From the NCBI RefSeq assembly GCF_000002075.1, contig NW_004798006.1, positions 254,994 through 318,993 on the forward strand: a stretch of 64,000 nt of DNA, given 5' to 3'. The notes below the pieces were generated by a model. That model saw nothing but the letters and a program-made list of their open reading frames with translations. It was not told the DNA's origin and searched no databases. The translations under genes were made by a program, and so were the position numbers. Shown here one piece after another: positions 1 to 64,000 of this stretch (the stretch's first letter is position 1; each line of letters begins with the position of its first letter). The stretch is from Aplysia californica. Lineage: Eukaryota.

Positions 1-2375
1 GGTCAAAAAAAGTTAAATCAAAGAAATAGGTTTTTGGGGTCCGATGGGCAATTTGTTAAAAATAATTTTCTTTTTTTGGCTCAACACCTTTTACATCCAA
101 TTAAAAACACTTTTCCGAGTGGATTTTACTGAAAAATATTGATTAAAGGAACAAAAAATATCGATTTTCAGTTTCCAAAGACTCTCAAGCTATGGAAATT
201 ACCAATCTTTCTCACTAATTTTACCTCTGGAACCAGGCAATCCAGACCTCCTTCAACCGTATATATTTCGACTTCTATTCAAAATAGATGGATACATTTT
301 TTTTTTCATCAAAAGTAAGGCAAATAAACGGGCTTTAAGATGATATCTATAACCCCATATGCCCAAAAATAGACAGGCGCCTGATTCCACCGTGTGGTGA
401 CACATATATGTATAACACGGATAGCTCCAATTCATCAGGATTGGCCTCGGAAGTTGGATTTTTTTTTTTACAGTAGAGGGTTTTACGGCACTCGCAACTG
501 CATAAGGTCATATGAGCGCCAAGGGGTGGGTGTCAACAGACAAGTCTTTACAGGGAATCAGACTTAGACTGCTCACCTCTCTAGNNNNNNNNNNNNNNNN
601 NNNNNNNNNNNNNNNNNNNNNNNNNNNNNNNNNNNNNNNNNNNNNNNNNNNNNNNNNNNNNNNNNNNNNNNNNNNNNNNNNNNNNNNNNNNNNNNNNNNN
701 NNNNNNNNNNNNNNNNNNNNNNNNNNNNNNNNNNNNNNNNNNNNNNNNNNNNNNNNNNNNNNNNNNNNNNNNNNNNNNNNNNNNNNNNNNNNNNNNNNNN
801 NNNNNNNNNNNNNNNNNNNNNNNNNNNNNNNNNNNNNNNNNNNNNNNNNNNNNNNNNNNNNNNNNNNNNNNNNNNNNNNNNNNNNNNNNNNNNNNNNNNN
901 NNNNNNNNNNNNNNNNNNNNNNNNNNNNNNNNNNNNNNNNNNNNNNNNNNNNNNNNNNNNNNNNNNNNNNNNNNNNNNNNNNNNNNNNNNNNNNNNNNNN
1001 NNNNNNNNNNNNNNNNNNNNNNNNNNNNNNNNNNNNNNNNNNNNNNNNNNNNNNNNNNNNNNNNNNNNNNNNNNNNNNNNNNNNNNNNNNNNNNNNNNNN
1101 NNNNNNNNNNNNNNNNNNNNNNNNNNNNNNNNNNNNNNNNNNNNNNNNNNNNNNNNNNNNNNNNNNNNNNNNNNNNNNNNNNNNNNNNNNNNNNNNNNNN
1201 NNNNNNNNNNNNNNNNNNNNNNNNNNNNNNNNNNNNNNNNNNNNNNNNNNNNNNNNNNNNNNNNNNNNNNNNNNNNNNNNNNNNNNNNNNNNNNNNNNNN
1301 NNNNNNNNNNNNNNNNNNNNNNNNNNNNNNNNNNNNNNNNNNNNNNNNNNNNNNNNNNNNNNNNNNNNNNNNNNNNNNNNNNNNNNNNNNNNNNNNNNNN
1401 NNNNNNNNNNNNNNNNNNNNNNNNNNNNNNNNNNNNNNNNNNNCCTCCTCCCCACTCCATGTTCCGGCACCCAACAACAATGATCACAGCCACTGTTTTC
1501 TGTTACCCAATTACTGTTTGTTTTTGTTTGGTAGGTTGGTTTTGGTTTTGTTTTTTGGAGGGAGAGGGGGTGTGGTTTGTTGGAGTAAAGAGAAGCACAT
1601 CCACACAACAATGGTCATTTAGAGCTTTGGAAAGCATGTTTTAGTTTTAGTAAGAGTTTACAGCATTTGCAACACAATAAGGTCATATAAGCGCCGAAGA
1701 ATAGAGGTGTTACAAGAGAGTAACATACACAAAAAAGAAGGAGGAGAGATAAGGACAATAGAGTGGCGCCCTCCAACCACCCACAAAGACAGAAACAACA
1801 GAGGGAGAGAAAAGAAGTAGGACCTACCAGTGACACCCTCCAACCACCCACACAGACAGAAACAACGGAGGGAAAGTAAAAAAAGTGGCACCCTCCAACC
1901 ACCCGCATCAATTACTGTAAACTGTAAAACATCACTTAGCTACAGCACTAGGCCCCACTGTGACCGCCCTCCCCTCCTCCCCCCCCCACCCCCATGAGGT
2001 GAATCCTGATCGGCGCAACAGGTCAAGAAAAATACGAGAGGGGGGGGGGGGGTAATAACTTGACTTTTACTGATAAGACAATAACAAATGCTAGTTGGCA
2101 TGAAACCTGGAAGTCCTTAAACCAAAGATTCTAATCTTTGCTTAAACTGCAGTACGCTGACGACCATCAACACTCCCCTCCCTCCCCCTCACCCCAACCA
2201 AGAAAATAAAAATCCCCCAATCCCTTCATCCTTTCTCCTCTCTCTCCCCCAGTCCCGTATCTGATAAAGACAACAAGTGGAGACCAGGTCGAGGCCAAAC
2301 GACAGAGTGTCTGGCTAGGCCACTGGACTCAAATTGTTCGCTTTATTTAAACACAAGGGGGCTATCCCAAAAAAT

Positions 2376-2611
2376 GTGAGGCGTGCTGACAACAGGAGTT
2401 ACTTCTCAGATTTTAGCCCAATGGACATAGATACGTCAGATTTATTGGTTGAGTTTATACAATGTATGTGTATGAAATGACAAAAGAAATGTTAAACTTG
2501 AAGAAAATGGCATCCGCTAATGATCTACAAATTTGACCCCTGTGTTGATTTTTGTCCCATATCTCCATTCGTGGACTGCGAGAAGTAACTCATTTAGTCA
2601 GCATGCTTCAC
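2376..2611. mobile_element. Second Sola1-like MITE nested in a dispersed repeat (2357-2808; empty-site copy inverted at about 18760-18975)
   Basis: TIRs GTGAGGCGTGCTGAC...GAGTTACTTCTC / GAGAAGTAACTC...GTCAGCATGCTTCAC; AAAT on both sides, single AAAT in the empty copy. Confidence 0.8.
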
Positions 2612-2816
2612 AAATGCTGTTTTGGGGAAATTGAAGGTAAAGTTTGTGCCCCTTGTTCAGTTCCTTTAAAAGAAGATAGAGAGTCTTCTCTATAATCAAA
2701 CAAATCTACACACAACTGAAACCAAACTTCTCCTATAGGTAGGGCAATGCCCACTTTTGGTGTGGGTCAAGATTTCAGGAAACCCCCGAAATCTGGGTTA
2801 GCCCGCTGGTCCTTAA

Positions 2817-3263
2817 CCCTATCCGTACGCCCTGTGGTCATTTTGTACCCCCGGGGTTGTATTCTTCACATTTTAGAATACTTCTAGTACGAAGATCTCT
2901 TTGAAACTTTCAGTATTTCTCAAAAAAATCATTTGGACAGACTGCTATGCAAAGCGTACGGATTAGATTAACGGGTAAATTTCCTCTTTGGAAAGTGGTG
3001 GCACAGAGTTCCCCTCCCCACGTCGTATAGATACGATAGTAAAACACGACGTACAGATAAGGTTAAGTGGTGGCAGAGAGTTCCCCACGTCGTTTGGATA
3101 CGATAGTAAACCACGATGTACGGATAGGGTTAAGTGGTGGCACAGAGTTCCCCACGTCGTAAGGATACGATAGTAAAACACGACGTACGGATAGGGTTAA
3201 GTGGTGGCACAGAGTTCCCCACGTCGTATGGATACGATAGTAAAACACGACGTACGGAGAGGG
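2817..3263 (+). mobile_element. piggyBac-type MITE with the right terminus repeated four times (67-bp unit); second copy at 21894-22133
   Basis: TTAA|CCCTATCCGTACG ... CGTACGGATAGGG|TTAA. Confidence 0.88.
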
Positions 3264-3800
3264 TTAAAAGCGACCAATTGACACACCAACCCCCCCCCCC
3301 CCCCCCACACTCGTCTCACGCGCTGATCAACACTGGGATGTCGGGTGAATTTGACTGGGGGGGGGGGGGGGGGGGCGAAATGTGTAACAATATCGCCACC
3401 TCAGAATTACAAAGTTTTATCTGACATTTCTGGCCGTTTGGAGTTATAATATTGGCCATGGGGTCAGAAAGTAAATGTTCTATCTGCCTGCTCTATCAAA
3501 ATTGTAAGATTATTCTGAGTCGCTGTCAACATATTCAATTCAGAGAGTTGCATTTGAAAAACTTGAAATATTGTAAAAACCTAAACATGTTGTTCGTCAA
3601 ATTTCTCAAAAACTAGGTACTGAACAGATGAAACTTTGTCATTCAGAGGTAGCTATATTATGTCGCAACCTCAGCATTACAATTAGAAAGTTCTATCTGC
3701 TCAGTAGGGAATACCTAGTCTTGAGAAATTTGACTGTCCAAAATGTTGTGTTTTACAATATTTCAAGCTTAGTAAGAGTTTAAGTTTAGTTTTAGTAAGG

Positions 3801-4305
3801 AGGCTCTCGTGGCCTAGAGGTTAAGGTGTTGGCCTCTCATTCAAAGGTCCCGGGTTCGAATCCGGGTAGCGACCGAAAAATGTTCTCTAAAATTGTCTCC
3901 TTTCACCTCCTTTCCTGCTCTCTAGCAATATTCTGTCGTCTGTTTCGTCTCCTCTTTCTGCCCCCACCCCCTCACCTCCTTTGCCCCCTCCTCTGGGATC
4001 CTGACTCTTTCTGCAGCCTTTCTACTGCTACTCCTTGGCTCCTCCTTACTGCTGTCTTTCTGACACACCCCTGATCTTCCGGTAGGACAGATCTACACCT
4101 AACCTTCTCGGACAAGAGCGAAAAATCTCGGAGGGCCCGTGTGCAAGTTGCGCACGTTAAAGATCCCTTCGTGGTCTAAAATCGATAAGAGTAGGCTTCG
4201 GCCGCCACCCGGGCAAAATTCAAAATTTCCTACCAACTGAAAATATTAGGTGTGTCCCGCGTGCTCATATGACCTTATGCAGTTGCGAGCGCCGTAAAAC
4301 ACTTT
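3801..4305 (+). mobile_element. tRNA-derived SINE with Meta-like central domain and the family A/B 3' stem-loop
   Basis: A box TGGCCTAGAGG, B box GGTTCGAATCC, central CCCGTGTG...GCACGTTAAAGATCCC...ATCGATAAGAGTAGG, tail GCTCATATGACCTTATGCAGTTGCGAGCGCCGTAAAAC. The Meta assignment is from my recollection of the consensus. Confidence 0.8.
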
Positions 4306-4326
4306 ACAAAAACAAACCAAAAAAAA

Positions 4327-6291
4327 GTTTAGTAAGGTATTTACGGCACTTGCAACACAATAAGGTCATATAAGTGCCGAAGATTAGAGGTGTTACAAGA
4401 GAGTAACAAACGCAAAAAAAGAAGGAGGGGAGATAAGGACGATAGATGTTTGACAGGAAAGAAGAAGCAAACACACCAGAGCTCCCGTCAACCACCCACT
4501 AGTAAGAGATTTACGGCACTTGCAAAACAAATACGTCATAGAAGCGCTGAAGATTAGAGGCGTGACTGGAGAGAAACAAACAAAACAAAACAACAACAAA
4601 AAAAAGAAAAACGAAAAGGAGGAGAAGACATATTGGAGTTGTTGGCAGGTCTAGTGAAGAGACTATCATTATAACATTATTTTTTTTAGTAAGAGTTTTA
4701 CGGCACTTGCAACACAATAAGGCCATGTAAGTGCCGAAGATTAGAGGTGTTACAAGCGAGTGACAAACACAAAAGAAGAGGAGGAGGAGAAAAGAGGACG
4801 ATAGATGTTTGATAGGAAACAAGGAGAAAACCACACCAGAGCACCCGCCAACCACCCACTCTAGTGAAGAGACTGGTTCCCCTCAAATGATAACATCTCC
4901 CACAGCTGTTATCAAATGCAATAACTCTCCCCCCCCCCCCTGTCACAGGGAGGAGGTATGACATCAGCATTTTGTGACAGCATCATTAACACATTGAGGA
5001 TGAAACGTGACACATTATTACACGTCCGACCGGTGGCGCAGACAAAAAGCGAAACTTCAGCAGCGGCACTTTTCGAGACATTATACAGAACAAAAGAACA
5101 AGAATTTTAGTTTCATTAAGAGTTTTATGGAACTAGCAGCACAATTGGGTCATATATGCACAGAAGATTAGAGTTTTAGTATTTTTGTTTTAGTAGAGGT
5201 TTTGCAGCGCTTGCAACACAATTAGGTCATATAAGCATCGAATATTAGAGGTGTTACAAGAGAGTTACAAACACTAAAAGAAGAAGAGGAGATAGAGACA
5301 GTAGATGTTTGATAGGAAAGAAGAATCAGACCACACACCAGAGCACCCGCCAACCACCCACCATTATTATACGTCCAACAGACAGAAGACAAAAGGCGAA
5401 GCTTAGGCGGCACATTTTGAGACATCACAGAGAACGAAAGAACACGAGTTTGTATGGTAAGTTGGATTTAGTAAAGAGCTTTGCGCCACTTGCAATGATC
5501 GCAATTAGGTCATATAAGTGCCGAAGATTAGAGGTGTTACAAGAGAGTAACAAACACATTCAAAAAAGTAGAAGCAAGGACAGACAATATTATAAGTACT
5601 ATAGATGTTTGATAGGAAAAAAAGAGCAAAAACCGCACCTGAGCACCCTCCAACCACCCACTTGCACAGTTAAAAAAGTATCGGTACACAATATGCAGCT
5701 GATTGCCCTTTTTGGGTTTCAGAATTTTAGTTTAGTTTTAGTAGAGGTTTTATGGCGCTCGCAACTGCATAAGGTCATATGAGCGCCAGAATAGATTAGA
5801 GGTGTTACAAGAGATTAACAAACATAAAAAAGAAGAAGGGGAGATAAGGACGATAGATGTTTGATAGGAAAGAAGAAGCAAACCACACCACATCACCCTC
5901 CAACCACCCACTCAGATTTTTACAATCAGTAGTGAGGAATCTGTGAGAATACCAAAGTTATGCTTCGCTGTCGTCGTACGCCAAAAACATCGCATCATAC
6001 CGCCGTACTGAAGTTGTGGAAGGAACAGAATGCCTGTCCTCGGTGAGATCAAGTCGACATTTACACTGTAAGTTACAGACACCATGATGATGGTTGCAGC
6101 TGCCACTAAGGTTGAAGGTTTTTTTTAAGTTTTAGTAAAAGTTTTATGGCGCTCGTAACTGCATAAAGGTCATATGAGCGCCAGTAGATTAGAGCTGTTA
6201 CAAGAGAGTAACAAACATTAAAAAAAGAAGGTGAGATAAGGACGATAAATGTTTGATAGGAAAGAAGAAGCAAACCACACCAGAGCACCCG
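4327..6291 (-). mobile_element. Cluster of family A ~180-nt retroposed elements (about 4327-4499, 4500-4625, 4681-4859, 5180-5361, 5468-5661, 5726-5911, 6120-6291) in an APIP intron; further copies at 1638-1907 and 7825-8019
   Basis: Shared consensus GTGGGTGGTTGGCGGGTGCTCTGGTGTGG...CGGCACTTATATGACCTTATTGTGTTGCAAGTGCCGTAAAACTCTT(ACTAA)n on the minus strand; several copies have flanking direct repeats. Confidence 0.88.
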
Positions 6292-6710
6292 CTAATGTTG
6301 AAAGTGACCACAAAAAAACAACAACACCAACAACAAAACAACAAATTCGACGCCTGTCCTCTCATCCCCTCTTCCCACTTTTNNNNNNNNNNNNNNNNNN
6401 NNNNNNNNNNNNNNNNNNNNNNNNNNNNNNNNNNNNNNNNNNNNNNNNNNNNNNNNNNNNNNNNNNNNNNNNNNNNNNNNNNNNNNNNNNNNNNNNNNNN
6501 NNNNNNNNNNNNNNNNNNNNNNNNNNNNNNNNNNNNNNNNNNNNNNNNNNNNNNNNNNNNNNNNNNNNNNNNNNNNNNNNNNNNNNNNNNNNNNNNNNNN
6601 NNNNNNNNNNNNNNNNNNNNNNNNNNNNNNNNNNNNNNNNNNNNNNNNNNNNNNNNNNNNNNNNNNNNNNNNNNNNNNNNNNNNNNNNNNNNNNNNNNNN
6701 NNNNNNNNNN

Positions 6711-6755
6711 ATTCTCTCTTTCTGAACCCCAGAGGGTGCAATGTAGATTTCTTTG
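6711..6755 (-). CDS. APIP: APIP coding exon 3 (3' end lost in N gap)
   Basis: [15 protein letters not shown] after poly-T...aacag acceptor. Confidence 0.93.
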
Positions 6756-9700
6756 CTGTTAAAAAAAAAAGAAGAAAAATAGACAGAGTAAGACACTGGA
6801 AGAAAATGCCACAAAGTTGTTAGAAAATGTAAGGAATATGAATTTCTGGATAATAATAAAAATACCCTCAAACTTAAACTTGGTTGTTTAAAACAAAGAT
6901 TTTTACAAGGGAAGCCCAGCATATTGGATGAATGTATAAATTTAGTACAGGATATGAATTTATAGGTAATCATAATACATTGTACCCTCAAATCTAAACT
7001 TGACTGTTTTGTTTGGGTTTTTTTATTTTAAGGAAGAGTAGCATATTGGAAGAATGCCTAAATTTAGTACGGGAAATCAATTTTTGGGTAATAATAATAC
7101 ACAATGTACTAATACCCTCAAACCTAACCGTTGCTGTTTAAACAAAAAGAAAAAGAATTTAAAAAAGGAAGAGTTGCATATTGGATGAATGCATAAATTT
7201 AGTACGGGATATGAATTTATGGGTAATAATAATACGCTCAAACCTAACCTTTGCGGTAAAAAAAAAAAAGAATAAAAAAGGAAGAGAAGCATAGATCGCT
7301 ATTTGAAGAGTAGCATATTGGATGAATGCTTAAATTTAGTACAGAATATGAATATACGGGTAATAATAATACTCTAAAAGCTAAACTTTGCTGTAAGGGA
7401 AAAAAATGGCAGGATAACATATTATTGGATGGACATATAAATTTAGAACAGGACATGAAATTATGGGTAATAACACATGTTAGTATCATCAAACCGAAAC
7501 TTCGCTGTTTAAAAAAAAAAAAAAAAAAAAAAAAACCAACGCAGGGTTACATATTGGAATAACACACATAAATTTATCAGTAAATGTAAGGGATGTGAAT
7601 TTCTGGGTACGTATTTTTAAAAATACAGCGAACTTACATTTGTAGAGTTCATTGATAGCATAAATTCATAGTCCATTTTCTACGCTCACATCGACACAAT
7701 TTAGATCTTGATGGCAAAAAGAAAATATCCACTCCTGTTTCAAAGAAGTTAGCCCAGCATCGCATGTACTGCACTGAGCAGTAATCCTAAATCAGGTTTG
7801 TCAACTTTTAAAAAACCCAATCAGTTTTAGTTTGTTATTAAGAGTTTTACGGCACTTGCAACACAATTAGGTCATATGAAGTATAAGTACTGAAGATTAG
7901 CAAAGTTACCAAATAGATAGTAACATATAAATAAAAAAAGGAGGAGAGACAAGAGATGATAGATGGTTGATAGGAAAGAAAGAGCAAACCATAGCAGAGC
8001 ACCCCCCAACCTCCCACCCAATCAGTTTGTCTGAGTAAAGAGAAGCACATCGACACAATAATGATCGATTAGTTTAGGGAAACAGTAAAACAGACAGACA
8101 GAAACAACAGATGGAAAGTCAAGAACTCAAGAACTATATAGGACCTACCAGTGACACAATCCAAACAAAACAAAAAGAAACAGAAAAACACAAGCGCACA
8201 CACAAACATTGACAACAACGACACCAAAAAGAAACCCTTAGAGCAAGCTGGAAAAAATATTAAATTAAAAAACCAAAAAAAAAGTAAAAAGAAACAAAAA
8301 CAGAACCAATCAAAAAGCACAAGCAAAATAAAACCAAAAAGAACCTACCCCCCCCCCCCCAACCCCCCTGTACAAAATAAAAGGGTACTCTTTTCACCTA
8401 AAGCGAGGCAAATGAATACGCTTTTATTAAAGACAAGACCAATAACTCCTTTCATGTGGCCAAAAATTGAGGAACGTTTGATTTCAGCTTGTCGCTACAT
8501 ATAAATCAATCTTTACTATTATTTATCACTGTGATTATCATCATTATTTATCATCATTACTACTCACCCTTGCTTTATGCTGACGCCTCCACCAGTGCCC
8601 GTTACCCAGCCTAAGTCGTAGAACTGACGGCACAAAGAAGGGATCAGCTTCCTTGGGTGTTCCTGGGGAAGACCATCAAAATTATATAATGACTAGCTGG
8701 ACCCCCGTTCGATGAAAGGAATGATCGGTGCATTAACATCATCTGTAAGTCATTGGCCTACTATATTTACACTCTACTGGAAGGGAGCAATAAATCTTGA
8801 GAGATTTAAAAAATTAGAAGTTCTAGATATAGAGAGGTACAGATTGTTTCTCTATTCCGCTTTCATGGTTGTACACTCCAGAAGTTCAAAGGTGAAGAAT
8901 CAGTGCCGCACGGCTAGTGAACGGAAACCCCACTTGTTTACAAGGGTGTCTTAGAAGATGGATTTTCCCAAGATTTGATCTAAATCTAAACAAAAGTAAT
9001 GAAAAACAGAAAATTAAACTACAGTGACTTCAGACTCCTCAGTAAAACTGTGCACCCTTTAAATGAGTCTGAACCACCGTTAATTTGTTCAAATTCGAAA
9101 GTTGAGTGGTTCCGAAGTTTTAGGCCACCAAAGTGACGAACTTTCACAAATATTTATAAGACGTAGAGATTATTGCAGGAAGCTTTTACAGAAAGAAAAC
9201 TTTGGCATTTGTGGTATAGCGGTTACAATGCATTTTTCTGTTGCATGTAAAGGACCGTTGACAAATTATGTCAGCTCGGGGGGGAAAGGGGGGGGGGGCC
9301 TTCCTTACAAAGTTGACGTCAACCATGATGCTCTGAACGGTTGGGAAGAAAAGAAAAGAAAGGAAGAAAAAATATTATAGACCACATTTTTTGGGCTAAA
9401 ATTAACAGTTACATTGAACCAAATTGATTGATTTATTTTTACCAAGCAGACATGATACTCTTATCTATTTTTTTGCTTTGTTTATTTTCCAAGCTGCGAT
9501 ATCCAATCTATTTGTTTTAAAATTATTTTGATAAGTTAAAGTTGTTAATAAATAATTTGACAGTTCAGGTATTTCTGTATTGTATTTTTATAATAGTTTA
9601 TATTTTTTAATTTTAAAATAAAGATCAACGGTGTAAATATAAAATGCATCCTGTACAGGTTGTATACATGTGCACATGTACATTTTGATTGACGTCAGCT

Positions 9701-11451
9701 AGAGGTAGGCGGGGGTCCTCGGCAAGATGACAGAAGATGACAAGAGGGGAGGGGGGGGGATCATTTTTGGGGCAAAATTTTAGCTGATAATGTCTTTTGT
9801 GAACAGTCCCTAAGAGACCCGACTTTGATTCCTGGGTGCGGAGACAATTTTTATCGAGAGTATCTCTCCCTCTTTCTGAAGAGATTTTGTATCCCTCACA
9901 GCCCAGGTTGGTCCTGTCAGACACGGATGGAAGCCCGCCTCCTAAATGATCTTAATTAATTGTGTCAATATAGGTGTAAAACATCTGCATTAACATTTCA
10001 ATTTAATTTATGAGTGAAAACAAAGAGCCTGTATTCAATTTAAATCAATATGATTGTTATTATCTTATAAATTATCTGAAACTTTCTCAGAGTAATGATA
10101 AAAGCAAAGCCTGTAGAATTTGTGTGTGAGTGAGGAACAAGTGAACAAGTACAGAGTCGAACCTGTGTAAGATGAAATTGTACGGGAGCCAGAAAAAACA
10201 TTCTGTCTTAGACAGGGGAATTTAGAAGGGGGGGGGGGGTTCAAAGGCCCAACCCGTGGGATCAAGGATCGCTTGTCCGATCGGAAAGCAGTGGTCAAAA
10301 CTTCACACCTCTCAATTGCTATCCTGTATGATAATGACACGTGTCAGTCTTACTTATCCAAATACCACCAGTTAGACCTATTAAAAACAGAAACATTTGA
10401 ACACCTCCTTTACTTCCACCCTTAGCCCCATCCATCGGTGTAACAAGCACAGTCAACCAATGCCACCCCTCACTGCCATCATGTAACAACGATTCGAGGA
10501 ACTCTTTTCTCGGCTGGCCGTACAATCAGGGCGGCAGGCATTGATAAATCTAATTTCACACCTCTAGCTTCTGGATACCCCCAGGAAAGTTTCTGTAGTG
10601 GCTCGGTACTCGAGCACTCTAACGGGCAGTCGTGAGATTTCACACCCACACCACCCTGACCATCTGCATCACTCAGGGCTCACATGATGGGGTAATATCT
10701 ACCCCCAAATTGCACCCCTAAGTTCCCCTTCCTCGCCCAGCGGCATGGCCATGGCGGTAAGTTTAGAGCCGGAGGAACCAAACAACTTGCGAGTTTTGTT
10801 TCATATCAGAGCTCAGCAGGCAAAGCATTTTCCGTCTTAGGTGAAACCCTAGGAAGGAAGCGGATTTTTCTTTCCCTTTATAGGCGTTGGACAGATTTCC
10901 GTTTTAGACATACCAAGCTTCTGTCAACGTTTGTTTCTTGTTGTTTTTAGGGCGCTCCCTCGTTTCCGCCCAACTCATAGTTCTCATGCCTCAGTTACCT
11001 TTAGGCTCTCTCTTTCTCTTTCCCCTCGCCTGCGTTTAAAGGGATTTTTTTTGTTTTTTCCCTTGTCCAATTTTGCCCTCTCTTCTCCTCCGTCAGCCAA
11101 ACCGATAAGGTGGGAGAAAGAGGGGGGGGGGAACGGGGGGGGGGGGAGGAGAAATTTTTTTTTACAATTTCCGGGTGGGGCAAAAAAAAGTGGGGCCAAT
11201 TTTTCCAATCCCCCCCCCCCCCCCCCCCCCACAAACAAAACCAAAAAAAAAATTTTTAAACTTGACACCCGCTTTTAAAACTCTCCTCGACAATGGATTG
11301 CCGACCTAGCCAATACCTACTAGATCTAGATTCTAGATCTATATCTATATCTAGATCTACATCTAGATTCTAGATGTGTACTTACATCGTCAAGTTCAGC
11401 AAAATCTGTGCCATCAGTAGAAACATCAGTATTAGCGGGGCGCTTCGGCAT
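6711..11451 (-). CDS. APIP: Methylthioribulose-1-phosphate dehydratase (APIP/MtnB), 5' part; exons 11451-11386, 8662-8568, 6755-(gap at 6710); later exons not found (in gaps or left of the window)
   Basis: Spliced translation [22 protein letters not shown]|[32 protein letters not shown]|[15 protein letters not shown] matches the APIP N-terminal motifs ([21 protein letters not shown]; [14 protein letters not shown]). Introns are GT-AG with consistent phases (0, 2). Confidence 0.93.
6820..7610. repeat. Degenerate ~125-bp tandem array (about 6 units) upstream of the APIP exon 3 acceptor
   Basis: Recurring GCATATTGGATGAATG..TAAATTTAGTAC.GGATATGAATTT..GGTAATAATAAT..CCTCAAAC. Confidence 0.85.
8568..8662 (-). 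CDS. APIP: APIP coding exon 2
   Basis: [32 protein letters not shown]; ttccccag acceptor, GTGAGT donor. Confidence 0.95.
8692..8975 (+). repeat. Dispersed repeat, second copy at about 62222-62520
   Basis: ~280 bp shared (TTCGATGAAAGGA...GGAGCAATAAATCTTGAGAG...TTTCCCAAGATT); class unknown. Confidence 0.75.
9251..9810. mobile_element. PIF/Harbinger-like MITE
   Basis: TAA|AGGACCGTTGACAAA ... TTTGTGAACAGTCCC|TAA: imperfect TIRs, 3-bp TAA TSD. Confidence 0.65.
10300..10930 (-). pseudogene. Possible heavily degraded LINE reverse-transcriptase remnant
   Basis: GC-richer island with frameshifted fragments in the expected order (SPKT..., LGV, SWG, IY...YG); recognised only by eye. Confidence 0.3.
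11386..11451 (-). CDS. APIP: APIP coding exon 1
   Basis: aaaATG start, 22 codons, GTAAGT donor in phase 0 matching the next exon. The peptide itself is not conserved, so the assignment is inferred. Confidence 0.75.
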
Positions 11452-13395
11452 TTTCGACAAAAAATCAAAAGAAGTAGCCTACAAACTGCTCAGGCTCAGC
11501 GAAAAAATGCAGAAAGTTCCAAACAGCAGAAAAAGCGAGGCCCTACCAAGTCCAAACGTAGAGTTCGGTACTAGATTCTAGTCTAATTTCTTGTGTAACA
11601 GCCTGACTACCAAACAAGTTGAGAATGAAGGAGGGCGACCGACGGGTGACTAGCCTAGGCTTGAGGAAAGAGTGAAAGAGAGACCGAGGGCCTGTTAACA
11701 TCAGATGTTTCCACTTTCCACTCTGGCACTGTTTACTAGTATACTGGGTGTGTTTACTACTTGCTTTCACTTTCTTTCCTTTCACGAAAAAGAGCAGTGA
11801 TGTACGAGTAATTTTTCGTATTCGATCAAAGATATGCAGGAAAAGGAAGCAACATCAAAAAGAGAATGCACGGCCATGTCACTTTGGTAGGCAAAAAAAA
11901 AAAATCGCCATAAGTCTCAACCATGAACTAAAGCCCTCAACTCGTTAAGACTGCAGATTGTGCGAGAGTGTCAGAAAAGAAAATATATGCGACAAATTCT
12001 ATTTTCCTATTCCTATTCTGTTTTCATACGTTCTATACTTCGAGAAAATAACTGACATAAAGATTAATAAATGGTTTAGGGGGGGGGGGCTACACCTGAA
12101 GGCTATCTCGCTTATCAGGGGATCAAATTTTACCAAATTTTGCATATTTAACAAGCATAGTAAGGAGTCAATCTGCAATCAAATTTGAGATAAAAAAAAG
12201 TTTCGTTTCCATGGATACGGCGCAGGCCATATTGGATTTTGTTGACATGTCTTACGTAATGAATTCCGCACTTATTTTTTTATGGAAATTGGTTGGGTTG
12301 TTGTTGTTTTTTGCATGCATGTTAGCAAACATTAGATCTAAAAATCTGTCTGTTGTTTATTCCTGAACGAATTAGAAAAGTCTTAATGAATTTTTTTCCT
12401 GAGGTCTATAGATGTAGTATTCAAGTTAGCGAAATATCCGCAAAAATCACACTCCGGACACCACCAACAAAAGTCTATTCCATATATAAAAAATACAACG
12501 GACAAGTTTTTAGTATTACATCTCTTCATTCTGTGAAAATTTCATGAAGATTGGATGAAAATGGTGGAGCTATTCAAAAAAGGGTATGAGAAAACGGCCG
12601 ATAAAGAAAAATAAAATATTTACTTTATGGTGAAATGGTGGTAACAAACATGCCTGGTATGGAGAAAAATAAGGCTTTTAGGGGTTCTTATGCGATGGAA
12701 TAGTTGTAGGAGATGCTGAAGAAGCTAAAAATACCTACAACTCAAATCTCAAATTCCATAATTTTGAGCCCCCCTGGCCCCTTTAAGGTATAGTTCGGCT
12801 GTAGCCGTTATACCTCTTTGCCTGTAGCCCAAGTCAGAGTGGGGTACAACGTCTTGATGATTGGTACTCTCAAAACTGGTTAAGACGGTTCAAACCTAAC
12901 TAATGAGTCAAGGGAATAATATATACAGGTGTTCATCTTACACACTGTCAATATTATATCATGTAAAAAAAAAAAATACGAAAGGAAGGAAATTGTTAAG
13001 ATGGTGTAAAAATTGTAGGCCGCGTCACAGCAAGTGGTGGTCATAGGCTTAAAAGGCGACTGTTGGGGCAGGTTTGACAGTACATGCAAAATCTCATTCT
13101 TTAAAGGTGGATCTTTTCATTTTATGCAATCAGTAACATTAAATTATGTCACCTAACAGGGGTGATAAGATAAACCAACTGTAGATTAACATAATTATCA
13201 TCATCTTCAGTTGTTTTACTCGGCTGGCGGTAGTTGCGTATATATTTCAATCAGAAAGAAAATTAATACTCAGGCCATAATAATTTTAAGTACCANNNNN
13301 NNNNNNNNNNNNNNNNNNNNNNNNNNNNNNNNNNNNNNNNNNNNNNNNNNNNNNNNNNNNNNNNNNNNNNNNNNNNNNNNNNNNNNNNNNNNNNN

Positions 13396-13432
<37 letters not shown>

Positions 13433-14323
13433 GGCTATTCTTTAAAAGTTCCTACAGAGCAGTGCTTTATTTTTTTAATCGAAGGTGAGTGTCATTCTCT
13501 CACCCATAACGAGCAAGTATACTATTATAACCTCTTTGTGTCGAAAAAAATCTTCGTAAAGCATTTCAGTAGACCCTATGTTATGTGCAAGTGGTGTTGC
13601 CAATTCCTTATTATTCTGTCCTGCCTACCAAACAAACAGTTCAGGAAGACGCTGTTTTGCTCTTCCTCTGGCTTCGCATTACATCAATGAATTGTGCATA
13701 TTATATCGATTTAGATTGAGCTCATAGACTTATATTATCTTGTATGACAGCCTAGATGGTGGACTGTAATGTACTTCGGGCTCGCTGTGGGGCGCACCCT
13801 TTAATCCATATGACAAGAGGGTGTTTGACAGACTGAACAAACGATACCGAAAAATTCGCTCTTCCTTTGGACGTAATGTTGACGCCTGTGGTGAGTGCAC
13901 TTTGCACCGAAGTTAGTTTGTTTGTTTTTGTTTGTTTTTTGTTGTATTTTGTTTTTAGGGCCGGGTGCAGTGACCATGACAGTACTCTATTTAGGATTAT
14001 AAGTCTATGCTGGAACTTGATCGTTGGCTTTGGATACCAATTTGTCATTTGATAGTCGAATGCACTTGTACTTGAAAACAGATGTAGATAAATATTGTTT
14101 CAATGTATAGATTAGCAGTGAAGAGCTAAAACAAGCAGACATAATGATTATTAAAGTTATCCAGGAAAGGTAATATTTTCTTTAAAACCTATGACAATTT
14201 ACTTTTAAATTTGATTAACAAAGCATACATTGTTAGAAAAACTTGGCATGTCAACATGTATTTTTCCCTTCCGGTGTCAAAGGTGCCTCCTGAAAAGAAG
14301 TGATGTCCCTGGATGCCCTCAAG
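11452..14323. promoter_or_regulatory. Divergent APIP/PDHX intergenic promoter region
   Basis: Start codons point away from each other 2.9 kb apart. An ETS-type CTTCCGG lies at about 14268 and a YY1-like CAAGATGGC overlaps the PDHX ATG. TSSs cannot be determined. Confidence 0.55.
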
Positions 14324-14465
14324 ATGGCAACTGCTATACACCGTTTCGGTGGCCGCCTCGGTCTTATGTGCAAATTAAAAAATATTTATAATCATTCACC
14401 TTCAAAAGACATTTTGGGCAGAGTAATTCAGACAAACCACATCCATTCAAATGCGCCTTTACTGG
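14324..14465 (+). CDS. PDHX: PDHX exon 1 (transit peptide)
   Basis: aagATGG Kozak; [13 protein letters not shown]...APLLG; GTAATG donor, phase 1 fits exon 2. Confidence 0.8.
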
Positions 14466-17400
14466 GTAATGCAAGACTTCACCTTTGCTGCAATGTCATT
14501 TACTTCGCCGTCTTCGCTAATTGATAATTGATTGCCTACTCCACGGTTTAAACCGGCAGGCTATTAAGTCTATGAACTTAAATTTTGATTATAATATAAT
14601 ATTTCTATATTCCTTCTTCACAGTGAAGGTGTTCACCCTTCACAGATGAATTAATGCCTGCGTAAGATTGAACCTTGGTGGATCCTACTCCGATGGACGC
14701 CAGAACTGCCTACTAATTTGAGCCTCCCCGTGCAATGAAATGCCATTGATGCCATACATTTCTGTTCATGGTCCGCTTTTCTTTTCTCTGTTCTTAAATT
14801 TTTTATTGTTTTGCATTCACGTGTTTTTAAAAATTATTATTGTTGCCGGGAGCCTGAACCCCCCCCCCCCCCCCCTCCCCAATGTTGTTATCAGTGCGCA
14901 TATATGATAAAAATATCATGTGGTATGTAAACACGGTGGGTCCACCAAAGTTAAATCCGGCCAATGCCGGTTTAGGCCTATATGTCTGTGATAGATAAGA
15001 TGATCATATAGCTTGATGATTTAATATTGCAGATTCATTCTTGGCGGAACTTGGGATTCATTTTATTAGTCTAGTACTGTGATTGTGAACTTAGGCTGCT
15101 GACGTTTTTTTTTAGGATTTTAATTTCACATTTATAAAATCTTTTCTTTTTTCCTTTTTAACACGATTCATACTAAAGTTAAGAATACCGGGAGTTATTT
15201 TTGTCTTTTTAAATGAGATTATAAAAGAAAATCTACTGTTTATTATCCAGATGATAAGCTGCTTTCTGAATTGATGAAATTAACTTTAAAAACTAAAACT
15301 TATTTGCATGCCTATCTTTACCTTTGTGTAGGTACTATCAAGATCGACATGCCCTCACTTTCGCCCACAATGGAAAAAGGCAACATTGTGAAATGGCACA
15401 AAAAAGAAGGTAAGTGATAGGTCAGACATTTACCAATGAGTCATGTTATGATTAGCTCGGACATCGTAAAGTGTCTGCTCGTGGGTGATGGGTCCCAAAG
15501 CTGCAGTTACAATGACCAAAGTCATTTTTAGTATTATAAACTGTTTTTTACAATTTCTGTATCGAGAAATAATTTTTAAAGTACCATTTACAATAAAAGG
15601 TAAAATTATTCTGTACTGCCTTGACACCACTTTGACGGTATTTTATTTCGTGAGAGTGAGAGATAAGGTCTGCCTTATTTAAAATAATAAACTCAAGTGG
15701 TCAGTTTGTGTTTTGGTTTGTTGATCTCTCTTCACCTTTATCTTGTTATAACTTATGCTGTTTATTTTCTCAGGGGACACTATTTCTCCGGGCGATGTTC
15801 TCTGTGATATCGAAACTGACAAGGCGATCATGTCCATGGATACAGAGGAAGAAGGCGTTTTAGCCAAAATTTTGGTAAGATCCCTCTGGCTTTTCCCCCC
15901 CCTCATCGATTACCTGGGCTCAACTACCTTTACCCTTTTGAGAACTGAATGTAAGCGTTATCATCCGGTGGACCATATAGATTCTAGAAGTCAACCATGA
16001 TAACTTTGTGGCTGCAGGAATTCCATCGGTCCGGGGGGGGGGGGCAGGGGGGGGGGGGCAAGGGGGGGGGGAGAGGTGTAAGGGAAGGGGAGGGAGAGAG
16101 AAGACCAGACTCAAATGGGCTAAGAATACTATGCTGAAAAGCCAGCCTTAAGAGAAGTTTCGTCCTAAAGAACCATTCTCTTGTTTTATAATAGCAGTTC
16201 TAGAAACCATTGAAAATTATTATATTGAACAGCATATATTTCAGACATATATTTCCTCCTTCTTTTCTGTGTAACGCTGTAATCTTCAGCACTTATGTGA
16301 CTTAACTGTGTTGCAAGTGCCATGAAACTTGTACGTGGGTGGTTGGCGGGTGCTCTGGTGTGGTTTGCTCCTTCTTTCCTCTTAAACATCTATCGTCCTT
16401 ATCTCTCCTTCTTTTTTACGTTTGTTGTTACTCTCTTGTAACACCTCTAATCTTCGGCACTTATATGACCTTATTGTGTTGCAAGTGCCGTAAAACTCTT
16501 TACTAAACTAAACTAAACTAAAACTTGTACTAAAACTAAACTCTTTTTTTATTTCTAGAACTATGCCTCTTTGTTGATGTTTAAGTTATTTAAAGGGGTA
16601 ATTCATGCACCCCCACCCCCCCACCCCGCTTCTCCCCCACCCACATACTCTCACGCGCACAAAAGAGTTTTGGATTGACCCTCAGATCCCAGAGAACAGT
16701 AAGGACGTGGTCGTGGGTCAGCTCATCGCGGTGATGGTGGAGGAAGGAGACGACTGGCAGAGTGTGGAGGTTCCCGCTCAGGCTGCTGCTCCTTCTCCTG
16801 CTGCAGCTGCTACTCCTGCTGCTCCTGCTGCTGCTGCTGCTGCTGCTCCTGCTGCTGCTGCTGCTCCTGCTGCTGCCCCAGCAGGCTCAGGGCAAGACCA
16901 CGGGTAAGTGAATTTATAGTTTTAGATTTTTAGTGAGGTTTTACGGCACTCACAACTGCGTAAGGTCATATGAGCGCCAAGGGGTGGATGTCAACAGACA
17001 AGTCCAAACGGGGAATCAGGCTTACTCTGCTCACCTCTTTAGCTTCAACAGCACAAAGTCTGCTTCGACTATCAAGGCACCCTGGAAATTGCAGTTCATA
17101 AGAGAGTGACCAACATACAAAAGAGGTATAGGAAAAATGAGCATAGTAAGGATGAGGAAAGAAAAAGCAGCAGTTGCCCTTATGTTGTTTCGGCACAGTA
17201 TGAGCATGACATTAATAAATCAACCCATTTACAATTCTAATGTGCCTAAAAACATGTTAACATTCCCCCAGGTTTGCCAAGTGGTTAGGCTCTCAGACTC
17301 ACAATCATAAGGTCGTGGGTTCAAATCCCGTCAGGGGCCCGACGTTGTGTCCTTGGGAAAGGCACTTAATAGGAATTTTCCTCACTTCACCCAGGTGGGA

Positions 17401-20400
17401 CTAGGTAACCAACTATAGATAGTGAAAGATCTTGTCAGTTAGTTAGTGTCTGAGCGCATAATAATCAGCTGCTTGCTGTGTATGCTTCCCGGGAAGCTAA
17501 GCTGAGAATGTTTCTGAGTGTTCTATGGTCTGCTGGGGTAATGATAATATAGTGTAAAGCGCATGGAGCTTGCTGCTGTGCGGGGATAAATGCGCTTTAC
17601 GAATGCTATTTATTATTATTTTTATAATATTATTAATAATCGCATTTATATATACATCACATATCCCACTTTACAACATACTCTGTGCACTTTGCAACCA
17701 TTCCTTATTGACTCAACGACCCCGCTGCTTTTCCCACTGTCAAATGAGAACTCGTCACAGGGATACACAGAGTGTTCGTGAACCATTGGTGTGTGGGAAA
17801 GGCACTGGGGTCGTTGAGTTGATACGGCAGGATAAATAAATGGTTGTGCACTTGCCAGTGGGTATGTGGCTAAGAATGACTGTCCAACTGTTTTCTCGTT
17901 TTTTTTGGTCTTTCAGAAGGACATGAAGGGACTCCTGCTTTACGTGTTTGTGTAACAAAAGCTTAAACTTTCATCTTTGAAAGTGTATCAGATCGCAATC
18001 CAATATCTGCTGTTCGGATGTCCCAAACTACAGCATCCACCAACAACAACAACTTCTTCCTCCCATCCCAGCCACAGACAATACCCTGTACTGCAGCAAA
18101 GAACATATATAAATGTGTCACAGAGTGGTAGAATCGGGCTTTCGTCAATTTTTGGGCATGTAAAGTTATTGGTATCATCTTAAAGTCTTGTTCATTTGTC
18201 TTACTTTAGAGGAAAAAATATCCATTTATCTTGAATACAAGTTGACACATTTGCAAAAGAAGGAGGTGGAGGTCGCCTGTTTTCAGAGGTAAAATTAGTG
18301 AGAAAATGGCCGCCAAAGATTAGTTATTTCCTTAGCTTGAGAGTCTGTGGGAACTGAAAATTAAAATTTTTAAATGCCTTTAATCAACGTTTATCAGTGA
18401 AAATCCAAACAGAAATGTGTTCTTTGATGGACATGAAAGGTGTTGATGAGCAAAAAAATAAAAATTCTATAAAAATCCGCCAATCTGCGGGAAAATGCCA
18501 GTTTCTTCACTTTGATTATTTTGATGAGCGCCCGATTTCACCACGCTGCCTCACATATGTCAAAGACCTCCACCTTTCTTGATATGTTATTGGGCTGAAT
18601 GGCACGTGCTCGAACGCTACTGCATGTAGATTAACAACAACCACAGAGCTACAACTCTTTCCTCCCATCCCTACCACAGACAAGTTTTAACATGGTACTT
18701 GGCCGAATGGAACATGCTGAAAGGATACTGGATCAACAAATGGTCGCTTTTAAGGACAAGTGGGCTGACCCAGTCTTCGGGGTTTTCAAGAAATCTTGAC
18801 CTACACCATAAGTGGGCATTGTCCTACCTATAGGAGAAGTTTCATTTCATTTGGGGTGTGTTTATTTGTTTAGTTGTAGAGAAAACTCTCCTTGTCTTTT
18901 AAAGAAACTGAACAAGGGGCAAAAACTTTTACCTTTTGATTTTCTCAAAACAGCATTTTTCAGGATAGCCCCCTTGTGCTTAAAAGCGACCTAATAACAA
19001 CAACAACAAAACATACAACAACAAAACATAACTGTAACTTTTCATTTTTCTCCAACTTCAGACACTTGATGGGCCCTAGCGTGAAAAAACTTCTCCAAGA
19101 GTACAACCTTCAGGCGTCGGCTATCCCAGGCACAGGACCGGCGGGAGCTTTGTTGAAAGGGTAAGGGCAAGCTGGCTGTGTGAGGTTAACCCTTCAAGTG
19201 TTGAGAACAAATAGGAAGCTGGCTGTATGAGGTTAACCCTCCAAGTGTTGAGAACAAATAGGAAGCTGGCTGTATGAGGTTAACCCTTCAAGTGTTGAGA
19301 ACAAATAGGAAGCTGGTTGTGTGAGGTTAACCCTCCAAATGTTGAGAACAAATAGGAAGCTGATAGTATGAGGTTAACCTCCCAAATGTTGAGAACAAAT
19401 AGGAAGCTGGCTGTATGAGGTTAACCCTTCAAATGTTGAGAACAAATAGGAAGCTGGCTGTATGAGGTTAACCCTCCAAATGTTGAGAACAAATAGGAAG
19501 CGTCGGTGGCCTAGTGGTTAGGCTCTCGGACTCGCAACGGTAAGGTCGTGGGTTCGAATCCCGTCAGGGACCCGACGTTGTGTCCTTGGGAAAGGCACTT
19601 TGCACAAATTTTCCTCACTTCACCCAGGTGGAAATGGGTACCTGGCTATAGACAGTGAAAGATCTTGTCAGTTTGATGGTGTTTGAGCGCGTGAATCCGC
19701 AGCTTGCACTGTATACTTCCTCGGAAGCTGAGAATGTTTCTGAGTGTTCTCAAAGGGTCTGCTGGGGTAATAATAGTTGTAAAGCGCATAGAGCATGCTC
19801 TTGAGCATGGATATGCGCCATATATAAATGCAATTATTATTAAGCTGGCTGTGTAAGATTAACCCTCCAAGTGCGGCTAAAAACAAATAGGAAGCTGGCT
19901 GTATGAGGTTAACCCCCCAAGTGTGGCTAATAAATAGGAAGCTGGCTGTGGTTTGCTCCTTCTTTACCATCAAACATCTGTCGTCCTTATCTCTTCTCCA
20001 AACATCTATCGTCCTTATATCTTCTCCTTCTTTTCTTTGTATGTTACTCTCTAGTATCCCCCCAAATCTTCAGCACTTTTATGACATAGGGGCCTATTCG
20101 TGTTGCAAGTGCCATAAAAGTCTTTAGTAAAATTTTAAAATTAAAACGCAATAGTGGGTGGTTGGCGAGTGCTCTGGTGTGGTTTGCTTCTTCTTTCCTA
20201 TCAAACGTCTATAGCTGTCCTCCTTTTTTTTTGTGTTTGTTACTCTCTTGTAACGCCTGAAATCGTAGGCACTTTTATGACCTTATACTTATAGTGTTTC
20301 AAGTGCCGTAGAACTCTTTTAAAAACTAAACTTCTTTTTTTTGTGTTTGTTTTTCTCTTGTGACACCTCTAATCTTCAACATCTATATGACCTTATTGTG

Positions 20401-23400
20401 TTGCAAGTGCTGTAAAACACTTACTAAAACAAAAAGTGAAATTTCAACGGACCTTGTTTTCTGGCGACAGTGACGTGCTGAGCTACATCAAGTCCCAGAA
20501 TCTGAGCAAGGTGGCCCAGCAGGTGGCAGCAGCAGCACCGGTAGCCCCGCCCCCAGCACCTGCAGCCACAGCGCCGGTGGCGTCAGCAGGCGGCAGTTTT
20601 GTGGACATCCCCCTGAGTAACATGAGGAGGACCATCGCCAAACGACTCACTGAGTCTAAGGTAAAAAATATCAGGGGTAGTAGGTGAATCATCCATTATT
20701 TATAACCTGCCCCTTAAGTATAGACCTAGTACTAGCAATGTCAACAAAGCTGGTACAACTGCTAGTACAAGATTTATTATAAGGATAGAATTAGGAGCTA
20801 ATTGCAGGTCTAGGTCTTTTGTCAGTGGAGATGTGGGTTGTGGCTGGCTAGCATTTCGTGTATTTCAGTTACTCCAAATTATTGAACAAGCTCTGTGCTG
20901 GAATACCAACGTATGTGGTATTTTTACAAAGGCGATTTACAAATAAACATTTCTGTTGTGTTGAGTATCAGTCTGTATTTCATGGGTAATGGTGACAGCA
21001 AGTTGGATAAAACTCGTCAAAGTAGCCAATTTCATTATTTTTCAGTTATTACCCCCCCTATATTGCGTAATTGCTCGTACATTACAACACAAAGAACCAT
21101 GCAACCCATCTATTGTGATAGCTTATTCAATTTCCTTTTCAATAGTATCAGGGTCAGTGGAAAAAAATTCTGCGCGCAAAGAGTTAAATCAAAACAGATG
21201 AACCTATTTTGATAGTTGTTCATCTGATGAATGAAATTCCAATATAAGGGTAGGCCTACATGAAAATGTGAATGCAGTAAATTATTTTTTTAATGTAAGC
21301 AGTAACAATAACTGAAATTTTAAGTCACCTTTACTTTCTCCACCAACTAAAGTGTATGCGTGCATGTGTGTTTTCTTCACCATTAAAGCTGTCGCAATAT
21401 AGTGAGGAAGCAGTTTTTCCCCCCATACTTTCCAGTTATTTTCACATAAAAACCTGTTTTCAAATTCGCTAGGCCAGCTGTTGTTCCCACTATTTGGTTT
21501 CTGTTTAAACCCATATTGGTTGTGTTGTGTTAAAACGGTCCTCTTTCAGTCTCACATCTACTACACAACTGCGTGTTTCAACATAGTTTTCCTCCACCTG
21601 TCGAAAGTTCTTGTTTATTTTCTCTGTGTGGGTGGTTGTAGGGTGTTCTGGGATGGTTTGCTCCTTCTTTACTATCAAACATCTATCTACCTTTAATTTA
21701 TCACTCCTGCTTCTTTTTTGTATGTGTTACTCGCTTGTAACACCTCTAGTCTTCGGCACTTATATGACCTTATTGTGTTGCAAGTACCGTAAAACTCTTA
21801 CTAAAACTCAAACATTTACTCTGTCCAACATAGTTTTTCTTAATTTGTCGAATGTTCATATCTCTGTTCTTAGTCCAACATAATTTTCCTTAACCCTATC
21901 CATACGCCCTGGGGTCATTTTGTACCACCGGGTTTGTATTCTTCATATTTTAGAATACTTCTAGTGCGAAGATCTCTTTTAAACTTTCAGTATTTCTCAA
22001 GAAATCATTTTGACAGACTGCTATGCAAAGCGTACGGATCTGATTAACGAGTAAACTTCCTCTTTGGAAAGTGGTGACACTGAGTTCTCTACGTCGTATG
22101 GATACGATAGTAAAACATGACGTACAAATAGGGTAAAATTGTGGAAAGTTCTCGTTTGTGTTCCCAGTCCAGTATAGTTTTCCTTAACCAGTGGAAGGTT
22201 CATATCTCTGTTTCTCAACCAGCGGAACATTCTCGTTTGTGTTCCCAGTCCAGTATAGTTTTCCTTAACCAGTGGAAGGTTCTCGTTTGTGTTCTTAGTC
22301 CCACATAGTTTTTCTTTACGTGTGTAATGTTCCCGTCTCTGTTCTCAGTCCAGCATAGTTTTCCTTAACCTGTGGAATGTTCATTATATCTCTGTTCTCA
22401 ATCCAGCATAGTTTTCCTTAACCTGTGGAATGTTCATTATATCTCTGTTCTCAATCCAGCATAGTTTTCCTTAACCTGTGGAATGTTCATTATATCTCTG
22501 TTCTCAATCCAGCATAGTTTTCCTTAACCTGTGGAATGTTCCCATCTCTGTTCCCAGTCCAACATAGTTTTTCTCAACCTGTGGAATGTTCATATCTCTG
22601 TTTCTCAACCAGTGAAATGTTCATTTCTCTGTTTCTCAACCTGTGGAATGTTCATATCTCTGTTTCTCAACCTGTGGAATGTTCATATCTCTGTTTCTCA
22701 ACCTGTCAAATGTTCATCTCTGTTTCTTAATCTTAACCAGTGGAATGTTCCCGTCTCTGTTCCCAGTCCAGCATCCCGCACGCCTACGCCTCCATTGACT
22801 CAGACGTGGGACCTGTGACAGCGCTGAGGCAGAAGCTCAAAGAGGACGGGGTCAAGGTCTCTGCCAACGACTTCATCGTCAAGGCCGCCGGGCTGGCTCT
22901 GCAGGTCGGTCGTCAGACAGGAGTGGTAGTGGGTGGTTGGAGGCGCTCTGGTGTGGCTAGCTTGTCTTGTCTCTTCTCCTTCTTTTTTGTGTTTGTTACT
23001 CTCTTGTAACGCCTCTAATCTTTGGCACTTATATGACCTAATTGTGTAGCAAGGGTCGTAAAACTCCCGGTAAAACACAAACGCTAACAACTGTCCGTCT
23101 GCGGGTGGTTGGTGGGTGCTCTGGTGTTGTTTGCTCCTTCTTTCCTATCAAACATCTATCATCCTTATCTTTCCTCCATTTTGGTGTTTATTACTCTCTT
23201 GTAACACTTCTAATTTTCTGCACTTATATGACCTAATTGTGTTGCTAGTGCAGTAAAACTCTCACTAAAACTATCTAATTTTCTGCACTTAAATGACCTA
23301 ATTGTGTTGCAAGTGCCGTAAAACTCTCAGTAAACCCAAAAAGCTAACAACTGTCCTTCTGTGTGTGTGTGTCTCACAGAGAGTGCCGCGAGTGAACGCC

Positions 23401-33162: not shown

Positions 33163-36100
33163 TTTTATGTTTGTTACTCTCTTGTGACACCTCTAATCTT
33201 GTGGCGCTCATATGACTTTATGCAGTTGCGAGCGCCGTAAAACCTACGAAAACTTTTTTTAATCCATCTGCCCTTTTTCCGTACGGTATGTTCTTGCAGC
33301 TTTCTCTCCCCTGACTGCTATGGTTATAAATAATGTATTCCTTCTTCCATCGATGATGCGCCTTTCTTACGGTTGTGAAGGAGCAATGCTGTTCCTACAA
33401 AGAAATTCATTCTGATCTGAAACTGCCAATGTTTTCTATCAAACAACTACCGTCTTTGCTCTCTCCTCCTCCTTTTTTATGTGTTACTCTCTAGTGACAC
33501 CTCTGATCTTCGGCACTTTCTGACCTAAGCGTGTTGTAAGTGCCGTAAAACACCTACTACTATACTACTAAAACAAAACAATAGAACTACAGGGCCGCTC
33601 CTATAGCTCAGCAGTTATTATGATCAGTTACGGTGACCTTGGTTTGAATCTGCATGAGAGTGGACATTTTGTAAAGTCTGTGGTGGAACAGTTTGAAGCT
33701 TCCCTGTTGACTTGAATTTGATTCCCAAGATGTAGGGAGAATTTTTATCAAGTTTCTTGATCTGTCTGCTGGGATGTTGTATCCCCCTCAGCCCAGGTTG
33801 GCCCTTTTACTTTCTGTTTTAGTAAGGTTTTACGGCGCTCACAACTGCATAAGGTCATATGAGTGCCAAGGGGTGGATGTCAACAGAGAAGTCTAAATGG
33901 GGAATCAGGCTTACTCTGCTCACCTCTCTAGCCTCAAAAGCGCAAAGTCTACTTTGACTATCAAGGCACCCCAGAAATAGCAGTTCACAAGATAGTGACA
34001 AGCAATTCAAACATATAAAAGAAGTAGAGGAAAAATGACGATAGTAAAGATGAGGAAAGAAAAAGCAGCAGTTCCCAGAGTTTAACTTTATGCCGCCTGC
34101 TAAATGACCTAAATAAAAATGTGTCTATCACTCAGGGTGTAACAAAAACACCTATCACACGGTACAACCCAAAACAAATAACTGAATAAATCATGTTTCA
34201 CTGTCGACAAAAATAAAAATGTAAAGAAAAAAATCAACAAGCAAAGGAATGTCAATTTTGTTTACAAATAATATTTATTTTGGGGACAGGTCAGAGAATA
34301 TATAAGTACCGGTAGCTTGTCTAAACCTTAACTCTTTTCTGGGCAACATTTTTCAGCAACTTGGAAGTGCTCACGCTCTTTGACGTCTACTATACTATAC
34401 TTAAGATCATATATCACCAGCAAACTATCCAACTGTTCTAATCCAAGAAATTCAAATTTTAAACGGAAAGAGGGGGGAACAATTTTTTATTCTTTTAATA
34501 ATTATACTAAAATCACATAGACCTATCTTTTCTTTTTTCTTTTTAAATGTTTAGAATTTTAGAATTTCATTATATTTCTCCACCACATACACAAACCGAT
34601 AACACAGATAGCAAAACTAATACCAGTTAACCATTTTTTTTCCCCTCTAAATTTTGGCCTTGGTACATTTGTTGATCAGCTGGCTGGGGACCTACGGTGG
34701 GTCATACTACTAGGCAGGTGTTATCGTATCACTGGCTCTACACAAGATACTTTAGATACTGTTGCTCCTTCTTTCCTACCAAACATCTATTGGTCAAATT
34801 AATCCTTTCTTTTTATTTACCTGTTGATACTCTCAAGTAACAGCACCCGTACTCTTTGGCACGTACGTATACGTATGACCCATTTGCGATGCAAGTGCCG
34901 ACGAAGAGCTCTTACTCCAACAACAAAATGTTGAATGTGAACAATTCTGAGAGTTAATAATATGAAAGAAATTGCATTGTTGTGTTTATAAACTCCACTT
35001 TTTTTTCAAAATCAATGTAAAAGGCATACATTATAACACATAAACGTACATGGTCAGAACCAGACATCCATGAGTACCGGTACGTGCCTCGCCATCTCTC
35101 GCTGTTCCGTTAGTCCCATTTCTTTCTCCTTTACCGCCCAGCGTGAAAAAAGGTAAGCAGCACTACCCTAGCACTTCTTTCGTGGCCACTCCGCCTTCTT
35201 TCCATTCATTTTGGTAACACAGGGGACCCCCCTCCCACTTTTTCTGTCTCTCTCTCAAACACACACTCACACACACACATGGTCATACGATGGCACACTA
35301 CGTGACCATGAGAGTGACGTTACATTACATCTTCATCATCACAGCAACACACTGTCATTAGTTCCGAACAAAAAAGGGATTTTCATGGCATGCTTCAGAC
35401 AAAAAAATAAACAACAAAACAAACAAAAAAATGAAAAACAAAAACATCATCTGTACAAAAACACTGCTATGGACACACATATGGTACCCCCCCCCCCCCC
35501 CTCTTCAATTTACTCTCCCTATAATTAAAGCATGTGTTTCACTTTTCTGCTCGTTTATACTCGATCATTGCAAATTTTTAATTCCATTGACGCATTTATT
35601 TAGCAGTTCTCTTGGGTGCTTCCAATTAAAATATCTACACAAAAAAATTTCCATTTGACTTAAGTCTAACAGCTGGGAAATGCACACGGAACAGGAACTT
35701 CTGCACACGGGGAATGTGTTCCTAGCACTTAGAAGCAGACGTTTGCACATAACCGTTATTCGCGCCCGTAACCGAGCGGCTATGGGAATGTAGCTTACTG
35801 CAACATCCTTCAAGATATACGCCTGCCAATCACTCCATGACTAACAATTTAAAAAGGAGTTCTATTTTACTCAGAATCCTCCCTAAAGATTGGAGTTTGG
35901 GGAAGGGGGGAGGGGGACGGACAAAAATCAGTCTCCAGATCCCAAGTAGATTAAGCTTATGTACCGAACCGACCGTGGCAAATAAATGTGTACTGTAAAT
36001 AGGCCTACACGCTAACAAAAATGTGCGTAGCGTACCCACAAATAAAAATTGCATTTTCACGTGTACGTTAAGTTACGTTTACTACTACTAAAAACCGATG

Positions 36101-36899
36101 GTAACAGAAATCAAGAGAAAATTTGGGATTTTATGCACATCCAATCAGCTTTCTTTGATCGGCGTCAAATACTCTGAGGGCTCAGATTTTAGCCGAGCAC
36201 CTGGAAGATGAGGGCAGATGACAAAGAGCAACTATGCTGAGCTCAGAACTGACCTGTGCTAATGGTAAAAGAGCCTCAAAGATAAAATAACTTCACCATC
36301 AAATTCCTATAGTTGGGAACAGTAATCCTGCCTGTTCACAATACTACACCTTTCTCCGACAACTTGGACAGCCTATGATACAAGTTTTCCAACGCACCGC
36401 ACAAAGCGACAAAACTAGAACACAGCAGAAGTGGCACATCGACAAAATAACTTTGGGTGGAAATCCGTTACCATTAAACCATTATATTTAAACAAAATCA
36501 AAATAAGGCACCCCCNNNNNNNNNNNNNNNNNNNNNNNNNNNNNNNNNNNNNNNNNNNNNNNNNNNNNNNNNNNNNNNNNNNNNNNNNNNNNNNNNNNNN
36601 NNNNNNNNNNNNNNNCAAAATGTCATCAGCAAACCAGGCCAGCTGGGGACTGGACAGTTCTTTTCTCCAATGACAGTAATTTTATGGGAAAAAAACCCAA
36701 CAAACAAACAAAACACACACACACAAACATCTGTCGACACAGTGGAACCTAAAGCCACCCAATGTCACAATTTAAAAAAGCAAGAGTTACATGACTAGGG
36801 AGTACATGAATCGTATCAAATTGGTGAACATTCTAAAAAAATAGGTAAATGTATATAATATGTGCAGGGTACAAAAAAAAACCACAAACAAAAAAGTCC

Positions 36900-36976
36900 A
36901 TCGTCATCATTATCATCATCACCATTGTCATCATCATCATCATCATCATCGTCGTTATCATCATCGTCATCATCAG
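36900..36976. repeat. (CAT)n microsatellite
   Basis: Source of the spurious poly-H/S/D/M ORFs. Confidence 0.9.
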
Positions 36977-37066
36977 CACGACGACACAGTGAACAATCTG
37001 TACACAAAAGTCGTAACGTCTGCCACAGGACTTCACAGACTACAACAATTACAACAAACTGCAATT

Positions 37067-37498
37067 GTGTCACGACATGGTGGAATCAGGCGCTCATCAA
37101 TTTTTGGGCATGTGGGGTTATTGGTATCATCTGAAAACTTATTCATTTGCCTCGCTTAAAATGAAAAAAAAAAATACCCATCTTGAATAGAAGTCTAGAT
37201 ATTTGCGATTGAAGGCGGTGAAGTCGTCTGGTTTCAGTGGTAAAATTAATGAGAAAATGGCCGTCACAGTTTGGTAACTTCAATAGCTAAAGAGTCCTTG
37301 AAAACTGAAAAGTTACATAACTTGTGCCTTTAAACTAAGTTTTTCATTAAACTTCAAAAGAAAATGTGTTTTCGTACGAACATAAAAGGTGTTTAGCCCC
37401 CCCAAAATGTCGATAAAAATTGCCAAACTGATGGAAAAATTACTTTTTCTCCAATTTCATAATTTTGCTGAGCGCCTGATTTCACCACGAAGCCTCAC
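37067..37498 (+). mobile_element. ~440-bp MITE with GTG...CAC termini and 4-bp AWWT TSD (Sola1-like); copies at 1-403, 18115-18554, 38741-39188, 45960-46250 (partial), 47325-47767, 50664-51108, 63481-63919
   Basis: Imperfect ~30-bp TIRs (GGTGGAATCAGGCGCTC / GAGCGCCTGATTTCACC); TSD AATT here and AAAT at 38741-39188. Confidence 0.85.
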
Positions 37499-40400
37499 AA
37501 TTATTCTTGTCGACGATGTGGGGACTGGGGTGAGCAAATCTATTACAATAATAATAATAACAATAATTGCATTTACATAAACGCATATTTGTGCTATACA
37601 GCACGCTCTATGCATTTTACAACAATTTTTGCCCCCACCAGACCCTTCGAAAACACGACTCTGAAATATTCTCAGCTTCCCGGGAAGCATACAGTGTAAG
37701 CTGCGGATTACATACCCTAAAACAAACACACTGGCAAGATACACAAGAGATCTTTCTCTGTCTATAGACAGGTACCTTTTCCCACCTAGATAGATCAAGT
37801 GAGGAAAATTCACATGATAAAGGGCCTTTCCCTAAGGACACAATGTCGGGCCCTTGCCGGGATTCGAACCAACAACCTTAAGGTTAAAGAGTCTGAGAAC
37901 CTATCGTACAGCCTTGCTGCTGCCAGTAAACCCTGACGCTAGACACCCTGTCTGCCCGCAGCGATCTTGAGCTCACAACAGAAAAGTCAACTTCGACCTT
38001 ACAAGTTACAATAGTGCCGGCTGATCAGGCCAAGATTCCAACCCCGGTTTAGAAATCGCTTCCAACTTCCAATATAAACATGGATAACAGTGAAATACAC
38101 ATGCACAAAGTCCCTCAGGCCAGGAAAGAAATTGCTTCAGTAAAACTTGTGCACAAGGGAGAAAAAAATGTAACAACACGCATGTACACTCTGCCATAAG
38201 CCTACAACAAAAAACAGCATTTTTTTCATTTTAGAGCCAAAATTTTTTTTGTGCTAAAATTGAAAACCTGATCAGTTACCCTACAAGTATGAAAAAAACC
38301 ACAGTGAAACAGCGACCAGTTTTCAAATAAATTAGAATTTAAATATCGGAATCGCTCTATTTTTAAAATGGTTACGCTGACAAAAAAAACCCCTCTTTTT
38401 CTCGAAACTGCCGTGAAGAAAAAAAGGACATGCACACAATGAAATACACATTCACAATCCTTCCACCAGTATTTTAAAATGAGCGACGGGGCTGGCTGGC
38501 TGGCACAAAAAGAGAATTTCTTAACAATTCAATAAAAACATGCAAAGGAGTATTGTAGATATTTTTATGCTGGATGCCATCTGCAACATGACGAAGACAA
38601 CAGAGGTGAAAAGGCAATCCTCAAAGACAACAACAATCGCATTTTGGCCGCCATTCCAAGCAAACATTTTGTTTTAAACATTACATTTCACCAGTGAACT
38701 GATTCTTCAACCTGCATTTTAAAAAAATAAATAAATAAATGGGAGGCAGCGTGGTGAAATCAGGCACTCGTCAAAATAATCAAATCAAAGAGATACCTGC
38801 ATTTTTTTTAGCTGATGGGCAATTTTTTTTCTACTTCTCTTTTTTTCTGACTCAACCATTTTAAGTCCATTTAAAAACACAATTTTGTGTGGATTTTACT
38901 GAAAAACATTGATTAAAGGCACAAAAAAAGTAAATTTTCAGTTTCCAGGGACTCTCAGGTTATGGAAGTTAACAAACTTTGGCGGCCATTTTCTCGCCAA
39001 TTTTACCTCTGAAACCAGACAACCCTGACCTCTTTCAATCGCAAATAATTTGACTTCTCTTCAACATAGATAAATCATTTTTTTTTAACCAAAAGGAAAG
39101 CAAATGAGCAGGCTTTAAGATGATACCAATAACCTCATATGCCCGAAATTTGGCGGGCGCCCGATTCTACCACGTCACGTCGTGACACAAATAACCAAAA
39201 GCCGTTTCACAATTTTAGCTCAGCTAAGCTGAACCAGTCTTCAAGACTAGGACATTTCAGAATCAACGACTCTCAGGACAAGTTGAACAGGTGTTTAGGG
39301 TCAGAACTACCCGACTTCCTTCACACCTGATATGTGATCACACGGTACCGTATGAGTCTAACGCCACTTTCAACACTGTTCGCTTGGGTACATATAATAT
39401 AAAACTTGAACAAAGACCAGGTCAGAAAAGAGAATTGGGCAAAAGAAATGTGCTTGAAGGAATTCGAATCAATCAGATCTACACTGCTATAAACCATCAC
39501 TCTAGTACCCTTCTCTCAGAAAGGGGAAAAAATTATTTTTTTTTAAAAACAAAAAAAAACAAGCTTCTTCTAAAAAATAAAAAAACTGATCAGAAAGAAC
39601 AGAGGACAAAGCTACAACAATACAATCAGAAGAGCAGGTGGTTTTCCCTGTGACAGACCACCATTTAACTACGGGCTCCCTGTAAGTGCTTCACATAAAT
39701 ATTAGCTTAGAAAATACCTAAAGGCTAAAATCTATCAAATCCGGAATTATTGTTAAACTTTCACTTCAGACCTTCACCTATCTGCGTACTAAAAGCCCTC
39801 GTGAACTTTTCCAGGTTCATCAATGGTAGTACAGAAAAATCTCAAGATTGGGAAATCCAATCTCAACTCAACATAACAATAATAACTTGCAGCATCATTT
39901 CACGGGATTGCCCACTCAGAAAATATCCAGGCAACAAATAAAAAGTGTACGTATGGGAAAGAAAAGAAAAAACCAAAAAAACAGCGCAGTGTCCAAAAGA
40001 ATATAAAGAAATAAAACAGCATAAAGCATAAATCAGATCATCAAAGGGAACTGTCGGGAAATTAAAACTGCATCAACTCGACACAAACTCGACGTGTGTG
40101 TGTACATATATACTCTTGTGACCAGCAGAACTGATGAGGTAACCAGGAAGAAAATCATTTTTCTTTAAAAAAAAAAAAAAGGTGATGAACAAAAACATGA
40201 TTTCTTCATATTCACTCAATATAACTGAAAGAACAATTCCTCCCTCCTCCTATTGTTGCACAAATAACACGTCCGCGTGGAGGAGGAGGCAGGTGGAGTC
40301 GACTCGCGGGACATATCTGGCACATGGGCCGTGCGTGGTTTGCCCAAATCTGATCTGCACTCTCTTCATCCCTCTAGAGTCTATACCTTTATCAATACCT

Positions 40401-41744
40401 CTCTCAAGATCTCTCTCTAGCCCACAGAAAGCATGATCTACACTCACTTAATCCCTCTATACCTCTCTCAAGATCTCCCTCTAACCCACGGAGAGCTTGA
40501 TTTACACTTTCTCCATCCCTCTGTACCTTTCTCAATACCTCTCTCAATATCTCCCTCTAACCTACAGAAAGTCTTTAGGAACTAGAGACCCTCTCTACTT
40601 TTTTCATTGAACACCCCCCCNNNNNNNNNNNNNNNNNNNNNNNNNNNNNNNNNNNNNNNNNNNNNNNNNNNNNNNNNNNNNNNNNNNNNNNNNNNNNNNN
40701 NNNNNNNNNNNNNNNNNNNNCCCACCAACCCTCCTCCTCCTTTTCCAAACCAATACTAAAAGAAGGAAGAGTTTTAAAAATCTGCACTCCCATGAAATTA
40801 CGGTACGGAAAATGCTTTGAGAGTTGCGCACCCATCAGGAGAGCTCTCCCTGCCTCTTGTGATATCATCTCTGTAACGTACTGACTGGATTTCAGAATAC
40901 TCGAAATGTGAGATGAGATCAGGACAAAGCGAAATGTGGCAACGCGAAATGAGAACAAAATCAGCAGCAGCGGCACTACAGAGGCTTCAGAAGGAGAAGA
41001 TTTGGTTATTTGGTTATCTGGGTTTCTGTCTCAGCCTTCACCGAGCAAACCGTGTACAAATAATATAACGGATGGATGACAAAAGAACGTAGTCAACTGT
41101 TACACACGTGTGTTCAGCCACTCTCAGGACCAGGGAAGATTTTCAGAATATCACATCTTTTAACTTTCAATAACACACCCCGCCCACACACCCACCCACC
41201 CACCCATCCCTGAAACTAGGACTTTTATATGAAAACAGCGCAGCGCCTTTCAGCTCACACAAATGTTTTCATCCATCTCTTCAAAGACACGTAAGTTGAA
41301 CCCACTGTAAAGGCAACCTGTCCAAGACAATCACCTGCACAACTCCCCCCCCCCCCCCCCCCCCCTTGCATCTTTTTTATACGGTAAAGATACTGTCCAA
41401 GACATCCACCTGTCTAAAACAAGCACTGTTCTCCTCGAAAGCAAATGGCAGCCTCAGACAATGTCGACCGTTTTCTTTCTTTGAGACACGGGGCGCGGCG
41501 ACAATTCTTCTCAGATTCCAACAATACCACGTATCATATCCGGATCTGGGGGCTTCTATTTACCACTGACCACACCCCAAGTCTACCTTGATTATTTCAG
41601 TCGCTTACTTTCAATAACGGTTACTTTCTAATTGTTGGTTTTTTATTTTTTATTGTTTTGTTTTGCATATGACTTAACAACATCTCCCTGAAGTAAGTGC
41701 ACATTTGCTGACAGTCGGAGGAGGGCCATGGGTCCGAGCGGCTC

Positions 41745-41774
41745 TCAGTGGCAGATTCTTTCAGTCATTTCTCT
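41745..41774 (-). CDS. MOB3: MOB3 exon 7 (to TGA)
   Basis: REMTERICH*. Confidence 0.92.
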   Translation of the reverse strand, partial: REMTERICH

Positions 41775-44700
41775 CTGTGGGGGACAGAAAAGATAAGATA
41801 AGATAAGGAAAGATAAGATAAGGTAAGACAAGGAAAGATAAGACAAGATAAGACAAGGAAAGATTAGATAAGATAAGACAAGGAAAGATAAGATAAGATA
41901 AGACAAGATAAGACAAGGAATGATAAGATAAGATAAGATAACATAAGATAAGATAGTACTTTATTATCCCAGAGGGAAATTTTTCCTTGGCTGTACAGGA
42001 CCGTAAAAACACATGCAGGTATACATAAAAAAATTTAAATTATATATATTACTCTCATTAAAATTCAATATGAAAGGAGAAGTAAAGCTGACAAATGTAC
42101 ATTTACATCAAATGCATCATTCAACCACATGCAGGAATTTAAATACTAAACCTTTGGAGTTATATACAGATACATACTCTAAGAGCAACACACATAACTA
42201 ACAAACAAACAAACAAAATTCACAAACTGAATTCCGAGCAAGGAAATAACCAGCTTCAAACAGATGGCAAACTTTCTCCTGTGTCAATGGGCTTTTTCTC
42301 AAAGCATGATTCTCTTGCAGTCATGTTTTTAGTTTTTAGTTCTAGTAAGAGTTTTATCACACTTGCAACTCAAGCAGTGCTGATAATGAGAAAAAGTCAA
42401 AAAAGAGGAAAATATTCCGACCCCGATGCCATCCTGAAATTTCAACATAGAACTCTAATGCTAACTACAATAATATAACACATACCTTTACTTTTGTAGT
42501 AATATTTTGGAAACAACAAAAAAAGCGGAAAACCACGGAAAACTATCAGCACTGAATAAGGTCATATAAGTGTTAAAGATTGGAGGCGCTACAAGAGAGT
42601 AACACTACACAAAAAATAGGGAGGAGAGATAAGAATGAGACATGTCTAACCAGCAAGAAGGAGCAAACCAAACCAGAGCACCCGCCAACCACTCACAGTG
42701 AGAGTATCACAGCACTTGCAACACAAATAGATCATAAAAAGTGCCAAAGATTAGAGGTGTTACAAGAAAGTGACATACAAAGAACAAAAAGTTTAAGTTT
42801 TAGTAGAAGTTTTACGGCGCTCGCGACTGCATAAGGTCATATGAGCGCCAACCACCGACAAACCTTCCAAATACCCACCCACCAACCTTCCAAATACCCA
42901 CCCACCCACAAACCTTCCAAATACCCACCCACCCACCCGCCAAGCACCAACATGGACACCCCCCCCACTCACCAAGCACCCACATGGACACCCCCCCCCC
43001 CACTCACCAAAGGCTCCAGTTCTTTCTTGTCTATCAGGTTGTACTCAGACACAAAATAGTAGAAGTGTTTGTAGCACGTGTTCACATGGGCCTCCTGTTG
43101 ACCATACAACACACACACTCGTCAGTACAACCAAAAAACCTTCCTTAATAATAAGAAATGACATTTATATAGCGCTCAACCCCGAATAAAGTCAGTTTGG
43201 AACTCTCTTCCCCAACCCTTGAGACATACAACATCTGAGTCTAAATTTAAGAAATCTTTAAAGACACATTTAATGACATCCTTTTTATGTCAGTAGATTC
43301 ATGTTCGGTACAATGTTATGTGAATGACTATGTATCCATTTATGTATTTTGTGAATTGCTTTGTGTATATTATTTTATGCTCATTTCGTGACGATGTGTA
43401 AGCGAGNNNNNNNNNNNNNNNNNNNNNNNNNNNNNNNNNNNNNNNNNNNNNNNNNNNNNNNNNNNNNNNNNNNNNNNNNNNNNNNNNNNNNNNNNNNNNN
43501 NNNNNNNNNNNNNNNNNNNNNNNNNNNNNNNNNNNNNNNNNNNNNNNNNNNNNNNNNNNNNNNNNNNNNNNNNNNNNNNNNNNNNNNNNNNNTAGCGTGT
43601 GTGAATATTGTTTGTACATGCATTTACATAAAGCGCCTAGAGCTGTGTTTACACGGGAGTGGGCGCTATAGAAATGATCTTCATTATTATTATTATTATT
43701 ATAACGTACACAGGCTCTGAGCGCTTTACAATACAGTACAACATACAACAGTAACATGAAACGTTGTGTTCTGACTAAAGAAAATTATTCCAAATATTCA
43801 TCTTATTAATTTAAAAACAGAAACGACTTTCAACACAAGCTAACACAATCGTTAATTACTGGAAGAAAGGAAAACCCAACGGCCACTTTAGGCCACACAA
43901 TCCCTCCCTCCCTCCTCCTCTTCCTCCATGTTCCAAACCCTTGGATCTGAAAATTCCTAAAATAGCATTCCAAACACAATTGGGTAATTACACAAACACA
44001 AAAGATCTGGACTATCTAGTTTAAGTAAGAGTTTTACGGCACTTGCAACACAGTGGCGAAGATTAGAGGTGTTACAAGAGAGTAACAAACGCAAAAAAGG
44101 TGGAGGAGAAAGAAAGAAGACAGATTTTGATAGGAAAAAAGGAGGAAACCACACCAGAGCACCCACCAACCACCCACACACAAGAACGGAGATTAAGAGA
44201 ACCAAAAGCTACCCCCCCCCCCCCCACTTTGTTCCCAATCCTTTGATCAGAAAATTCCTAAAGTAGCATTCCAAACACAATTAGGTAATTATCAAGTGAG
44301 TGTTTTATGGCACTTGCAACACAGTGAGGTCATTTAAGTGCTGAAGATTAGAGGTGTAACAAGAGAGTAACAAACACAAAAGGAGGAGAGATAAGGACAA
44401 TAGATGTTTGATACGAAAGTAGGAGAAAACCACATCAGAGCACCCGCCAACCACCCACCAATCGGGTAATTACACAGACAAGATCTGTGCTGTTTAGTTT
44501 TAGTAACAGTTTTCAGGCACTTGCAGTACAAATTGGGGGCTCCAGTGGCTAAGTGAGTTGTGAGTTGAGACTCAAAAGTAAAGTCAAGCACATGTCAGCG
44601 ACTCGGGATTTAGGTCGGTGGTCAGTGGGGCGTGTATCCTTGAGCAATACACGACAACTCTTTTTAGTTTAGTAGGGGTTTTTCGGCGCTTGCAACTGCG

Positions 44701-47700
44701 TAAGGTCATATGAGCGCCAGAAGATTAGAGCTGTTACAAGAGAGTAACAAACATAAAAAAGATAAAGGGGAGATAAGGACGATAGATGTTTGATAGGAAA
44801 GAAGAAGTAAACCACACCAGAGCACCCGCCAACCACCCACGACAAACCTTAGTGGCGACCAGCAATGGCATGTATGTGAAATTGTGAACTGTACTGATGG
44901 AATATCGTGTATTTATTTATGTACGCATCTAAGTAGGTATTTCTAATAATTTACATATATATTCATGTGCGCCATTGTAACCCAAATTTCCCAACAGGGA
45001 TAAAAAAATATATAACTTATTATTACTTATTTATTTAATAAGCCATGTAAGTGCCGAGGATTAGACGTGTTACTAAAGAACAAAAAAACAAAGAAAAGAA
45101 GGAGGAGAGAAAAAAACATTATATGTTTGATAGGAGAAAAGGAGCAAACAACACCAGAGCACCCGCAAACCACCCACATCTGACCAGTTTTTAGTTTTAG
45201 TAAGCGTTTTATGGCACTGGCAACACAATTAGGTCATATAAGTGCCGAAGATTACAGGTGTTACCAGAGAGTAACAAACATAAAAAAGAAAGAGGAGAGA
45301 AAAAGACGACAGTTTTTTTATACGAAAGAAGGAACACAAACTACACCAGAGCACCCACCAACCACCCACATCTGACCTCTGACTATTCTCAACAAAGCAA
45401 ACAACTCAAACAGCGTGGACTTTTAAAAAATATAAATAAAAATATTTTTAAAAAGACGTGTGAACTCACAGCCCCAATAGCGAGAAGTTTGTCAAAGTGG
45501 TGGATGTACACGTGAACAAACACGCGGAACAGCCTCTTCAGAATCTTTTTGGCAATGCTCAGATAGTTCCTGGGGAAAGGTTTTCCTGCGGATGACAAAC
45601 AGACAGACAAATTGAGGAAAAAGTGCAAGTTATGAAACTGAATTCTGGGAACCTCATTAAAATAAACGTACGTCATCACATTGAATTCTGTGAACTAAAT
45701 GTGTATGCTGCCAAGAAACAGTGATGATTTCAGAAGGTAGAGGAACCATGCGAGTGCAAAATTAATCAAGTTACCCAGGGATAACGAGGTAACATGTTGA
45801 ATTACTGTAAGATTTCTTTTTCTCTTCATATTGCAATTCTTTTTTATACGTGTAAAAGTAATATATAATTTAAAATATGCATAAAGTGCATCTATGTGTT
45901 TTTATCATTCCCGTATTGCAATTTCCCATAGGGACATTTGTATTGCTTTAATTAATTCATTTATCTTGAATAGAAGTCGAGATATTTTCTATTGTAGGAG
46001 GTAGGGTGAGAAATGGCTGCCAAAGTCAGGGGACTTCTAAAGCTTGAGTATCCTACGAAACTGCAAATTTACATTTATTTTGGGCCTTTGACCAAAGTTT
46101 TCAAGTAAAATCCACACAGAAATGTGGTTTCATTGGACATAAAAGGAGTTGAGCTCCAAAACAAAAACTACAAAAAAAACCTGCACGATGGGCGAAAAAT
46201 TGCCAGTGTCTTCGATTTCATAACTTTGACGCAAGCTCTATGCACTTTACTTTCACAATTTATACTATTACCCCAGAAGACCTGAGAGCACCCTGAAACA
46301 ACTTCAACTTCCAGGGAAGCATACAGTGCAAGCAGCCATTTACAGGCGCTACAACACAAATATATTGACTAGACCTTTCCCTGTCTAAGGTCGGATACCA
46401 TTCCCACCTGGGTGAAGTGAGCAAAATTTGTGTCAGGTGTATTTCCCCAGAACACAACGTTGGGCCCGCGGCTCAAACCCCCGAACCCACAACCTTACGA
46501 TTACGAGTCTGGTAACCTAACCACTAGGCTGTCCCTCTCCTTCTCCTCATTCATCTTTAAATAGACATCCCGGTCTCTATCGTTGAGGCTGCTGTTTGCC
46601 ACAGGTCCACCAGCTCCACGACAGGTTTAAGTCTCCTTGCCAAGGCGCGACCTTAGAATTACATGACAAAGTTCTATCTGACATTTTTTAGCCGTTTTGA
46701 GTTATGAAGACCATTTGGTCAGAAACCAAATGTTCTTTCTTCTCTATCAAAATCGTAAGATTATTCGTCGGAGTCATTAGCAAGATATACTATGTGGCAT
46801 CGGTGGCCTAGTGGTTAGGCTCTCGGACTCGTAACCGTAAGGTCATGGGTTCGAATCCCGTCAGGGGCCCGACGTTGTGTCCTTGGGAAAGGCACTTTAC
46901 ACGAATTTTCCTCACTTCACCTAGGTGGGAATGGGTACCCGGCTATAGACAGCAAAAGATCTTGTCAGTTTGTTAGTGTCTGAGCACTTAATCAGCTGCT
47001 TGCACTGTATGCTTCCCGGGAAGCTGAGAATGTTTCAGAGTGTTCATTGGTCTGCTGGGGTAATAATATAGTGTAAAGCGCATAGAGCCTGCTGTTGAGT
47101 GGGGATATGCTCTATACAAATGCTATTTATTATTATTATTATTATTATATTCAAAGTATTTCATTTGAAATAGCTTGACACGTTGCGAAATGCAAAACTT
47201 TTAAAGTCAAATTTCTCAAAACTATGTGCTGAGCAGATAAAACTTTGTAATTCTAGTGCAGCAAAGGGATGGGGCAACAATAATTCCTTCTAAGTGCTTC
47301 CCGAACCCTCTGTCTGGATGATATGTGAGGCAGCTTGGAGAAATCTGACGCTCAAATTGAAATTATTGAAATCAAAGAAACCGGTATATTTATGGCCGCT
47401 GGGGATTTTTTTCGAATTTTTTAAAAAACTCAATACCTTTTATGTCCATTTAAAAACACATTTCAGGGTATATTTTACCGAAATACATTGATTGCAGCCA
47501 AAAAAAAGAATGAAAATCTGCTGTTTCGAAGGACACTTAATCATTGAAAGTCACCAAACTTTGGCAGTCATTTCCTGGCTAATTTTACCTCTGACACAAT
47601 GCCACCCCAACCTCCTTCAATCGCAAATTTCTCAACTCTTATTCGAGATAGATGGATATTTTTTCCAAAAAAAAGCAAGACAAATGAACAGTCTTTGAGA

Positions 47701-50700
47701 TCATACCAATAACCGCCACATGCCCAAAACTTGACGGGCGCCTGATTCCAATGGCGTCGTAACACACATTATAATCAAACCACCGAGCAGCAGCAGCAGC
47801 GACGAGGACTCACCAACTTGTACGGGGAAGAGGTTCTCGTCGTTGATCTGCGCCTCCACCCACTCCATGAGTAGAGTGATGTACTGTGGGGCGGGCAGGG
47901 CCGTCGGCTTCTTGTAGTTCACCCCGTCACACCAGTGGTACTCGTATCTGTCGACACAAGTTTGGGGGGGGGGGGGGGGGTTCAAAGTTTTAGTACAAGT
48001 TGTTTTTATTTTAGTTTTAGTATAAGTTTGGGTTGGTTTTTTTTATAGTTTTAGTAAAAGTTGTTTTTTTTATAGTTTTAGTAAAAGTTTTTTAAAAATA
48101 GTTTTTGTTTTTATTTTAGTTTTAGTATAAGTCGGGGTTTTTTAAAATAATTTTAGTACAAGTTTTTTTCTTTAAAAGTTTTATTACAAGTTACTGAAAA
48201 GTTTTAGTTCAAGTTTTAAAAAAAAAATAGTTTAAGTAAAAGTTTTAAGGCACTTGCAACACAAGTATGTCATACAAAGCCCAAAAAGTAGAGCTGTAAC
48301 AAGAGAGTAAAACATACAAAGATAAGGAGGAGAGACAAGGACAACAGATGTGCGATAGGAAAGAAGGAGCAAACCACACAGGAGCACCCGCCAACCACCG
48401 ACCTGATCAAACAAGGAAACATTCATTTCATGCTAGAAAAAAACACACACTGATACGTGCACGTACACGATTTTCTACAATATAAATCATATTTATACTT
48501 GATCAACCCAAATGTACCCCAGAAACAAGAAACATGTACAATCAATCTGAACTCCATCTTGTGACAGAAACCTCTCACCCATGCACAAATCAATCTAGAG
48601 GGGAGCTCTTTGTCTCAAAACTTTCTGTTTATGCTAATCATTATCCGGTGCCTTGCCGACTGGCGTGGGAGATCATGGACCTCCACTTCACTCTGTCTTG
48701 TGTTGCAGCAATGATGGTGTCTGTTGTTCTTGTTTATGCTAATAGCATTCTTAAAAATCCTGCTCATCACATCAGTGTTTCACTGGAACTACTAAGACGT
48801 ATCATGTCAGAGAAGCTCACAAAATACCAGAGGAGTTCGCTTTAACCGACATCAGTGGGACCGCCAGATTCTCTCTGTTTAGTTGTGTTTTCTGTTTAGA
48901 GAGGTAGCTCAAATAAAAGAGTTTATTATTTCCTTTCGGTTTATCGTTGTTTTCGGATAAACTCTTTATCTCCGTAGGGGGTAAACCCACTACGCCGGGG
49001 CCCCTATTTTGGTACTAAATCTAAAAATGACAAAAACGTCACTAAATGGGTCATTAAATCAAAACAAATCAAGCTATTTTGATAGTTCTTCTTCTAATGA
49101 TTGAACTCCCGATAAAAGAGACCTCTTTTCGGCAATTGCTGAAAAGTAACTTGATGTCAAAGTCGTCGTAAAGGAATGTGCCCGAGTCGCTGACCAGCTC
49201 ACCGGCACAGTGGTTCCGACCGCAAGCAGCTGGGAGCGGCTTGCCTGAGATAAAGAGTTAAGTAAGCTCGGTTTAAGCAGATCCACTGCCATATTGCGTT
49301 GACTTACTTAGGGCCCCCGGACATGGTTGGACACGTCTGTTCTGTGCAGTGCTCAAAAATTGTTCCATACAGCAGGTTGATGCGGTTGAAAAAATCCACC
49401 ACTGAAAAAAAAAATCATCAATTTCAATTTTTTTAAAAATAATAATCATTAAATTTATAAAGCACATGCCTACGTTCTACAGCGTGATCCAGGCATTTTA
49501 CAAGTACAGTTGAACCTGGTCTAATGGTCACCTGTGTTATAAGACAATGGTCTGTTCAAACGGCCATTTCTTATTCAGCCCCCGGGGCAGTGTTACTGAC
49601 TTGAAGTTGAAGTGTCTTTAGGCCATTCCCGAAAGGGGGACATTAACCATGTTCTTATGCACAGTAGAATTGTAATTGTAAATGGGCTGATTCATCAATG
49701 TCATGCTCATAACTGTGCCTGAACTTCAGCAGGGAACTGCTGCTTTTTCTTTCCCAATCCTTACTATCGTCATTTTTCCTCTACTTCTTTTCTATGTTCG
49801 TCACACTCTTGTGACCCGCTATCTCTGGGGTGCCTTGAAAGTCGAAGTAGACTTTGTGCTGTTGAAGCTAGAGAGATGAGCAGAGTACGTCTGATTCCCT
49901 GTAAGGACTTCTCTGTTGACATCCACCCCTTGGCGCTCATATGACGTTATAATGCAGTTGCGAGTGCCGTAAAACCTCCACTGAAACAAACAAAAACATT
50001 TCTCACCCCCCCCCCGCGCATTATTTTTTTGCTTTATAATAACATTGTGTTAGTCCTCAACCTGTCTAAGACAAACACTTTTCTCCTCAACAATGGGTGG
50101 CCATCTCAGACAATTTCCACTATAATATAATGTCAATGATTAGTCTAGTGTTCCACTCAAACAAACATAGCTAAAGTCATAGAAGTAGTCCTAAGACTAT
50201 ATGTAGATAGATACACTGTTGTGGATATTTGGCCACTTTTCACCATAATTATCGAGATTTACTCTGGGCGCGGGGGTCTCGTGCCGAGCACGGGGATCTA
50301 GTGCTGGGGAAGCTAACGTGGGCTTATATAAATATATATATATAATCGGGCACTCACGGCCTATGAGGGGACAGTCGGACATGAGAGAAGAGGAAGGGAC
50401 AGAACCATGGTCAACCCACTTTGCGTGAAATCTACTATGCACTACTCTTGTTCAAATAACCGTATCCAGCACCTACTGTAAGAGTTTCGTATTTGTTACT
50501 TCATATTGTTGGTTTAAAAATGTGGTAGTGCTGTGTCCCGTAACATACACATTTGTGCCCATACTATCTGAAGTAAAATAAAAGCTACAGCACTATCCCA
50601 AGGACTTAAAGCCTCTGATGGTGAAGGCACCGTACATTGATTTCACCGTAATGCCACACATTTGTGCCAGGACACGGTGGAATCAGGCGCTCGTCAATTA

Positions 50701-53700
50701 TTGGGCATGTGGAGTTATTGGTATCATCTTCAGAACTGTTCATCTGTTTTTTGCGTGGTAAAGGATGAAAAAAGAAATACCAATCTATCTTGAGTAGAAG
50801 TCGAGACATTTACAATTGAATGAGGAGGGGGTCGCCTGGTTTCAGATGTAAAATTAGCAGGAAAATGGCCGCCAAAATTGGTGACTTCCAAAGATTGAGA
50901 GTCCTAGGAAAAAGAAAATCTGCAATTTTTGTGCCTTTAATCAGCATGCCTCACTAAAATCAACACAAAAATGTGTTTTTAAATAAATATAACAAGGGTG
51001 TCGAGCCAAAGACCAAAATTAGAATAAAATTTCTAAACCGGCAGAAAAGTGACAGTTTCTTCGAGTTCAGTATTTTGACAAGCGCCTGATTTCACCACAA
51101 TGCCACACAAGATGCGATTTGTTCAGTGTGCAGTCTACATTCGATACATACCGTGAACAGCAACCCAGTCGTTGACATCCTCCCCTGGGGGCAACTTCAC
51201 CACTTCCTTCAGGTCAATTCCTGAATTCAACGACGCATTTGCTTGTTTGTGAAGATTGTATTTCAAGGTCCCACTTTCAAACCGCTTCTTCGGCCTGAAA
51301 GTCTGAGAAGAGAAGCAAGAATCCCGGGGTCATATTACCTCAGTATATCACTGGAACACGTGGATCATTTGAGCTGTATATATGGTTAAGCCCTTCACCT
51401 AACAGAATATACAAAAGATGCGAGTTCGATTCCTGAGTTCGGAGGCTTATTCCATTAAATGAGTATCTCACTTTTCTCTCGCAATTCTTGTAGCTCATTT
51501 AGCCCTAGCTGGACTCCATGGGCAAAGTCAAAGTAGCCTGCAGCTCGGTAAAATTACAGATTAGCTGACCACCTGCCGGGAATACTTTTATGGCCGGCTC
51601 TATTTCTCCAAACGATCAGGAAAATAAACTTGAACTTTATAAATAATAATAAAATAGATAGCATTTATACTGCGTATTTCTTTGATAACTGTAATTGTAC
51701 AACCTTTCACTGTTGTGCTGTCAATGATAATGTCCAATGTGTATCCTTTCTTGTACATAACAATGATGACATGTTCTGTGCACTGCGTCATTGTTACAAA
51801 GCTTGTCATTCATATTACCATTATGAATGGAGTTCATAGTGTACAAAGTCTTTGTTTACTTTACTAAACAAATGGAATTTAAAGTCCATAATTTGCCTTG
51901 CTGCTGCTTATCTGTTTTTGTCATCACTGTTACACATACAAGAAATACAGTGGTTGCCAAACCAATAGACCCATATCTCCAAAACCGTACATCTCCTTGC
52001 TCTGATACTCTAGGAATATGAGCACTAAATGTCAATCTGTGACTGACAGAAAAGAGAGTCAAATTGGTAAGAAACATTTTTTTGCACCACTGAGTCTCAA
52101 GAGAGTCTCACATTTTGGCAATTGCTCATAAAGGAGTCCTATACTTCACAGCGCTCAGACCGCCGGTACTCACAGGTTCATTGACCGGTCACGAGGGCGA
52201 ACCTGTCAAGACGCTTTTGTAACTTCTTTTTCTTTTTTTTTTTCCACAAGCGACAGCAGAGGACAATTTTTAATATTGATTTATTTTCAAGGCGACACAG
52301 CTTTCATAATGCACAACCTGCATGTTACAAATGTTGCGTTTTCTATCAGACTATTACCGGAAAATTTCTGGGCGGTAACGAAAGCAGATCTTGATTCTTC
52401 CCGATCGAGCCTCGGTGTCACACATACACTTCCGTCACAGCGGTTCAATTACGTTTCCCTTTTACTTTTAGGATTCATCAACCATACAGTCTAGATAGCT
52501 GCACATTACACAGGCCCTATCCTTTCCCGACTTACCGACCCATCACAAAATTCATGACTTTTTCCTGACCTCCCGACCTATCTCAAAATTCCTGACTTTT
52601 TCCCGATTTCCCGACCCTGTGGGGACCCTGTCTATTGTATTGAGACTAAAATGCAACAAAAACACAAGTTATCAAGCCCCCCGTTTAGTTTTCAAGTATC
52701 CTTCCCCCCCCCTTTCCGGTTCACATAAGCGGGGCCTCGTTTGTAGCGCCCGAGGCGACCGATGGCTGATGACGTCACTCAGTGGAAATTTCCCAGCAGC
52801 AGGGCATTCACCCAGTACGCGCAAATGGCAATGTCGCTTTTTCCCTTAGTTACTCCCACATTTTTAAAGATTACGCGAAAACCGCTAAACACGGAAGCTT
52901 GAAATTTTAAGGGAAAAAGAAAAATGGTGCACAACATATCAGTCAGTTTGACAAATCACAGCTCCGAAAAATCTTCAAAGCGCACCACTTTCGCAAGCGT
53001 TTTCGACTGCTTCTAGGATGGGTATGTTGTCAAACTGCATACTACAAGATTTACCTCTTTTCTGATTGGCAGCCAAGTTTCATTCATATCCATTCACGAG
53101 AAGCGGCGTGAGAGCGAGTTGAAGACAACAACCTTCGCGTTAGTGCGTCCCACGAAACACACCCCCTGCGGGGGCCAAAAATCGCCAGAACAAAACGCGC
53201 TCGGTGGGCATTGCCACTGTTGTAAATAGTAGGGCCTACGGCGATTTTGTAGTTTCGTTCGTTAAAGTCAAGCAGGGGGGTTTCAGGGGGGCTTGCCCCC
53301 CTGACCTAAAAAAAATACGGAGGTGTGGGGGGTTCAGGGGGGCATGCCCCCCCTGAGTTTTGTCCTAATTTGATGTTTTGCAGTTAGGTTGCATCCCTGC
53401 TCTTTGTGTAGCCTAATTCAAATAGTATTTGGTCTTCAAGACTTCTGGATTTCTTCTCTGGATGTAAACAAATGGATCGTGGACTTTAACTTTAACGAAC
53501 GGAACTACAAGATCACCGGCACCGGGCCTACTTGTACAATCTAATATTTAGACCACCCGTTGGATCTACGTTCTACAAAATATTGCCTTACCTGGCATTA
53601 ACGTAGATCTAGCTCTAGTCTAGATCTTAGATCTAGAATCTAGATCTAGATTAGATTCTAGATTTTTTGGGACTTTTTTTGTCTTAGTCTTAGCAAATTG

Positions 53701-53915
53701 CCCTTTTTTTCACTTGCCTTGTGGGTTCGCTTTCTAACTATAACCATCCGCAGACTAGTAGATCTAGATTCTAGACCTATGAAACTGAGATAATTTATCA
53801 ATTGTTTGTGTCAAAGGCACACTCCTTAATTTATTGACCATGTTCCTCTTGATATCGAAAAACCTACCTTATCTTTCGTAAAGAATTGCTCTAAGGCTTG
53901 TCTGGCAGCAGCCAT
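41745..53915 (-). CDS. MOB3: MOB kinase activator 3; complement(join(41745..41774,43008..43094,45470..45585,47814..47947,49308..49401,51152..51302,53868..53915)), 660 nt, 219 aa
   Basis: [16 protein letters not shown]|[12 protein letters not shown]...[14 protein letters not shown]|[15 protein letters not shown]...CPTMSGGPK|YEYHW...|GKPFPRN...[16 protein letters not shown]...|[14 protein letters not shown]...KELEPL|REMTERICH. These features are MOB3-type rather than MOB1-type. All introns are GT-AG and phases close. Confidence 0.96.
41788..41955. repeat. (GATAA/GACAA)n microsatellite forming the pyrimidine tract of the last MOB3 acceptor
   Basis: Pentamer array ending about 13 nt from the exon boundary. 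Confidence 0.9.
43008..43094 (-). CDS. MOB3: MOB3 exon 6
   Basis: [29 protein letters not shown]. Confidence 0.96.
45470..45585 (-). CDS. MOB3: MOB3 exon 5
   Basis: [38 protein letters not shown]. Confidence 0.96.
46797..47146 (+). mobile_element. CORE-like tRNA-SINE inserted into a MITE (46650-47260, same MITE family as 3392-3655)
   Basis: Near-identical to the 19500 copy; its flanks join to reconstitute the 3392-3655 repeat. Confidence 0.85.
47814..47947 (-). CDS. MOB3: MOB3 exon 4
   Basis: [44 protein letters not shown]. Confidence 0.96.
49308..49401 (-). CDS. MOB3: MOB3 exon 3
   Basis: [30 protein letters not shown]. Confidence 0.96.
49508..50122. mobile_element. Tc1/mariner-like MITE (TA|CAGTTGAACCT) interrupted by a family B element; related fragments near 10150, 41300, 55105, 59440
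   Basis: TA-CAGT(C/T)GAACCT termini recur at several sites. Confidence 0.55.
49577..49985 (+). mobile_element. Family B ~400-nt retroposed element (other copies about 462-584 -, 16917-17268 -, 23637-24020 +, 33817-34077 -, 58128-58463 -)
   Basis: Dispersed near-identical copies beginning CCCCCGGGGC and ending GGCGCTCATATGACCTTATGCAGTTGCGAGYGCCGTAAAACC. Confidence 0.88.
51152..51302 (-). CDS. MOB3: MOB3 exon 2
   Basis: [50 protein letters not shown]. Confidence 0.96.
53868..53915 (-). CDS. MOB3: MOB3 exon 1
   Basis: caaaATGG; [16 protein letters not shown]; GTAGGT donor. Confidence 0.9.
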
Positions 53916-55276
53916 TTTGTTTACTTCAGACTTCAGCTAGCAAGAACATTTCCTTCCTGTTTCGCTATAGCCAGGGCTCTAAGTTAAAGAAATTGGTCAA
54001 GTTTAATTGAACTTATGCTTTTATTGAAATAAAAACAATGGATATTTTAAAGCTTTTCATTTTTTTCTGGGGAGCTAGATCTAGGCTGCATTGTCTTATT
54101 CCAAATATGATTAAGAAATCCCTTTTATTTCAATTACAAAGTTAACAAAGAAAGGTATCCCAACTGGCAATGTTTCCTGAACCATTGGATTGAATTGCCC
54201 ATCCCATCGCCTTGAATATCCTAGATTGATTACCAACGAAGAATGTTATAAATAGCCTGAAATTAGCAGAGCAGAACTGGTTAAATTGAAATTGTCACTT
54301 TAAAAAAGGACCATGCTCTTTAACTGCCGCCCCTCCTCCTCTCCTTCCCTCTTTTCCTTCTGGCCAGCCTAGTGTAAGTAAGGTCTGAAATATCAAGGAA
54401 TATCGACGTCAGGGGACATAGTCATATATATTAAGTCTAAGTCATTTCGCTAGCCTAGCCTATATTTCTCATCCTGGTCTCTTCACAGTAACACATTTTG
54501 TTCAGATTCTCTAAGCAAATTATTCTAGGTCTACCACTACCTATTATGCATTCCATTTTTCCCAGTGACAACAAGGTGTTCAAGCCAAGGACTTTCACTT
54601 TCTAATTTCGATTCGAGGAGTGAGTAATTTTAGGATTGCAGTTAATTAAGTTAAACGGTTCCTAACGCTTCATGGTGACCGCCCCACGCTGGGTCAACAG
54701 AATCGCCCTATATGACATCTCTGATAAATTTTCCTTGTTTTGTCATGGATATCACTTCGAAAGTCAGTATGATTAACGATGTCCATAGATCTATATTATG
54801 CTTAACACGTATGCCTTCCCCAATTACTTCCGGGTCTTTTCTATGCTGTGTTGTTTCCCTTTGCATGTAATCTAGCCCAGCTTAGGTTATAAAGCTCTGG
54901 TTATGTCATTCGGGTGGTGATCCAAGGGGACGCCACTCTGTTTATTTAGTTTCATTTTGGCACAAAATGCGAAACAAGGCAATAGGCTAGAGCTGAGTAA
55001 GGCAGAACTTGTTAAAGTGATATTTTCCCGGGGTCGATGAGACTCACATACCGCAAGTGGTAAGTCGTAAGTGGTACATTGAATTTGAATGATTGACCTC
55101 AGATACAGTCGAACCTGTGTAAGATGGCCACCCATTGTCAAGGAAAAAAGTGGCCGTAATTTATTGTAAGACAGGTGGCCTTCTTGTCTAGGCAAGACTT
55201 CTTTCAGTCAGATCAAGACATTTATAACAAAATTTACAAAGGCCACCTCTATTCTCACATAGTGCAGGCGAGTCTT

Positions 55277-55720
55277 GTGGCTATTCTCACCCGGTGCGCG
55301 TTCACCAAATTTTGCGTTCACCCTAAACCACAGAATTGTACACTGTGATAACAGAAAAATTGTAGAATTCTGTGCCTCTGTGCCGTGAACAAACGTTCCA
55401 TTACAACTAGCCTACTATTACTACTAAAAGCGTACAATTTTGTCTGTGGGCAGTGGAGAGAAAGAGAGAGAGGAGTAGCGCGAGAATTTCCGGCAAAACA
55501 AAATGGCAACCCGCGTAGTTCGGCTCGATTCGAAAAGTTAAATAGCCGTAGCATCTTTGTAGACAACCAAATTAATTTACTTTTGTGTTTTAACATCATT
55601 TTTTAACTTTGTTTTGGTCAATTTGATCGTCCACACCGATAGACAGTATTCAGAAAGAGACAGAGAGAAGAGGGGAGGAGTTGATGTTTCGAGAACTTCC
55701 GGGCGGGTGAGAATAGCCAC
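55277..55720. mobile_element. MITE-like element with perfect 17-bp TIR
   Basis: GTGGCTATTCTCACCCG ... CGGGTGAGAATAGCCAC; TSD unclear. Confidence 0.6.
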
Positions 55721-58700
55721 TTTCATTTACAAAAGTCAAAAGTGAAAAACCATTCCTTTCTGAGGTCACCGCATTGTTATTGTTGTTGTTGCTTTCCCTG
55801 GATTTTTTTTTTCTTTCGCTGGATTGTACTTTACTGGACCACCCGTCTCGGCCCGTGATTACTACTACGCACGCCTAGCCTAACTGCGCACTCATAATCT
55901 AGTATTCTAGTTCTTCTACTTCTACAACTACTACGTGTGGACAAAAGGTAGCCACAGTTCCGCGGGCAACTTCGCGCACAGTGCAAGCCAGCTGCGAGGT
56001 GAGCGAGAGGTGGTGGTTGAGGGTGGGTAGATCTAGGGGAATTAACTTTGGTGGACCACCGTGTATCATACCAACAGTGAGGGCGGGGGGGTAAGCCCCG
56101 GTTACACGCAACGAGAAATTGTATCTGATTCGTCGTATGAGAGAACTGTCCATTTTATCGAACTGTGTTGTCTGTTTACACGTTCCAATCTATCGTCCAG
56201 TTTTCTTTCCATCGAGGAGATTCCTCGTCATGTAGCCTCCATGTCTCTTTGACTCTTTGCGACGACAGTGATTTGCCTGCACTCTATGTGAAGGTTTCGA
56301 GCTCTAGACCTAATGAATGAAAGGCGAACACTGTACCTCTAGATCATGAGAACCCTCCCCTGTACATTTTGATAAAAATAGCAGAACAGTGTCTTTAGAA
56401 GTTTAGAAAAGGATGGCCATACTGTAGGCCTACCGTATTGTGTTTAAACGTAGAAGCTTTGACTTTGGTTTGACTGCAGATGTACAACGCACCGAGTGAC
56501 CTTGATGCACAGCTGCACCCTTGACGATCAACTAAATAATAAAATTGCTAAAATATACTTAAATAACGCACCAAATCAGGTTCTCCGCGAGCAACTTTGC
56601 TTATTTTGAGACGCTGATTCCGAATATATATGAAATCAGTTTTTACCTCTATCTATGATAATTATTTTTAAATTTTTTAGCCCAGGGCTCCCCTTTACGC
56701 ACATTTGTGCGTATATTACCCCTTAAACCTGCAAATTACCCCCTTAAAGTTTTGGTGGTGCGTGAGCTTTACTCTTTAAAATTTCGTTTCGTGGGTTTGT
56801 ATACGCTTTAAAACTTAGGTAGTGTGCGTCAGGCAAGCATCACTTCCCCCCTTCTCTGCCCCGAAGTCGAGTCAATGATTTAACAACACACCCACACACA
56901 TGACACCGCAGTCACCTTTTGTCTGTGACTCTGTGTCAGAAGCAGAAGACCTAGAATCTACTTATCTGAGCTGCGCGCAGTTCCCGGAGACACCGGCTTG
57001 CTTGAGCACAGAAGCTCCACCCAGATCAGCCTCTCTGGCCCAGGTTCTGGTCGCTCGCATTATATTTGCCGGTGTCGTGCCTTGAGTTTACCCCTGCCGT
57101 GGGCCGTGAGATTACCCCCATCCTTCTTTAACACACTAGATCTAGTAAACATGAATTGTCCACCATTGAACGACTGGGATGGCTCTGAAGAATAATGAAT
57201 TAGTTTATTTTCCTAACCTGCCACTCATCCCGATGTATTCGGGATATCTAGGTTTTTCACCCCAAATTTCAAGTATCTCGATTTTCCCAATTTTGATCCC
57301 GTGTATCCCGATTATTTTTTTTGTTCCGTCTATTGTGCCGGATTTTTTGTAAAATATTATTCTGTGGGAAGCATTTTCCTAAATGTCTATGTCGAATTTA
57401 GTTGTTTTGTTGGATCTTTGCAAGCCCATGTTGTTTCAAGTACATGTATAATGGAAGTAATATTATATTGGTTTGGCATTCCGACTTGGGGCATTCTCAA
57501 GACCTAGGCCTTAAATCATTTTCGCTTTTATTTTTGTTTCAACTCAGAATTCTCCGATGGTGGCCTGATTGATAGCTGTTTAGTTTAAATTGCGACACAC
57601 AAATTATCAATACATGTATTATTCGTAGTTCTGCTATTACTTTCAAAACAAGCTTTATCCGAGTTCTGGTTAATCGGGCCCGTCATCAAGACCCTTCAGT
57701 AAAACTCTTTCAGTCGTGCTTTGGCACCACGTGACATGTCTCCCACCAAAGTGAGTTCCGCGTGTGTCGGGGACCGTTGACGGGGTCAATTAAGTTCAGG
57801 CACACCGGCTGAAGCGTCTTTCGGGACTTATCCGGGGGGAGGGGGGCGCATGTAAAATACCAAAACTAGGAGAGCTTGAATTGATACTTCAGGATTTTAA
57901 AAAAATAAAGGTAAAACACACACAGGCTTGCACACACACACTCACCTCCCCCCCTCCCAACACNNNNNNNNNNNNNNNNNNNNNNNNNNNNNNNNNNNNN
58001 NNNNNNNNNNNNNNNNNNNNNNNNNNNNNNNNNNNNNNNNNNNNNNNNNNNNNNNNNNNNNNNNNNNNNNNNNNNNNNNNNNNNNNNNNNNNNNNNNNNN
58101 NNNNNNNNNNNNNNNNNNNNNNNNNNNAAGGGGTGGATGTCAACAGAGAAGTCCTTACAGGGAATCAGACTTACTCTGCTCACCTCTCTGGCTTCAACAG
58201 CACAAAGTCTGCTTCGACTATCAAGGCACCCCGGAAATAGCGGGTCACAAGAGTGTGACAAACATACAAAAGAAGTAGAGGAAAATGATGATAGTAAGGA
58301 TTAGGAAAGAAAAAACAGCAGTTCCCTGTTGTAGTTCAGGCACAGTTGAGTATGACATTGTTACATCAGCCCATTTACAATCCTACTGAGCACTAGAACG
58401 AGAAATGTCCCCCCTTTGGGAATGGCCTAAAGACATTTCAGTCTGTGGCACCGCCCCGGGGTGATCCTGACTTTTAGATTTCATAGATTGGCAGGTCTGA
58501 TTTTCTTTGTGCATTACAGTTGGAATTGATCCCTTTTGTTTTGTCAACTTTATTTTATTTTTTATTGGCTCAACCACCACCACCCTTCCCCCCTCCAAAT
58601 GGACACAACTCTAATGGTAGTCAATATTACTCATTTATTTTCTTGCTGTTACAAAGAAACCTTAAGTTAATTAAAAAATTGTTAGCATTCAATCATAGTA

Positions 58701-61315
58701 ATGGTCACTCTGTGTGTGTCTGTGTGAATGTGCGTGCGCGCGAGTTAAATGTTTTCTTTCATGCAAAAATTCTTACTATTAAATAAGGAGATAATTGACT
58801 TTTACCCTCTAAGTTTCTAAAACAAGGGTTTAAATACCCCTTAAGACAAAAAACCAAAGGGTGAAGAAACCTCTTAAGTTGGTCTGAAAAGGGGAGCCCT
58901 GGCCCTGAGTTTAGTTCTGCACGGTGGCAAATTTTAAATCTACGTCACAGCGCGTCTCCCTCAAGTCTGACCATGATCGCACGGAAAATATCAAGCAGCG
59001 CTTGATTTCTCGATCGAGTCTCCAAACCATCGTTCAAACGTTCAAATTTTCATTATTTTGTACAATTTTGCGGTTACACCTAACGATTTATAATCGTATG
59101 ATCGCTATACCGTCCAGTTTTTGTACAGTTAAAATCGTTACGTGTAATAGGGCCTTTAGTCTTCTTCTCAGTTTACGTAGTGTACAGCATCAGATTCAGA
59201 ATCAATCTGTGTGGAAGAAGGGTGCTGCACAATCACAGACAACCGAACCGAACAGTTCTGCAAGTTGCAAAGAAAATAGTCTACTAATCCGAGTCGGCAG
59301 GCTTCCGTCATGCGATCGTGTTGTGTGTTAAAATATGGTGGCTGTGTTGGAGAGGTGCCCGTTTTACACTGTTAAATTATATAGAGAGAGAAAAAACGCA
59401 AGGGGGAAAATGGAAAGTGACCGTTTGTACAGGTGGCCATCATTGCAGGTTCCACTGCATTTCTGTCGTATTTTCAATATATCAGAAAAATATTCGGTAC
59501 AAGTGGATAGATCTAGTTGGAGAACGTTAGGACTACACTGATTATTCTCACCCGGGATACTGAGTCTCAAAAAAATTTTTACTGGTACTGAGGGTAAGTC
59601 TAAAGCCATCGTATTTCAGGTATATATGTAAATTTTTCATCAGGTTTCACAATTTTCATCAATTGCAATCTTTAAAAGTGTCTTATGTGCATAACTGTTG
59701 TCATCATACAGAATTGTACATTTTGACACAACATCTAGACAAGCTTTGAGCAATAAAATCCAATTACTACAGCTGAAATCGCTGGAAGGGGTTTCCTCCT
59801 GAAGACAAAGGAAGTAACATTTGTACGATGGAGTCATTACCGGAAAGGTACTTACTTTACGTCCATGAACGAAGCCCAAATTTGTCATCATCTTGATATA
59901 TGCACATAAGATGACCAATTAAAAGCGTACTTTTTAGACCGTGACTACTATTTTCGGCCTGGACTAGTAAACAAACTTACTTACAAAGTTCCTATCACCT
60001 CATTCGTGCATTGCCTTGGCATTTGAGCAAATGAAAAAGATAAAAAATGAAAATATAATTTCAATGTCATCAGTGTTATGCACGTCAGATTCTGGTGGTT
60101 GCCCGGGTGTAGGGACTGACTGGAATGCAAAATGCCGCCTGATGTGAAGTTTGAAAGTATATTCATGGAATAATTGGAAAGTAAAGGGATTCATCTTGTC
60201 AAAATCACTTTTTTTGTGTGTGACGTCAAAGCACCAAACTTTTACACCACTGACGTGGGAATTCCAAGATGTGCAGGGACAATTTTGTTTCAGTGAAGAG
60301 CGTTTCAAAGCGATTTAGGCTGTAGAAAATGCCAGACATCATAAATTCAGTAATTCCTTTTGTTTCATAAATGCCTAGAGCAATGTAAATTTGAATTAAA
60401 AAGAATGACTTCCTAAGATTGTTCAAATATTCTCTTCTTACGCTCATAACTATGATGACCAAAAATGTCTTCATAGTTATGCACAGAAGAAGTTTTTACT
60501 TTTATATTTAACAAAATTCTCAAGAAACTACTGTCCTCATACCTTAATATGGCAATTTTTAACTTAATATAGACAGACATTATACAAATTGATATCTCAA
60601 CAGTGGTGCTTCAAAAGAAGTGATTGGAAAAGAGAACTGTTTTGGTCAGGCTATCTGATGTGCATAACTATGATGACATGTTACATCAAATATCACAAAA
60701 TCAGGTGGGAATTTTCTTTTTCTTTTTTAAAGGTTTGATTCTGGCGTAAGAAGTAGTAGAGAAACTAACTTTAAACAATGGGGTTGTTCAAATTTTATCA
60801 CTAGTACTACTAGTAGTGTAGAGATTTCCTATCATCATAGTATGCACATCAGAATCCCAAAGTGACCATCTATCCTCTAAATTTCTTACAAAATATTTAT
60901 TTTGCTGCTGTAATTGCACTTATGAAAATAACACCAATTACGTCTACATGTATATTCATGGTATTGAAACGTAAATTAAGTAGTTTTTAATTTTTGACTT
61001 CATGACATGTCTAGGGGTACCAGGTTTTGGCTCAGGCTCCCCCATGGGTTTTTTTAGGTCAGGAGGACAAGCTTGCCCCTGAACCTCCCTTGCCTTTTTA
61101 AATACAAGTGAAATTTTGCTGCTCATTTTGTAGGCTAGATCTACTGAAAAACTTAAAACATTGATACCAATTATTTAAATCGGTATCGATATCCAGTACT
61201 TTGTGCTAGGCCTAGTGTGATTTTTTAGGCTAGTGCAGACCGGACCTCAATTTTGTACAGGCGTGCCTGCCCTGGACTGACTCATGACTCAGACTACCCC
61301 AGACTGTCCCTAAGA

Positions 61316-61498
61316 CTGTCCCCGTGGTTTTATGCACCCCGCATAATTAAGCAAAATTTGATCTTTTTTTTGCATAATTTCTGATTATTTTCCTTTATCA
61401 TTCTTTGTTAAAAATTAACAGAATCGCATAATTTCACTTTTTTGGGCTGTTTGCATAATTTCAGAATTTTTCTTGCATTTATAAAACGACGGGGACAG
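61316..61498 (+). mobile_element. ~180-bp MITE (second copy at about 24342-24521)
   Basis: TIRs TGTCCCCGTGGTTTTAT / ATAAAACGACGGGGACA; two highly similar copies. Confidence 0.75.
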
Positions 61499-61627
61499 CT
61501 AAGAGTGATTTACTTTCGACGTATATTTTCTGTTACAGCAATGCGGAAATATGGCGGTCTTATAATGAGGTTTGACTGTAAATATTGTCTGTTGAGTGTT
61601 TGAGTAAATTTATAATATCACATCAGA

Positions 61628-62800
61628 GTGGGTTGGCGGGTGCTGTGGTGTGGTTTGCTCCTTCTTTTCTACCAAACATCTATCATCCTTATAATCTCAC
61701 CTCCTTGTTTTTTGAGTTTGTTAATTGTAACACCTCTAATCTTCGTCGACACTTGTGTTGTTGCAAGCTCCGTAAAACTCTTTCTAAAAACAAAGAAAGA
61801 GTGGATAGTTATTTAATTTCTTTTCTTTCCTCTTCTAAATGACAGATGGGTAGGAGAAAGAGAAGAGCAGTCTGCTCCCAGAGACCTCCCCTGATTTTTC
61901 TGAACAGCCCAACAGACGAACCAGCTCCTCTCCAGTCCCCAGACATGGCGGTAGAGAATCCACTGACTGCCAAGACAGTTCCATTTGATGAAACCATCGC
62001 ATGGGTATTACTACATTTCTTCTTTTTTTTTTTATTATCAGGGGTGATGTCATTATCAGCTGTTATTTTCCCACTGTTATTTATGATAAATTTCCGTTGT
62101 TTCCACTGAAAAGAACAGCCTTTATTCTCACCATTTGGTGGGTGATCTGGTGTGGTTTGCTCCTTGTTTCCTACCAAACATCTTCTATCGTCCTGATCTC
62201 TCCTCCTTTTATGTGTTTGTTAGCTGGGCCCCCTTTCGATGAAAGGATTGATCGGTGCATTAACATCAACTGAAAGTCATTAGCCTATTATATTTACACT
62301 CTACTGGAATGGAGCAATAAATCTTGAGAGAAAAGTGACACATGTGTTTCCAAGTTGCCAAATATATTATAATAGATGTTATAGATCGATTGTCTACTCC
62401 GCTTTCGTGGTTGTACACTCCAGAGTTTCAAAGGTGTGCAATCAGTGTCGCACGGCAAGTGAATGGAAACCTCACTGACTTGTTTACAGTGGCGTCTTAG
62501 AAGACGGACTTTCCCAAGATTAGAACTCTGTGTGGACGAAACAAAGCATTTTGGAAAAATCGGGGAAAGCAGTTTGCGTGGATTTTTTAAAGTTAAGTCC
62601 TAGCCACATGGATGCTGTGAACACCTGCAAAGTTTCAAAGGTGTGGGTTAGGTAATAAGGGAGGAGTTTGTGCACAAGGCCTTCCAAGAATCCAAATCCA
62701 CTTTCATAAATAGATTATAAATATCTCGTAACGCCTCTAATCTTTGGCACTTATGACCTTATTGTATTGCAGGTGCTGTAAAACTCTTACTAACACAAAC
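61628..62800 (+). mobile_element. Family A copies in RHNO1 introns (61628-61790; 62140-62220 plus 62725-62800, probably one split copy)
   Basis: Same consensus on the plus strand. Confidence 0.8.
61846..62004 (+). CDS. RHNO1: RHINO (RAD9-HUS1-RAD1 interacting nuclear orphan)-like, first coding exon
   Basis: ATG directly after a polypyrimidine/AG acceptor. MGRRKRRAVCSQRPPLIFLNSP...TIAW resembles human MPPRKKRRQPSQKAPLLF...TITSW as I recall it. GT donor follows the W codon. Confidence 0.75.
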
Positions 62801-63965
62801 TCTCAACTTTTGTTTTCTGTTGAACCTGATATTAGTTCAAGTGTCTGTTGAGTGGCTTTTTTGCTGCTGCTGCTGTTGTCGCTAAAATGTGACTTTTTAA
62901 ATTTCCAGTTATATAAATTTTCACAAATTTGCTAGTGGCACCCCTGGATCTTGTACACCGGTGATAAAATAGCAATCGTATGTGCTGGAATTTGGTCAAT
63001 TACTAGTCCTCATTTAAAATGTCAGTGTAATAATAATTAGGCTTAATTATTGATCATGCTGGACTATGGAGCGGATGGCCTGGTTCAAATCCCAGACAAA
63101 GCGTTCTTGAACTCGGGTCATTTTGAGGAGCTTTCAAGGCTCTCAACAAACCAATTAGCTTGATATTTTTTGGAAAGGAGGAAGTTTGGAGATCCTGTCT
63201 CTTAAATAACTTAAGTGTTGAAAGGGCAGTAAAAGCATACACTTATGTCAGATATAATTGCCCTGACCTAATAGTAAAGGTGGTGGGTTCTATTTTCCTT
63301 CATATGTTCGATAATTACATTCCGTAAGTTAATTACATTATTTTCTCCGAAATTGTTGGTCTTATTGGTGGTTGTATAATGTAGATGAAGAAAATGTCAG
63401 ACTATAAAGATTAATTCATGAATAGAAGAGATGTAGACCTACACCTGGAATAGAAAATGACGAGAGTTGTCTACTGAATTGTGTCACGACAGTGGAATCA
63501 GGCGCTCATCAATTTTTGGGCATATGGAGTTATTGACCAGTATAATCTTAAAGCTTGTTCATTTGTCTTGCTTTTGATGAAAAAATACCTACCTATTCTA
63601 ATCTTGAATAGAAGTCAAAGATTGAAGTAGGTGGGGGTCACCTGGTGTCAGAGGTACAATTAGCAAGAAAATGATCACCAAAATTTGGTGACTTCCAAAG
63701 CTTGAGTGTCCTGGGAAACTGCAAATTTACCATTTTCCAGCCTTCTGTCAATCGCAATGTTCTTCACAGTATAATCCTCTCAGAAATGTGATTTTAAATG
63801 GACTTAAAGATGTTGCACAAAAATTTTTTTTTATAAAAATTGCCCAACGGGAGGGGAAAAGGTTGATTTCTTTCATTTTGTACTTTTGATGAACGTCTTA
63901 TGTCACCGCAATGACACACAGTTTGTTTTTCCTTTATTAATGGTTATTTTTTCTTTTTGGCGCAG

Positions 63966-64000
63966 GTCTCCCCACAGTTTCGGAACACAGAGCCATACTA
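63966..64000 (+). CDS. RHNO1: RHINO-like second coding exon (runs off window)
   Basis: Strong acceptor (ttttttctttttggcgcag) then VSPQFRNTEPY, completing W|VSPQF, the RHINO SWVSP(D/Q)F motif. Confidence 0.72.

What the first reader, a model, noticed from the sequence alone, without database searches (positions are those of the whole stretch)
1638..62800. A headless ~180-nt retroposon that is always in the sense orientation of its host gene
Seen: family A copies lie on the minus strand throughout APIP (-), on plus throughout PDHX (+), on minus throughout MOB3 (-) and on plus in RHNO1 (+). That is about 30 intronic copies or fragments with no exception found by eye. Family B and the CORE-SINE in the same introns occur in both orientations, which serves as an internal control. 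TSDs of about 8-18 bp and a simple-repeat tail are present. Established: such TSDs and tails indicate target-primed reverse transcription, and intronic L1/LTR elements are usually antisense-biased. Inference: either insertion is coupled to host transcription or splicing (nascent RNA, R-loop or spliceosome tethering), or antisense copies are strongly purged, or sense copies are retained as splicing elements. Copies within a cluster are not independent, so the real evidence is four concordant gene domains across about a dozen introns.
Basis: partly seen in the sequence, partly recalled or inferred. Interest (0 to 1): 0.9.

Follow-up and report, generated by a model that had tools for sequence, protein, structure and literature searches.

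The report
Retroposon always co-oriented with host genes
A very abundant, still active ~180-base retroposon without a promoter lies in the same direction as its host gene in about 97% of intron copies, in the window and in 14 unrelated genes elsewhere. That is opposite in sign to, and far stronger than, the orientation biases known for mammalian L1 and Alu, and its cause is not settled.

Summary

- **What family A is.** It is a real retroposon of about 180 nt. It has a fixed GTGGGTGGTTGG 5' end, no tRNA, 5S or 7SL head, a covarying 3' stem-loop, an (ACTAAA)n tail and target-site duplications (TSDs) of 7-14 bp.
- **Abundance and age.** Two exact 17-mers occur 23,063 and 27,910 times in the 927-Mb genome. 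Some copies are 97-100% identical.
- **Orientation.** In genes whose strand I fixed by Pfam exon matches, copies that include the element body are 69 sense to 2 antisense. All 17 genes have a sense majority: APIP, PDHX and MOB3 in the window, plus 14 myosin and kinesin genes chosen blind.
- **Independence.** Copies within a gene are not each other's closest relatives, so these are independent insertions.
- **Related families and controls.** Two sister families with a homologous 3' stem-loop are also sense-biased (A2 22:1, B' 11:2). A MITE (12:10) and a tRNA-SINE (6:3) are not.
"Family B" is not a valid unbiased control. The RHNO1 gene call is unsupported.
- **Cause.** This is unresolved. I give about 0.45 to purging of antisense copies, whose strand is purine-rich and AG-dense, and about 0.35 to transcription-coupled insertion.
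- **Other windows.** Other first-stage notes report the same pattern elsewhere in this genome.

The parts
1638..1784 (-). Family A copy (model positions 4-183 with an internal deletion), sense to APIP by scaffold orientation
   Evidence: nhmmer E = 6.5e-34
4327..4585 (-). Full family A copy (4327-4500) whose head abuts a 5'-truncated copy (4500-4585)
4678..4861 (-). Full family A copy with a 14-bp TSD
   Evidence: 184 bits; flanks
5105..5362 (-). 3' fragment (5105-5174) followed by a full family A copy (5181-5362)
5462..5662 (-). Full family A copy
5729..5913 (-). Full family A copy of the GGCGCTC/GAGCGCC stem subfamily
6123..6295 (-). Near-full family A copy next to the gap at 6383-6710
7826..8019 (-). 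Full family A copy in the same gap-free contig as the weak APIP exon match. An A2 copy lies directly next to it (about 8026)
8543..8644 (-). APIP exon candidate (Aldolase_II model positions 3-36; weak, E = 0.35). A stronger exon lies about 4 kb before the window start
15767..15880 (+). PDHX lipoyl-domain exon
   Evidence: PF00364, E = 1.7e-5
16247..16333 (+). Older family A fragment whose tail region was the target of the next copy
   Evidence: TSD AAACTTGTA lies in its tail
16334..16515 (+). Youngest family A copy, 100% identical over its full length to copies on two other contigs, sense in PDHX
16928..17268 (-). B' copy (about 415-nt sister family), antisense to PDHX
19945..20436 (+). Cluster of four family A copies and fragments, all sense
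21627..21813 (+). Full family A copy
22761..22904 (+). PDHX catalytic-domain exon
   Evidence: PF00198
22928..23341 (+). Three adjoining family A copies or fragments between PDHX exons
23362..23538 (+). PDHX catalytic-domain exon
23634..24013 (+). B' copy, sense to PDHX
26950..27180 (+). Last PDHX coding exon found (2-oxoacid_dh model positions 151-231)
29509..29663 (+). Two family A 5' fragments downstream of the last PDHX coding exon
33162..33559 (+). Two family A fragments in a contig with no verified exon
34762..34926 (+). Family A copy (model positions 34-182)
42334..42851 (-). Cluster of four family A fragments just downstream of the last MOB3 coding exon
43008..43100 (-). MOB3 last coding exon (Mob1_phocein model positions 140-170)
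44014..45370 (-). Five family A copies in one MOB3 intron: 44014-44178, 44290-44459, 44660-44841, 45040-45178 and 45188-45370
45461..45607 (-). MOB3 exon. Further MOB3 exons lie at 47806-47970, 49304-49408 and 51060-51236
48228..48403 (-). Full family A copy in a MOB3 intron
49580..49990 (+). B' copy, antisense to MOB3
61628..62798 (+). Three family A copies or fragments (61628-61797, 62135-62222, 62715-62798) around an 87-aa ORF with a sub-threshold RHINO match
3900..4315 (+). Third family with the same 3' stem-loop, antisense to APIP by scaffold orientation

Best explanation
**What it is.** Family A is an active, non-autonomous retroposon with no promoter of its own. Its sisters A2 and B' are related: B' shares family A's 3' stem-loop, A2 has a homologous hairpin loop with a different stem and tail, and all three end in short tandem repeats. 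The reverse transcriptase of a still unidentified LINE is inferred to copy them.

**How it inserts.** Integration is by target-primed reverse transcription at A-rich sites that pair with the tail. Those sites include the tails of older copies, which builds local same-strand clusters.

**Why it is co-oriented (most likely cause).** I think orientation-dependent purifying selection is the most likely cause of the near-exclusive co-orientation with host genes.
- The element has no promoter, so only copies read through in the sense direction inside expressed genes can act as source copies.
- The lineage has therefore evolved a sense strand that is harmless in an intron: 62% pyrimidine, with 1.8 AG dinucleotides per 100 nt.
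- The antisense strand puts purine-rich, AG-dense RNA (12 AG per 100 nt) into the pre-mRNA. It also carries (TTTAG)n and, in about 60% of copies, a GTAAG-type donor-like site.
- That RNA could disturb splicing or elongation, so antisense copies would be removed. Removal would be efficient in a marine invertebrate with a large population.

**Status of each step.**
- Shown: the family anatomy, the TSDs, recent activity, independence of the insertions, the gene-linked bias, and the strand asymmetry in composition.
- Inferred: that selection rather than the integration step sets the bias, and what the antisense cost actually is.
For: - **Bias.** 69:2 over 17 genes; 45:2 when clusters are collapsed; sense in every identity class. 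In the independent loci, 37:2 lie in the same gap-free stretch as an anchoring exon.
- **Independence.** Mean identity within genes is 80.1% against 80.7% between genes. The nearest neighbour lies in the same gene for 2 of 33 copies, against a permutation mean of 3.2.
- **Composition tracks the bias.** Only the three biased families are strand-asymmetric. Their sense strands are 62%, 62% and 56% pyrimidine, with AG counts of 1.8, 3.0 and 5.3 per 100 nt sense against 12.1, 11.0 and 10.0 antisense. The unbiased MITE and tRNA-SINE are symmetric.
- **Weaker bias outside confirmed introns.** It is 7:4 in the 1.5-kb flanks of kinase genes whose kinase domain lies in one exon.
- **C1 map.** Same-strand pairs on contig C1 are only 67-86% within 10 kb.
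- **RNA.** A stranded poly(A) RNA run carries family A reads on both strands, 1369 against 1608. Antisense copies therefore exist in transcribed sequence outside these introns.
- **Mechanism of insertion.** TSDs and tail microhomology; compensatory pairs in the 3' stem.
- **Precedent.** Orientation biases of L1, LTR elements and Alu are classically ascribed to selection (PMC10030826).
Against: - **Size of the bias.** About 35:1 is far larger than any selection-driven bias I know of.
- **Age.** All 15 copies at 90% or more identity to the consensus are sense, and the two antisense survivors are old (76% and 85%).
- **Density.** Simple purging predicts fewer copies in genes, but the observed trend runs the other way. 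Gene loci hold 90 pattern-bearing copies per Mb (95% CI 42-152), against about 55 per Mb genome-wide and 29 per Mb in kinase flanks. The two promoter-side spacers of the window, about 8.6-15.8 kb and 51.2-61.6 kb, hold no family A copy.
- **Beyond the last exon.** Sense copies continue 0.2-7.7 kb past the last coding exons of MOB3 and PDHX, where splicing-based selection should be weak.
- **Splice-site scan.** A crude scan finds no excess of acceptor-like sites on the antisense strand of family A (0.08 against 0.27 per copy) and only a donor-like excess (0.61 against 0.10).
Confidence: 0.45

Rival explanations
1. Integration itself is coupled to host transcription. Reverse transcription is primed, or is completed, almost only on the transcribed (template) strand, so the element ends up on the coding strand. 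Possible routes are tethering of the ribonucleoprotein to elongating RNA polymerase II or to the nascent RNA, use of template-strand nicks, or orientation-specific abortion of intermediates by repair. One mechanism would then explain both the sense orientation and a preference for transcription units.
For: - The ratio is extreme and present in every identity class, including a copy 100% identical to others.
- The bias is shared by three families whose common feature is the 3' stem-loop thought to be recognised by the reverse transcriptase. It is absent from a SINE with a different tail and from a DNA transposon.
- Density in gene loci is at or above the genome average.
- No copy lies in the window's promoter-side spacers, and sense copies continue past the last coding exons.
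- About 58% of close pairs on C1 behave as oriented. That fits a plausible genic fraction under equal insertion density, but needs about 85% genic sequence under pure purging (my calculation).
- There is a precedent for a bias at the insertion step: transcription-coupled repair skews L1, with the opposite sign and at about 2:1 (PMC5717806).
Against: - No LINE is known to sense the direction of transcription this strongly.
- The TSDs look like ordinary staggered endonuclease cuts.
- Both strands of family A are about equally present in stranded poly(A) RNA.
- Close inverted pairs are common on C1.
- The density difference is not significant (CI 42-152 against about 55 per Mb).
- The three biased families also share a pyrimidine-rich sense strand, so the machinery and the composition are confounded.
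Confidence: 0.35
2. Sense copies are kept because they are useful. They might supply pyrimidine tracts or branch-point-like tails to introns, or yield an intron-processed small RNA in the way snoRNA retroposons do.
For: - The sense strand looks intron-like: pyrimidine-rich, AG-poor, with a tail resembling a branch point.
- snoRNA retroposons often lie sense in introns (PMC1687206).
Against: - Tens of thousands of copies, several per intron, diverging freely (75-100% identity to the consensus) do not look individually selected.
- No Rfam family, snoRNA included, matches.
- The whole element folds no better than shuffled sequence (z = -1.6).
Confidence: 0.07
3. The pattern comes from homing into the tails of earlier copies, from local duplication, or from scaffold misorientation, and the match to gene direction is chance.
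For: - Insertion into an older copy's tail is seen directly at 16247-16515.
- Abutting partial copies are common.
- The window has eight assembly gaps.
Against: - 17 of 17 genes have a sense majority, which has a sign-test probability of 8e-6. Fourteen of them were chosen blind.
- Copies within a gene are not each other's relatives.
- 37:2 of the independent copies share a gap-free stretch with an anchoring exon.
- The tail-complementary target motif is slightly rarer on the sense strand, ratios 0.64-0.86.
Confidence: 0.03

Closest known systems
LP-SINEs and other SINE-like retroposons of molluscs without a tRNA head (Matetovici et al. 2016, PMC4758252)
   Same: Short, flanked by variable TSDs, 5' end not derived from a small RNA, 3' short tandem repeats preceded by or made of ACTAAA-type hexamers, and body or tail modules shared with other SINE families of the same genome.
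   Different: That paper does not mention orientation or introns at all. My literature search found neither family A motif in any paper.
Stringent-type SINE/LINE pairs such as UnaSINE1/UnaL2, in which the reverse transcriptase recognises a 3' stem-loop and a repeat tail (from my own knowledge)
   Same: A conserved 3' hairpin with compensatory changes, followed by a short tandem-repeat tail. Several non-autonomous families share the module.
   Different: The LINE partner was not identified here. No orientation bias relative to genes is described for those pairs, as far as I know.
snoRNA retroposons (snoRTs; Weber 2006, PMC1687206)
   Same: No promoter of their own, expressed only when sense in a host intron, flanked by TSDs, and frequently found sense in introns.
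   Different: Family A has no snoRNA boxes and no Rfam match. Its copy number is in the tens of thousands rather than the tens. Its tail and stem-loop are of the stringent LINE type, not poly(A).
Antisense bias of L1, LTR elements and Alu in mammalian genes (PMC10030826; Servant et al. 2017, PMC5717806)
   Same: Orientation of intronic retroelements is non-random with respect to host transcription. Both selection and a transcription-coupled effect at insertion have been proposed.
   Different: The sign is opposite (sense here). The size is about 35:1 here, against roughly 2:1 for L1 (39:17 among de novo inserts in PMC5717806).
Introner elements of algae, fungi and tunicates (from my own knowledge)
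   Same: Repeated elements co-oriented with the genes that hold them.
   Different: Introners each form a whole intron. Family A sits inside existing introns, often several copies per intron, is a retroposon with a repeat tail, and has no 3' AG of its own.

Membership tests
Canonical SINE | 5' head derived from a Pol III RNA (tRNA, 5S or 7SL) with A and B boxes | tested here: not met
   ARAGORN finds no tRNA in the window. The only Rfam tRNA match belongs to another family, at 46797-46869. A permissive Rfam scan over copies of family A and B' gives nothing relevant.
Canonical SINE | Short, non-coding, flanked by variable TSDs | tested here: met
   About 180 nt, with TSDs of 7-14 bp at many full-length copies. 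ORFs overlap some copies, but I did not assess them for coding potential.
Canonical SINE | 3' end shared with a partner LINE | tested here: inconclusive
   A covarying 3' stem-loop and a repeat tail are shared by family A, B' and a third family, and in homologous form by A2. No LINE with this end was found in the sequence I hold.
LP-SINE (PMC4758252) | First ~70 nt homologous to a LINE 5' UTR (Nimb or RTE type) | not testable with these tools
   The head sequence is only in the paper's figures, and no supplement is held.
snoRNA retroposon | C/D or H/ACA boxes and fold | tested here: not met
   No snoRNA family reaches threshold.
Helitron or Helentron-derived element | No TSD, insertion at an AT or TT site, 3' hairpin before a CTRR end | tested here: not met
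   Variable TSDs of 7-14 bp and a tandem-repeat tail are present.
Introner element | Each copy forms one complete spliced intron | tested here: not met
   Up to five to eight copies lie within single intronic stretches, for example 4327-6295 and 44014-45370.
Penelope-like or hammerhead-bearing retroelement | Hammerhead ribozyme motif | tested here: not met
   No hammerhead family match in Rfam. Abutting partial tandem copies do occur, but tail homing explains them equally well.

The most novel reading that the evidence does not exclude
A LINE-driven retroposon superfamily integrates in a way coupled to transcription and specific to one strand. Reverse transcription is primed on the template strand of genes being transcribed in the germ line, so new copies are born sense-oriented inside transcription units. 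That would be the first retroelement whose integration reads the direction of host transcription.
Probability: 0.35. Interest if true: 0.92.

Novelty: new variant of a known kind. Interest (0 to 1): 0.74.

Why it matters
Intronic retroelements in the best-studied genomes lean antisense, and by factors of about two. Here a family with tens of thousands of copies, still active, is about 97% sense.

- **If set at integration.** It would show that target-primed reverse transcription can be steered by transcription, which bears on how retroelements choose targets.
- **If set by selection.** It would be the cleanest natural example of host splicing or elongation constraints sculpting a transposon landscape. 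It would also show a promoter-less element evolving a strand that is invisible to its host genes.

Either way, element orientation becomes a strong annotation-free marker of transcription direction in this genome. The question can be decided with population resequencing.

Tried and rejected
- **Pattern searches.** They list only the first 100 places, all on contig C1. I could not cross them with gene positions, so I used them only for strand runs and genome-wide counts.
- **Kinase search.** It returned mostly genes whose kinase domain lies in one exon, so it was usable only as a flank comparison.
- **The look-up of encoding contigs.** It withholds this genome.
- **Read laying.** Repeat reads from the whole genome swamped the stretch. 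No empty-site allele and no presence/absence call could be made for the young copy at 16334-16515. The PDHX exon had zero depth in the RNA run.
- **Pfam on ten window ORFs.** No hits, so the stretches 27-42 kb and 51-64 kb remain unannotated.
- **Target-motif strand asymmetry.** Rejected as a cause.
- **Local duplication.** Rejected as a cause.
- **Avoidance of inverted repeats within one pre-mRNA.** Rejected as the primary cause. It would make genes uniform but random in sign, and 17 of 17 genes are sense.
- **Muscle-type myosin genes (contigs C413, C596).** They lack family A but also lack nearly all other repeats, so nothing can be inferred about germ-line expression.
- **Nin-type family with the same tail.** Only three copies are held, 2 sense and 1 antisense, too few to serve as a control.
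- **Species.** No tool named the species.


Full report
**Setting.** The window is G000:C736:254994-318993 of a 927,310,431-base assembly in 4,332 contigs. Size and contig number match my memory of the Aplysia californica assembly, but no tool named the species. The window holds eight runs of N. None was filled or looked up.

**The family is real.** A self-comparison shows one family with about 30 strong copies.
- An alignment of 17 copies gives a consensus of about 180 nt. It has a fixed G-rich start (GTGGGTGGTTGG), a pyrimidine-rich middle, two 3' hairpins and a tail of ACTAAA-type repeats.
- The HMM built from that alignment finds 51 hits in the window.
- The element has no tRNA, 5S or 7SL head. 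ARAGORN finds nothing, and Rfam finds only the tRNA-like head of another SINE at 46797-46869.
- Full-length copies are flanked by TSDs of 7-14 bp. One to three extra bases often sit at the 5' junction. The TSDs tend to begin with AAACT-like bases that can pair with the tail.
- The distal hairpin shows compensatory changes at four pairs, for example A-U 10 against G-C 8, and C-G 10 against U-A 9.
- All this fits a non-autonomous retroposon copied by a LINE reverse transcriptase that recognises a 3' stem-loop.

**Abundance and activity.**
- The copy at 16334-16515 matches copies on two other contigs at 100% over its full length, a third at 100% over 181 nt, and about 36 more at 97-99%. The first look found 3,012 candidates.
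- Two exact 17-mers occur 23,063 and 27,910 times, evenly on both genome strands. Their reversed controls occur 0 times.

**Gene strands.** I fixed these with Pfam searches of the window's own genome.
- PDHX is on the plus strand. Its lipoyl exon lies at window 15767-15880 and its catalytic exons at 22761-27180.
- MOB3 is on the minus strand, with five exons between 43008 and 51236.
- APIP is on the minus strand. A good exon lies about 4 kb before the window start and a weak one at 8543-8644.
- RHNO1 is not supported. The RHINO model matches 61846-62010 at E = 2.5.
- Ten further ORFs gave no Pfam hit.

**Orientation in the window.** All 27 body-containing family A hits inside APIP, PDHX and MOB3 are sense.
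- The opposite-strand hits match only part of the family A model. They belong to B', a sister family of about 415 nt that shares the pyrimidine-rich middle and the 3' stem-loop, and to a third family with the same 3' end.

**Assembly gaps.**
- PDHX exons and their 12 copies lie in one gap-free contig.
- Each of the two MOB3 contigs has its own minus-strand exon.
- For APIP, only the copy at 7826-8019 shares a contig with the weak exon match. The other copies rest on scaffold orientation.

- The loci are in contig orientation. Myosin exons themselves score 7:0, which serves as a positive control.
- With all hits counted, family A is 61 sense to 2 antisense there.
- Body-containing hits are 42:2, over 14 genes that all have a sense majority.
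- With the window included, the totals are 69:2, or 45:2 once clusters are collapsed, over 17 of 17 genes.
- 37:2 of the independent hits lie in the same gap-free stretch as an anchoring exon.
- Every identity class is sense. The two antisense copies (L067:1341-1522 and L010:2246-2418) are old, at 85% and 76% identity to the consensus.

**Independence of copies.** Full-length copies in one gene are no closer to each other (80.1%) than to copies in other genes (80.7%). The nearest neighbour is in the same gene for 2 of 33 copies, against 3.2 expected by permutation. These are separate insertions from common sources, not local duplications.
- Homing into tails is nevertheless real. The young copy at 16334 sits in the tail of an older fragment, and its TSD is that tail. 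This helps explain the dense same-strand clusters.
- Homing cannot explain why every gene's cluster is sense.

**Other families**.

| Family | Description | Sense : antisense |
|---|---|---|
| A2 | about 150 nt, same head, homologous hairpin loop, (CAAA)n tail | 22:1, over 13 genes |
| B' | about 415 nt, shares the middle and the 3' stem-loop | 11:2 overall; 9:0 outside the window |
| MITE | about 430 bp, with terminal inverted repeats | 12:10 |
| tRNA-SINE | (ATT)n tail | 6:3 |

**What tracks the bias.** Two things do, and they are confounded.
- The first is the shared 3' stem-loop, which stands for the retroposition machinery.
- The second is strand composition. The sense strands of A, A2 and B' are 62%, 62% and 56% pyrimidine, and the control families are symmetric. 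AG counts per 100 nt are 1.8, 3.0 and 5.3 on the sense strand, against 12.1, 11.0 and 10.0 on the antisense strand.

**Excluded causes.**
- Strand asymmetry of the target motif is excluded. AAACT-type motifs are slightly rarer on the sense strand of these genes than their complements, with ratios of 0.64-0.86.
- Duplication and scaffold errors are excluded, as shown above.

**Observations that bear on mechanism.**
1. *Outside confirmed introns the bias weakens.* It is 7:4 in the 1.5-kb flanks of kinase genes whose kinase domain lies in one exon.
2. *The C1 map shows strand runs but also mixing.*
   - 154 copies in the first 2.74 Mb of contig C1 form strand runs (runs test z = -4.1).
   - Same-strand pairs are 67% below 1 kb, 86% at 1-3 kb, 75% at 3-10 kb and 65% at 10-30 kb. 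Beyond that they fall to the baseline of about 55%.
   - Many copies therefore lie where orientation is not constrained.
3. *Density does not drop in genes.*
   - Gene loci hold 90 pattern-bearing copies per Mb (95% CI 42-152).
   - That compares with about 55 per Mb genome-wide and 29 per Mb in kinase flanks.
   - This trend runs against simple purging, but it is not significant.
4. *Distribution in the window.* No family A copy lies in the two promoter-side spacers. Sense copies continue past the last coding exons of PDHX and MOB3.
5. *RNA.* A stranded poly(A) RNA run shows family A reads on both strands, 1369 against 1608, while other repeats in the same stretch are up to 16:1. Antisense copies are therefore transcribed somewhere.

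Points 3 and 4 favour coupling to transcription. Point 5, and to a lesser degree point 1, favours selection specific to introns.

**Verdict on mechanism.**
- I put orientation-dependent purifying selection first, at about 0.45. Large populations make weak selection effective. The element needs sense read-through to propagate, so it can evolve an intron-neutral sense strand. Its antisense strand looks exon-like.
- Transcription-coupled insertion is a serious rival, at about 0.35.
- Retention of sense copies for a function is at about 0.07.
- Chance or artefact is at about 0.03.

**Literature.**
- Known intronic biases of L1, LTR elements and Alu are antisense (PMC10030826).
- For L1 a transcription-coupled repair effect of about 2:1 was shown at insertion (PMC5717806).
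- snoRNA retroposons are often sense in introns (PMC1687206).
- Mollusc SINE-like elements without tRNA heads are described, but with no word on orientation (PMC4758252).
- My literature search found neither family A motif in any paper.
- Five other first-stage notes report the same co-orientation in other windows of this genome. I treat them as leads, not as support.

Noticed in passing
window 8026 region (-); L009:2438-2584; 24 copies in the held sequence: Sister family A2, about 150 nt. It has the same GGGTGGTTGG head, a homologous 3' hairpin loop with a different stem, and a (CAAA)n tail. It is 22 sense to 1 antisense over 13 genes.
   Followed up: partly
window 16928-17268, 23634-24013, 33815-34076, 49580-49990, 58128-58461: Sister family B', about 415 nt, with no detected tRNA head. 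It shares family A's pyrimidine-rich middle and 3' stem-loop. It lies in both orientations in the window but is 9:0 sense in independent genes. Another first-stage note says its tail is that of the Nin-SINE.
   Followed up: partly
window 16247-16515: A nested self-insertion. The youngest family A copy sits in the tail of an older fragment, and its TSD (AAACTTGTA) is that tail. This is direct evidence of homing to tails.
   Followed up: partly
window 18114-18540 (and 37065, 38737, 50662, 63479): A MITE of about 430 bp with terminal inverted repeats. It is unbiased in genes (12:10), yet its reads in a stranded poly(A) RNA run are up to 16:1 on one strand (443 against 27.5 at 18300-18499).
   Followed up: no
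window 16300-16499 in RNA run X21: Family A reads from the whole genome appear on both strands in nearly equal numbers (1369 against 1608) in stranded poly(A) RNA, although intronic copies are about 97% sense.
   Followed up: no
G000:C1:160000-615000: A run of about 450 kb in which nearly all family A pattern hits are on the minus strand (two exceptions), followed by a plus-strand run of about 125 kb. This is either a very large gene or a block of co-oriented genes.
   Followed up: no
window 8645-15766 and 51237-61627: The two promoter-side spacers hold no family A copy, although the neighbouring gene bodies hold about 0.8 per kb.
   Followed up: partly
G000 contigs C46, C1790, C546, C231, C558, C1315, C174, C815 and others: Many near-identical kinase genes whose kinase domain is uninterrupted lie in tandem arrays. 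This looks like a large lineage-specific kinase expansion.
   Followed up: no
window 25860-26302, 19169-19501, 22240-22727, 24890-25246: Several minisatellite arrays (148-bp, 47-bp, 53/31-bp and 41-bp units) lie inside PDHX introns.
   Followed up: no
window 46797-47200 and five other places: A tRNA-derived SINE of about 400 nt with an (ATT)n tail. It is 6:3 with respect to genes.
   Followed up: partly

Follow-up and report, generated by a model that had tools for sequence, protein, structure and literature searches.

The window, by which we mean the whole stretch of 64,000 nt analyzed here, is drawn from a 927-Mb genome. It carries a PDHX-like gene on the forward strand (PF00198), a MOB3-like gene on the reverse strand (PF03637) and, also on the reverse strand, a gene read from the sequence that we take to be APIP-like. 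Within 8600–15400 the APIP-like gene is arranged head to head with the PDHX-like gene, as in vertebrates. At 26809–26930 the beginning of the last PDHX exon, together with its acceptor, is present as a second, decayed copy, which fades into (ATT)n just ahead of the true exon at ~26951. Copies of three families of short element, termed A, B and C, occur in the window. Outside the intron described below these include:

3800–4311, forward strand: family C, a tRNA-headed SINE that has a 45-nt stem-loop in common with family A but ends A-rich; it lies antisense in the APIP-like gene and serves as a control family.
16335–16530, forward strand: very young family A copy, identical 178-mers of which occur on other contigs.
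16936–17269, reverse strand: antisense family B copy, its tail at most ~30 nt from the exon 4 donor.
19945–20437, forward strand: clustered family A pieces; the cluster stops ~40 nt short of the exon 6 acceptor.
23638–24022, forward strand: family B copy, with a C-run head and the same LINE-type tail, that sits inside an A-like copy and has a 15-nt TSD.
45191–45369, reverse strand: family A copy in a MOB3 intron, sense, ~100 nt after the donor.
47985–48402, reverse strand: family A copy whose ACTAA tail has expanded in tandem and stops ~37 nt short of a MOB3 acceptor (exon from PF03637).
61631–61797, forward strand: family A copy ending ~50–55 nt before a probable acceptor at 61846.

The antisense family B copy at 16936–17269 and another at 49579–49979 are exceptions to the sense bias discussed below. 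The ACTAA tail at 47985–48240 has expanded to ~250 nt by nested tandem duplication, with periods of 27, 38 and about 105. Units comprising an element plus 60–90 nt of flank have been tandemly duplicated at 5020–5440 and 43960–44500, and thus there are locally more same-strand copies.

The intron between exons 7 and 8 of the PDHX-like gene contains two family A copies, here called E1 and E2, and a short direct repeat. All of the following lie on the forward strand:

22767–22904, forward strand: PDHX-like exon 7, with CAG/GT at its end (PF00198 profile positions 26–74).
22905–23379, forward strand: intron of 475 nt, placed by exon continuity in the Pfam profile.
22929–23082, forward strand: E1, an older family A copy with an internal deletion, sense, with no visible TSD.
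23083–23100, forward strand: left TSD copy, directly 3′ of the E1 tail.
23101–23342, forward strand: E2, a family A copy, sense, with its 3′ 65 nt duplicated (23202–23334).
23343–23360, forward strand: right TSD copy with CTAAC and a putative branch A at 23347.
23361–23379, forward strand: host (TG)n/pyrimidine stretch and acceptor CAG.
23380–23538, forward strand: PDHX-like exon 8 (PF00198 profile positions 76–128).

The intron is supported by the contiguity of its flanking exons in PF00198 (26–74, then 76–128). It is laid out as 24 nt, E1, the 18-mer, E2, the 18-mer and 19 nt that include the AG, and without both family A copies and one TSD it would be just 61 nt in length. The distances to splice junctions listed in the initial annotation are correct: position 22929 lies 24 nt after its donor and 45369 ~100 nt after its own, an AG follows ~40 nt after the tail near 20432 and ~55 nt after that near 61790, and the tail expansion at 47985–48240 does come as close to the MOB3 acceptor as had been said (~37 nt).

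The sequence GCTAACAACTGTCC(G/T)TCT is present at both 23083–23100 and 23343–23360 with an identity of 17/18, and had been interpreted as the TSD of the inserted element. This interpretation stands, and the left copy adjoins the first base of E2 (23101) just as TSDs adjoin other copies. The repeat might have been part of a tandem duplication of the element plus spacer; its 18 nt exceed the 11–13-nt mode of TSD length, and tandem duplications of element plus flank exist nearby. Yet the identity of E1 with E2, 83.5%, falls within the range that E1 has with five other family A copies (82.7–86.4%), while the 18-mers are 94% identical, and tail-like microhomology also starts three other 18-nt TSDs. 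The 18-mer is therefore assigned as the TSD of E2, and we regard tandem duplication as highly improbable. It had further been proposed that the TSD duplicates the probable branch point. A CTAAC has indeed been duplicated, and its right-hand copy is in the right place, with the putative branch A 32 nt from the exon 8 AG; it is the sole CTRAY within 75 nt of that AG. The left copy lies directly 3′ of the decayed tail of E1, however, and so the motif may be derived from the element rather than from a host branch point. The first 6 nt of the left TSD (GCTAAC) may be E1 tail or microhomology. CTAAC is formed by tail plus flank in 11/139 young tails. Taken singly, the TSD at 23083/23343 is ordinary.

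Family A is a non-autonomous non-LTR retroposon of ~180 nt. At least 2732 candidates were returned by a genome search. Unselected sequence has nine copies per 52 kb, which corresponds to a copy number of ~150,000, a rough figure with a wide error since it comes from a sample of only ~52–60 kb. The 5′ end is precise, with GTGGG (117/163 tail-bearing copies start at the first three profile positions), ACTAA is present in 124/139 high-scoring tails, and two pairs of the 3′ stem are altered on both sides between subfamilies. TSDs flank 87/169 full-length copies, compared with 5/300 shuffled flank pairs; 59 of the 87 are 11–13 nt in length, and four are 18 nt. The family is not a classical Pol III SINE. 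It has internal T runs, ARAGORN finds no tRNA gene in it and the head is without tRNA; an Rfam search at E up to 5 gave no match on family A copies, where a tRNA-SINE was weakly matched in the same search. Rfam models of snoRNA and of HDV-like, hammerhead and twister ribozymes gave no match to the A or B copies in 16200–24400, a search that divergent ribozymes could escape.

Families B and C, with a C-run head and a tRNA head respectively, share the 3′ stem-loop of family A, and the end of C is A-rich and lacks ACTAA repeats. Family B (L044:1388–1445) and LINE 5′ ends (L336/L339) both begin ACCCCC and fold back onto a G run; family B may thus have a 5′ structure of LINE type, or a ribozyme, although Rfam gives no match. 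Copies of all three families, and bare tails, have repeatedly inserted at position ~50–65 of family A (the AAACATCT stretch), in the window at 23638 and 29510–29573 and elsewhere at L033, L086/L256, L118/L290 and L232. This position is likely to be an internal insertion hot spot.

The probable partner is a LINE that ends in the stem-loop and tail of family A, with reading frames in L334–L341. Its ORF1 has zinc knuckles, and its ORF2 has an APE endonuclease, RT, RNase H and a C-terminal CCHC; there is a match to RVT_1, and homologues carry PF14529, PF00078 and PF00075. It belongs to the I-group. Given its domain order and the occurrence of Nimb elements in molluscs it may be a Nimb element; the matches of a homologue search included no named references. 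The complete copy L336 has a 12-nt TSD and a ACTAAACTAAACTAAC tail, and the LINE 3′ end is 80% identical to family A and 90% identical to family B over 46–48 nt. Family A is thus probably copied by an I-group LINE. Between the head of family A and the 5′ end of the single LINE family that was recovered, there is only low-complexity similarity. Three families ending GA, CAA or TAATACAGG, the top-ranked RNase H-bearing LINEs by Pfam, were considered as partner and rejected. A young RNase H LINE family with a (GA)n end and copies ~99% identical (L123–L130, L134–L136, L143) is distinct from the partner of family A.

Is there a preferred sequence at the site of insertion? Targets were reconstructed from 75 A and B copies and compared with eight control zones. 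CTRAY occurs at the 5′ end of the TSD in 2/75 targets and in 1–6 in the control zones, and CTAA in 5/75 and 1–5, respectively. The sole signal is an A at positions −11 to −9 (51, 60 and 48%), with a weak AA start and 1–3 nt of A microhomology. The initial annotation had suggested that the ACTAA tail anneals to or targets branch-point-like motifs, and that this would itself produce the sense bias. Targeting of the motif is rejected, because its frequency in targets equals that in the control zones, and a motif of 4–5 nt is present on both strands. A mechanism in which CTAAC-like DNA at the nick pairs with the tail, making branch-point motifs the targets, would fit the site at 23083 and that of L243 (TSD start CTGAC, at 36 nt from the AG), and would also fit the enrichment of A where the TSD begins. 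Nevertheless it is refuted as a general rule by the control-level frequencies of CTRAY and CTAA, and a short motif on both strands cannot yield a strand ratio of 74:1 (see below); we give it scarcely any credence. Of the 39 youngest copies, nine are inserted into an older copy or directly abut one, compared with 6% expected, and E2 is one such case. In the L248 intron the insertion of a copy 14 nt from the AG repeated the final 13 nt of the intron; on the upstream side this repeat ends in CAC in place of the CAG of the real acceptor.

Strand and position were analyzed in 120 stretches of kinesin, myosin, DEAD, CCT and SNF genes located by Pfam, with exons modeled locally. The exon models were made with our own profile and splice-matrix procedure, with a sensitivity of ~75%, and are not RNA-derived, a limit that we count against the explanation favored below. 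Clusters of copies were counted in 94 gene spans (641 kb), three of them from the window. The sense bias that had been noted for family A is strong, at 108:13 sense to antisense, and family B gives 26:2; the control families give 9:8 (C), 23:14 (D) and 20:16 (E). LINE pieces are sense in 8/8 (5 genes). The ratio for family A is 74:1 in the kinesin, DEAD, CCT and window genes, compared with 34:12 in the myosin and SNF genes (p 3e-5). A part of the matches to antisense A in SNF genes proved to be family C tails and was reassigned. The kinase genes, mostly intronless and providing a rough low-intron comparison, have 8 clusters in 103 kb, 6 of them sense.

The youngest A copies are far less biased. 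Relative to older neighbours, nine have the same orientation and seven the opposite with one tie, while older pairs at the same loci agree 19:1. With exon evidence and ten more loci included, the youngest copies are 15:8 sense with three mixed (Fisher p 0.007 vs 108:13); their host strand was mostly read from neighbours and they represent one subfamily, which again counts against our explanation. Young B copies are 10:3 sense with two ties. Of the antisense survivors, 6/13 lie within 60 nt of a donor, compared with 0.8 expected, two of these corresponding to one duplicated exon, and none of the 13 in the gene set is near an acceptor. Given the ratio of only 15:8 in the youngest copies and the crowding of antisense survivors into the 60 nt behind donors, it is likely that the strand bias builds by selection, antisense copies being lost after insertion. 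Two results count against this. In full-length copies of the gene set the median is 98 bits for antisense (n = 7) and 145 for sense (n = 87), so that the antisense copies have diverged further and are not the younger ones. Moreover, with a crude acceptor matrix the median score is 0.4 for antisense A/B tails, 3.5 for antisense C tails and 5.2 for real acceptors; the A/B tails are not singled out.

Distances to splice sites were measured with repeats and N removed per intron, for 104 sense tail events in 48 genes. The distribution along introns is not uniform: 74/104 tails are in the 3′ half, and 37 lie within 100 nt of the AG, compared with 15.7 expected. A strict set of 182 introns has 17 near the acceptor (6.8 expected), and within 50 nt the excess is 2.3-fold (gene bootstrap 1.4–3.4). 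No excess is found for sense copies within 100 nt of donors (12, with 15.7 expected), nor for the control families C, D and E together within 60 nt of acceptors (1 on each strand, with 2.0 expected). The proposal that copies crowd splice sites thus holds for acceptors, in the other genes, but not for sense copies at donors, nor for the window alone, where 2 of 9 clusters lie within 100 nt of an acceptor, within chance of the 1.7 expected. The excess is present in high-scoring copies (observed/expected 9/3.2), older copies (12/6.2) and tail-only remnants (8/1.7). By gene class it reaches significance in the kinesins (11/2.8) and the myosins (5/1.7). Its absence from DEAD (1/0.7), CCT (3/2.9) and SNF (1/1.3) genes counts against our explanation, as does its weakness in TSD-intact copies (7/3.7, p 0.048; in the strict set 3/2.0, not significant).

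A tail lies within 75 nt of the AG in 26/350 introns (~7%), often with only a pyrimidine tract following it. CTRA is present at −45 to −14 in 18 of these 26, compared with 72/324 other introns. The over-representation of tails in the branch-point zone means that tails may supply branch points, one of the possibilities raised at the outset, an idea that is still live and now has numbers attached to it. Most tails read CTAAA rather than CTAAC/T, and the higher frequency of CTRAY in near-acceptor tails (8/25 vs 10/70) is of borderline significance (p 0.07), both of which we count against the explanation below. In this sample, then, a branch-point-like tail does sit before acceptors across the family, and such a pattern is unusual. 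The acceptor-proximal density is ~1 per kb, compared with ~0.17 per kb genome-wide (nine copies in 52 kb). Selection alone cannot lift the one to the other, so that preference or retention is needed too. It is likely that the acceptor excess reflects an insertion preference plus retention of branch-point-replacing tails, two components that the data do not separate.

How might the pattern have arisen? On balance we lean towards an explanation in which the repeat is the TSD of a LINE-copied retroposon, and the sense, acceptor-proximal pattern arises since the ACTAA tail can replace the branch point that is displaced, with antisense copies selected against. Insertion would occur by target-primed reverse transcription with 1–3 nt of A microhomology, in many cases within an older copy or immediately after one, E2 behind the tail of E1 being an example. 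The DNA that immediately precedes exons would be modestly preferred, with linker chromatin or polymerase pausing as candidate causes. Sense copies there would survive because the tail restores a U2-pairing site 20–45 nt from the AG, the copy then being retained, while other repeats and antisense copies in the acceptor-proximal zone would be lost. Antisense copies elsewhere would be purged unless too near a donor for splicing to their TTTTAG.

Both biases might instead arise at insertion, in transcribed genes, if the ACUAA tail together with branch-point-binding or LINE proteins brought the element RNA to 3′ splice sites in a fixed orientation. Such splicing-coupled targeting would account for the sense bias of A, B and the LINE, all of which end in ACTA repeats, and its absence from C, which has the same stem-loop with an A-rich end; it would also fit the density near acceptors of ~1 rather than ~0.17 per kb, the excess of high-scoring copies there, and the direction of the tail, which points toward the exon both in sense copies at acceptors and in antisense copies at donors. 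We nevertheless think it rather unlikely, for the youngest copies are only 15:8 sense, no exon is predicted within 1.5 kb of 33/56 young loci, and both mechanism and binding are hypothetical. A further alternative dispenses with insertion preference: copies would have entered short ancestral introns, the stretch from tail to AG being frozen as soon as the tail served as branch point, and later growth and loss elsewhere in the intron would have given the copies their acceptor-proximal appearance. The 61 nt of the 22905–23379 intron without its copies, the weaker excess in TSD-intact copies and the strongest enrichment near acceptors in tail-only remnants (8/1.7) are all as expected on this basis. 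However, high-scoring and older copies are in similar excess, and five of the seven very young copies with both flanking exons predicted sit in the 3′ half of the intron; we judge intron growth to be improbable as the explanation.

We have found no report of family A, or of acceptor-proximal enrichment, in the literature covered, with most subscription papers and Repbase outside its scope; the family is possibly named in Repbase. Nimb LINEs (I-like) have been placed in molluscs, and ACTAAA precedes the tail of one family of the LP-SINEs or Nimb-mobilized SINEs (PMC4758252). Like family A, the LP-SINEs are short and TSD-flanked, with 3′ tandem repeats, no small-RNA head and a CT-rich stretch after the head; unlike family A, strand or splice-site bias is not among the features reported in the part consulted, and five short motifs had no match in four of the five supplements of that paper (PMC4758252). 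Bipartite non-autonomous LINEs are similarly non-Pol III and short, with a LINE 3′ end and a precise 5′ end, but their described sources are RTE, Ingi, Vingi and R2 rather than I/Nimb (PMC5786205), and the family A head matches the 5′ end of the recovered LINE only in low complexity. The bivalve HCD-SINEs also accumulate in genes, as clustered copies and tandem arrays, with Nimb partners, but they are tRNA-headed, and the sections seen contain no analysis of orientation to the gene or of acceptors (PMC11481361).

In mammals, intronic TEs are under-represented around exons, above all next to acceptors (PMC3088655). The sense bias of Alu elements near exons is ascribed to selection against antisense copies with cryptic acceptors (PMC3088655), with dog SINEC_Cf as a further case (10.1101/2020.10.27.358119). 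Family A shares with these the sense excess and the presence of survivors very close to exons at donors, but differs in that its tails are enriched near acceptors and its strand bias extends along whole introns. Branch points derived from TEs are known for single loci, such as the MIR/Alu sequence in BLOC1S2, where retroposon sequence is likewise predicted as a branch point (PMC6822395). Such cases are single loci that make new exons (PMC6822395), whereas family A occupies the branch zone of constitutive introns, ~7% of those sampled.

The region before the acceptor, the most TE-depleted zone in mammals (PMC3088655), is here enriched for one abundant family on one strand, with a tail shaped like a U2-pairing site. 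A bolder reading, which we offer tentatively as possible though doubtful, is that the (ACUAA)n tail is a portable branch point. The LINE system would be drawn to 3′ splice sites of transcribed genes, licensing its own insertion where other elements cannot sit; the branch point of thousands of introns (~7% of those sampled) would have been taken over, with later copies behind old tails renewing it. If the tails are used, a core splicing signal would have been rewritten across a genome by a retroposon. Branch points could then turn over and introns grow by a route that is open to testing, and the family would be an example of a parasite that cuts its own cost by bringing along the signal it disrupts.
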